From assembly GCA_002633005.1 (NCBI GenBank), contig NMRA01000588.1:1-64000 (forward strand): 64,000 bases of DNA, in the 5' to 3' direction. The notes below the pieces were generated by a model that saw only the letters and a program-made list of their open reading frames with translations, ran no database searches and had not been told where the DNA came from. Below, piece after piece: positions 1-64,000 of this stretch. This DNA is from Phoronis australis. Its lineage: Eukaryota > Animalia > Phoronida. Both the position numbers and the translations under genes were made by a program. Numbering within the stretch: position 1 is the first letter of the stretch; each line of letters opens with the position of its first letter.

Positions 1-3000
1 CGAACGGGAATTATAGCCTCAAACACAAAGTTTCTTTTGATTGTTTGCATTTGTACGTGTCACTTCAAAATAGGTTCCAACTTCTCACCCTGGATTTCAA
101 AATTCAATAAAAGTACACTCGTTATGGTTTTAAACCGTGTTACTTTTTATTTGGGCAAATGTCAATATGTATTGTATTTTTGAATGAAGTGTCAATTTTT
201 CCCAAAAGAGCGCGCATCAACAAAAGAACACTCGCTAACGTAGTGAACAACTAAAAAGCCAAGGCGTGTGAGTAAAAACAAAAAACAAAAAACGTTGGTC
301 ACGGTGCTAATAACCGATATGAATAATAAATGTTTACTAAATGCTATTTACTTGGGTAATTCCATACGCAGTGCAATCTGTGCACGCAGTGCCGATCCGG
401 GGCATCAATAAGCCTAGCTAGCTTGGGCAACTAGATGGTGAGCTTAGGACATGACTTGCCTGAGCCTTGCGTGGATCGTCACTTATTGGCCTAAATCGTT
501 TCTTTCAGTTAGCCCATCTATTTACGTGGGCTTATAAACACAAAACGTTGAAAATGAATTATTATTTCTCATGATCGGGTGTCAGCTGTCTTTGGCCTGG
601 TACCCAAACTTTCACTGAACTCAGTTGGTCAAATGAGTGATAAACCAATGAATTAAATGACAGTTCATCCTAGTAAATAGCCCTTACCAGCCCCTGAATA
701 GCTATACATAACCACAAAAAGGTGTTTTGTAAGAAATCGTTAAGTGCCAGTACTCCGATCAAAAACCGAGTCTCCGCAAGTGTTGTCAACTTAGTGAAAG
801 CCCGGCATCCAGATCCTCGCCTCACTCAGCACCGCCTTTTAATTCGAATACTGAATTTGAAATGCAACACCGGCCCGGGCGGGATAGACGACTTTTGTAG
901 GCATACCCTTTATTTGATTATTATAGTTTAATGTGCATCTGCTGCCATCAGGAGGAGTTAAGCGAGGTCGTTCACTACAGTATGGAACACGCACACATAT
1001 ATGCAAGAAACGGTTCTCCACTGATCCAGGCAGATCGGCCACAATTCTAGATTTTTGGATACCGGTACCTGTCCGACTAGGTGACAAAATTGCGGTTTGT
1101 AAAACTGAGTGGGACGCTTGTGGCCGAGATAAGTATAGTTCGGATGGCTTGCAACCTCTCCAAATCGCCGCCTTAGGAAGCAGCAGCTAGCCATCAACTT
1201 AAGCTAATCGAAGGCATCTCATATAATGCACGAACTGAATCAGGGGCGGATCCTGGATTTCGAGTAGGGGGGAAGGGGGCAGGGCACGGGAATAACCAGA
1301 ATTTCGACATATGAGCGCGCCCAGCCTAAATTGTGGGGACGCAGAGACCTCGGATGTGGACCTGTTGACTAAAAAAAAGGTTAACGCCGGGGGTTTGTTC
1401 AGTTTGTTCAGGGCCTATGCGTTGTTCATTCACCCCCGACGAGCCCCTGTCTGCGCGCACCGAACTCCCAAATGGTATCTGGTAGAATTTTAGGGGGACC
1501 ATGGCCCCCTTGCCTCCCNATTAGCCAAGACCAGTTACTAATGCAACAAAGAATAGTGTCGTAGTATCATCTAGCCTTGGTGGAAAGCTGTATACTGTAT
1601 TGGCTCTAATAAACGCTTAGAAAAAATCATTTCACGGGGAGGGGATTCTTATTGTAGCCTACCGCAGTTGAAAGCCAGTTTCCCAAACGGGTAAAATCGG
1701 AAGCTAGGATTCATAAAATTTACGCTTTGTGACGAATTTTAGCCTATGACAGTCTTTCTACAAAATTGTGGTGCATTGCTATGAACTTCCGCTGTTAAAT
1801 TACGATAATTTTTCAAAAAATTGTGCTCATCACAGGGCGAAAACTTGCCGACTGATGCGTCGCCGCTGAATCGCCATCGTCAATAGGAAAACTTGTACTC
1901 TTGAATAAAAATGCAACACGCCTTTGGACATTTTTAATAGTCAATATTGGGATTTTTTCCGATTTTGCGATCAACATAGTATTCTATTTTCCGACAACTT
2001 TGTGTTGTACATGACTTGCCAGCGGAGCCCTGAAGTAGGCAGACAAGACATTGAACCTGTTCCAAGGATGGTCGTTTTTCGTATAACTAGATTATTGCAG
2101 TAGATGAAGTCGGTACCAGTCTTCTGTAAAATGTGAAAAAGTTTATTTACTTTCACCCCCAGACTTTCCCAGTAATAACCTTAATTTTGTACAATAATTC
2201 TTGATTTCCTCTATTTAGTCTATATTTAGATGTTGGGTTTTTCGAAAAATTCCTTAAAATCAGGCAAAACGAATCAGCTCCAATCAGCTAAATTCGATAA
2301 AATATCTTAGATGACTTTGAAAGTGTCGAATTCAATCCTGTTCGTGTATGGCAAGATTATTCTATCGTTGTTGTGGATTGAGCAGGTCAAAAATTGTAAA
2401 CACATAAAAAACAACATTTAACAATTATCGACAGGCAAATGCACTGCCAATGTTTGGCATGAGCTCATTAACAAATGTCGTTGTACTTAGAACAAATGAA
2501 CACATGAAGAAATTAAATGCGGGACCTTGCAAAAAGTGTTATTTTGTTGAACACTTCCAGATCTCAGGTGAACCTGCTTTTGCCAGTTAAGAAATGTAGA
2601 GTGGGGGTTTATTTGCAGAACTTGTGGTTGGATCGGTCATAATCCCTTAATTTCAACATGTGATGTTATGATTACCCAATCACCAGCCTCGGTCCAAGTA
2701 CATGTATTTGTAGTGCTCAATATATACATGTATGGTAAAGTCGCGCGTTTTTTGTACTCTCCTGCAGAGGACTCGGTTTCGGCGGGTCAAACAACACTTC
2801 GTAGCAGGGAGTATAAATGTAAGCAAAAAGGATATCAGCATGTAAATTTCAACAAACTTAATCAAACATATCTATTAAGATTTTTTCAATCTGAAATTTT
2901 GAAGAAATATCCTTCAAAACATCTGCAGTCGTCAGTGTTATGTTACACCAGCATTCCAGGTCCACATAAGTACACAAAATCCACAACCTAGGTTTTGAGA

Positions 3001-5756
3001 TATAATCTTCAGATGCCACTAATTGTCGCACATGTGACGAAAACAAAGTAGTAATTACAAAACAAACGTCGCAATTACGAGCAAAAATCGTAATTGCGAT
3101 TTTTATCTCGTGTGGAAAAATCGTTATTACGAGAAGGAAATTATAGTAATTATCAGCTGGACAGTTATTACCAGAAAGTTATGTTAAACATGTAAACGTG
3201 ATTGGGTAACTTTAAGAGTATCGGCGAGAAAAGCGATTTTCTAAGATCAGCCCTAGCGTGGATTGTAACCTCAATCCTTCGCGATTGCAATTAAACGCTC
3301 TCCTGACAAACTAAAGCCCTCTAGATAAATACCAGAGCAGTAGATGAACTACAAAAGTCGTCGGTTTTGAGCGAATGTCTGGCAGCTGACAACTGCGAGA
3401 ATTGGTGATTTGTAATAAAATCACAAGAACACAACGGTTTTGTTGTTTTATAGTTTTGGTCAAAGATAATTACTTTAAAAAGTCTGTCACATGCAACAAG
3501 GATCTCAAGAATGTGTTTTTTTCCTTAAAACCGATTATGTCCCATTAATTGAAGTACACAGTTGAACATAGCAGTTGTCTATTATCAAGTCATGGCAATA
3601 CTCATGAACGTAATGGTTTAAAAATAGAAAATGTATAGAAACCTTGTCAGAGACACAATTTTTACGTGAGGTATTTTCAAATTGGTAATTTTAGGGTTAA
3701 CCAACTCCAAAGTGTGAAGCGCTTTATCGAGTCGATGCTTGTGTCGATGATCTTCTTCAGTTAGACTTGATAACGTCAGGATCATGTCATGGTCTGTTAT
3801 AAAAATATCAGACCGTTTTATGAGATTTTTTCGTTTATTTTAGCCAGCTTATCAGGCTAGAATGCAGCTCTAAAAAGCTGTTTTTGGCAACCAAGATCAA
3901 CAACGGGTGTAAAGTGCTGGTTACCGTGGCGGCCTCTACCGGCGATCACTGATTGTGTTACAACTGTGTACCATCTCATGATGTAGATCTCAGTATTTCA
4001 AAAGACCTCAGTGGAGACCAAACCGGAAACTTCTGATGGAAAAATATAGAGAGTGTACTCGGAAAATGGTCGTTTTACAACTTTCCAGAGTAGACAGTTA
4101 CGGGAGTAGGACTCTGTGCGCGCGGAGACTGCCTACGGAAATGAGTGGAGCAGTGACATTGTCGGAGAGTTTTACTGAGCAGATTTGTCATGTGATATTA
4201 CATGTAGTTCCACATTACGATTCCAGAGACGTCTAGTTCTTGACAAATGATGCGCAGCGCCACGCAAGCGACAATTTCACCATAATTAAAAGACATGTCC
4301 AAACTGAATAAAAAACGACTTTCCTTAGCATACGTACATGTACATTTGAACTGAATCCAACCTATGAAAACCATGTTGAAGCTGTATTACGCGTCACGAT
4401 ATTCCGGAACAATGACAAGAGGCTCTGTGAAGTACCAGCTGAGCGCAGGGCTTGCCACCTCCGAGGGGATTTGCGGTCGTCCACAGGTAAATCTGTGGAA
4501 TTCTAACGACCGCATGTCTATTGCACACTACTCTGATTGTATTGTAATTTTCCATGGTCAAAACCCACATACTTGCTTAGAAATTTTATCGTATTATGAA
4601 TGTGTCAGCGTCTCATTGTGTTAAGTACTTAGTATGAAATCAGACGCACCAGATGATGTGAGCCAACTCGTTGAAATCCGTTAAAAAAGTCTCCATTGAG
4701 AATTTCCGCAAACAACAGCCTGTTTCGCCTGGTTAAATACGCCTCAATAATAACGGACCACTACATAAATACATCGTATCTTATCAGGAAGAGATAACCA
4801 AAATGTGGGGTACAGGGAATGCGGTTCGGCTGTGTACGAGGTGCTTCGTAGGAACAGAACAAGACATTATGGTGTTTTCTTGTTGCTCCCAACTTTTTAG
4901 ATTCTATAGCCCAACAACAAGTTGGGAAGATCACCCTGTAGCCAATAACTTACACGACTGTCTGTGATTAACTCCCATTCTGGCATGGTTGGAGGGCCGG
5001 CTCACTTTTGTTCGATAATTGCTCTAATCTCCGATCAGATCACATCTAGCCTGACTAGGCTGTGCTGCTAAAAATAAAAGTTAAGTTATAGCATATTTGA
5101 ACATAACCAATAGGATTTTTGAATTCCTTGTCAAATGATGGTCATGTTTAGTTTTTGAATCACCAAAATCGCCCAACTACAACAGAAGTTAAAACAATCT
5201 ATTCTGTCCAAACGGATTACCAACGCACTGGGTTTGACTGTGTTCATACGCCTTCGGTAATAGCGTGCAACCACAGAATCTGCAATTTTGACTACTGGTT
5301 CTCACAACTAGTACCAAAAGTCTCCTGTAATGAACGAGGTCTATCGTTTGATTTTGTGCAAAATGGTACACAAACAAGATTTTGAAGAGTTAAGAAAAAT
5401 GAATCACTAGTATGTACAATTGCAAAAGATTCAGTACCGAATTTGAAAAATGTTTTCCTCATAAAAACGCTGGCGTCCACGCTTATAGGGTGAGCTACGC
5501 CGAGCGTGCGACTTTATTAATATAACGGGCCGCTGCGTATACATTTTTGGGTAAATCCAGAAAGAGTTATCCTCAAAAGTCGCATGTCAATATTTCCAAA
5601 ATGAGCGGCTTTACTGAATAAACCAGCTCGAGAGCTCCTCGACTTCTCGGTACAATAATGCTTGCTGGAGTTCACTCGAAGATGAAGACAAATCTTTCAT
5701 GGAACAAGTCCAAATGCTTATGAACAAACGGAGAAAACACGACACCTCGGTTACCA

Positions 5757-6350
5757 CAGTGGCGGATCTAGGATATCACAAGGGGGGGCAACATTTTGTC
5801 TGTAAACATTTGCTCAAAGCACGATTGTAGGCCTATATGCGCATAGCACCACATGGGGGGAAATTTTTCGATTTTGTCCTCTAAAAATCAAGCATTTTCC
5901 TTGATTCTCGAAGTATTATCTAAGAAAAAAAAGGCAAAAAACGGAGAAAGTGTCACACAGGAAAAACTGCAAATACCACGGACTCGAACTCACGACTTGG
6001 CTCTTGCTTGCTTTAGCACTGCACCACCACGCTTTACCACCAGACTTGATACTAAGAGACCTACTTGTTTATGATCCACAGCGTTTGCGTGCGAAACATC
6101 CTTCTTTTTGTAATGCTTATTACATGTTTTATATTTTGTGCAATCAGTTCGTAACAAATTTATTGTATTTAAAATAGTCTTCAATTACCCAAAAGACCAA
6201 ATCCGTTTTTGTGTTGGCAATAATGACGCGATTGCTTTGGAAATCGTCTTAAGTTAAGGTTTGACACAGAGAATTATGAGTTTCTGAGTGATTCACTAAG
6301 GCTTCGATTAAAATTGACATCTTACCAGCAGCTTCTGTTTTTTCATCATC
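5757..6350 (+). mobile_element. Non-autonomous DNA transposon family A (CAGTGGCGGATCTAGG terminus), copy 1
   Basis: About 600 bp is closely similar to 21332-21931 (+) and 16875-17479 (-). Starts CAGTGGCGGATCTAGGATATCACAAGGGGGG. A second CAGTGGCGG terminus starts at 6356 and runs into an N-gap. Confidence 0.8.
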
Positions 6351-7364
6351 ATTCACAGTGGCGGATCTACGTTTTCAGTAAGGGGGGGTTTAGNNNNNNN
6401 NNNNNNNNNNNNNNNNNNNNNNNNNNNNNNNNNNNNNNNNNNNNNNNNNNNNNNNNNNNNNNNNNNNNNNNNNNNNNNNNNNNNNNNNNNNNNNNNNNNN
6501 NNNNNNNNNNNNNNNNNNNNNNNNNNNNNNNNNNNNNNNNNNNNNNNNNNNNNNNNNNNNNNNNNNNNNNNNNNNNNNNNNNNNNNNNNNNNNNNNNNNN
6601 NNNNNNNNNNNNNNNNNNNNNNNNNNNNNNNNNNNNNNNNNNNNNNNNNNNNNNNNNNNNNNNNNNNNNNNNNNNNNNNNNNNNNNNNNNNNNNNNGCGG
6701 GGAGGTCGGGAGGAGGGTAAACCCTCCAACCGTTTAAGATAACTTTTTATTTTTCTAGCAAAAAAGTGAAATTTCCATGCATCCTGGTACGTTTCTCGCA
6801 CTTAACAGTTTTTCTTAAAATAATTAAAAGCCCTTCTCGATTTCGTCACATGAACTTTGCTCATAAGTTTCGTGAAACCATATTTGTGCACATCTGAGTA
6901 TGAGTTACACCACCAGCAAATTTTTTTGTTGGAACATCTGCTTACACGCACCTTTTTAGCATACGAAAACGTGTGATTTGTGCACAGGGGTTTAGACAAC
7001 TACCAAATTACCAATCATTCAAGAGCATAAGGAGCACCGACGGTGCGTAAAAACTTGAATATCAGATGATCGCAACAGCCTCAAGCTGCTTAAGAACGAA
7101 GACCTGTACTGTTAGTCCGGAAATGAACATGTGTTCTGTCTCGTTACGAGAAAACCTGGCGAACGATGGTGCTCTCAGCTCATAGTCTATAATTAAAGGC
7201 GACAAAAATAATAAAGTATCACTTTATTAAGCTGAATCACGTTGACAACAATTGAAAAACGTCAAATGCATCAGGAAACAAGTCATCTGAAAACAGTTTC
7301 ACGAAACCATAACACTCTCAGTGTAGGCCTACACCGTGATGAAAAGATACACGGGAGCAGTTCG

Positions 7365-7632
7365 CAGAGGGACCAGATGCACACTGAGAGTACACAAAAA
7401 CTCTGGCATGGTCCGTCACGAGACCAAAAGTACACCTCTGGTTGTTATCCCTATAAAATAGTCGATCTGTCGCGGGACCAAACAGTACTGGCTGACATAA
7501 ATAGTTTTACAAAGCACACTTTGGTAAAAAACATCACAAGTCTACTTCGCCGAGGGACCAGAAGTGCACTGAAACTCGATATCTACACAAATCAAGCTGG
7601 CCTGGTCCGTCGCGAGACCTAAAGCGTACTTT
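7365..7632 (+). repeat. Degenerate short repeats (about 5 copies of a GRGACCARAAGTRCACT-like motif)
   Basis: Motif variants near 7367, 7410, 7468, 7551 and 7603 with irregular spacing. Confidence 0.55.
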
Positions 7633-7679
7633 GCAAAAAAATTTTGAATTAAAAACTTCTCTCTAGACACTTTTTAATC

Positions 7680-8310
7680 CCCAGTGGATGCTCATACGTG
7701 TAGTTCATACATCTGGTGGTCAACTGCTGCGAGAGGTTGTCTAGGAAGTGTTTTCGCACCGTTCTGTAGTACTCACTGGAAGAAACAAGTATGGAGAACA
7801 GATTTAACTACGCACTACGTGAAATAAGATTTTGGATATGAAGCAGATAGACTCAAGTGGAAATACAAACCAGAATCACAAGCATAAAAAACAGACATTA
7901 TTACAAACTGTGTATAATTATAACTTATTACCTGGGTGTTTCTCCGGGAACGTTGGTCCTATCTTTTTGTTGTCTAGACTGCCGGGGAATCTGTACATCG
8001 GATCCAATGGTTTCCTGCTCTTGGAATCATTCTACCTGGACATCTCCGACGTTTGTTCCCAACGCTTGCACTTCGACAACAGCTGTGTCAATGAGCTTGT
8101 GCGCCTCTACATTGTCAGAATTTCGTTTCGCAGCTCAGTTGGCGCTAAGCCCCCTGAGATAATCAAGTCCATTCAAAACACTTACAGCGTGAGCAACTAA
8201 ATTCGATCCGTTCATCATGGACTACTTCAAACCTTGACGATGTATCCCAGCACCCATTTGCATCTCTTACAATTTTCGAAATAAACGTCCCAATGTCTGA
8301 ACGCTTGAAA
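7680..8310 (-). pseudogene. Degenerate hAT-family transposase fragment (THAP12/ZMYM1-like C-terminal region) with one intron
   Basis: Minus-strand translation LNGLDYLRGLSAN*AAKRNSDNVEAHKLID...VQIPRQSRQQKDRTNVPGETP|SEYYRTVRKHFLDNLSQQLTTR resembles hAT motifs of the type LSxxLQ..DI..A, PR..RQ..R.N.P..TPEEYYR..IPFLD. It has in-frame stops. A GT-AG intron at 7931-7776 joins the motifs in frame. Confidence 0.7.
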
Positions 8311-8999
8311 CCTGAAGTACTAACATCAAATAAATGCCGATGGGCATGGGCGTTTCTTCGGGTGGGCCTTCCTGCGGAAACTCCCAGTATAGAAGACGGC
8401 AGTGGTGCTTATTGCAGGTAGAAAGACGGTAGGTGTTGATGTCGGCACTAGGGCTCCTTAGGAGGCCCGTTGAACATCGCACGACTCCCGCAAGACTTTG
8501 TTGTGAAAATACAGCCTCCTCGCAATTTCTGGNNNNNNNNNNNNNNNNNNNNNNNNNNNNNNNNNNNNNNNNNNNNNNNNNNNNNNNNNNNNNNNNNNNN
8601 NNNNNNNNNNNNNNNNNNNNNNNNNNNNNNNNNNNNNNNNNNNNNNNNNNNNNNNNNNNNNNNNNNNNNNNNNNNNNNNNNNNNNNNNNNNNNNNNNNNN
8701 NNNNNNNNNNNNNNNNNNNNNNNNNNNNNNNNNNNNNNNNNNNNNNNNNNNNNNNNNNNNNNNNNNNNNNNNNNNNNNNNNNNNNNNNNNNNNNNNNNNN
8801 NNNNNNNNNNNNNNNNNNNNNNNNNNNNNNNNNNNNNNNNNNNNNNNNNNNNNNNNNNNNNNNNNNNNNNNNNNNNNNNNNNNNNNNNNNNNNNNNNNNN
8901 NNNNNNNTCATACTGGCAAATTTTCAAAATATCAGGTCTATACAAAAAATCTGCGCTTGTGGTGTTTCAGATTTTCCAGTCACCTCACCGATTTTTTGC

Positions 9000-9033
9000 T
9001 ATAAATACGACCTCGGCAGTGTGCAATCACTTT
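9000..9033 (+). promoter_or_regulatory. Core promoter of micropeptide gene A: TATA box and initiator
   Basis: TATAAATA at 9000-9007. Inr-like TCACTTT has its A at 9029, 29 nt downstream. The context (ATTTTTTGCTATAAATACG) and spacing are identical in the paralogue at 18090/18119. Confidence 0.7.
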
Positions 9034-9101
9034 TAATCCGGATAGCTGTTCAACAATTTCTGGAAAGGTACTATCAAACAGTAACAGAGTAGAGGCACTA
9101 G
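9029..9101 (+). other. Non-coding exon 1 of micropeptide gene A
   Basis: Runs from the Inr to the donor AG|GTAAGG at 9102. Contains no ATG. Homologous to 18119-18172. Confidence 0.55.
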
Positions 9102-10713
9102 GTAAGGCGTGTACATCTCTATATGTGTACTGACATATCAAATGAATTATCCTTAAGGAAAGGGAATTTTTGTGCGATTTTTGTTTTGTTGTAATATTAT
9201 TTCTAACATTGACAGGGTGTTAACGTCTGTAAATGCAAATTAAAAGCTTCAAAATAAACAGACTATGTTTCTAAGTATGTAGCTCAAATACAAAAATATG
9301 TAGTTTAGCATTTTGCGTAATTGATTACAAAATGCTTTTTTATGTTTTTCCGTGTTTTATTAAAATTCGTATTTTTACCACCGAAACCAAAGCTAATTTT
9401 TCACTCGGTAGCATAGCATATTCAGATTTCTTCGAAAAGTAGTCGCCTGCTTAGACCGAATTGTTTTGATCGGATTTAGTCTTAGTCGCATTGTAGGAAT
9501 TTTTCGCCGTATCGGTGTATTTTGCGAACTTGCAACAAAACAACTAGTAGAGGCAGCACAAAACTCAAAATCATCGCATTCATTTGTAACTTAGTCTAAG
9601 TTTGACGTTGACTGACTATGCGCAGTGTACGTACCCCCCAAGCTGTTCCATTTTTTACTGTTTACAAGTTGAACACTGGGACTCACATTGCTTTAACTAT
9701 TTTGACCAACTCGTGAATGTGTTGAAAACTAAGCAAATAGCACCAATAAAGTTTTTGAAAAAAGTAGTTACCTGTCATTTTCTTTTTGTAAGAATCATAT
9801 TGCAAGAGAAGAAGTTCTCATTACATGGTGTTAAGACATGAAATGTATCATCATCTAGAACAACTTGATCAGCATGGTAATAACTTTTATTTTAGTATGT
9901 GATACTTCTTCAATTTAATCAAAAACTTATTAAATTAACAGCTACCTTATGAATTTTTGCATGGTAGAAGTGGGTTGTGACCACAAGTTGTAGTGTACGT
10001 ACCCTTTTATGCAACTGTGATGCATTAGGCCATAAAATTTTATTTGGTGGTTTTTGTGCAAAAATATTTTAGATTACAAACCTGGAATGATGGTACTTTA
10101 AAATAACCCAGGTTTTACAGTTATATGACAGCCTTTATTTTTCATCAAAAGTGGCCACAGAATATGGACATTGATTGTGATTTGCCCGTATGTTTTGATA
10201 TCCTCTCACGCAAAAGGTGAAACTTTTAAGAACAAAAATGAAGCACTTTGGAAAACAGCGCATGAGGTGTGGTGCCTGAAAGTTTCATATAAATCCGATC
10301 AGCCATTCTTTGTATATGATACTCCACAGTTTGCCAAATTTGGTCATTTTGCGAGGGCCCATAAGCTCAAATCGAGGCCTACGGTCGACCACTAAGTAAA
10401 CAAAGTCATGGTAATACCACAATGTCACATCACTAAATGCTGGTTTTACTGTACATGTACACTAAGCAAGTTTTTAGTGGTTGCACAACATTGTCAGATT
10501 TCTTCAAAAAATCCTAAACTTTCCAAGGGCGTTGAAACGAAACTGACAAAGAACAAGAGAAAAACTCCGAATTGAACTGATTGGTCACGTTTTGTACCAT
10601 GCATGTAATGTGCTTTGAAACTGAAAGTATGTCAACGTTCACTCTGAATTAACATGTAACATCCGAGATTAAGATAGCAAATATGGACACCTATATACGT
10701 GTATGGTTTCAGA

Positions 10714-10829
10714 ATGAGTTCCAACCAACGGTCAAAGGGTTCTTACGGCGGCACCGGTGACAAAGCCGACCTGGGTAACCATTCCAACCAATGCAACCCT
10801 AACCACGGCCAATATCAAGGTCATCAAAG
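10714..10829 (+). CDS. Micropeptide gene A coding exon 1: MSSNQRSKGSYGGTGDKADLGNHSNQCNPNHGQYQGHQ(S)
   Basis: Acceptor TTTCAG ends at 10712, ATG at 10714, and a consensus donor AAG|GTGAGT at 10830 (phase 2). The paralogue at 25677 differs largely by synonymous changes in the motif. Confidence 0.8.
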
Positions 10830-11344
10830 GTGAGTCGATTGTCTATAGATGTCTTTAACTTTACTGAATCAATTATAGACGTGCAGCAGAGTCATGTAGT
10901 TCACGACACTACTTTTTTCATTTAACTTGAACCAGTATTACGGAAAGTGACTTCATTAGGCTTAAACTCTTCAAGTTCTTGGCAGCACGATTGCCTCGCA
11001 AACACTTCATTTTTATGAAAGTTGTTTACTCGCCCTCCAGACTCGTCGTTTTCTTTTAAAGAAAGTCTTGGTCAAAACCCGCAAAACTATATGTTTTAAT
11101 GTCAAAAACTCTCTTCCAAAGTATCGTCATCGCGTTTTTATCTTTGGTTAAAACGAAACGCTTGTGTTGGTCATATCGCTTCGGCGACTGAAAGCAACTC
11201 ACTGTGTAATTAGCTAATTGTATCAATATATTCGATTTTGACCATAACATGAGTATAAAACTGACGATCAAGGTTTTATAAAATTCCGTCTTTACGACCA
11301 GTACCCGACGTTTCACAAGTTCCACTGAGCCGAGAGCATGTTAG

Positions 11345-12150
11345 TAGCTGGATGCCATAGGATGACGACATTCAATTGAGTTGGGGTTTGTGTTTTAAGA
11401 TTGAAGCTGAAGAATTTTTAGATCTTGCTAACAAATTGCACAAAAACATTCGGATCACTAGAGAAGACGAATGTGATTATCAGCTCCATTTTCTGGACGT
11501 ATTGGTTGCCTGACATGGAAATGGTGAAATGGTAATTACTAGTATTAAAACCTACGTTCACAGGCAGGTTTATACATTCGCTGGGACAGTTTCGTCCCCA
11601 AACAGAACAAAAGAAACCTCGTTAAGAATTAACGGTATAAGGCTTATAACATTTGTCCTAGTCAACACAGTTCATCTGCAGAATTATGGTTTATTAAGAC
11701 TACATAAGTATCCAATAGCCAATTCAGTGCCGGATAACTTGACCTTTAATAACAATAATACCGCCATTCTCGGACCAGACAAAAAGAAAGTTTTTTTTTC
11801 TATCTACCTTATAAAGTTCAAAGTTCGCGAGAGTATTGGGCCAAGTAGCTCCTGCTGTGGGTTGTTCTGTTGTTATTTTTACTATCAATAATACGTAGCC
11901 TCAGGTCTCTCAATAGATCCAAACAATTCCAGACACCGACACAAAGCGATCTAAAGTTGTGTATTGTTTGACCAACTGTATTGAATGTAACGCATACTAT
12001 ATTGGCTTGACTTGTCGGGATTTAATGAACAATTCTGTTAACAGCCATGTGATAGATACCGGTCACGAGATGGATTTTGACAGCATTAGAATTTTAGATA
12101 ACGATGCTTGTCTCAAGTAATGACACACTATCAGTTCTTCAGAAACTAAG
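11345..12150 (+). mobile_element. Degenerate Penelope-like retroelement (RT plus GIY-YIG endonuclease relic) in intron 2 of gene A
   Basis: Fragmentary translations FLDLANKLHKNIRITREDECDYQLHFLDVLV, GLYIRWDSFVP, SKVVYCLTNCIECNAYYIGLTCR and SVNSHVIDTGHEMDFDSIRILD match the Penelope RT C-terminus and GIY-YIG motifs in the expected order, with frameshifts. Confidence 0.75.
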
Positions 12151-12312
12151 ATAGGAATCAGATGAGACCGATTTAATGACGGTAAGTAGGCCTATGTGAA
12201 ATGAAGATATTGTTTTGGCAGAAGACGCGATTTTGTTGCACTGTACATAATCAGCAATTGACACTAAATAACGACTCATTGTTATGAACGACTCAACATA
12301 TTGTGTTTTCAG

Positions 12313-12409
12313 TGGTTACCAAGGTACGGGCACCAAGGCGGACTTGTCGAACCACAGTAACCAAATGAACCCCAACAACCCGCGCCACGACCCACAGTGG
12401 AAGAAGTAG
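12313..12409 (+). CDS. Micropeptide gene A coding exon 2: GYQGTGTKADLSNHSNQMNPNNPRHDPQWKK*
   Basis: Acceptor TTGTGTTTTCAG ends at 12312. Phase matches the 10829 donor (AG+T = Ser), giving a 70-aa two-repeat peptide. TAG at 12407-12409. Confidence 0.8.
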
Positions 12410-12801
12410 GGCACAGTCAAGGAGATTTGAAAAATGGCACCCAACATGGAAATGGGTGTGAAATGAGAAACGCTACATTATTCATAGAAAAAGATGCTGA
12501 AAATCCTTAAAGCTGCGTGTCCTTACACTCTCTAACAGTAATCGCGAAAATTTAAAAGGGGTCATTCCCCGAAAAGATTCGTGATTACTGTTAGGAATAC
12601 GTGGACATGTGGCTTTCAAGATTTGTGTACCTGGAACAATGATCACGATTTGGTTCAATGTATAAAACTTAAATATAGTTAATATTAAATTTAGCAACCA
12701 ATTCGCCAAACCCGGTTTCAGCACTAAAACATTCGAAGATCTGCATACTGAAAATCTTAACAAATATGTTTTGTCGTGACTGAATTGAACATTGGCTCGG
12801 A

Positions 12802-12807
12802 AATAAA
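12802..12807 (+). terminator. Candidate polyadenylation signal of gene A
   Basis: AATAAA lies within a 3' block conserved with the paralogue (31812-31817). Confidence 0.5.
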
Positions 12808-13937
12808 CCATAAACCTCTGTCAATTGTTTCTTTAAAATTTGCCTCATGCAAACGAAAAGACTCGTTCATTATTTCGCATATGCGTTATTATGTACATGT
12901 ACATGTTTTAGCATGCCATTTACAGACACTTCTTATTTGGTTGAACGAAATTTGTACTACGGTATAAGTCCATGAAAAATATCACATTCTGGCTTACAAT
13001 CGCAACAATTTCAAATTTTCAGTACTTTTCCATACCTCAAAATTATCAGAAAGTGAAATGTTTACTTGAACAGCCGGATTCAAGCTGCTACAAGATTTCT
13101 GACCCACGTGCAATCTGAGCGGAAAGACTAACCAACATATATTCTCAGTGACATGGATTTGTGTCTTTTCTTTCAACACATTATCTTTAAGCATACATCA
13201 CAAACTATTTCATCTTTATGTATGTTGTATTGTCTTTAAGCTAATAGTTTAGTTGATCTTCATGTTCCTCAAAAATCCAAAACACGACATTATACTAATG
13301 GGATTAGTATATATGTTAGTTTTGATTGAACTCTTATGCTGCGTCTTGAACACAAAATATGTGTTGAAAGGAGAATAGTTGTCTTATTGGAAGTCAGTAT
13401 CCACGTCCCCGTTGCGTAAAAAGTTTTGCACGAGAGGGCAACAATGACATCGCATTATTGCGCCTCACGTTCATATTGTTGAGAAATACAGATGTCGTCA
13501 TGCAAAAATCAAAATCATGCAGTAGCAAATTTTTTAAAGCTTTTGTAACACCATAGACAAATTCCAAATTTGAATAAATTCGGAATCATATCTCATAAAT
13601 GGCTGATTGGATTCATTCGAAACTTTCATACACTACGCTTTACACACTGTTCACGAATACTCTGTCAGGAGTTGTTTTATAATGTTCTACTTTGTATGGG
13701 AGGTTATCAAAAATAGGACTTTCACGATTTTCATGAAAAAAATAAATTGCATAAAACGATCATTTTGCATTTGTTCCCTTTTCGAGGTAGTACAACACGA
13801 GAATAGTTCATAAAGATATCTTTGTTCATGAAAGTAACAACCCGTGATGAGGCAGGTGCAGCTCACCGTGTCTGGCAGAATGTGTTTCTAGCGCTAACTA
13901 CTATACAGGAAATATTATTGAATATGGAATCGGTCAC

Positions 13938-15656
13938 ATGTCCAGTTCTCAAAAGCAAGGCGTAATTACGTTAATCCCGAAAAGTAAGAAGTCCGAGGAA
14001 TTACTATCTTTAGATAATTGGAGACCTATCTCTCTTTTGAACTGTGACTATAAATTAATAACTAAAACAATCGCAAACAAAATATACAAATATATTGACA
14101 ATTTAATTCATCCAGATCAAACATCCCTGCCGAAACGTTATATAGGCCAGAATATACGTGTAGTTGACGATATGATTGAATTTTATAAAGAAAAGCACAC
14201 CCCCGGTCACATTGTATTCCTCGATTTCAAGAAAGCGTACGATACTGTAAAGTGGGAGTTTTTATTTCAATCCTTAAAAGCTTTCAATTTTGGTGACGTT
14301 TTTATCAATAGAATCCGTACATTGTATTCTGGAATTTCGTCATGTGTGATGAACAACGGATTTACATCACAGTATTTTAACATAGAGAAAGGCCTCCGAC
14401 AAGGAGACCCACTATCAAGTCCGCTGTTCGTCCTGTGTGCGGAAATTATGTCACATCATATCAGAAGCAATGAATTAATTAGAGGCTTCACAATAGCCAA
14501 TCACGAAATCAAAATTGCACAGTATGCAGATGATACAGTTCTTTTCATTAAAGACTTAGAATCTGGAAATAACTGTTTTAAATTTTTAGATTATTTTGGA
14601 ACATTATCTGGACTCCACTTGAATTATGAAAAATGCCAAGGGATGTTTGCCTCAACAATGCACCGAAATCGTAAACCACTTTACGGAATCAGCTGGCCCC
14701 AAAAGCCCATTAAAAGTCTAGGAATATTCTTTGGCGGAAGAGGGGATGACGCTGAAAAACTCAATTTTGATGATAAAATCCAAAAGCTTAAAGACCTGTT
14801 TAATATTTGGAAAATACGAAATTTGTCCATAAAAGGCAGAATCTTCCTTACGAAAACTTATGGTTTATCGAAACTCATTCATGTAGTGTCAACTGTGGGT
14901 ATCTCCAAAAAAAGAATTCGTGAAGTTAATAAACTTATCAGAGAATTTGTTTGGTTAAATAAACCTCCAAAAATTAAAGAAACTGTGACTATTTTACCAT
15001 ATCAAGAGGGTGGTTTGAAATATCCTAACATGGAACTGATCAAGTTAAACTTATTATTTAATTGGGTCAAGCGCTTTAATACAGAGGATGAGGCAAGTTG
15101 GAAGATATACCCGAGGCATCTTTTCAGTCGTATTGGCGGTGTCCTCATTTTTTCATCCAATTTTGAACTGAAAACCCTAAAATGCGAAATTAAGAACCCT
15201 TTTTACAAAGATGTTCTCTCAACCTTAGATATTCTTAATCCTGAAATATTTAATGAAGTACCAATAGCCAAACAAGTGATATGGAACAATTGTAACTTAA
15301 CTGTTAACGGTAAATCATTATTTTACCAAGATCTGTACAATGCAGGCCTCATATTTTGTGAAGATTTTTTAGATAGCCAGAACAAACTTCTTAAATGGGA
15401 AAGCATTAAGAAAAATTATAACTTAAAGGATACGTCTATCATACCATTTTATTCCACCACAACGACCTTGAAGAAAGTTCTGGGTCCGTCGGATAGAAGG
15501 ATTGTTAGTTGTAATAACATTAGATTTTTATTCTTCAATAGTTCCACTCCATGGATCAAAAACACATTTATTCACAAGTTTTCTGTAAAACCAGATAATT
15601 ATGCGTTTTTACTCAACTACTACATTTATTTATTTATTTATTATTGTGATATTTAA
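13938..15656 (+). CDS. LINE ORF2 reverse transcriptase (truncated, 572 aa)
   Basis: Motifs NWRPISLLNCDYK, FLDFKKAYDTV, KGLRQGDPLS, QYADDT, LSIKGRI and EGGL. The ORF ends inside an inserted repeat. Confidence 0.9.
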   Translation: MSSSQKQGVITLIPKSKKSEELLSLDNWRPISLLNCDYKLITKTIANKIYKYIDNLIHPDQTSLPKRYIGQNIRVVDDMIEFYKEKHTPGHIVFLDFKKAYDTVKWEFLFQSLKAFNFGDVFINRIRTLYSGISSCVMNNGFTSQYFNIEKGLRQGDPLSSPLFVLCAEIMSHHIRSNELIRGFTIANHEIKIAQYADDTVLFIKDLESGNNCFKFLDYFGTLSGLHLNYEKCQGMFASTMHRNRKPLYGISWPQKPIKSLGIFFGGRGDDAEKLNFDDKIQKLKDLFNIWKIRNLSIKGRIFLTKTYGLSKLIHVVSTVGISKKRIREVNKLIREFVWLNKPPKIKETVTILPYQEGGLKYPNMELIKLNLLFNWVKRFNTEDEASWKIYPRHLFSRIGGVLIFSSNFELKTLKCEIKNPFYKDVLSTLDILNPEIFNEVPIAKQVIWNNCNLTVNGKSLFYQDLYNAGLIFCEDFLDSQNKLLKWESIKKNYNLKDTSIIPFYSTTTTLKKVLGPSDRRIVSCNNIRFLFFNSSTPWIKNTFIHKFSVKPDNYAFLLNYYIYLFIYYCDI

Positions 15657-15830
15657 AATGAGGGTGGCCTCTTCAGTGACAGCACTGCTTTCCAAGAGGG
15701 CCCTCAACAAGAAAAACAGTAATATAATACAATGAAGTAATAAAACAACAATGAAATATACGTAACAAAGATACAATTAAAACAGTTAAGGTTGAGAATT
15801 AAGACAATAACTAAATGACAAATAATGGTA
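15624..15830 (-). mobile_element. 3' tail of an L2/CR1-type LINE or SINE inserted antisense into the L1/Tx1 ORF
   Basis: (TTTA)n at 15624-15640 is a (TAAA)n tail on the minus strand. It sits next to a GAGGGTGGCCTCTT...AAGAGGGCCCTC stem-loop-like segment typical of such 3' ends. It separates the RT from the zinc knuckle. Confidence 0.55.
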
Positions 15831-16668
15831 AAAAAACGCCGAAATTAAAGAAATATATAATCTCCCTTTTAATCTACCCATAAACCCTCATTTGTCAATG
15901 TTTAAATACTTTTTCAGTCACAAAAGAATTTATACAAACAAAATGTTAAAAAATATTTGGTATTTCACAAACAGACCAATGTCCCTACTGTGGCGAAGTC
16001 CAGACCTTTCAGCATACATGTATGTTTTACAGTTGCGTCTGTGTTAAACGTTTCTGGAATTCTTTACATCATTTCATAAGTAAAGTTTTTAATTTACACA
16101 CTGAGCCATCTATGTACCACTTCTTAGTTTGCTTCCTTGGCAATCTAAGTGAAATCTTCAATACCATATACACTCATGCCCAACATTATATTTATACATC
16201 ATCGAGAGATAGGTCTCAANNNNNNNNNNNNNNNNNNNNNNNNNNNNNNNNNNNNNNNNNNNNNNNNNNNNNNNNNNNNNNNNNNNNNNNNNNNNNNNNN
16301 NNNNNNNNNNNNNNNNNNNNNNNNNNNNNNNNNNNNNNNNNNNNNNNNNNNNNNNNNNNNNNNNNNNNNNNNNNNNNNNNNNNNNNNNNNNNNNNNNNNN
16401 NNNNNNNNNNNNNNNNNNNNNNNNNNNNNNNNNNNNNNNNNNNNNNNNNNNNNNNNNNNNNNNNNNNNNNNNNNNNNNNNNNNNNNNNNNNNNNNNNNNN
16501 NNNNNNNNNNNNNNNNNNNNNNNNNNNNNNNNNNNNNNNNNNNNNNNNNNNNNNNNNNNNNNNNNNNNNNNNNNNNNNNNNNNNNNNNNNNNNNNNNNNN
16601 NNNNNNNNNNNNNNNNNNNNNNNNNNNNNNNNNNNNNNNNNNNNNNNNNNNNNNNNNNNNNNNNNNNN

Positions 16669-17479
16669 GGGGGGGGTTGCTCAGATCCAATTTCAAGTGT
16701 CAAATTCGGAACGCGGCTTATTCGTAACAGAAGTATGGCTAAGTATAGGCTCTCCCGCGATATCCCAGGCGACCGGCAGTGGCGCTGCGCATTACGACTC
16801 CGTTTCCGTCGTCTGCTCCACTGTGCAATGAAGAAAATTTACTTCATTTTTTAAAGAAAATGGAACCTGAGTTACGATGAAAAAACAGAAGCTGCTGGTA
16901 AGTTGTGAATTTTAATCGAAATCTTAGTGAATCACTCAGAAACTCATAATTCTCTCTTTGTCAAACTGACTTAAGACGATTTCCTAAGCAAACCGTCATT
17001 ATTGCCAACACGAAAAACGGATTTGGTCTTTTGGGCATTTGAAGACTATTTTAAATACAACAAATTTGTTAAGAACCAATTGCACAAAATATAAAACGTG
17101 TAATAAGCATTACAAAAAGAAGTAGGTTTCGCGCGCGAACGCTGTGGACCATAAACAAGTAGGTCTCCTAGTATGAGATTAGCAGATAAGTGTTGTAGTG
17201 ATAACGCATGCGCGCGCTACCTGCCAGGTTGTGAGTTCGAGTCTCTGCTGCATGCAGTTTTTCTTGTTTGATACGTTGGATAATACTTCAGGAATCAAGG
17301 AAAATGCTTGATTTTTGGAGGAAAAAACAGAAAAATTTCCTTGGCGTGAGGGGGGCAAACCCCTCCCTCCCGACCTCCCCCCATTCGGTGCTATGCGCAC
17401 CTACAATCGTGGTTTGCGCAAATGCTTACAGCCGGACAAAATATTGGGCCCCCCTTGTGATATCCTAGATCCGCCACTG
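16669..17479 (-). mobile_element. Family A DNA transposon, copy 2 (inverted)
   Basis: Ends CCTAGATCCGCCACTG at 17479. Reverse-complement match to 5757-6350 and 21332-21931. Confidence 0.8.
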
Positions 17480-17841
17480 CTTTGTGACCCTTTCGTACTA
17501 GGACTGGTGATCATATAACGATAAAATTACGATTAATCGCAGGATTTATAAGTAGTTAAGTTTCATGAACTTCACACAATATATACGCTATATTACTCAC
17601 AGGCGTAGGACATTTTTTCGGTCGCTTAGATCTCGATCTGACGAGTAAACGATTCTTCGTAAGACTATCATTGAAGCTGTAAATTGGATTTGCACCCGGG
17701 AGTCGAATTGCGATAAACAGACAATTAGTTTTCATTCTCACACCCATGCAGTTCGATATTTGCCAGCACCATCTGCAGAGATACGAATAATTAGGATCAT
17801 CAATGATAATTGCGAATCATCATTTCGTAGAAATAACTGCA

Positions 17842-18123
17842 TGAGTCATGGAAAATTCGATCTCTCTGGCTGTTGGGAATTTTCCAAGGTGATCGACAAT
17901 AACTGATCACAATAACTGAATACGTTGTGCCTCCCACTCAAGTCACAAATGCTTGCAGATGCATATAGCAACACGAAGTGTACAGTGTATTGGCACAGGT
18001 TAGGAAATACCCATAATTCCGGTCCACGATCATACGATACTGAAAACAAACGATATTTCGGAATTTCCAGTTGCCCGGTCATTTTTTGCTATAAATACGC
18101 CTTCAGCAGAGTACAGTCACTTT
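17842..18123 (+). promoter_or_regulatory. Promoter of micropeptide gene B: AP-1 site, three kB-like sites, TATA, Inr
   Basis: TGAGTCA 17842-17848; GGGAATTTTCC 17875-17885; GGAAATACCC 18003-18012; CGGAATTTCC 18059-18068; TATAAATA 18090-18097; Inr TCACTTT with A at 18119. Confidence 0.65.
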
Positions 18124-18172
18124 TTTGTCCCGATTTCAGTTGTACTACGTCTGGAAACGTTTCACCGAACAG
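18119..18172 (+). other. Non-coding exon 1 of micropeptide gene B
   Basis: Runs from the Inr to a strong donor CAG|GTAAGG at 18173. Contains no ATG. Confidence 0.6.
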
Positions 18173-19155
18173 GTAAGGTCACTTTTATGCCAGATACACA
18201 AAGGTAAATCTCTTATAGGGTTAATTTTACTTTGTAACATTACTTTTAACTTCAATAAATGTTGATTAAACTAAAAAAACGTTAGAATAATCTTAATCTG
18301 CAGGTCAGATATTCTGTGTAGCTCTACTATAAAAACACGTGGTTTAGCATTTAATGTAATTATTAAAAATGAAATGTTTTCTTATTTCGTCTGTTTTGTA
18401 AAAATTCATAGTATTTCCACCGAAACGAAGGCAAGATTTTCAGTGTTACTTTTGCCGATAGCAGAGCATTTTCCGATTTCTTCGAAAAAATTGCCTACCG
18501 ATTGCTTAGACGACCGGCATGAATTTGTCATTTACACTGGACAGACGCTTGAATCGACTCATTATCCAGCCAGTCCAAACACCTCGTTTCCATACCACAT
18601 ATTCAGGTGAAGATAACTGAGCGCCGACTGATTTCCATATCAGACAAGCAGCGTAAAACCAGTTACGGTGAACCGATTTTTACGATTCGAACACCGATTG
18701 CGGTTACATTTTATGTTGTACGTATTTCTGGAATCAGTCGTTCTTAAAATGCAGTTTATACTGTAGGCAGAGTTGTTTACTACTGTTTTATCCGCAACGC
18801 TCCATGAACTTCAGCTCAGTGATGCACATCTTCTGAAGCTACTCACATTCACCTAGCGTTTACTTGGATGCCGTTAGCTACTTGGTATGAACCACAGGCG
18901 TCCCTAGCTCCCGATCGTCCCAATACACTATGTGTGACACTCGGGACCAGGAATTCCACGGGTTTTTCGCTTCAGCCGTCCATATTATCAAACACAAATC
19001 TTAATAAATTTACACAAAATAGGGATTCAACAAACCATGACCAATAGTTCGTTCTTCTGACAGTAGCAATTGCAGCGTCCTGCTCCACCGAGTTCGTAAC
19101 AAATTCGCGATCAAAACACAAAAATCTTCCCAAAAGGCTGATGCCGGCATAGGAA

Positions 19156-19754
19156 CTCGCTAGTTCCCTTTATGTGCCTAGCCAGCACGCAGGTATCACG
19201 CAGTGGCACGCACTTTAGCATTGGTTGATGCAACCTCAGCATGCAGTCATTGGTTAGCTTTACAACACTGTGAAAAAATGGCGGACTGTGAGCGATTTTT
19301 AGCCTTGTCATGCAAGTGGCGTCGCCGCAGCAACTATTTCGTTTCTGCAGTGATATTTATTAGCCGCGTGCTTGAAGCACATACATGTACATGTACAATA
19401 AACTCATATCTGGCCGATTTAAACGGTGTGCTGTTCATACTGTATGAATACAGGACAGTATCGTAAACAAAAGTCATCGACAGTAGAAAGATGCACTCCG
19501 AAAAGGCGCAAACACAATTTCTAGGATTCACATTTCCTGCACATGAATTTTAAGCACCGATTTGTCTGTACAAAAGACCACATTTACACTTCAGTCCATC
19601 AGTCATGCCAGTTTGTTTGCGTAAAGCGCTGCCTGTTGAGAATTCGACTACCCAATCAGAAACGCTGGTGTAAAATAAATTCCCGACTAGGAAAATTAAG
19701 TGATACCTGAGTTCTGGCTACCGACCTCCTAGCGGCACGCAGGGAACCAGCGAG
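19156..19754. mobile_element. Mutator-like MITE
   Basis: Imperfect TIRs of about 45 bp (CTCGCTAGTTCCCT...CAGGTATCAC / GTGATACCTG...AGGGAACCAGCGAG). Perfect 9-bp TSD GCATAGGAA at 19147-19155 and 19755-19763. Confidence 0.8.
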
Positions 19755-21003
19755 GCATAGGAACTCTTGTAAGACGAGTGAATTAGCACGGGAATTACCG
19801 TTTTGTCACGGATGGTCACGTAATCAATAAGTCATCGTAGAGCGATCGTAACCTTCCGTGATGAACCGGCAATTGCCGTTATCCATCCGTAATACATCGG
19901 GTAATCCGGTACTTGACCTCGAACCGAATATAAAGGGCTCAAAAAGTGCCGGAGTCGGATCCCACCCCAGAGCCACTTAGTCTATCTCCCGAGAGCAGAA
20001 AGTAATTACAAGGTTTTCGATATTCCACCCCGTTTGGCGTTCGTAAAACGGCGGCTACCAAAGATACAAACCCTGACTTCCCAAACCTGATCCCGCATAG
20101 TTTAGCCGTCTGGCGGCGGGCTCGTAGCCAATGAGGTAAAAGTTATTGGGGGGAGGGGGGAGNGGGGGGGGGGGGGTAATACCTGAGATGCAGCCATCAG
20201 GATTTGAACCGTGAACCAACAAAGTTTCACGGAGCCTGAGTAAGAATGTGTCTAGGGCCAGAGCACTGACGGATAGCTGGGTTTCAACAGTGGATTCGAT
20301 GAACTAGAGGTAGTCGCTGGTCAGCTCAGCTATGATTCACTTCAAAGTGAGACAGGCGACAGCTTAGCTCATACTTATTCCTCTGCGCTGGCTCTAAGGT
20401 CAAGATTCGTTTTATTATGATCAAGTTTCGGGAAAACTTCATTTTATCATTGCCATTTCGTGAAGGATTTTTTTGGAGAAGTGATGTCCAGAGGTCCCTG
20501 GTATGAGTGCCTTTGCTGCCGTTTCAAAATCCCTTGATGAAACACAGCCAGTAGTCCACTTTCTTATGACAGAGTATGTCCCAAAAAATGTACACACTTC
20601 AACTCTTGGAGTTCAAATTCAGCTCCCGTAGATCACTGAGATTCTGCGCAGACCCACTGCATAGTTACACCTTATTTTTATCGTGTGTGCGTCAGTCATG
20701 ACGTGCTCCGTGTGTGTAGTACGCACAGGAATGGAAAGCAAATGGTTCAGTTTTGAAGAAAATTCATTGCGAAATACTGTTGGAAACTAACAACATCAAG
20801 GAAGTGCAAAGAGAATCTTTCCCAGTTGATGAGCAATAAGTTAAATTTCATTTGTTTAAGTACTTAAACTTCTTCGATCTACGGTTTGTGAAATTAAAGG
20901 AGAATGCCATCCGGTCGACCTCACTTTGCCGAGAGGTGTCGCGTTAACCTGTGAGGAAGGTGAGAAGCGACGCAGCGACGTTAGTGGTTCGTCTGCAGAG
21001 TAA

Positions 21004-21270
21004 ATGCCGCTATATTGCGGTGCATCGGTTACCGCTTGTCCGAACTATGCAGCTGCGAAGAAAGCGGGTATATCGTTTTTTGAACTTCCTTGGGAGCTCG
21101 AAATGCTTAGGAAGTGGCTCGCGGTAGTGAACAGTGAAAGGTACGCTGTTAATAGTAAGTATGATGGCATGAGGCCGTGAAACATCTCCGTGTCTGTGGC
21201 CGGCATTTCGTCGACAGTGATTTCTCTGACGAATTCCGGCTTACCAAAGAACTATCCATATGTTCCGTTG
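21004..21270 (+). pseudogene. THAP zinc-finger relic (transposase N-terminus)
   Basis: MPLYCGASVTACPNY...GISFFELPWELEMLRKWLAVV..., then a frameshift/stop near 21180, then KHLRVCGRHFVDSDF. This is the C2CH THAP signature. Confidence 0.75.
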
Positions 21271-21331
21271 CCTATGCATGTTCACGGGGCCTCTTTAGTA
21301 TTTCTTGATTAGTGTATTCCGGTTCGAACTG

Positions 21332-21931
21332 CAGTGGCGGATCTAGGATATCACAAGGGGGGGNGAACAATTGTAGATGCGCATAGCACCGAATGGGGGG
21401 AGGTCGGGAGGGGGGTTTGCCCGCCCAGGAATTTTTTCTGTTTTTACCTCTAAAAATCAAACATTTTCCTTGATTCCTGAAGTATTATTCAAGAAAAAAA
21501 AAGGCAAAATAAAAAAACAAGAACGTGTCAAACAGGAAAAAAACTAGTAGTAGTACCAAAGACTCGAACTCACGACCTGGCGGTTAGCGCGCGCGTGCGT
21601 TACCATTACACCACCGCGACTTACCTTCTAATCCCTTACTAAAAGACCTACTTGTTTATGGTCCACAGCGTTTGCGCGCGAAACCTACTTCTTTTTGTAA
21701 TGCTTATTACACGTTTTATATTTTGTGCCATCAATTCTTAAAAAGTTTGTCGTATTTGAAATAGTCTTCAAATGCCCAAAAGACCAAATCCATTTTTCGT
21801 GTTGGCAATAATAACGGGATTGCTTTGGAAATCGTCTTAAGATAAGGTTTGTCAAAGAGAGTATTGCGAGTTTCTGAGTGATTCACTAAGGCTTCGATTA
21901 AAATTCACATCTTACCAGCAGCTTCTGTTTT
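21332..21931 (+). mobile_element. Family A DNA transposon, copy 3, nested in the Kolobok-like element
   Basis: Same CAGTGGCGGATCTAGGATATCACAAGGGGG start and body as 5757-6350. Runs into an N-gap. Confidence 0.8.
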
Positions 21932-23188
21932 NNNNNNNNNNNNNNNNNNNNNNNNNNNNNNNNNNNNNNNNNNNNNNNNNNNNNNNNNNNNNNNNNNNNN
22001 NNNNNNNNNNNNNNNNNNNNNNNNNNNNNNNNNNNNNNNNNNNNNNNNNNNNNNNNNNNNNNNNNNNNNNNNNNNNNNNNNNNNNNNNNNNNNNNNNNNN
22101 NNNNNNNNNNNNNNNNNNNNNNNNNNNNNNNNNNNNNNNNNNNNNNNNNNNNNNNNNNNNNNNNNNNNNNNNNNNNNNNNNNNNNNNNNNNNNNNNNNNN
22201 NNNNNNNNNNNNNNNNNNNNNNNNNNNNNNNNNNNNNNNNNNNNNNNNNNNNNNNNNNNNNNNNNNNNNNNNNNNNNNNNNNNNNNNNNNNNNNNNNNNN
22301 NNNNNNNNNNNNNNNNNNNNNNNNNNNNNNNNNNNNNNNNNNNNNNNNNNNNNNNNNNNNNNNNNNNNNNNNNNNNGTCTGTGGAAGGGGAACCCGACTT
22401 CGCGGCCGCCAACAAGTAAGTAGATTTCAGTTTCGTGGCTTATTCACATAAATAATTACGTGCACATTATTTCTTTGGCTCACTATTATAGTTTTTTTCG
22501 TGCCCTGGAGGTTTAGTTTCCAACTCAAGCTGGTTTCTGTTCGTGCCAGTACCGGCGGCCGCGACGGTCCTGATCGGGATTCCGAGCCACTGCGGGCCGA
22601 GATAAGTCAGTCCGGCCGTGACGGGACTGATCGGGTTCCGACCCATTGGCCGGGATAACAAGCGTTTTGTGTGTTTAGAACTCAAAAAATCACAAGTATA
22701 AACAACACAGATCTAGGTTTTCCTCTCTGTATTTCACGGAAGAATATTTCGAGTTTATCTCCGAACAGACCCCAAACTCTTGCTACGGACCTTGGTAATT
22801 GGGCTGCCGAACTTTGCCAGGCTACGGTGTGTCCAAATACCAGTAAATCCGTAACAGCGAAATAAAACAACACGTTTTTATAAGAGCTCGGTGTATTTTT
22901 AAGGGTTTTACATCGAAGTTTGATGATTTGTTGGTGTTAAACGATGAATTCTGAAGCGATAAGCTGACACCACTAACCCGTGTTGTGAACTGCTGAACAG
23001 ACTGCGTGTGAAACCAATTACGTCATTGGATAATTTCAACACGTTCGTCTGCCGTCAGGTGTCAGGTAACACAACCAAACCTGCCGTTATCGAGTAGAAC
23101 TAGTCGATCTAAATTGATACACATTAGGTTGTTTTTTGGGTGGCATTCTCCTTTAAACCCACTAATCTATTTCCTAAGTCAATAAACA

Positions 23189-23835
23189 GTCATTTGAATT
23201 GTGAGTAAATTTTAGGACACGTTGTTGAGCTGTCCGACATTCATCAATATCTTTGAAACTTCTTTCAGATAGACAAATCAAATCGATTAGTTTACTTTTA
23301 CATTTGGGGATCTGATGATAGATCGAATTTTCCCAATGTCCGCTTGCAACTAAGTTCGTTGAAGCATTGTCATTTCTTACAAGATTAGCTTTTAGTTGTA
23401 AAAATCATAAGTTAATCAACCCATTTTCGTAGATACATAAACAGGTAATTCAGAAACCAACAATCGAGTCCATAAGCAATACGTTTACCTTGAAATTAAT
23501 GACGTAATTCTTTTTGATCCCCTGTTAGTGAGTTAAAACGACAAATCTTGAACCGAAGTCAAAAAGCAATGCATTTATTGTCATTTGAATTGTTAGTAAA
23601 ATTTTGGGAATTCCCAAATTTCATCAATGTCTATGAGAGTTATTTTAGATAGGCAAGAAGCGTCCAAGTGCACTTTACTGTTTACTGGGGTTCGGATTTT
23701 AAAGTTTTTCCATATTCAGGCTTCAACTAAATTCAGTGAAACGTCATCATTTCTTAAAATATTAGCTTGTAATTGCCAAAAATCATCTATTAACCTGTCG
23801 GTTTTCGTAGATACACAAACATAAATCAGAAACCA
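23189..23835 (+). repeat. Diverged local direct duplication (about 270 bp x2)
   Basis: GTCATTTGAATTGT...TTTTCGTAGATACA...TCAGAAACCAA occurs at about 23189-23460 and 23580-23835. Confidence 0.6.
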
Positions 23836-24409
23836 AGGAATGATTTTTGACGGGTAACCCGGGGAACATGGGAGATGGGACATTCATAAGGTGTATTTGG
23901 GCTCATTTCCGAGGTACCTATAACGGTTCACGAGTTTAACTTGAACTCCAAAAATAAAGGCTGAAATATTAGTTTTTTATTGCGAGTATTCTGAGTACCC
24001 CCGTTCCCGTTCGACATGTATACGGTCATCACAAATCGTAGCCCCAGTCTTTTCGACATTTGCGAATTCATTACAAACAGTTCCTAGAAACGGCTTTCAA
24101 AAGAAATACTATTCTTGTGATACTATTGGAAAAAAATAACATTATTTATAACTAAACATCGAAAGTAGCCTTTTTGTGTAATTCACAAATAGTGATCTTC
24201 ACGTTCTTCTAAATTCCAACTTTTTGATAGTGGTCAATTCTATTGTATTTTTCACATTTTTGGTTGTTTGGGTCGAATGTTTTGAAATTGTTGCACGATT
24301 GTTTTGTGTTTTTGATGAATTTGGAATCTCAGCTTCCCTCGTGAATACTTTGCACTGTCGGATTTATATGTATAGAGGGATACCCGAACCGCCCCACTGA
24401 GAGGGGTTC

Positions 24410-24590
24410 CCGTCTGAAATGGGACACCTAATATGAAAGGCTACAAATCATTAAGCTTGGAAAAGAGTGACATTTCATTCCATTGTAGGGTGACCTTGCT
24501 AGAAGTGACTTTCCTCAGCATGAAAGCCGGCTGTACGATTTCACAAAAACAGGAAAATAGAGATAATCGATTCCAACATTGGGCCCTCTC
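24410..24590 (+). repeat. Dispersed repeat, second copy at about 43820-43990
   Basis: Shared TGACATTTCA.TCCAT...GGTGACC...TACGATTTCACAAAAACAGGAAA. Confidence 0.6.
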
Positions 24591-25676
24591 TTCGTGAGCT
24601 GCCCCTTAAGAATTTTCCAATTGGAACACGAAAAGGGTGGCCACTTGAATGTCATCAATGGTCCTCTTCAAGAACTGGGCCTCTAAATATGAAAAGATCT
24701 ATATTTTCAAAAATCAGGAAACGCGCAGCCATTGATGTTACCCGCCAGGCCATCAATTTTCTCAAGTGATACACAATTTAGAGAAAGAAAAACACGAAAA
24801 AATAGAGTGACAGTTGTCTTTGTTATCCTTTGCTAGAGCAGGGCCTCTGGAAAATATAATTTTGCATTTGTGCATTGGCAAAACTGTCTTATTGAATTTA
24901 AAAATGCCGTGAATTAATATGCTCCGCAAAAGCTTCGCTTTACGAATTTTCTCGATTTTTTGAAATACAAGTGCGTTTAGACGATCTACATGTACGCAGC
25001 AAAAACGGAGACCCTAACAACATTATGCTGGCCAGGGCCCTCAAAGGGTAAACCATGCATTGATACTGAGTTTTCAAATGTTCTCTTGAATTTTCTCTCT
25101 TATCGGTACTCGTAGTCTTTCTTTTCTCGACTGTCCCCGGCCTCAAGTCTTTGCCGGTTGCTATGGTTTAGCCCTGACGCCTGAAAATTTTTGCCCCCCC
25201 CCCGCTTCCTATGGCCCTGCTGAGTAAGACACAGTCCATGTGTTGCCGTACGTGGAGGCACTGGCTTGGTATGGGAGAAGCTATATGTTCTTGACTGAAC
25301 AGCGGCTGAAGCTGAAAGAAGAGTTAGAACTTACTACAGACTACTCTACCATTTCTAGACGCTGAGCCCACAACTTGTGGTCAAAACACCAACACACCCG
25401 GTTTGTTATGAACTATGCAATTTTTAGTGATTGCACTACATATATAATGAGATTTCTTCAAAAAATCCTAAACTTTACAAAGGTTATGAAACAAAAATTA
25501 CAACAAAAGAAAATATTCAACTCCGAATCGAGCTGATTGATTACCCCCGGCGTTTTGTAATGTACCTTGAAATCGGCAAGAAAATGTGGAAGTATGTTAA
25601 CATTAAGTATGATCATGCATGGCACGAGTGAATGACTGCGGAAGCCAACATACATGTACTATGGTTCAATTTCAGA

Positions 25677-25805
25677 ATGAGCTCACCCAAACAAGTGATA
25701 ACAGGCGGCGGAAAATACCGCGGCAAAGGTGATAAAGCCGATCTGGACAACCATGCTAACCAGTGTAACCCTAACAACAGCGAATACAAAGGGCACAAAA
25801 CTTAA
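25677..25805 (+). CDS. Micropeptide gene B coding exon 1: MSSPKQVITGGGKYRGKGDKADLDNHANQCNPNNSEYKGHKT* (42 aa)
   Basis: Acceptor TTTCAG ends at 25675, ATG at 25677. TAA at 25803-25805 is followed immediately by the donor GTGAGT. Paralogous to 10714-10829. Confidence 0.8.
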   Translation: MSSPKQVITGGGKYRGKGDKADLDNHANQCNPNNSEYKGHKT

Positions 25806-25820
25806 GTGAGTCGTTTAGTA

Positions 25821-28047
25821 TAGACCCAATTCACGCGGCGGACATTAAAATCCAAAGCGAGGCTCACTGCGATAAACAAAGCGGAAATTTACATTGCGTG
25901 AGTTAAATGGCCGGTCTTTGGAGTCCAACCTGAATATTAAATCTTAAAAAAATGTGTCAATAATTAACCACAGAGACGTAGAAAAATACAGTGCACCAAA
26001 GAGTTGTCTGACGAAAGGATATAAGTTTTTTTCCGGAAAACTAGATTCGAAACATGAAAAGTAAACATGACCAAATTGCGGCGATCGTAGTGTTACGGAA
26101 TAGGTATCATGCTGAATGCAGGGTTACGTTTCTTCTAATAAATTCTTGATAAAAATGCTTTCTACATGAGCCAGGTCATCTGGTCGTATTGTTGACGAGT
26201 TGAAGATATATTCGACAGTGGTGGCTCATAGCATTTTGCTGTCAGGTGCAATTAGTCACATCTGGTTTAATTTGTTGATCAAGAGTAGGCCTATTAGCTT
26301 CAAGCATAGCCTAGGTCCTGGTGAGGTAGGCACTACCGGGACTAACAGTTGATTTGTCATTGTTCTGAAATAATACTTGATGTTATTAAATATATATTTT
26401 GATAACGATAAAAAATCAGGCTCGCAATTGAAAATGAAAATTATATGACCATGAATTCTGCGTTCTTGGTTTTAATAATTACGTCTATTTCATGTGTTAT
26501 ATTTTTCAAATATCAATCTCGACCAAGTTGAATTTTAAAATTAAAACACCTTATTCCCTTCGTCCAAAGCATAACCTCGTTTTAGAGCTCAATTTCAGTT
26601 AACTGGACAGAACACAGTGGCGGATTTAAAGGGGAGCCAAGGAGACCATGCCCCCCTAAAATTCGCCCAGATTCCATTTGGCAGTTCAGGAGCGCGAATA
26701 TCTGAGGGGAAAAATCCTGGTTAATAATCTGCCTTGCTCCCCCCCACAACTCAGAGTCCTGGATCCCCCTGGAACAAGCATAGTTATCATGTTTCTTCAG
26801 AGGTCTCGTTCTTATCCGAGGGGAAAGGTGCCTGTGCGGCCTTTTGAGAGGGGAACGTTTCGCCGAGTGACGGGTCAGTGAAAAATCTACTGACCTCCCG
26901 ATCACCAGCAACAGCATACCGCCTTGTTTCAAGCTCTCATAATAGCTCTGTCTCAAGTAGCATTTTCAGTGGCTGATCTAGGATACCATGAGGGGGGGCG
27001 ACATCCTCGGAGAAGCGGGCAAAGCGCGATTGTAGTGTACGCAGGCGGCCCGGAAGTTGCGGGAGCCGAGGATGTATGCCTTCTGCTAAGGAAATCTGTC
27101 ATTGGACAAAAAACGAAACGTGTTTTCCCCCTCGTCCGCTACCGGTCCTAGCTCGAACTCAGTATAGTCAGGCAGTCATAACGCTAAATCGTCGTGAGAG
27201 ACCGTCCGGAGTTGGTACATGGTGCAACTCCGGACGGTCTGGGCTCAACACTGAGAAATCCACAGTTCTACTGTGAGTCTACAGAACGAGAGTAGTTCTA
27301 CTTGCCGCGTTAGCTGCAGGTATCATTATCGTTTTTATGACACAAAATGTGTAATTGGGCAAAGACTTTTCAACTTAACGTATATAAACCAGTGGAGCGT
27401 GAGATCCCTGAGGTCCCTTTCAAGTCCTCACGACAATCATTCTATGGTCCTCGAGTGACGTTTTGCTGTTTTTTTTGTTGTTTGCGGCAGTCAAGGGGGG
27501 GGGGGGGGCNTACTTTTCAAATTGTCACCTATGTGGCACAGGTGATTTGAACCGTTGGAGAGAAATTTTCAATCACTAAGGGAATTTTTAGGCCTCGTGG
27601 GAGCGGGAATTTCGATTGATTTTTCAATATTTTTGAGAGGGGATAGGGCCGATATTTGGCCCCAAAATTGAGGGATTGAAGGCCGTGTCCTTTTTGTAAA
27701 GAAAAATGCATCACGCTTTAACCCATAGTCATGAAAACACAGCCTGGCTGGCCGAAGATTCTTCGGTTCTCGTTTCTATGGCGGCAACCGAGATGCAACA
27801 AATCAGTATGATTCGAAAACAGTTATAAATTTTACACGGACATATTTTCCTTCGTCGCGGCGTATGTCAAGGACCCAACGCTTCCGAATCCTAACGTCCT
27901 TAGGGATTGTAAAACAGACAGTTGAGTGTCCGTATTTTTTCTAGCTGTTCGAGCAACGCGGAGTACAACTACGCGGATAAGCCACCAGAGCGCATCGTAG
28001 CGAGCCTCGTTTTCGAACGCGCCTCCTGTCGGCGTGAATAGGGTCTA
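25821..28047. mobile_element. Non-autonomous TIR element with TAG...CTA termini (possibly Academ-like), in intron 2 of gene B
   Basis: TA|TAGACCCAATTCACGC ... GCGTGAATAGGGTCTA|TA. Homology to gene A intron 2 stops before it and resumes directly after it. Confidence 0.7.
26615..26771. mobile_element. Short CAGTGGCGG-type MITE with 5-bp TSD
   Basis: CAGTGGCGGATTT...GGATCCCCCTG flanked by GAACA/GAACA. A sister copy lies at 35255-35399. Confidence 0.75.
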
Positions 28048-31000
28048 TATTGCTTTTACTGAGTGCTCTACAGACGTTCAGCTGAGTCACGTATTTCTTG
28101 AATGTACTACTTCAAGGATGAATCAACGTTCAAAACCACGTGACTTGCCTGGACTGCAAAGAGACCGGCCACGTGCCCGGACTTCAAAACCACTGGGAGC
28201 CTGCTGGACTGCAAAACCGAATGGCCCGTGTTCTAACATGGTGGTCAAACCTCAAAACGGGTTGGCTGGTACCTCAAAACCGTAGTGTCAGCACCCAAAA
28301 AGCTGGTTGGTAGGACTTAAAACAAGTACATAAATACGCCCCCGGCTACGGTGTGTTGTGCCCAGCCAACTAGTTTTTTGGATGAGGCCATTGCGTGTTG
28401 GAGTCCGCCGGGACTACACGTTATCTATCTATAGTCACCGGCCATTTGTTTTGCTGTACAGCCGACTGGTTTTAANTTTTATTTTATGAAATGAAAGTAA
28501 CATGTTTTGTCAACATTTTGGCTAAGTTTCATTCTCATAACAGTGGGGGCAGATTTGGTACAGCAGTGTATTGAACACAACCTCAAAATGGCATAACGGG
28601 GGGGAGTGTAGTAAAATCACTAAATGATGGTGGTAAATCGGAATCGTGTTTCAAGACATCTGTGTAACAATCTACAGGCACCACTAAACAATGCCCAGTG
28701 AATAATAAATCAATAGCTTTCATTCAAGGAAAAATATGAACAGTTAAAACTGGACAGTTTTTATACCGTGAAAACATGGCTGCGAAGCCGTAAAATGTGT
28801 TTGAGCCTATAACTTTAGAAAAACGCAATATTTTGAGGAAATATTTTACCGCTGTTTATAGATTCCATAGGACTACCTATGTGCCAAATTTGGTGAAAAT
28901 CGGCTGACCCCCACCTTGCCGCTCATGGCTGGTGCTCTCGTGGACTAGTACTTAAAGTCCGACAATTGTTGATGCCCCTCTCACGGTACTTTCAGAGCTA
29001 CTATTTTAACTTTTTACTGAAACTGGCTTCATTAGGCTAACCCTTACTTAACAGACCGATTGCCTTACACGTTCATGTAACTCTAAGTTTCATCATAGAA
29101 TATAGTAGACTCGAAGGACTTTCCGCCAATGCCAATGGATAAACTCTGTGATAGTACGCACAAGCCGAGACGTCACTATATTCAGCGGGCGGCACCTGTA
29201 CCCTCTGACACAGCGTCACCTATACTGAAAAATGGCACTGTGGAAACATGATGACCAACACACGGAATTCCGTGTGGGCATCAGTGCGCATGCTTAGGTC
29301 AAAAGTATACCGATCACATCGCCACCACTTGGACACGCCGTTATGCACTGCGCCCTGCTTGGGCTTAAGCCACTGGATCGGAGTCCTTGATTGTTTACTT
29401 CGACCACTGCCCGTTTTAATAAATAACAACTATTCAGGTCAGAGGTGGTCGCCGTATTTGGAAACAGTAAACTGAAAGGGCTTTTCCAGATTTCAACTAA
29501 TGGGAATGACTGAATGTCGGTCTCATTACTTTAACCAATGAGAAGCCATGTTAAACAACATACGACAGTGCTACCTTGAATCGATTTTTACAAAGACAAA
29601 CGGGGACAAACAGCATAAAGTGTTGTATACATTTATGAGAGAGGAATACAAAAACAACCTTTGTATACTATTTTTTCTCCAAAAATAGAGTTTCTCCACG
29701 AATCTTGATACTGTAGAATTTCCTCTTGATCTACGTATTTTACTTGAGAATTTATGCCGGAAATCCAATAGCTTGAGCATCAGTATTATCCAAATTTAAA
29801 GTAATCCAGTGATTTTTAAATGTTTAGCAAGGGAGGTTTCATCAATTGTCAGCACTACTTTTCAAGAGGACCTGGGCTACAGTACCTCAGAGTGTACAGA
29901 TGCTTGAAATAGCAGCATCATCATATGCAATAATTTATATTCATTATCAATGATGACGTATATTTACCATTGGCAAAACACAGCCTCCAAATCAACATTA
30001 CAGGATGCCATTTATGTAGACGTTTCCCTACAATGCGCTTTTCTATAAAATGGACCTGTCTGTAGTAAACTATGGTATTCATAATATGCTACGCGCAGTG
30101 GGACTGAATTTCATACAGAGTAAAATTCGGGACTTCCAAAACACATGATCTGAGTTGACATCTCACACAAATATCAAAATTATGAAAATGCCACTCAAAT
30201 TGAAAAGTATTCCATTGAAAAATAGCACCCCTGTCAGCGACAAGTCCCCACAACCGCCATCAAATAATTTGCTATCTCCCAGGGTATATTTTCCCTACGG
30301 CCGAGTTTTTTCGTTATTGTGGATTGTGAATGAGTTTCTATAGTTTTAGCTACTTTGACCGGAGAAAGGATTTTTCGAAAATCGTGATCTTCGCTTTCGT
30401 GAATTTTTAGCTCTTATAACGATGTGAAATGTCCACAAATCGACAACTATATGCAGGGTAAACCAGAGATGGTAATGTTTTAAAAGAAGCTTGCGTTTGT
30501 CTATAAATTGTTTTGCCATTTCATTGGTTTTTGTTATTACTGTTTATTTTTTTGTTCTTTTCTTTTAATGGCTCAGACGTTGATGACTTTCGATTTTTAA
30601 AATTTCCACGATAACCCAAACGGCAATTTTAGCTCACAAAATACGAGCTGGTACTCGCCAAATCGGACCCTGGAATATTTAACGACAGAATTAAGTAGGC
30701 CTAGTATTCTGCCCAAAGCATGCTCTGAAACATGCATCCTCGAAATGGCAGGAAAAAATAAACGCAGTCTTCCTTTAAAAAATCAATCTTTCCTACTTAT
30801 GCATGTGACTAACTGGTGTTCTCAAAGTTGACTGTGGTGTCTGTGGACAGTGTGAAAGCATAAACCTTTGTATTTCGTCTGTGTGGCCGAGCAACCGACA
30901 ACACAACAGACGACGTACTTGCCGGAAGTAAGACATCGTAACTTAGCGGGTGCCGCTAGTGAATAGTGACGTCACAGATTGTGCGTAAGGTCACAGATTT

Positions 31001-31167
31001 TGTCCTTGAAAATATACGGAGTTAGCGGTCTATGTACTATAGTCTATACCCATGAAACATATGTTCCAATATCAAAAACTGTTTTTCGTTGGTATATCGC
31101 TCTACTAAAGCATAACCATCGCGTTTTTATCCTTGGTCATCAAAGACTAAAAATATTGTGTTTTCAG

Positions 31168-31273
31168 GGGTTACCAAGGTAAAGGTACCGACGAGGACTT
31201 AGCGAACCACGCTAACCAATTGAACCCCAATAACCCACGCTTTAAACCCCGAGGGAAAAAAGAAGACAAGTAG
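31168..31273 (+). CDS. Micropeptide gene B second repeat exon: GYQGKGTDEDLANHANQLNPNNPRFKPRGKKEDK* (frame link to upstream exon broken by 1 nt as assembled)
   Basis: Acceptor ATATTGTGTTTTCAG is identical to gene A. The frame is open and the motif conserved with synonymous changes (TTG/TTA, AAC/AAT, CCG/CCA, GGC/GGT). TAG at 31271-31273. Confidence 0.65.
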
Positions 31274-31811
31274 CTTTGAAGAAAAGGCACCCGACGACAT
31301 GGAAATGGGTCTGAAATTAATAACAAGACATTAACGTGTGCTTTTGAGAAATGATGTGCTTGTACACCGTAAAACTGTCGATGTCGTCGTGCAACAATGA
31401 TTTTCAAAACTGCTGGGTTTGGTGATAATGACGGCTAAAACTTACATTAAACAGAATCTTATGGATTTTCTACATCTGAAGGATTCTTTAATAAAGATGC
31501 AAAAAGTCCTCAAAGCTGCGTGTCCTTAAATTCTCTAACAATAATTGCAAAATATTTAACCGGGGTCTTCGGAAAAATCTGATTCGCGATTACTGTATAG
31601 AGAATGTAAGGACACGTGGTTTTCGAGATTTTTATGCCGGATCAAATTTTACGATTCAGTTCTATGTACAACACGCCAAAAATATGTTAATTTGAAAGTT
31701 AGCTGCCTCATTTGCAAAACTTGGGCCCAGGCAGCTCTAAATTTGAAGAACCGCATACTGAAAATCTTAACAAATATGTTTTGTCATGATTGTATTGAAA
31801 ATTGGCTCTGA

Positions 31812-31817
31812 AATAAA
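31812..31817 (+). terminator. Candidate polyadenylation signal of gene B
   Basis: AATAAA at the position homologous to 12802-12807. Confidence 0.5.
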
Positions 31818-34304
31818 GTATTAAAACTCTGTCATTTGTTTCTTTAAAATTGGCGTCATGCAAACGAAAGACTCGCTAAGCATTTCGCAAATTTATTGTT
31901 TTTATTAGTACGCTAATTACATACATTAAAATGGTACATGCGAGCTTTTTACCAGGCCATCACATTTTGTGCCATTTCTTAGTTGGCTGAACGTTGTTGC
32001 ATGTCAATGAAAAATATTGCATACAAGTTTACAATCATAAAAGTTTTCAGTACTTTTCCAGATATCAAAATTATCAGAAAGTGATTTTTTTAAATACAGT
32101 TATCATAAATATGTAACATTACAGTGTACTGAACAATGAACACATAGTACATACACGCACGCACTCACTTAATGGTCGTTTAATTTTCATTAACATGAGC
32201 AAGTTTTAACCATCTATTTCTAAATTCATCAAACTGTCTTTTTTCAAAAAATGTATTTCTCACAAAAGCATTAATAGATGGTAAAGCGCCCCCCCAATCT
32301 TTGACTGTATATGTGATATTTTTCTAGAACCAAACTTAATTTTGTGGATGAACATTTGTTACTAATTCCAAAACAACATTAGCGCTCATTAATGTTTCAT
32401 CGCTATCACAGAAGTAATATTTGAAAATGCGTGTAAAAATATGCTGTAATTTTTATTTGAATCTATCGGTTTTTAGGTTTTGGTCAATTATTTCTCTGTT
32501 CATGAAATTAACTCCCCGCAGTGAAGCGGGTTAGAATTAGGCTCACCGTGACAGGCAAAACGTGAGTTTAGCCCTAATTACTACATAGGAAATATTAAAT
32601 TTAGTGTCTCTATTTGACGGATTTGATTAGATATCATTCTATTTTGATATTCTAATATCTATCCAAATCGGCCTACATAATTAAAATGGCCAACTTAGTA
32701 CCAAGACAACGACCGTTTAGGCAACATCGCACGCTTTTGAGATACAGTGTACCGAAGCCGTAAACACCTCATATTTATCTGATAGTAGCGCTACTGGTTC
32801 TAATTATAAAATGACGCCAAAGACTAGCTGCACTTCCTTGCTGTTTTCCTTGGTTGGGAGCTGTCGGGGACTTGCAAAGTGTACTGTCCTGCAGCGACAC
32901 CAACGTACGGTCTGTACCAGACAGAAGAATATGTTATCTTCCACCTAGGTCACGTAAATGTTACTGAGCAAAACCATACCATTGTTGTTTCCAACAGTAT
33001 CCATTCAACAATAACCAACTGACGAGGTTTCCAAGCATTCATAAGGAGGCAAATGAAACATTTTTTTTTTGTTTATTGGCAAATAAGGAGCTGTTTTAAA
33101 ATCACACTACTTTGCAGAAACATGATATCATTTAAAACGTCTTAACGTATGTGCGGAGGTAATCGCATTGGAAGTGAAACTGCGCACTTGCAAACACAAA
33201 ACATTTGCAAGTAAAGTTAAAGTACCAAATTTACTCAAAAGACGTCGCGCGCGCGCCTACATACGAGTAATAGAGCGTCCTCTGTGACCCTTTTGTACAA
33301 TAACGATAAAATTACGATCAATCGTGGGATTTATTAGTAGTCAAGCTTCATGAACTTCCAATAAATATTAAAAACTTCACACTAGACCTGCACTCGAGTT
33401 AGCGTTTAGTTGATCTGCAATGGCCGGTTTGTCGCGTTAAGTCACGATGTCGATTACGCTGTCCGCCCGTAATTAATCGGTAATTTCGTACCGTCCTTGA
33501 CCTCGAACCGTCAAAGTGCCAAGTGTGTTTGGGCTTTTCGGGAACATTTTTGTTATTTGACAGCGAATTTCTTGCGAACTCGTTGGAGCAGGACACCGTG
33601 AATGGTATTATAAGAAAGAACAATTTCTCATGGTTTGTTGAACCCCTGTTTTGTGTAAATTTATTGTGATATGTCTTTGATGTGAACGGCTGAATCGAAG
33701 CACCCGTGGAATTTCTAGTCCCGAGGGTCATACCTTGTTTATATGTGTGTATGGGGACGATCAGAAGCAGAGGACGCCTGTGGGTTAACACTCTTTCGCA
33801 ATGACACTTTTCAATATAGGCGGCGCTGTGTCAGAGAGTACCAATGGCCCTGTTCTACTAAACTTAGGGAAAGAGTACGTTAACCTGAATGGACATAATT
33901 TCACACTTTTATTATTTGTTTTCTGTTGTATACTCGTTTACAATATATTCCATGTAACGTTGAGATACTAGTTTAGTTAACAGACTTTTCAAACTGTTTT
34001 TATTGAAGAAATTACACATTCGTCGGTTCCTCGCCCTTTCCTAAAAAACTTGAATCTGCCATTCACAGAAGAGCAGACGAGACGATTACACTTTGCCGGG
34101 AACGACATTTGTAACGTTGGTAGGTCTTTGATTTGATTTGGTCACGTTGTTTTTTTCTGTTTTTGATTTTCAAACCTGTCGAATCGACTCCCTTTTAAAA
34201 TTGCAAAAAGCAGCGAAAAGCCAACCGAGCACACGCCCCGACTCGTTGCTCCAGCAAGTCAGAGCTTGTTCTATGCTCATATGGAGTCGAGCTTGTGCAG
34301 ACTT

Positions 34305-34390
34305 GGTCGAGGGGGGTCGCGGGTCGTCGGTCATGGGTCGAGGGTGTCGTGGGTCGAGAGTGTCGTGGGTCAAGGGTGTCGTGGGGTGGG
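34305..34390 (+). repeat. GGGTCG-rich simple repeat
   Basis: GGGTCGAGGGTGTCGT-like 16-bp unit x about 3, plus degenerate copies. Confidence 0.7.
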
Positions 34391-35254
34391 AGGTCTACTG
34401 AGGGGTTTTAGAACAATCCGATTTCAACCATTCATTCAACAATGTCCAACTGACGGTGTTTCCTAAGTCATCGCCCGGCCTTTATTTAAAATTGTTCAAA
34501 TTGGCAAATCACGAGCTGCTTAAAAAACACAAATTATGTTACCACTAAAAACTGCTTTCAAATTATTATTTGCCTTACAATCGTGTTAAAAATAAAGTTT
34601 CACCTAACTCTTTTGGTTCGCATAAAACCGGTTCCATAGTCGCTCTGACTATGAAATCCTAAACGGATCCAGGGAAGGGGTCCAGGCACCCCTTATGAGC
34701 CAAAGCTTCAAAGAAAAACCACGAGAATAATAAACGATTTCTATCTGGTTCATTTCTATAAGACGCAAAGGTCACGATACTAAATTTCGTTACCGGCTTT
34801 ATACTCATTCAGAATTTTCTTCAGAAATCTCTCGTTTTACTTCGACTTTCGACCTCCCCTTTCGTAAAAAGTTGGGTACGTCTTTGAATTGCGCACTTTC
34901 AGACATTTTAATGCTTAAAAGCATTACCTGCTTGATTTGATCTTATAATTACAAGCAAATTACTTCGTTCTGTATGCGGACTCACGAAATGTCGCAGATT
35001 TGACGACTATTTGTTTGGCTTCTAGCAAGGCGCCGGGATATCACCAAAGATATTATACAGTATCTTTGATATCACGGCAGCCGGAACTCTACTTAGTGGC
35101 TGATATGGTCATCCTTTCATGTGAACCAATAACATTTCTCTGTTCAATCGTTGTCCCATCAGTCACGTGGTCGGTGAAAGTGGAGTAATATCTCAGTCAA
35201 GTGCAAATCACGATGTTTAAACTTAGTGTGTGTTTGGAGTTACAGTATAGATAG

Positions 35255-35399
35255 CAGTGGCGGATTTAGATGGGAGACCAAGGGGGCCATGCCCCCCTAA
35301 AATTCCGTTGGGCAGTTCGGGGGTGCGAATGTCTGACGGGCAAAATCCTGGCTAATACTCTGCCCTGCCCCCCAACTCAAAACTCTGGATCCGTCCTTG
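35255..35399. mobile_element. Short CAGTGGCGG-type MITE
   Basis: Colinear with 26615-26771. Flanks GATAG/GATGG form a 5-bp TSD with one mismatch. Confidence 0.7.
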
Positions 35400-36353
35400 G
35401 ATGGGTTGTTCTGAATGAATATTTTGATCGGAAACCTGCAACTTTGATTGTTTGATTCTTAAATGTTACCGATTGTGTAACCGATCGTCCATTAAGATTT
35501 ACCTTCACCATGTCTTCGAGGCAGGTGCCTTCCAACAATATTTTACGATTATTTGTATAAAAATAAATGCCACTTCCTAATACTTAAACAGCATTTGGTC
35601 ACGTTTAGCAGGATGTCGCGGTTTCCAGAAAAAAAAGTACAGCTGTTCGTTAGTAATGTAAATTGTATCGTTTTTTTAAACGTTACACGTATCTCACTAG
35701 TAAGTGTTACTTTGCTTGTAAATAAACTGCAGTATATGACCATGAAACAGCGCATCTCACCGTTCTAACAGATACTGGTGGCTGTTTTCTCATTGTCCAT
35801 AGGTACTGGATAGTAGGAAACCGCAGGGATCGGGGACAGGTCACGTGCTTAACTGAATCGATTTCCTCAATGCAAATGTGACAAGTGAATGAAAATGCGG
35901 CCATTACGCTTGAGAGTTTTAGGGCAAGTAGTTAACAAAGGTGTTTACTCCTGTCTATGAAGCTAAGACCGGAGAAAAAAGCTCGATTTTAATTTGCACA
36001 AAAAAGATCTTCATCTTGGCTCGTGAAGGCAATCGTTAAAGGCATTCAGTCGGTTTTTTGGTCGAAAAATGTATTTAAAGGCTAATTTTGGGTAGGGATG
36101 AATGTTTGAGGCTCTTAGCTTTGACTGGATTCATAAAACAGAAACATCTGTGTATATTTTTGTGATTTCATTACAAGTCGCCGATTCCTAGCACCGGCTG
36201 CCAGTCAAATAGTACCTGAAATCGAGGCGGCGGCTTCATCATCTGTTTCGTTGTTAGGTGCCGTGAAAATTGATTTTAGGGGTAAACCTTATAGTGTTTC
36301 CAGTCTTCAACTGGCTAAAAACGAAAATCGAAATAAGCTTTTTACTCACAGAA

Positions 36354-36868
36354 AATCTATAATACTCCTTACAATAACATGGCTCTATATCACACACAAT
36401 CTATAATACTCCTTATAATAACATGACTCTATATCACACACAATCTATAATACTCCTTACAATAATATGACTCTATATTACACACAATCTATAATACTCC
36501 TTACAAAAATATGGCTCTATATCAAACACAATCTATAATACTCCTTACAATAATATGACTCTATATTACACACAATCTATAATACTCCTTACAATAATAT
36601 GACTCTATATCACACACAATCTATAATACTCCTTACAATAATATGACTATATCACACACAATCTATAATACTCCTTACAATAATATGACTCTATATCACA
36701 CACAATCTATAATACTCCTTGCAATAATATGACTCTATATCACACACAATCTATAATACTCCTTACAATAATATGACTCTATATCACACACAATCTATAA
36801 TACTCCTTATAATAACATGACTCTATATCACACACAATCTATAATACTCCTTACAAAAACACGGCTCT
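36354..36868 (+). repeat. 44-bp minisatellite, about 11-12 copies
   Basis: Unit ACACAATCTATAATACTCCTTACAATAATATGACTCTATATCAC repeated head-to-tail with few substitutions and no unique spacers. Confidence 0.95.
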
Positions 36869-38796
36869 GTCTGTTACAACCATGAACACTGAAACCATCA
36901 GCCAGCCAATAAAACTTTTCAGAGTTCATTGAGGTTGGCGAAACCTAAAATTGTAAATTTGAATATGGCGCACTTATGGTTGTCAGGGTTTGAGTTGGTT
37001 ACGCAAATATAATGCGATTTCATGAGAGTTAAAGGTATTATTCGATTTTCAGTTTTAGCCAGCTAAGCAACCTATTGAGATCCTTCTCTAATTCCCTTTA
37101 AAACATCGAATAGTCTCCGCCAGCCGGCGGCATAATTATACAAAAATTCATTCAGAAATGTGCATATCAGCTTTGAAAATCTCATAAAAACTGTTAATCT
37201 GACCAGTTTTTTATGGTAATATTTCTTAAGAACTGTGTTCTTGGACATCGTGCTAAAACTCTTAAACTGAGTGTGGTCAAGGCGAGCTTGCGAGTAAGAC
37301 GACAACTGAAGGTCACGTTGTTCGACATCCTTCGAAAATCGAAACCTTTCATTTTTCATGAAAAATCTCCGAAGAACTGTTGAAGTGTTGTGCGACACAG
37401 ATACGCCATGTATACTTGCTTCGTTCTCACCGTTTGAGTCACTTAATGTCTAACCTGACATTGTACGGATAAAACGGGCCCAAAACGCTGCTATAAATTG
37501 CTTTTAAAATATTCAATTTTTGCATGAGGGGTTAACAAAAACAGGACTTGTATGATTTTGATGAAAAGAATCAAGATTTGCATAAAACGGTAATTTTTTA
37601 GATTTTATCTTGAACATTTATATAGAGTAAATTCCGCTATGTTTTTAATAACGTTGTTTTGAAATGACTGTGCATATGACTCATTCAGTGGCAGATTGGC
37701 GAAAAATCACATCGAATTTTACTGGCTTTCTACTTTAAAAAAACGTTATTTTACTGAGTTCTAAAAACTGCAATTTTGAAGATAATTGACTAAATACACA
37801 GACTTGCCGACCCTGTGAAACTAACTTTATTGCCCCACCGTCTAGAAGTCATATTATTTGGACAGGTTAAGACATTCCCTAAGCTGTTAGGTGACAAGAT
37901 CAGTGATATGGAGGCGCACCTATGCAAAGTTAAACTCAAAATCACCCTGCGTTACTCACTGACAAATGTTATTACTTTTTTACGTAAATTAAGTTAGCAT
38001 TGTTTTTTTAGCGCTTACATGTATAGAATTAGAGCGTCAAAGTTGTGTATTTGCTGACGCATGCAATCTAATTCAGCTTGCTTACCAAACCAGGATCCAC
38101 CATATTAATCAATGAATAAACCGCGAGAACTAAATTTGCCAAGGGCGGTGTTGCAACCAATTACTGTCGCAACAACGTGCATCAAGATGTCACGAAAACT
38201 GAAGACTACTTTAAAACTACTGCGGAAGCTAAATACCTGAACGCCACTTAAAAGTAACTACTCATGTAGGCACTTCAAATATCTTCGCAACTTCGTTTTG
38301 CGTGAAAGTGTTTTGATTGATATTATGTAATCTTGTGAGCTACAAATAAGAGAAATGAATGAAGTTAATGGATGATTTCCGGATGACATTAGGCCTACTC
38401 ATAGATATTGATGTGATGATTTGCATATGAGGTCTTATCAGGAAATGACGTTTCCTTACACACTTTCTGCATTAGTGTTTGATGTTTTGAAAACACGTAA
38501 TCAATGGAATATATGAGAGTGAAGGCTTCGTTTTTCTTTTGATATTACACAGACTCTGGACCACCATAACTTAGCGCTACGTGACCACAAATGACGTCAC
38601 ACTAAGCCAGAAGTTTGTCAATAAACTCAATGAGGTCTCTACGCGTGGTGCCACATTTATCTCTTTGATTTTAGTGGCAACAACAATTACAATGACACTG
38701 CTGACAGGAAATCGGTAATAAAGAATAAACGCTCTAGTATTTATATTGACAAAATTGAAACAATTCAGTGCAGAAGTACAGGTTGTGTCAAGCATA

Positions 38797-39351
38797 CCGT
38801 AAAGCTTCTAATCGTAACCGGGGCGTTTGTTTTTTTAGACATGCCCCATATCCAGCCTTCATTAGAGGGAGGCGTCTTCTGTAGAGACCTGGCGTTTATT
38901 TTTTCGTTCCTACGGCAGGCCAGCATACAGTACGGTGGAAGACGAAAAAATTCGCCTATGCCAATCATACGTTCTAATAGTGGGCTTCAGTTAATTATAG
39001 ACATGCCGTTTATTAATTTCTATGTACCTCGACCCCCGGCTTATATTAGAGGGGGGTGCGTCTATTAATAGAGACCCGGGGCCCGTTCCAACAAAACTGA
39101 CTTAGCTAAGATAAATCCTAAATTTTAGTAAATTTTAAAATAAAAATTAAATTTGTTTCAAAACCAATTCAAGAAAGAGATCTTAAGTTTGAATTAATTG
39201 TGTGAAGTAAGTTTTGTCTTAAATTTCACTAACTAACAGCACGTGGAAGTTTCAAAGTTCGGAATTTAAAACAAATCTTAAACTTAAGTCAAAAATGAAC
39301 TTAAGTCAGTTTCTTGGAACAGGCCCCCGGCTTCTATTATAACGTTTACGA
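38797..39351. mobile_element. Tc1/pogo-like MITE hosting a nested Harbinger-like MITE
   Basis: TA|CCGTAAAGCTTCTAAT ... ATTATAACGTTTACGA|TA gives an imperfect TIR with TA flanks. Internal GGCTT.TATTAGAGG-like repeats are present. Confidence 0.5.
39079..39326. mobile_element. PIF/Harbinger-like MITE (248 bp), copy 1
   Basis: TIR GGGCCCGTTCCAACAAAACTGACTTA / TAAGTCAGTTTCTTGGAACAGGCCC with 3-bp TSD CCG. A same-length copy lies at 61703-61950. Confidence 0.8.
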
Positions 39352-40709
39352 TAGGTACGGGCAAACGTCTAGTGATCGAAGAGCTGTCGTGGGACCCACT
39401 CCAGACCGGCAAAGCGGGCAGCAGCAGACTCATTCTACACGTATTTTACTGGCAAAATAGTTAACGGGATAGTAGCTGTCTCTCAAAATCTTACTCTCAC
39501 GCGTAAAACACGCTCTTCCAGATATGTTTTGATATTACAGGGTTTATCACGTGCACATCTTTGATGCCACCAGTGGGGTCGATTGTCGAGCTAGCTCTGC
39601 CACAACTGTCGCCAGTCCTTCCCCTACCCGAAACTGGTTAGAGTTGAAAAACGCCACATTTCGTTTATCTCAGGTGGATTGTCATTTTTGAAAAAGTGAA
39701 TAACCACACTTTATATGCGCTAACTGCGAAGCGATACCGAAGCTAGTTTACAGTGAAACAACACATGTAGTTGAGATAAAAGGTCATATATATTATGACA
39801 AACTAAACTACTACAGATATCAGTAATTACAAAAGTTATATAACATGTTGCACTGTAAAGGTGGGTGACAATCTGCCATAGTAAGTTAAGAAACAATATG
39901 CGGAAGAATAACAGCAACACCGGGACAGCGACATGTGAAATTTGAGGATAAAGGGAAAGAATGAAAATTGGTTTGAGGGAGGGAGGGAAAGAGAAATTGA
40001 GTGAAAAATGAAAGTTGGAGAGAATTGTGGACGATGGCCCAGTGTTGCAACAAGACAAAGAGATCACGTGGTACAATTAAACCAATAATCGTAAAACAAA
40101 GAGGGTCACTGACCAGAGAATCCAAACAATATGATAATGAGGAGGAGGCAGTATAGCTTACATAAAATAATTTAATACTTAAATAATTTTTANNNNNNNN
40201 NNNNNNNNNNNNNNNNNNNNNNNNNNNNNNNNNNNNNNNNNNNNNNNNNNNNNNNNNNNNNNNNNNNNNNNNNNNNNNNNNNNNNNNNNNNNNNNNNNNN
40301 NNNNNNNNNNNNNNNNNNNNNNNNNNNNNNNNNNNNNNNNNNNNNNNNNNNNNNNNNNNNNNNNNNNNNNNNNNNNNNNNNNNNNNNNNNNNNNNNNNNN
40401 NNNNNNNNNNNNNNNNNNNNNNNNNNNNNNNNNNNNNNNNNNNNNNNNNNNNNNNNNNNNNNNNNNNNNNNNNNNNNNNNNNNNNNNNNNNNNNNNNNNN
40501 NNNNNNNNNNNNNNNNNNNNNNNNNNNNNNNNNNNNNNNNNNNNNNNNNNNNNNNNNNNNNNNNNNNNNNNNNNNNNNNNNNNNNNNNNNNNNNNNNNNN
40601 NNNNNNNNNNNNNNNNNNNNNNNNNNNNNNNNNNNNNNNNNNNNNNNNNNNNNNNNNNNNNNNNNNNNNNNNNNNNNNNNNNNNNNNNNNNNNNNNNNNN
40701 NNNNNNNNN

Positions 40710-40741
<32 letters not shown>

Positions 40742-43100
40742 TGGCAATACAGATGCCCCACGATGAAGAGGTGGTTGAAAAAACTGACATGAATCAATTA
40801 TGCTTTGTAGCCTTATAGTATTAAGGCCCGTCCATACCGGCAAACGCAACTGTGATCTTTTAATGAGTTTGGCAACCAGTCAACACTACTGCAAACTCTG
40901 TCAAACTTTCACTAACGCGGGTTGGCGTTTTGAACACAGGCGATCATGTGATTTTCCGCAAATAGTTGATTTGTTAGTATTCACCAAATTCTAGTCAACA
41001 GTTTTCAAATTAATGTCATGACTAAACTTCAGCAAACTAGTTTGTCGTGTTTGAAAATCAATCGGCAGTGGCTTACATTGCGTTTCACTGTTATACAAGA
41101 ACATCATCAGGCTAAAGAGAAAAAGTATCAGAGAATTGTATAGCAAAACGTTAGGGCAAAACGACGAACAACAATCGAGACTTTCCTCTTATTTTTTCCC
41201 AGATGATGAACATATGTAAGAATGAAACGCTGCGTCTGTATTTTTTAAAAAGTTTTCAGTAGCTGCGTTGGTTGTCGCACTTTTATAATACTTGGGCCAA
41301 AAATTCATCACTATAGCTTCAGTACTTGAAGGTCAATAGCGGATGAAAATTCACCTCCAAATATAAAGATAAATCAAAAAGTACGCAGCGCCATAACCTA
41401 TGAATTAATAGACAAGTGTGTTATTTTTTACGCTTCGCGACACCGCATTGAAGTGCAACCGCAAGCGATTCGGTTTTTGTGACCAAACGGCATCATCGCC
41501 ATCTCATAAAAACTGTGTACGTCAACCTAACTGGTGGGTGGACATCACGCATAGCTACCTATATACGGTGCACTTGGTCTCAAGGGAACGATTAAGAATC
41601 AAAATGTAATGATTAATTGAGTATGAAAGGGACTGAGATATGAAAGCTTGAGCAAAAACAGATATTGAGGAATTAATTTCTATGGTGAGTGTTGAAAATG
41701 GGGCAAGTTGTCACTAATGTCGTCGGGTGATGTATATGACCTGTGACATACGTCATTGGCCGAGTTCCCTAGGGTCCTATTACAATTGAAAATAAATAAA
41801 ATTAAGCTTCAGCTTAACACGTTTACCGTCGCTTGTGGTATTGAGCTACAGTACATGTACTGCCAGGATTGACGTTGGATGCAACTCATTGGGGTGGGGG
41901 GGGGTGGGCCTAGATTCAAAATAATCAGACTCGTATGGCCCGTATGAAGGCAAACTATTTCGACGATCACAAAATTTCAGATTCCCAAAATCGCAAATCT
42001 CACTTACGCCCTCTGGTTAATGACAGAACTGGCCCCGAGGATCTGCAGCCACCAGAACCCTGTGTAGCCGTGTTACAACAAAATTTCCCAAGAAAAGTCA
42101 TTATAAGACCCGAGCAAGTTACACGCGTATGTTTGGGGTATGGACTTGAGGTTAAGAGGAGTTTTTAATAAAATTTACTATTTAATTTACCAAAAAAGGT
42201 GTACTGCCGAAACACTCTTTAGGGGTATAAGAAATTCCCATCAAGGTTTGTAAAATCCGGAGAAATACTGCCAGGCGAAACATCGTTTCGAAAACCTCGA
42301 TTATACTACTCCGGAGAATGAAAAGGAAGCCCGGCTAAGGTCAAGATTAGTTTTATTGAAGCCGATTTTAGGAAATTTACTCACTTTATTAGCTGGTGTG
42401 ACACTTTGAAGGTACACCTCTATTTAAAAAGGTGCCTTTCAGAAGTCCTTGTTACACTGCTTAGGGTATATTTTTCAAAATACCTTGTTGAAACACTGGT
42501 ACCCAAGTTTTTGATGTCTGCTTCACCTCGGGGGGGGGGGGGTGTTATTAGAACTGGCCAAATATTCGTCACGTCAACAATTCACCGCATCGACTTTTTC
42601 ATAAGATTGGCAAAACACCGTCTATAAATCAGCTGTAAATCAGAAATCAAAGAATCCTTGCAGGTTACCGGGCAGAAAAAATATTCTTGATGGACCTTGG
42701 GCAGTGAGCACACTATAAGAAATTAAGGTATGTACACAGTGCCCCTTTTGAGCTAACTGTTTAGTAAGTTATTAGTTGCGAGTGTTCAAATCCTTGATTC
42801 TCAGCATGGAATTCGTAAGCCATTCTCGAAGGCATGATGCGTGCAAATACTTGACGGGCAATCATCAGAGCATGGGAAACAGGGCATGCCACGGGTGGTT
42901 TGAAGGCAGTCCCGCACACATTTTTCTGAAGTTACTAATGTTGAAGTGAATTCTAACTCATTACAGAAATTTGGAAAATCGTATCAGAGTTTCTGATATT
43001 CTATCTTGAAGATTTATATTAAACAAATTTTGTCATATTATTGATCTGTTGTTTTTGCTATCGATTTTGCTAAATTTTGCTACAAGACAGGTTCATAAAA

Positions 43101-43357
43101 CATGTGCGCACCCGGGGGGGGGGGGGCTCAGGGGGCTCCAACGAGCCCCCCATTTGGCGAAGTGAACAAAAAGGTCCGCCTCAGAGAAACAAAAAGTCCG
43201 ACAAAACGAGACAAAAAGTCCACTAAAAAGGCGCAAACGCACAATTCACAGCCTCGGACGTGGTACCCCGTTTTTTAGTTCTTTAGTGTTTTGTCGGTAA
43301 AAGGTCCACACCGTCGGAAATTCGAGCCCCCTATATTAAAGGCTGGGTGCGCGCATG
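43101..43357. mobile_element. MITE with CATG(T/C)GCGCACCC TIRs
   Basis: CATGTGCGCACCC ... GGGTGCGCGCATG with internal AAAAGGTCC/AAAAGTCC repeats. No clear TSD. Confidence 0.6.
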
Positions 43358-46023
43358 CGTGACACCAAAAATGAATTTATACGTCTTGTACTTTCACTGA
43401 GTTAAAAATCTGCAGTTAGTAGATACGTGACTAAATACACACAGTTGTCGACAGCCAGACATATATGTACACGTAACCTTATCTGTTGCTTAGAAATGCA
43501 GTGCGTACCACAATAAAAAATCGCCAACAGTGATCATTACGAACAACTTCCTGATTCATACTGATAATACGATTCTAGTAAAGATCTTCAAATGAAATGC
43601 TGTTCTTGGAATTCTTTTGGGAAAAGTTTCGATATCTTTATCGTTGTAAAACCATCGGGAATATTGTCTCAGACGTTTGGTTGTTTGAGTCACGCGTGTT
43701 CGTGTTGCTGCTCTTCCCCTTTACCATGTCTCTACATGTACTTCACGTCGTGACGGCTGATAGTACCGCGGTACACAAGTGTAACAGCCTCGGGCCCGGG
43801 CCTTCTCAACAAAAAGGAGCACGTCTGAAATGGAGTTCTGACATATGAAAGGCGACATGATTAAAAGACTGACATTTCAATCCATAGTCTGGTGACCCTC
43901 CAGCAGGTGGCCTTTCTTAGCGTACAAGGTTTACGATTTCACAAAAACAGGAAAGGTGAGAGTCAATTGATTCCTTCGTTGGGGCTCAAGTTCCTTTTGC
44001 GAATAGGAAAGGGGCCCCTAAATATATTAGCAGATATAAAACTTCAACAATAGAAAATGAGTAGCAATTGACGCTATTACCAGAGTCCTTCTCCGCCAGC
44101 CGAGGTTACCAATTTATATCAAGTTAATTTACAATTTCAGCAAAAGAAGAAAAAGAGAGCGACAAATGACTCCAATATTCCTCGCCAGAGGGTTCCCTAG
44201 ATAAAAGCAGTTTTATGCCCTTAAAATTGTCGTCTTGAATGTAACTCTGAACCAGTTTGCTCTGCAAACCTGTATAAAAGTTTTTCGAACTTTTTCGAAG
44301 CATGTATGATTTAAGAGACGATCTAAACTGCACAGTCCCCCCTTCCTCGCCCCCCAACATAAATGTCCTGGCCAGGGACAAGCGCTAACTTCCTTTCAAG
44401 TTCTCGGGGGGGGGGGGGGGNGGGGCGGTCACGTGGCCACTTTGCGGCCCTCTACCTCAGTAGTACAATGTTACTTATTGCACGCTTAGCTCATGTTACA
44501 CCAAAACATCGTCACTTCACCACAAGTTTCAGCTTAGGCTTTGTAGCTATTGACGGTGTTCTTGTCAGTGAAGGGATTCTGTCACTGAAGGCAGAGATTT
44601 ATCAGACCAAGCATACTATGGGTAAAAGACTTTAATTCGATGTTCGCCATATCACAAGCCAGTTGACAACAAGGCGAAATGCACAGCTTTACGTGTACTT
44701 CGGGAATTGAAGTGTCACTACGGCACTAAAATGAGCCGGATGCTCAAGCCATATAGGCGAATCGATAAACTCTGAATCTTCTTCAGTCGCTTATGTTCAT
44801 GGTGATAACAGAAAAAAATCCTCCCGTGATAACGAATATTATGAGGTCTACTTTAAGAAAGTAAAAGTCCTAACTTGATTTTTGTTATTGGCTAGCTAAA
44901 CAGGGCGAAATACGGCTTTAAGGACAAAAAACCGTAAGCCAACGACTTGTTACTCAGATACTGTCTCTATTACGGAGTGATGTCCATAGTACCTTTCCAC
45001 TGATAGTGTGAAAGAGTTAAGTGAAGCATCCTGATCGACACGAGCACAGACAAGCACCAAGCGCCACGCGGGCAAAATCGTTTTTGCCAGGCTCAGGGAT
45101 GTCCGGCGATTTTCAGAATATGCCGGAAACGTCAATATAATGGTTTTAATAGTTTTAAATTGATTGTAGGGTGAACATGTTTCCGAGAATCGCCGCCGGT
45201 CGTATTGGGAAACCAGCGCGACCAGTTTGTTTGATAGATGACTTGTGCACTTCCGACATACCCGGCTACAACAAAAGGAGTGTTGTGCAATCCAAAACAT
45301 AAGCGACACCTACACCTTTGAAAAGAGAGGCGTGTATTTATTTCCATAGCGTTGAGGTAAAGGCCAATTTTCAGCTCAGTCAATTTACAATACAAAAGTC
45401 AAGTCGGCGTAATACCTGCTGTCATTCGGTTCAGTTTCCGAGTACTGTATTCACACCTGACAAGCACTCCTTATTAGGAAAATAATAGGCTGGCCTTTCA
45501 AAGAACTTACCATTTCGATATAGGTCGCTGACGTCATGGCTTTGAATCGCATCGCCTTTGTGACAGTTGTATCAGGGTGTTGAAACAAGTCTATGGACAC
45601 GTCTCTCAATTCCAACTTCATTCGTTTTACCCCAGTACCGAGCAAGCACAAACTAAACCCACAATACAAATTCCATACCGGCACCCCTTAGGTACTCACA
45701 CGTGCCTAAAATGTCCCATACCCGGCAAGGAAATAACAGGTCGGAGAGCAGATCCAACTTGGGACTAAATTTCGCATCCGTGCCCATGATCCGTACATTG
45801 GTCACCTGGTATGGAATATTGTTGGCGTGTTTGCTGAGTAAAGGGGCACGAGTGCGAAACTGCAACGCGAGTTTGGTGTTTGCTGGCCCGAGACCGGGGT
45901 TTACTGGATCTAAGCTGAGGCGCGGTCATGGATTTGTTTCCACTCCCTATAAATACCTTTACTAGGATACGGGCGTAAACTGTAGCAAACAAAAACATAA
46001 GCGGAGTACAAGTGAATGAATCT

Positions 46024-46029
46024 TTTATT
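46024..46029 (-). terminator. Candidate polyadenylation signal of the PH-domain gene
   Basis: AATAAA on the minus strand about 2.1 kb downstream of the stop codon and downstream of ARE clusters. Confidence 0.4.
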
Positions 46030-48128
46030 AAACATCACAATAAACAATACTTAAGTATCCAACAACAGCCAGATGATGAAATGTTACGACTGCATTCAAT
46101 TTAATAATCGCACAGACGTTACAACCACGCGAGGGACCATTCAGTCACTTGCGTAGGTGAATTGTCTTGTTTTGAATGAAAATGAGCAAAAATAAATAAA
46201 CAGAGGGCACTCGCGTTAACCATCGCTTACGACCGAGCGCAAATACCTACGTCATGAAACAGTTTGATCACTCATTAAATAAATAAATAACAAGTAACAA
46301 TGACACAGCAGATGTAAAAAAACTACTGAAATGTAACAGTGAGATACATGGAATCACTGTTTTGGTTTGCGCCATTTGCAGGACGCAGTTGATAGTTTCC
46401 CATAGTTTAGCTGAGTTGCTCGTGAATTGAAAACCATCCGATAGCAATCGCTTTACAGGTATGAATTATCCCAAGATCTGCTTATCTGGCTCTAAACTGA
46501 CAAAAAGTTTTATGAGTGAGATGGTGTTGTGACAGTATGCCGGAATAAACATGGTGACACAAGATCATACATTTGACAAAGAGTAGCACCTAGACTGAGT
46601 CTCTTACGTGGACCCAGTAATAAAGCCATGGATTTGAACTCAGTCAAACTCACATTAAGACACACCTATAGGTGATCATTTAAACTTAAAAATAGCTCTG
46701 ATTGTTATCAAATGTGAACTTGTAACACCTGTGGAGGTTTAACCAATGTACAGAAATGTTTGAAATAAATTGATGAGTGTTACACGAGATTGTTTCCTGT
46801 TCCTACATCGTGACTCACGCGTAGACAGCTCAGGCTTGACCTATTTCCGCTGTGAAACCCCCCACATTACTACATGTAAGCTGAATAGAAAAAACACCAT
46901 TCACACGGTATCACTTTCGAAATCACAATAAACTCGACTGTGAACACCAGAAAACAAGTGCTCAATGGTCACAAATTAGCTGTACAGAGCAAAAGTGCAT
47001 ACCACTTAAATTTCTACAGAGAAACATTCAACACGGCAGGCAGAAACTGAGCACCACTAGATGGACGCTTAAACTAACAATTTTGTATTATGAGTCTCGC
47101 CTTGTCATGCATGGGTTAAAACATTGTCTTTTGTTGCAGATGTGTCCCGCCCAGTAAATAATATTTACACGTCCCACCCAAGTGGCATAGTGATACCTTT
47201 TGAGCTGTCAGTGTTTGGACACACCTGAACAGGTTACGACAAACTCATACTGCTGTCTATTTTAGGAAATAATGATAAAGAGCCTACAGTACATGAACGG
47301 AGCATGAATCAGTGATAAGCGATGCTCAGGAAATCGACTCCGCAAACGTGTGTAACCTCGACCACAAACCTGTTTTATGGTCAGAGATGTAACAGGGTAA
47401 AAAGAAGTGCTGGAAATTCTAAGCATGAGAAAGAATCCCAAATTTTTTTGAAAAAAAGGCATTTCTTTAATCCTTGAGGAAAGTGTGCAGAGATCGAAAA
47501 CTTCTCACAGAAATGCAAAAACTCATTAGAAAGTAGCGAGGTTCGATAGACAGCAGCAGTACACAGGGTCACGTCAATTTAACTCAAGAGATGATTCAAA
47601 ACAGATGAGTCAGACACACCCGCAGTTGGAAAACACATCGCAAATGATTGATTGGGGCATCATTCGATTAACAAGCTTTCGCCAATTGAAACTTTGCCAT
47701 TTCTTAATGTCACTGGGTCGCCCTGTTTCGACAGTCTGTGCATCTCAGCACGTGGTTGGAAATACCCAGGCACGTGATACCTGCACGTAGACGCCAGTTT
47801 TCCCGTCACTTGAGCTGCAAGAAGCCATGTCCCCTCATCGTCTGTTTATACAAACACTTCCGAAGCCAGCTAACGCACAGTCAAAACAACGCCTATCGAA
47901 AAGTTTGAAGCCCCAGTCGACCATGACCATGTGTCTTTTTCTCGTCATTATCAAAAGAGTTTGCACTGATGACGAAAACTGCACTCATACCGTCTGATAC
48001 GGGGGCGGTGGGGTGTTTTAATGCACTATTTGCATGACGATTCTGATGTGAGATTACTGGATTACTATAATCCAACTAGGATTATCTAGAGATGACAATA
48101 ATAAATAAAGCAACATGAACACGTGAGT

Positions 48129-48590
48129 TTAATCCTCTGCCTCCTCCTCACTTTCTTCTAGTGTTGGCATGAGCGGACTGCGCGGTATGGAGGGGCTTCG
48201 CGTCCCACACACGCTCACGTCGTATTCGCTCACGTAGTCCATCGAGCAACTGAACGCTCGTAACCAGTCACCGAGTTCACTCGCGTTATTCACGCAAAAT
48301 GTCGTACTCTCAGCATCACAATTTTGTGAGACAACTCGAAAACTGTTGTCGGATTTTTTCTCCACTGTGCAATGTTTCAAGTTCGTGTAACCACATGGAC
48401 GAGAAAATTTTCTGTCCTGGTAAAACACAGCGTAGTGTCCAAACGTACTTGAATAAATTTTAACAAGCACGGGCATTTTCCTCTTATTTGCCATGATACA
48501 TAAAGAGCCTTGTTTGATTTCTGGTCCATGGCTCTCTTTATCAAGTAAAATATGCGCGGGCATCTTGTCTGTGATCATTTGTCCCACCAT
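48129..48590 (-). CDS. Intronless small PH-domain-like protein (153 aa from first ATG)
   Basis: EIKQGSL at the start, a beta-rich core (GYTNLKHCTVEKKSDNSFRVV) and a C-terminal helix FCVNNASELGDWLRAF with the conserved Trp fit a PH fold. Tail SPSIPRSPLMPTLEESEEEAED. The ORF-track start at 48686 is TTG; the first ATG is at 48590, with alternative ATGs just downstream. Confidence 0.75.
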   Translation of the reverse strand: MVGQMITDKMPAHILLDKESHGPEIKQGSLCIMANKRKMPVLVKIYSSTFGHYAVFYQDRKFSRPCGYTNLKHCTVEKKSDNSFRVVSQNCDAESTTFCVNNASELGDWLRAFSCSMDYVSEYDVSVCGTRSPSIPRSPLMPTLEESEEEAED

Positions 48591-48758
48591 AACGAGATTT
48601 TCAACTTCCAGCTTGCAACTTCTCTTTACTTCAGCGATGAATTTTGTATTTTCGTTATCAACTCGACAACAAACTTCAATTTGCAAACACGTGTATACGA
48701 TATGACCACCACTTGATTACGGTCTCACAAGGTCTAGCCTATATTTACATGCGCTGAT

Positions 48759-49044
48759 ATTTATACAGGCTGTGATTGCTCAGACGGTTCATCAGCCAAT
48801 CAGATCGCATGCTGCTGGTAACCTCTTGAGTAGAGTTCATGACTCAGCGTGTGTATTGTGGAGTGATTGAGCCGATGTTGTTTTGCACTCGCCATAATAA
48901 TCATTGATAAGGGACTTACGAAAGCTGAAAGTATGCCCCAGGGGACTCGCAGACAAACACCTTTTTCACAGCTGTTGATAAATTATTATATTAAAGACTG
49001 TTTAAAGCACCGAGTGGTCTGAATGCATGCAAGGTTTCCAGGAA
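48759..49044 (-). promoter_or_regulatory. Promoter of the PH-domain gene
   Basis: TATAAAT on the minus strand at 48765-48759; AGCCAATCAG (CCAAT 48796-48800); AP-1 TGACTCA 48840-48846; STAT/GAS-type TTCCAGGAA 49036-49044. Confidence 0.55.
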
Positions 49045-52000
49045 CAAACTAGTAGGTCAATGATTCCATCATGCTCTCGTCCGCCAGGTGTGTCACAGGT
49101 GAACTTCATGATGTGTACTCAGCAAAAATACTTGTAGTTCAATTAGATGGAAATGCTTGCTTTTCATGAATTTCCACATATCAATTATATTTTGACACGT
49201 CAAATACCGTCGGCTGTCACGTTTTATTCCACAAGATGCTATCGATCTGCCTTATATAACAAAAACTAATGACTAAATATCTTTACCATTATACAGTTGG
49301 TCTCAAATTGTTCCTTTCGAAAGAAATGGCAGTTCATTATTGCTGAGGCGAGACTCAACAGTTCGCGGAGCATTGTCTCAAGGTATTTCGAAATGCGACT
49401 TCTTTGCAAGCCTCGAAACCACGTGGTCGTTGACTAATAAATAAAAAATAACGCGTGTTTACAGCCTTCACAAAAACAAAATTCGTTGTTTTGATAAAGT
49501 TTGATAAAGTAAATCAGCTAGAACTGAGATGAAATCATGAGCAAAGTACTACATGTAATTAAACTGGCGTTTTTATATCGATATCCCGGAGCGGCTTGTG
49601 CACTGATACTATCTTACACAGTTTTATCGCACGGATGATCTTAACTCATGCAAAAGTATAATAATTACAAAATAACGCCCATTTACAGTTATTGGACAAT
49701 TGTCTCAGTTGAGTACTTAGACAACTGGGTGACAGATCGGATGAATAGACATGAATAGAAGGCAGGCGGTGGTATTGTCTCACTTGTCTCTGCACCCGTT
49801 TGCCAAGTATTACAACAAAGCATTTGGAAGAGGACACTAACGAGTTGCTACGCAATTAAAAATCAAGGCATACCTGCAACAGTTTCGAGTCGCTAATCAG
49901 TAACAAAAAGAAACAAAATCCTGGTCGTTGAGACACTAGATGGATAAAAAGGTGTAGATGTATCGCAGATTTCAGCTGTCCAAGAGTGAGGTGATGAGTT
50001 TTTGACACACAGTCTGAAGTGGAATAAAAGCTTTGTTTGCAAATTGACTGAGGCAAATAAGTCGTATTAAGTATGAAAATGACTTTATCATAAATCCTAA
50101 TAACAATCACCTAAAACGACTGTACTTGTCACGTGTGGGTAAAGGATAGCGGAGGAGACGAAGGGGGGAGGGACGTTGGAGGGGGGGGGGAGAGGGGGTC
50201 AAATGTAGTGGCAATGATAAATGTGGTGGGTGGTGACCAATAGAAGTGAATTGGTATTATCTATTGTATTAGAAGCGTACTCATTAGTATACGAGACCAT
50301 TGTGATGTTGTTGAGAAGCAGGGTGTTTAATTAACTTCAGCGCCGACAGAATCCACTGATTTAGGCCTAATAATAGACTCTATTCTAGAAAAAAAAACCT
50401 AGTTTAATTAGTTGGCAGGTGATCAAGGACATGGGTTAGGTAGACTAGTCACATGACAAAAGGGATGAATATTTAAGTCTTCAGCTGCCTAATGACATTC
50501 AACAAGGGGAAATACCAACCAGGAAACAGTATTTAATGCAATAGTTCGTTCTTTTGACTGAGTTTTTAGTCAGCGTTATTATACTTAAATCCCTCATGCA
50601 ACTCTTGTTTACGATGTCAAAATTGCAATTTCAAACCAGAATAAATCAAATTTCTGGAGGCAAATCAACCTGCAAAAAGCAATCAACGAACTCCATTTAG
50701 TCCACGGTAGTAAACGTGTGAAATTAAAAAACACTCCGTATCAAAAACTTTTAAGATTGTCACTTCAGACGCTTTCATCGGTGGCGCCAGACATTTTTAA
50801 ATAGATTTTCTGCGAATTCGCCTGAGCATGTTTACAAATTTGCTGCGACCATCATCAAACAATCAATTTTCCTAATTAAACTCAATCAGCCATGTCAGAC
50901 GCAATGATTACAGTATGTATAACGAACTACCATGGAACTTATATGAATCACGATGTGTATTTTGTGTTACTCTGACGTCACGGTCGTAGGGGCTGAAGTA
51001 GTTTCTTCAAACAAAATCAGATCGCGGTACTGATTGACGAATTACCTACTACGTCATAGATAAACCGGTTGAAGAGGGTGTAGGGCCTCATATGTTTAAT
51101 CTTACGGTAATTTATGATCTATTAGGCGTATAAAATAAGCGACACGTTTGCATAGACGCAGATGATCAGTAAAGACTGACGTTTCTGGCGTTTTCATTGA
51201 ATTGAAAAACTCGTGATACCGGCACCAGAGTTCATTAGTTTCCAACCAAAATGTTTTTGAAAGAACAGTGAACGGCTTGCCGGCGGCGTTTTTTTGGTCG
51301 CGACCGTAGGGAGGGTGCCAAATAGGTAAATTCGAAATCCGCATATGACTTTTGATATGCACACTGATATCATTACAACGGAAAACTATGATTGATATGT
51401 GCATGTCTTAGCTATTTTGCATGTCAATACAGAGCGGGCCGTCACGTGTTACACTAGTAGTAATGATATCGAACATTCGGCAAGAGGCGTCAGAGATAGT
51501 TTTAAAAAACATGCAGTGTTTCAACGTTTGCACGGTTTCAGATACGTCCGTGTTTTGGTGTATACTTGCACGGTGCACCCCTTGACAATCCAGGCCCGCT
51601 GATCTGCCGGGATGGAAACCTCGCAGTGCAAAATGACCAAACAACCAACCTTGGTGGTATTCAACTGCTAACGTCTACTGGCAACTGTGCTAATTGATTA
51701 ATCTATTTGCTTCAGAAGTTTGAGTTGCTTTATGTTGGCCGAGAAAGCGAATAATAATTGGAGCTCTATGCAACTGGACAATATTGTACATTCTTATAAA
51801 TAATTATCTGGTCTGAGGACTCAGCAAAATATCTAGCATAAAACTGCACGGAAGAAGACCCGATATATATTTCTGGAGGTGGGCGAACGAAGAATTTTGT
51901 TAAACTTGACATTAATCTACCATTCCGTGAGATCGGTGAGCTTAATTTTTAAGTACAAATGTTTTGGAAACTGGGGCACCCATGACAAAGCAACGCTAAT

Positions 52001-54834
52001 AAAGTTGTAACCAACTTTCTGTTGAATATCATAGACTCTGTTACACTTTCTAAAATTTGCGTGCCTAGCGCTGATCGTGAGACAAATATCGCAATTTTTT
52101 ACTTACCACCCTTAACACTTTTGGTATAATATATCGTTATGTCTGTCCATCATGCTAATTATAAATATGGACACTCTGCACCGGTGCACCACCCCCTGCC
52201 GGTGCACGTACGTCGCTCGTGCACACAATGGCTTGTTTACGTGTTGGAAGACGAACCCATAAAGGACGCAACAAGCGTTATACAATCAATTAGCACAGAG
52301 TACTGCGCTACCCGCACTTAAATCACTGACTCATTTGTTTTCGGCGAAACTTGCAGGCACGTCAAGGTTTGGATACGCTGCCAACTTGTGCTTTTAATTG
52401 AGGTTTCAACAGACAAGCACGCACATATGTGTACTTTAAAAGTATTAATTAACACTGGTCTGCTCTAATAATGGGGGGTTTACGCCATAGAAGAAGTTCG
52501 CTGGACGTGTAGTTCACAAGCATGACGCTTTCACGACTAGTTTCCCTACTAAAGGTTGCCTTTTCTGACTCAGTTCCGTACAAAAGTGTGCCTTTCCCAT
52601 TTAAGTCCCTAAATTTTTTTACTTTGAGGGGACAGCAACTCCACAAAAGATTCCTTTTCACTACACACATTTGGGAAGGATTTTTGAAAACATGTATTTT
52701 TAACACCAGGAAAAGATGTACTTCGTTTTGAAAACATCGCCTCTCTTGTTTCAGGCCTAATGTGGGGTAAAATTATCCAACAATATCTGCGAAAGAGTTA
52801 GGTTTGTGGAATTTTATAGAAATTCGCTCTGTGTACTGTAAGAATTTTTTATCGATAAATATTGCACTGCAATAACTACTGGATTGTCACGTGACTACCC
52901 AGGTCAACGAACGGTGTCCCGACAAGTATGAACTACATGTATTTCGCTCTCATTACAACCAGTAATGTCATTTCTTTGTCACCAAAGAACCTCTGCAAGG
53001 TGAGATGGCTACCATGCGATACTCTTGGATTTGCTCATCCAGGCAAATCTGACACACCTGCTTCACGTTGAACAAAGTTCGTCCCCACAATACCTCTGTC
53101 AGTAAGGATGCAGATATCATTGGTGACAGATAAATGCAGAGCAAAATTGCTAGAGTATTGGTGTCAGGGGAAAGATAGGAGCGGATTCTCGATGATATAA
53201 GATCACGTTGAGGAAAAAATCTGTTGACGTGTATTGAAATCAAGTTTTGCAGAGAGCTTGCATTTATTCCTTGGCTTGAGACTGTGAGATAGCGCTTTCT
53301 CTTGCACCCAGTCTATGCAAATTTTAGTCAAGATAACCCATTTCTTCAAGAATTTACGTCATTTTTGCTGTTGTAACGAAATTTCAAAACCTTTGTAGGC
53401 TATTTACTTAAATTTATCACCAACTATTGCATGTAAAAGATTAGGAATGTGTTTTTCATATATTTCTTTTGGAACTGTTTTGAAAGGTGCAGAGTAAATA
53501 AACGCTCACCTGATACAAACTGAGACCGCATAATATGTGGTGGGTTATTATGGACGAGCAGTAAACATGCATTCGCTTACCTTTTGATCAAAGTCTTGGC
53601 GATGAGGTGAAGACCGTTATGACAACATGCTTAATTAACCCCGTGATTAATCTTGTTAATTGAAGCACTTTATTTTTATTGTTACTGATGTCACTGGCCG
53701 AGGAATGAACCGAATGGATGTCGTGTTGTTTATCTTTAGTTTGAATGGCAGGTCTTCGACAGTTCAACTCTCACGACTCTGTGCCTGCAGCTTTCCTACC
53801 TATCGCTTGAGGTTGTTAACAGGCGTTGATTATAACTGAAATATGAAGTCCTTTATTTGAAAATTTTAAAGTGTAACAAATGTTATGGGGCACAACTACA
53901 CTTATAAAAATATTTTTCTTGTTCATATGTCTGGTGACAGCGTTTTAAATCCGCCAAACGCACTTGTGTAACAACATTGACGTTGTATAGGTAAAGATCA
54001 TTGCAGTTAATATGACCTTATGTTGTGTTTGCTCTTCGTACCACCAACAACTGCTGTTGATCTAAAGATAACAAGCGGCTGATCAGGTAATCACCTCTAC
54101 ATTGTGTAGTGCTCATAAACAACATGACAGGCGATATCACCGTTCTTGTCGCGGGTTCAGTTCACGGTACTTCAATGTCAAATCTGACACAAAACATGTT
54201 TATTATCTTTACTTGGGGACACTGATAAAATTGGTATTGACTACCGTTCACAAGTACATAACACGGGTGCCTTGTAAATGATTGTTTTCGCAGCCATGGC
54301 CATCAGCACCTTCATCACCGCTGAGTGGATGAACTTTCGCGTTAAAAGAACTCGGTGCATTTCATTTTAACTGAATAAAGCGGAAACTACGACCTTCTAG
54401 TACAGGTCGATATACAAGCTCATTGCATTAGCTCTTTGTAGGAATATCGGCAACAAACATTTACAGCCTGTTGTGATACTTCTTGTGTACTTTTCAATAC
54501 CCGTGAAAAATGCTATTTACTGATAATGACAGACATTTCCGTCTAGGCCAGCATTAAAACACCATACACTTTTGGGATAAATTAGTCATACTTAAGTATT
54601 TAAAAACCCAAAGGCAGATTTAGGGTAGAGGGGAGTGGCCACCCTCCGTCCAAGATCAAAAAGTTGTAAAAAGGTGCAACAGTACTGTTTTAGAGCCTCC
54701 TCGAACACTGAGGTCGGGCCACTTCGTTATATGCTGGATCAGCAAGAACAAAAAAGTACTCTACCCTGTCAGGTTCGTCCGGTACTGTTGCATGCTGTGC
54801 AGAAACAAAGGAACCAACAAACAAGCCTGCAGTT

Positions 54835-54898
54835 AGTGGTGGATCTAGGATGTTGCAAGGGAGGACGGGCACAGTGTACACCCCTAAATCCGCCTATG
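54835..54898. mobile_element. Minimal CAGTGGCGG-type MITE
   Basis: TAGTGGTGGATCTAGG...CCTAAATCCGCCTATG with flanks GCAGT/CCAGT. Confidence 0.5.
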
Positions 54899-55907
54899 CC
54901 AGTACAGGATATGGACCGTTCGTGACTTGGAGACAAGAAAGAACAGGGAGACGCTGTACGCTTCTGCTGTCGCACTTCAGACAGTAGCGTGCAGAAGGGG
55001 GGGGGGGGTGACGGCCCCNTGACGGCCCCAGGCATCCACTTCGGGGGCATCCAATCACTACGAATAAAGTTTTTGAAATTGTGGTTGATTTGTAGTTAAA
55101 TTGAATAAAGTTTCTATTTCATGTTTCAATACTTGTATTTTTAATTTTCTTAGTACTAGAGTCCATGTAGCGAGAGGGGCATCCAATAAAAATATCGTGC
55201 CTGGCATCACCAAACCTCTGCGCGCTACCGATCTCAACTGCGTACCTGATATTTCCATACCACACGCAGTAATTACACGCGCCACCTATGAACTCTATCA
55301 ACCGTGACCATACACGCATAAGGCAGAGCGATGCAAGTCATCACTACTCGTGCATGCCTTGTAAAGTTTAAGCGATCAGTTGCTAACAACATTTTTAAGT
55401 TTCAACAAACACAATTTTCCAAAATTTCGTCATCGTGTTGTCAGTCAGTTGGCGATTTTATATCGTTGTGGAATAAGCAACAAGTAATTAAGTTCATGTT
55501 ATTTTTGAAAGATAGTAAACATATTCATTTTAAAAAGCAAAATATACGATGGAAACCAATTTCCCAGCAAGAAATCGAAAACAAGAACACAATTAAATGA
55601 TGTATGTTCGTAAAATCTCACGGCAATTCAGGAACTTGTTTTCTGCTCTGAGTGAACTTTTGACTGACCTACACAGGTTTCGTGTCACCAGCTCAGTGTG
55701 AGAGAGTGGGCTGCTGTATACTACATTGTACATACATACAAAAGTACAGAAAATACTCGTTGCAGTGCTTATCTGGTGTACTTGTTCACCCTTGAAAAAC
55801 TCTATTCGACCAAACCAATGAGGTCGTGCCTATAGCAACGAAACGAGTGGTGGACTTGCAGTGAAATAATCGTCTCGGATAACTCTATTCCTGCATAGTA
55901 TGTTTCC

Positions 55908-56017
55908 GTAGGCCAGTGGGGCCAAGAAACTCCGACATAGTGTGTTTCAGTAGGCCAATTTGGTCTAGAAACTCCGGCATAGTGTGTTTCAGTAGGCCAG
56001 TGGGGACTAGAAACTCG
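55908..56017 (+). repeat. 42-bp tandem repeat x about 2.6
   Basis: TAGGCCAGTGGGGCCAAGAAACTCCGACATAGTGTGTTTCAG units. Confidence 0.8.
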
Positions 56018-56486
56018 CTATCGTGAAAAGAGGTGCCAGTCGGCGCTGCAGGTAACCTATGGCGGTCACGAGAAAGGAGTCAGTTTGACTGGTCTATGGG
56101 AAAAAAGGAGTCGGGAAGTTCCGATATTTTCAAAGTCCCGATCCAGGGGAGGCTCTATTTTTGACGGGAAGATATGTCGGGAAAATAAAAAATACGCTTT
56201 TAGAATAAAAAAACACCAACCCTTGTAGTAATTAGCAGGACAGGGTACTCACTTTAAGGACTGAGCTATGAAAAAAGTGCCCCTTCCTAGAGGTTTGTTC
56301 TCGACCCGTAACTCTTACTTAAACAAAGGCGTTTGGGCTGCGGTCTTTAAACGGAATAATTATAAATAGAACATGAACCCCTTTGATAATTTTGTTGTGA
56401 AATGTTACTATGTAGAATTGATTCCCGTTCAATTAAAGAAACCCTTTCTTATATAATTATATTGGAAAGGTACTTGTGGCGACATC

Positions 56487-56664
56487 CGAGTATTTTCGTA
56501 GTCTAGTAAAACTTCCCATTGGAGGTGAACGTTATCTGCGCTTCTGCAGATTTAAGTCATATGGGAAGCCATGTGTCTGTGATTGGCCGTGCGGCAGAAG
56601 TTCGCACATGCACAGACAACGTTCACCTCTGAGTGTCAATTTTACTAGGTTACGAAAATACCCG
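56487..56664. repeat. Long imperfect palindrome (foldback/MITE-like)
   Basis: The arm CGAGTATTTTCGTAGTCTAGTAAAA..GAGGTGAACGTTATCTGCGC pairs with GCACAGACAACGTTCACCTC..TTTTACTAGGTTACGAAAATACCCG. Confidence 0.7.
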
Positions 56665-59512
56665 AGGTTTTCCGAAAGCCATGTCATAGAGGGTCCCCTA
56701 TCCGGATATAAAGAAGAAAAAACACCATTATCATTCAATTTTTGGGTGACATCCTTTTCCCGTCAGTGTAGGGGATCTTTCCGCAGAAAATGAAACCCTC
56801 TTATTTGAGCCGCAGTCGTGGGAGTATCCCCCGGAGTCTCGGTGCATCACTTTGCCACACGCACAGTGCTGCAGATGTTAGTTGCAAGCGCCTTTGCCAC
56901 CTGGAAATTACCTCCGTGATGTACCTTTTCACACATAAAGGATTGGTTGCACTGACTACAAAGAAAGGTTATCGAACTCGACTACAAGGGAGGAATCTTT
57001 GGATTGTTTAGTCCGCATAGCTCACGGTAATAATGTCATGTTTACATACTTTCACCCTTTAGGGTGATGGATGAACGTGATGTAGTCAAAATGGAACCAC
57101 TCAGGCATTTGGTGCAAAATAAGGGGAATACCAGAATTGTGCCAAATATCGACTGTTGAGTAAATAAAGCAAGTACCGTTTTTTGTGCACTTATTCAAAT
57201 CTAAAGCAGTTTTGTATCTGTGTTTTGCAAACTTGCCGATTCTATGAAAAACCCACACGTTGAGGGCAGTGTTGACAGGCTTGCTAACATCAAGATAAGC
57301 TTCCGTCAACAAGTGTGAAGGAAATGAGTGCTAACAACTCAATCCTTATGAGGATATGAAAACAACAAGCGCAACATCATGTCATCAGTGTTCATTGTAG
57401 TTTTGTCAATCTGTAAGTACACCGATATGCTCCTGGCGACGTTGTGACAAGCTAATTACGTACAGTACGCACTATTGTTACCATGGCTACAAGTACACAT
57501 TCCGTTCAATTTTTAAAGCGGATATACACCAGTCTTTCACAAAAAGTAATTTTTGATTTGGAACAGTAACCCGCGTTAAGAAAATTGTCTCCGACTATTC
57601 CTTCAACACAGGCTGATATGATGCCTGCGTTTTGAAAATACCAACAGTTGGTTATGGTTGAGATCAGACTCTACAAGTTGTCTTGTCGTGGCGTTTTGTT
57701 TATATCGCCGAGCATGGTCTGGAGGAAAGACCAAATATTTCTTCTCATCTCAAGTGACTGATATCAATCTTAGTAGTAAGTAGGTTGTGGAGGTGAGGCA
57801 AATACCTGAGCAAATAATTTTTATAAAAGGATATGGTGACTGCATTTGTTTTTTTTTATTAGTATCAGCACAGATTCTCCATGTTTCTGCACAGATTCTC
57901 CATGTTTCTGCTCTTAAAAGGGACACCAGCGGCTTTACGGCTTTGTTAGATGGGGGTAAGCTCCTTGAAGTTATTAGGAGTTGGAGCTGTAAAACTATAA
58001 AATCCGCCGTGTATTTCAATTTTACAACAAATCTTTAATCCTCGTCGTAGCCTGTAAGACATACTCTGGAATCATTCAAAGCCCATGACTTCACCAGTTA
58101 AATACGCCTAAAATACTTTGCTGGGATTTTTATAGTGGACTTCAGTTCCGCCAACAGAGCGTTACATTGCGACCCTGGCATGCACGGAGATTACATGTTC
58201 GATTACGCGTCTGGTCTCTGAAAATCACTTTTTTCTCGCCGATAATGTACCTTTAAATTATTTCCTCCACTACCCATGAGATGAGTTCTTGCACTCTGTA
58301 TTTGATAAAACAACATGTATGCAACGTTACCAGGCCATTGGCATTTTGTGAATGTTGCTGCATAATTATCTTACTGTGAATGTTGGGTTGAACAAAAACA
58401 TTCCAAATGTCAATAAAACACACAGCCAAGTGATTTTCGTTCACTAGAGTATGCGCGGCCTGTGAATAAATCCGGTCAACGACTGCTCAATTATTTGAAT
58501 GTGCTTATTCGTAATCCTGTTTGGGTGTCAATAATGCGATTAACGAGAAGGCCCTGTCCCAACAACAGCGTTCTCAAAACGTACGACTGCGAGCTCGCCA
58601 CACGAAGCAGTCAAGTGTGGTCGAAATGCCTCGAATGAGACGACGTGCAAGGAGTTCTTAAACAGACTGTACATTGCGAGAGGAAAACGACGTCAGAAAG
58701 AATGCCTGGTGTTGGCCTCTGACCTGTCTTGCGCTTACCGACTAAAAAATTGCCCGCCTTTATTAATATGAGCTTAGTATTTTTTGTTTTGAATATTTGC
58801 TCAAAAGCACGTAAGCAGAATAAGCGAGTTTTGAAACGTCTCGCCAAGTGATGAGATCGGAATGGAAAAAACGCTTGTCTCAGGAGGATATTTTTTCAAA
58901 AAGTGAGCAACTAAAAATACCGGACAATCGACTCAATTTTCAAAACAAACACACAGAACAGAACCAATTACACGTTTTTTGGCGTAATCATGACCGCACA
59001 ACGTCCCAATCAAAACCAGCAAAGGCGAAGCAAGTGAACCATCAGTTAGTATTTGTGAACATCGTCTCGTTTCTGCAATTGTTCATCCGCTGGTCTGTAT
59101 TATAGTATATTTATCCTATTCCGCATAACTATAATATTTAGACGCGGTAAACCTGTCGTACGGTAATTGGTTGACCAAGTACCGGCGTCAGTCCCCACCC
59201 ATCTTTGACCAGCAACTGAACCCATTCCTCGGATGCTATATGGGGAACAAGACTGTTATATAAAGCTATACTAGGTATACATTTTGGCGCGTGTTTACTC
59301 TAATAAAGAAATTATCGACTGTGGGTTAGGAAAACTAAAAATTAAATTTACATTTTTTGCCCCCCAGCTACTGAGCGTAAAACAATATGGGTGACTCACA
59401 TGACTTTTTGCAATCTGACAAAATGATTACTTTTTCATCCATAAACACAAATTAATTTTTAACAAAATGAGTGCACCCTGCCATGAAAATTGGGAAATTA
59501 ACCATGTTACCG

Positions 59513-59584
59513 ACCCACGTACCCATCTGAGATGAGTGATGGCCGGACTCCCACATACCCATCTCAGATAAGTGATGGCCGGAC
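59513..59584 (+). repeat. About 36-bp tandem duplication
   Basis: CCCAC.TACCCATCT.AGAT.AGTGATGGCCGGAC occurs twice. Confidence 0.75.
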
Positions 59585-60550
59585 AATGGGAAACAAACGA
59601 TACTTTAAGGATGGCCTGTTCAAGTGAATGTAACGGAGCTGTTGTGATTTGAAATCCGGTGAAGTCAATGTAAATCATTTTTATTCGCTCTCATTACAGG
59701 GGGTGTCATGATGAATTTTTCCGCACAAAGAACAAAGCATCAACATGCACTTCATTGCTACTTGAAAACAACTGTTTTAGCAGGATACTTCTGTATTGAC
59801 AATTGGCTTCGCCCTATGTTGGTTTTAGCCTTTACGAAGACGCAACAACGTTTTAGACTAACAAGCGTTAGAACTTACCAAATGAAATCAAGTCTACAAA
59901 AGCTCAGGTTTGACATGAAACTGTTGCCTTCACTGTTCAAACGTATAGTGACTTTTAATTAGAAAGCCAATACGATCGCCAAACTGACTGTATTTTCGGC
60001 TTCCACGAAGCCGACTGCGCACTGGAAGCTGTGGGAACGAGGTTGGTACGTGTACATGTATATACTGATAGAGTCCACATCAACATGTGAAATTTATATC
60101 GAGTGAAGTATTTGTGCATTTGAGAGATGCCAGAAATACAACTGAGACAGTCTAATGAAATTTATCACACGAGAACAGAATTGATCAAAAGATTTCAACG
60201 CACATGACAGATATTGAATATGAACTAGCTTTCACCCGACTCTGCAGATGTGTGCTTATTTTAGAACATCAGACAAGAGTGAAACAATTAATTATTTATT
60301 TACAATTGCACAGAGGCGATTGATGTTTATAGGCAATTCTGTTTTGTATGATAGGAATTCTTTGAATAGTTATAAAAACAACGAAAACTGAGTGTCCCAG
60401 TTTATTAATTTTGTACTGCGTGTTCATCGTAGCTTGCGTTCATTAGATATCTGTAGTATTTGTGGTTATTTTCATAAAAACCATTTAATAACTTTTCTTC
60501 CTTAAGAATTAGTTATTAAAACAACTTATTCTTAAGGAAGAAATATATGA

Positions 60551-60621
60551 TACAATGGCCGGAAATCAAACCCGGGCCTCCAGCGTGACGGGCGAGAATT
60601 CTACCACTGAACCACCACCAT
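60551..60621 (-). pseudogene. tRNA-Gly(GCC)-derived pseudogene
   Basis: Minus strand ATGGTGGTGGTTCAGTGGTAGAATTCTCGCCCGTCACGCTGGAGGCCCGGGTTTGATTTCCGGCCATTGTA aligns to eukaryotic tRNA-Gly(GCC). The acceptor stem is broken, the B-box is mutated (GTTTGA) and the anticodon position reads GTC. Confidence 0.8.
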
Positions 60622-61702
60622 CTGAGTGCCAACCAAAAATTCACTTTGTCATTAAACATCCACATTCTTCCAGACAATTCCATTGGCGGATCATAGGGGG
60701 AGCCCAATATTAATTTTCGAAGGAAAATGTCTTCGTAGTTTGCCAGAAGAACAAATTGATCGCTTCCATAGTCTGGAGAAGATCTGTGCTGGTGATGGCC
60801 CTGAAAAAAGTGGGGGGCTAAAGCCTCTTAAGCTCCCCTGTGGTGCACCGCCTATAGACGATGTGCGGCGTAGCACTGAAAAAGATGGGGGGCTATAGCT
60901 CCCCTCAGTCAATATGTCTGATCGGACATCACTTTCAAGTAAATCGACACGACCACTGACATTTCGGGTAGTACTCGTCATTAACATATTGACATGTAAA
61001 TTGTGAAAAGCAAGAATGAAAGAATCAGAGGTCATAAAATACACGGAAAGGTGCCTAAAGCGAAGAGGACGACCCGGGCTCCTAGCTGTTAAAATAAATG
61101 TCCTCCATGCCTGTGTTTATATCACCTGACTGACATGTTATCTCTACTCCGATGTACACACCATTGGAACTCATATCAATTGGCCCGTGAACATGTTAAT
61201 CACCACACCTACTTTGAAATTTATCTGTTTTAACAAATAGGCTTGAAGTGTTTTTCAGGTGTTATTTTTTGTTTTCTTGTTATTTCCAAGGGTCAGCCGG
61301 CGTGTGCCGCCGCCCCATCCTTCGCTGCGTCTATAGTATCACGTGCCAGTGGTTGTTTCTCACATGCGCGTGCCTAATTAAACATACAACACCAACTGCC
61401 AATGGGCTTTTACTCGCCAGTATCTTGCCTTGACGCGGCCGCCAAATTCATATCACTTTTAACAGCGGGCAATTCGAAATGTCCAAGGGTAAAATCGTTG
61501 GACTCAATAGCCTTCGTGAAATTATTAGCTAACTGAACAGAGCTAGAACAACAAAATCGTCAATTCTCGCCGTTGTCTTTCAGACCGCATTCGCTGAAAT
61601 CAAAGCCAGTGATTTTCAAGTAAAATACGCTGATGCACTGTTTGTCAAATGGGATTAAGTTCCGCCCAGAAGAACACCTGACTGCCACCGCGGGGATAGC
61701 AG

Positions 61703-61950
61703 GTGCCCGTTCCAACAAAATTGACTTAGCTAAGACAAATCTTAAATTTTAGTAAATTTTTATATAAAACTTAAATTTGTCTCGAGACTGTTTTTAGAAA
61801 GAGATCTTAAGTTTGAATTAAGTTTTTGATAAAACTTTCATCTTCATTTTAACTATTTGACCGGATGTGGAAGTTTCAAAGAATGGAAGAGAAGACAAAT
61901 CTTAGACTTAAGTCAAAAATGAACTTAAGTCAGCTTCTTGGAACGGGCCC
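61703..61950. mobile_element. PIF/Harbinger-like MITE (248 bp), copy 2
   Basis: Same TIRs and length as 39079-39326, with 3-bp TSD CAG. Confidence 0.8.
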
Positions 61951-62005
61951 CAGGTTTTCTTTGGTCATGGTTGATCTCTAGAAAATAACTCTTCTCGCAG
62001 ATAAT

Positions 62006-62088
62006 CATGGGCGGTGCACCATAAGGGGCTGGGGGGAGGAGGGGGGGGGGGTGCCATAGAGCCCCATTTGAGTGCTCGGCCGCCCATG
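62006..62088. mobile_element. Mini MITE with CATGGGCGG TIRs and 5-bp TSD
   Basis: ATAAT|CATGGGCGG...CCGCCCATG|ATAAT. Confidence 0.7.
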
Positions 62089-63529
62089 ATAATCTCTCTT
62101 TAAGGTTATAAACATGATTCATGACGAATGAATACATTTACCATTCTAAAATATAAATGAAAAGCCCTATGTATATGCACGAATTTATCTCGAAGTCCCT
62201 TGATAAATTTAAAAGTGGTTTAAGTTTTTGTGATAAGTCTAATTTCAATCAAAAGAGGACTTCATAGAAATACGCTAAGCATAATGGTGTTTAGTGATTT
62301 ATACATTCAAAGTAATCCCATTTCGCGGTGTATATCTTCATTTTTTATGTAATTTCTTCTTCACATACGATGCCACTGACGAACCTCGTAAGATTGCGAC
62401 GATGTGAAATAAAAAGTGTCCTTTAATTTGCAAAAAGTGCCAGACAGTAACCGACATGAATAATCGATGCGTGTCCTGTAGTGTAGGCTCAGTGGTAGTG
62501 TGACGAATGTAACATTCGTTCACTTGCAAGTTCTTTCACTTTTACACTTGCAATCTGTCTATTGGCACAACTGTAAACATGTTGGGTAGCATTTTCTTAA
62601 AGTAAAAGGACACGAACAGTTTTAAGGCCGAAAAAACGTTTTAGAGGTTATTTTTAGAGGGATTGAATTTTTATAAGCTTTCACTATCAGAGCAACGAAA
62701 CAGTAAAATCAGTTGTTTTTTGCGACTTCAATGAAAATCCCCGATTCCCTCAAACGCTTCCCGACAGTCAAAGTCAAGTGATACATGTATCTCATCACCT
62801 GTTTCGTTGCTAGCCGCCGTGAAAATGGCCAACGCCGAGAGCAGATGTATCCTGATCAAAACCAGTGTAAAGGAAGCCAAGGACTAATCTTCTAAATGTT
62901 AAAGAGGCAAGGAGCCGGCGAAGTATTGGAGGAGTACTTTCGAATATGTATTAATTGGGAACGAAATCGAGCGGTAGACTTCCACGCGAGATAAGTTGAA
63001 CATTTGCAGTCGACATGCCGAGATTACTCGTGGATGCATTGAATTTGCGTTCGACTCCTGAGTTCCAGATATTATAGCTTTGGATGGACATTCTTTCTTA
63101 CTTTTCGCTGGTTTTAATTGTAAGTGTGAACTTGTTTTTAACACGTTATAGTGTTTGAAGTCTTAACCGATTGAATCGCTTGCTCAGTTTTAATTAAACA
63201 CGTTCGTGTGATATCGGCGAGTTGGCCTTACAAACTCGCTTTTGCGAAATGGCCAAATTCACTTTGAAAACCCAACGATATGATAATTATAACTGCTATT
63301 ATATATTGGAGGGAGTTTCTATTACCAGAGTAGTGTTATGCTGAACATCATGCTTGGTTTCAATAAATGTATGCCTGCAAAGTGATCTTGCGAGTTACGA
63401 CGGTAAAAAGGACACATTATTATTTGTCGAAGTTTATTGGCCTCGCTAACTATTGCAAAAAAAAACACCCCCGCTCAGGCAGGAAATCGAGGTTTTCTTG
63501 ATGGAAAAGCTCCGAAAAAATGTCGAAGT

Positions 63530-63865
63530 GTTGCCAGATATAAAGTCATTTATAAATATAGAAAATAAGGTTGGCAACAGAGGTCCACCACTCCACCCTA
63601 CTGGACCCATCACACCAAGCCCTATAGTTTCCACCTGTCTGTTGACCGCGCAAATCCTTGACAGTAGAGCAAAATTTTCCAACAATTCCCACCTGAATCA
63701 ACTTATATAACAACAGTTTTCTACTTAAACTATCAAATGCGTTTTGCATATCACAAAGGTTGCATATACTGTTATTTAAGATATTTTGAATAACTGAAGT
63801 TAAAGTGGAAACAGAGCAGGGCCAATCACTTCGGAACCCATTTTGTTCCTCAACTAATTGACCTA
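63530..63865 (-). mobile_element. Degenerate LINE RT fragment (L2/CR1-like group)
   Basis: LVEEQNGFRS...DMQNAFDSLSRKLLLYKL...GIVGKF and, in another frame, GGPLLPTLFSIFINDF. These are frameshifted RT motifs. Confidence 0.7.
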
Positions 63866-64000
63866 TCGCAAGCTCCGCCCCTATGCGAAAAGTCACGTGA
63901 TACCCGACATTCGAACGAGATGTCAGAGGCAAATACACTGTCGCTAAACGACGTACCTGGTGGAATCGATGAGTGTTTTTGCACTATTTGAAAACGCGTC

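Follow-up and report, generated by a model that had tools for sequence, protein, structure and literature searches.

The window, a 64,000-nucleotide stretch of Phoronis australis DNA, contains two tandem genes, A and B, whose exons encode an asparagine-rich repeat; a LINE-type reverse transcriptase frame outside the repeat family lies between them (Table 1). A preliminary description made from the sequence alone had placed four motif-coding exons at this locus, and all four were found there. The splice sites, which it had called consensus, comprise a GT donor and a TTTCAG acceptor in 4/4 claimed introns. The proposed TATA box, Inr, and non-coding exon 1 are likewise present in each gene, and both exon 1 regions lack an ATG. 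The pattern N[HR][AS]NQ.NP had four occurrences over the six frames, and none of 30 base shuffles contained it.

Table 1. Coordinates of the features at the gene A/gene B locus
Feature	Position	Strand	Basis and details
Gene A core promoter	9000..9032	+	TATAAA 9000, Inr-like TCACTT 9027 (motif positions); X3 sense reads extend to ~9048
Gene A exon 1, non-coding	9029..9101	+	Start inferred from Inr; 9101/10713 junction reads
Gene A exon 2	10713..10829	+	ATG 10714, repeat 1 (Cys form), phase-2 donor; sequence, reads, frame
Gene A exon 3	12313..12820	+	Repeat 2, stop 12407-12409, 3' UTR, AATAAA 12802; junction reads, end approximate
Long stem-loop in gene A 3' UTR	12505..12620	+	-55.7 kcal/mol, z -10.6, 0/200 shuffles equally stable
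LINE-type reverse transcriptase frame	13851..15656	+	Pfam RVT_1, E 1e-37
Gene B TATA, Inr, and non-coding exon 1	18090..18172	+	TATAAA 18090, Inr-like TCACTT 18117 (motif positions); aligned to gene A
Gene B exon 2	25676..25805	+	ATG 25677, repeat 1, TAA directly before donor; sequence, 42-aa single-repeat frame
Gene B exon 3	31168..31830	+	Repeat 2 frame open to 31273, 3' region, AATAAA 31812; end approximate
Homologous stem-loop in gene B 3' region	31510..31620	+	-43 kcal/mol, z -7.8

Transcription was assessed using three raw-read runs (X1, X2, and X3) and a contig set (X4), all chosen by species label. The 9101/10713 junction was crossed by 0, 5, and 30 reads from X1, X2, and X3, respectively, and the 10829/12313 junction by 18, 10, and 37 reads together with one X4 contig. 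In every gene A junction read, the first mate lay on the minus strand, which corresponds to sense RNA in the usual stranded layout, and read depth dropped to approximately 0 beyond 12820. Gene A therefore has, at both junctions, the sense transcript joining exons in frame that marks a spliced smORF microprotein. The spliced frame is 213 nt (70 codons) and contains two repeats, in agreement with the matched phases and 70 aa given earlier. Its product had been characterized as leaderless, hydrophilic, and G/N/Q/H-rich, and it indeed has a polar N-terminus, a GRAVY of -1.82, and a Gly content of 14%, with a pI of 9.3.

The motif-core dN/dS between genes A and B, computed on 21-codon cores that were each chosen for the motif, was 0.14 for exons 2 and 0.37 for exons 3. 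These values and the wide conservation of the protein indicate purifying selection, as expected of a smORF gene and as the claim of protein-level selection had anticipated. Because of this selection, we infer that the gene A frame is coding and is probably translated. Gene A is almost certainly a three-exon, transcribed gene with a 70-codon frame, belonging to an unnamed family that extends from bacteria to animals.

The claim of a pair of intact micropeptide genes holds for gene A but is not supported for gene B, which has an exon 2 stop and is barely transcribed. Its exon 1 region had a sense depth of 0.2 in X3 and 0 in X1 and X2, and exon 3 had a sense depth of 1.43 in X3 (bin 31368-31848). 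The junctions 18172/25676 and 25805/31168 are not among the 15 of 106 joints listed, which were taken up by repeat-derived joints. Measured from the ATG, exon 2 is 129 nt long, 4 nt beyond the phase-2 length; with these extra bases and the TAA at the donor, gene B would give a 42-aa single-repeat peptide. The repeat 2 frame is still open, yet it would sit behind the exon 2 stop, and the two in-frame alternative donors located are both poor. Gene B is likely a decaying tandem copy with an early stop, which would make the locus a simple case of second-repeat loss in a tandem duplicate.

As described before, both 3' regions carry AATAAA; their supposed conservation fared less well, since their identity of 72% is the same as that of the intron-1 block. 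Both contain a long stem-loop, and an Rfam search across 8900-33000, gene A stem-loop included, gave 0 matches.

The reads further suggest a third copy outside gene A, more divergent in sequence. In this read class, the motif-core changes were silent in 4/4 listed, and outside the cores the residue was altered in 5/8. The copy had a contig depth of 22,854-50,105 in X4, contig depth being a poor measure of expression. Exon duplication followed by gene duplication had been suggested for the locus. The tandem gene duplication stands; the idea that the repeats arose by exon duplication at this locus is weakened, because paired repeats with the 30-aa spacing are already present in sponge, flatworm, rotifer, molluscs, annelids, and nematode. 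Of 12 named species, 10 had Cys in repeat 1 and 0 had it in repeat 2. A BLOSUM repeat-order test failed to distinguish repeat 1 from repeat 2, and the exon-2 repeats were nearer to repeat 2 in 9/12 species; the repeats may therefore have undergone partial homogenization or re-duplication.

Conservation and range of the repeat family

The repeat has the consensus D-N-[HRK]-[AS]-N-Q-[LMC]-N-P-N-N-x-x-Y. The earlier suggestion that similar strings occur in small uncharacterized proteins was borne out at large scale: 327 of 430 candidates matched, as did 1173 of 5894 in a larger search, and the relatives formed 410 clusters at 50% identity. Matches were found in 377 of 601 stretches from prokaryote genomes and in 29 of 75 viral contigs, with one partial match in plasmids and none in cultured phages. 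Uncharacterized relatives came from sponge, flatworm, rotifers, molluscs, annelids, arthropods, dinoflagellates, bacteria, archaea, and prophages, and the animal and bacterial-type profiles matched at 99.4%. Judging by these matches, the repeat is not lineage-specific. Database relatives of 52-74 aa with two repeats and no signal peptide, such as Magallana gigas K1PVB4, Geodia barretti GBAR_LOCUS12893, Ridgeia piscesae NP493_74g01028, and Tetranychus urticae T1L0S3, represent the gene A/B family itself. The relatives' names seen were hypothetical or uncharacterized, apart from two labelled DNA polymerase beta, a label unsupported by any Pfam domain.

Among the polar positions, N was conserved at 95%, H/R/K/Y at 98%, and Y/F at 85%, and the following N was variable. 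The Pro at the motif centre was near-invariant; in the count of polar positions, Q, N/D, and P were fixed by the search pattern. His was present in 64% and Cys in 24% of 755 motif instances; Cys alternated with Leu or Met, as at a small hydrophobic position, and accounted for 9% in prokaryote motifs. The spacing of the repeats was 30 aa in 87 of the 105 two-repeat proteins, in which repeat 2 carried His (99/105), repeat 1 carried Cys (79/105), and Lys or Arg stood in for the repeat 1 His in 37. In bacteria and archaea the motif is found in stand-alone proteins, which are often acidic, and many bacterial members are strongly acidic.

No Pfam match was found for the four exon peptides at E up to 10, and no Pfam or NCBIfam family covered the repeat, in keeping with the earlier statement that no named family could be assigned. 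Semialdhyde_dhC_1 (the commonest Pfam match; 40/79 relatives, best E 2e-5) and argC (NCBIfam; 13/79 relatives) were taken as chance matches, each covering a brief segment of an unrelated enzyme domain. PHROG gave none for nine microproteins, and the ESM Atlas returned hypothetical clusters with top scores of 0.88, which are leads only. A literature search for motif strings and accessions, outside subscription journals and supplementary tables, turned up no paper on the repeat; those sources may list the genes by locus id. PrInh6 was considered as a possible label and dropped, as passages of PMC1925068 gave neither a sequence nor a link. A protein of 50-70 aa, whose conservation spans sponge to insects and whose motif is common to bacteria, archaea, and phages, has no family model, and few modules conserved so deeply still lack a name.

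Predicted structure and a possible base-binding role

The model of a close relative (65 aa) had a pLDDT of 72, with 72-82 over the repeats, and contained helices at 13-22 and 43-52, that is, one helix per repeat. Foldseek returned 0 matches for this model and the best VIA Z was 2.5 among 48,161 chains, neither of which shows that the fold is new. A PDB sequence search with A2 gave one nanobody match (E 0.73).

We tentatively propose, as a reading somewhat short of probable, that the product is a small soluble helix-turn module whose Asn, His/Arg, Gln, and Tyr residues bind a nucleobase, nucleotide, or RNA. Within each repeat, a short helix is predicted to end in an N-P-N turn that closes it, and a base-reading site could consist of the helix residues Asn(i), His/Arg/Lys/Tyr(i+1), and Gln(i+4) and the Tyr after the turn. 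With its repeats spaced 30 aa, the protein would engage two bases or a single two-base ligand; as a free microprotein it might then serve as a buffer or adaptor and, in fused form, supply an enzyme with a ligand-binding accessory. This mechanism draws support from conservation on polar side chains, PUF-like spacing, and nucleotidyltransferase-like fusions.

The PUF likeness lies in the i, i+1, i+4 helix spacing, occupied by N, H/R, and Q in this repeat; in FBF-2, residues 363, 364, and 367 form the corresponding edge, stacking, and edge triad (PMC6351103). This is an analogy only, and a likeness of three helix residues could be due to chance. PUF repeats need a large scaffold, whereas the eight-repeat helical scaffold is absent from a 70-aa protein; no PUF sequence match was found, the family did not appear among the Pfam matches of 79 members, and a tandem three-helix arrangement was not seen.

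Nucleotidyltransferase-like fusions accounted for 6 of the 120 longer matches listed. In some protist proteins, 3-5 motif copies are attached to a domain that best matches CdnE and CBASS cyclases, which recalls the CD-NTase/SMODS/eSMODS enzymes; the genes in the window, in contrast, have no enzyme domain. P0196 had a PADLOC cyclase match (E 3e-6), and the P0242 model matched CdnE in Foldseek (E 2e-4, TM-score 0.26), but Pfam support for the nucleotidyltransferase was weak (E 0.008-0.026), and none was found in P0248 in searches that included Pfam and PADLOC. The repeats of a nucleotidyltransferase-fusion model had a pLDDT below 50. Passages of PMC10732462, on these enzymes, mention neither the repeat nor dinoflagellates. 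Against the base-binding mechanism stand this weak evidence and the equal frequency of unrelated partners, with springtail-type proteins carrying a glycine-rich domain making up 8 of the 120 listed; PLAC8, Hint, and membrane anchors were other partners. Acidic bacterial members would be poorly suited to RNA binding, and the same conserved residues could merely stabilize a tiny fold.

Neighbour families also seldom recur, which speaks against the mechanism: of the 107 prokaryote and viral loci, at most 14 shared a recurring family, and near-identical prophages made up the larger clusters. With PADLOC at 1e-8, 17 of 146 neighbours matched, in 15 of 60 loci, and 6 of the 17 were generic domains; the scan covered 146 of 212 selected neighbours, with 17 near-duplicate loci set aside, and had no control, so that enrichment is not claimed. 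A narrower form of the base-binding mechanism, which we consider distinctly unlikely, is a module that binds nucleotide second messengers in all three domains of life. Free microproteins of invertebrates, bacteria, and prophages would then buffer immune signals made of cyclic or linear oligonucleotides, and the repeats of protist CD-NTase-like enzymes would be a sensing arm. If true, bacterial and animal immunity would share a cell-encoded counterpart of the signal sponges of phages. Nucleotide-signal binding, if it occurs, would add a new component of innate immunity across domains.

Competing interpretations

The main rival to the base-binding mechanism is a hydrophilin-like stress protectant, a mostly disordered, abundant protein that would shield proteins or membranes in osmotic, drying, or oxidative stress with no specific ligand. 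Hydrophilins are defined by a Gly content above 6% and a hydrophilicity index above 1.0, according to PMC7448490. The gene A product has this composition, with GRAVY as a stand-in for the index, and a GRAVY below -1 with Gly above 6% was found in 109 of 120 relatives, resembling LEA-like proteins, yeast HSP12, and RMF. Several named matches come from rotifers, springtails, and one tardigrade, and the X4 contig depth of the divergent copy would fit abundance, poor a measure as it is. However, 0 of 79 members had a Pfam LEA-type match, and the strictly position-specific conservation of the motif over three domains and the fixed 30-aa spacing exceed what a bulk protectant needs. We regard this reading as somewhat unlikely; if true, the family would be a widespread type of stress protein that has been overlooked.

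The repeat could also be a detached, polar TPR helix B-turn-helix A junction and might regulate a protein partner by capping TPR proteins or competing with them. The family's A-x-x-L-N-P-N-N-x-x-Y aligns with that junction; the only two PDB matches of the bacterial-type profile were PP5 TPR (E 0.7 and 1.0), 6 of 12 matches of the fusion profile were PEX5 TPR (E 0.06-0.5), and TPR_17 appeared at E 0.22 in 2/79 and 1/17 members, with weak TPR_11 matches as well. A shared family of ~450 aa follows the repeat gene in 4/107 loci. Every one of these TPR matches nevertheless lay below significance in Pfam and PDB for the members searched. D and N occupy hydrophobic TPR positions, the 34-residue array is absent, the second helix is not predicted in the animal form, and the A2 profile had no TPR match, which makes this reading unlikely.

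Metal binding or redox sensing by His, Asp, and the repeat 1 Cys, a candidate role in the preliminary description, would suit the frequent repeat 2 His and repeat 1 Cys. It is weakened by the variation of both residues, with Lys or Arg in place of many first-repeat His and Cys swapping with Leu and Met and being rare in prokaryotes, and it is quite improbable.

Asn-rich pseudo-repeats 30 aa apart, at the ends of enzyme-like and glycine-rich domains, might suggest a HET-s-like signalling amyloid that activates fused effectors. HET-s-type prion-forming motifs are beta-solenoid repeats without a central Pro and are paired with an NLR and an effector. The near-invariant Pro weakens this reading, as do the helical model and the absence of an NLR-effector pairing among the recurring neighbours examined, and we judge it very improbable. 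A secreted or granule-stored antimicrobial peptide would fit the small size and basic pI, and tandem duplicates are common among immune genes, but this is extremely improbable, since sequence reading found no signal peptide, amphipathic peptide, or hydrophobic face and bacteria and archaea carry the same motif in stand-alone proteins. The small size of the protein allows its synthesis, so that ligand, structure, and knock-down tests would be cheap.

Structure and transcription of genes A and B

The locus comprises a real gene (A) and a likely decaying duplicate (B), members of a widespread, unnamed microprotein family with only candidate functions. In a six-frame search of the window, the core pattern N[HR][AS]NQ.NP of the motif D-N-[HRK]-[AS]-N-Q-[LMC]-N-P-N-N-x-x-Y was found at four places, all on the plus strand, versus none in each of 30 base shuffles, in agreement with the four motif-coding exons of the preliminary description. 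Its TATA box, initiator, and non-coding exon 1 were also recovered: in both genes TATAAA is followed 27 bases on by TCACTT, and exon 1 lacks an ATG. Joining of gene A exons 2 and 3 in phase 2 generates a 213-nt frame of 70 codons. When approximately 18-19% of three RNA runs (X1, X2, and X3) was mapped onto 8910-14000, junction 9101/10713 was crossed by 0, 5, and 30 reads and junction 10829/12313 by 18, 10, and 37 reads, respectively, all GT..AG and on a single strand. Exonic depth stopped near 12820, past the AATAAA at 12802. Junction reads, strand, and the end of depth therefore show that gene A is transcribed and spliced as predicted. A 52-nt stretch of its 3' UTR (12634-12685) was missing in 18 X3 reads, two X1 reads, and one contig of X4, a contig set; because its ends are not GT-AG, this gap is likely an allele.

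The proposed tandem pair of micropeptide genes thus holds for gene A, which is intact and spliced, but only in part for gene B. Counted from its ATG, gene B exon 2 is 129 nt, exceeding the phase-2 length by 4 nt when three extra N-terminal codons are allowed for, and TAA immediately precedes the GTGAGT donor. Splicing at the homologous sites is predicted to yield 42 aa with one repeat, leaving repeat 2 untranslated. The exon 3 frame is still open. Over 21 codons per exon, dN/dS between the genes was 0.37 for exon 3 and 0.14 for exon 2; the four cross pairs were saturated. The simplest reading is that gene B was truncated recently. A functional single-repeat product is possible, because of 78 prokaryote genome loci in which a frame was called, 50 contained one motif copy by our pattern. 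Gene B had a sense depth in X3 of 0.2 in the exon 1 bin and 1.43 in the 3' bin, and almost 0 in X1 and X2. None of its junctions was among the 15 of 106 joints listed, and repeats confound the bins that contain exons 2 and 3.

Downstream of the stop, both genes carry a very stable stem-loop of approximately 115 nt, neither of which matched Rfam. In the two-sequence consensus of 32 pairs, both sides changed in two and one side in five, which is too few to show selection. The stem-loop may be a regulatory RNA element or a decayed inverted-repeat element; one of the latter kind, older than the duplication, would look the same. The 5' arm pattern occurred only at these two places within the window. 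Among the other features tabulated, the PH-domain frame probably represents one exon of a neighbouring gene.

Features of the window
Feature	Position	Strand	Remark
LINE-type reverse transcriptase frame	13851-15656	+	601 codons, open, between genes A and B
Frame with PH domain match	48132-48716	-	E 1e-5
Tandem array	36346-36868		units ~88 bp
Dispersed repeat, ~600 bp	5757-6355, 16868-17479, 21332-21931		three copies, one inverted
Stem-loop, gene A	12505-12620	+	z -10.6
Stem-loop, gene B	31510-31620	+	z -7.8

A divergent class of reads

Many reads over the gene A coding exons carried a linked set of other letters (at 10719, 11/11 in X1, 7/13 in X2, and 10/50 in X3), and this class was spliced at 10829/12313. 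In X1 no read crossed the exon 1 junction and the 3' UTR was thinly covered; the UTRs of the divergent class therefore seem to differ from those of gene A. Among the 40 of 182 rows listed, 12 codons differed: four in motif cores, all silent (one common to all reads), and eight outside them, five with a changed residue. The class is likely a third family member, a paralogue elsewhere; the alternative is a divergent allele. It dominated X1 (10714-10829 and 12313-12413) and was very deep in X4, where contigs with the divergent letters had a depth of 22,854-50,105 versus 16.6 for the gene A 3' UTR. Contig depth, however, reflects expression poorly, and that X4 is RNA is no more than a guess.

Family range and origin of the two repeats

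The four-exon profile matched 327 of 430 candidate proteins, the matches being 17-74 aa long, and separately 410 clusters built at 50% identity; an insect-type profile matched 1173 of 5894. This confirms the similar strings in small uncharacterised proteins noted in the preliminary description. Named sources included Geodia, Macrostomum, Rotaria, Didymodactylos, Potamilus, Pinctada, Magallana, Ridgeia, Romanomermis, Ramazzottius, mites, springtails, and many insects. Among the matches listed, names were hypothetical or uncharacterised throughout, save two labelled DNA polymerase beta without the matching domain. As first described, no named family could be assigned: none in Pfam, NCBIfam, or PHROG covered the motif, and motif strings and member accessions retrieved no paper from the main text of full-text literature mostly outside subscription journals.

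Two repeats occurred in 105 of the first 120 matches, spaced exactly 30 aa apart in 87 of the 105; of the same 105, 79 had Cys in the first repeat and 8 in the second. From this spread, the two-repeat layout is much older than the locus. Exon duplication followed by gene duplication had been proposed; the latter is the local event, and the promoter, intron, and 3' blocks of the two genes are all 67-74% alike.

A bacterial-type profile, which matched the animal profile at 99.4%, detected at least 377 relatives among 601 stretches of prokaryote genomes (80 kept; Dehalococcoidia, Bacteroidota, Proteobacteria, Firmicutes, Methanolobus, and Poseidoniales among the matches listed) and 29 among 75 stretches of viral contigs. 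These are mostly stand-alone frames of 34-70 aa or tails of membrane-anchored proteins. In L083 (2926-3150) and related viral loci, which are near-identical prophage-like contigs, terminase large subunit and ParB-methyltransferase genes flank the microprotein gene. At loci L035, L045, L069, L081, and L095, the first downstream gene (minus strand) converges on it and belongs to one ~400-450 aa family, with no PHROG match for five members and no Pfam match at 1e-12 for the two scanned. An animal-type member, P0028, is labelled Salmonella/Enterobacteriaceae; it lies on contigs no longer than 818 bases and is likely a contaminant.

Candidate functions

The profile of 755 motif instances was D74, N95, H64/R25/K5/Y4, A/S, N81, Q, L42/C24/M24, N, P, N93, N75, x, x, Y74/F11; Q, N/D, and P were preset by the search pattern. 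In the model of the relative P0011 (79 sequences; pLDDT 72), each repeat is one predicted helix closing at the N-P-N turn. The Asn, His/Arg-type residue, and Gln have the same i, i+1, i+4 spacing as the PUF base-reading triad (PMC6351103). In 6 of the 120 longer matches listed, the repeat is fused to a domain bearing a GS..DxD nucleotidyltransferase signature. From profile, spacing, and fusions, we tentatively suggest that the repeat may be a small base- or nucleotide-binding module. However, fusions with other partners were equally common, several long matches look like the small gene with its frame called too long, and no partner was common to the prokaryote neighbourhoods. PADLOC matches lay near 15 of 60 loci, an uncontrolled count.

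The main rival, that the microprotein is a hydrophilin, agrees with its composition, which falls within the hydrophilin definition. Derivation from a TPR junction is hinted at by sub-significant PP5 and PEX5 matches from two separate profiles. Of the roles first proposed, metal binding is weakened by the variability of His and Cys, and amyloid self-assembly by the near-invariant Pro.

The protist-type fusion proteins P0196, P0223, P0242, P0247, P0351, and P0486, whose named sources are dinoflagellates, carry 3-5 motif copies ahead of a compact CdnE-like nucleotidyltransferase. Pfam matches of the fusion domains were weak; P0196 had a PADLOC cyclase match (3e-6), and the best Foldseek match of P0242 was CdnE (E 2e-4, TM 0.26). 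Family libraries gave no nucleotidyltransferase support for the P0248 domain. Eight further proteins (P0157, P0158, P0167, P0168, P0174, P0175, P0177, and P0179) combine a glycine-rich, zipper-like N-terminal domain, without a Pfam match, with two C-terminal motif copies; those with a named source come from springtails.
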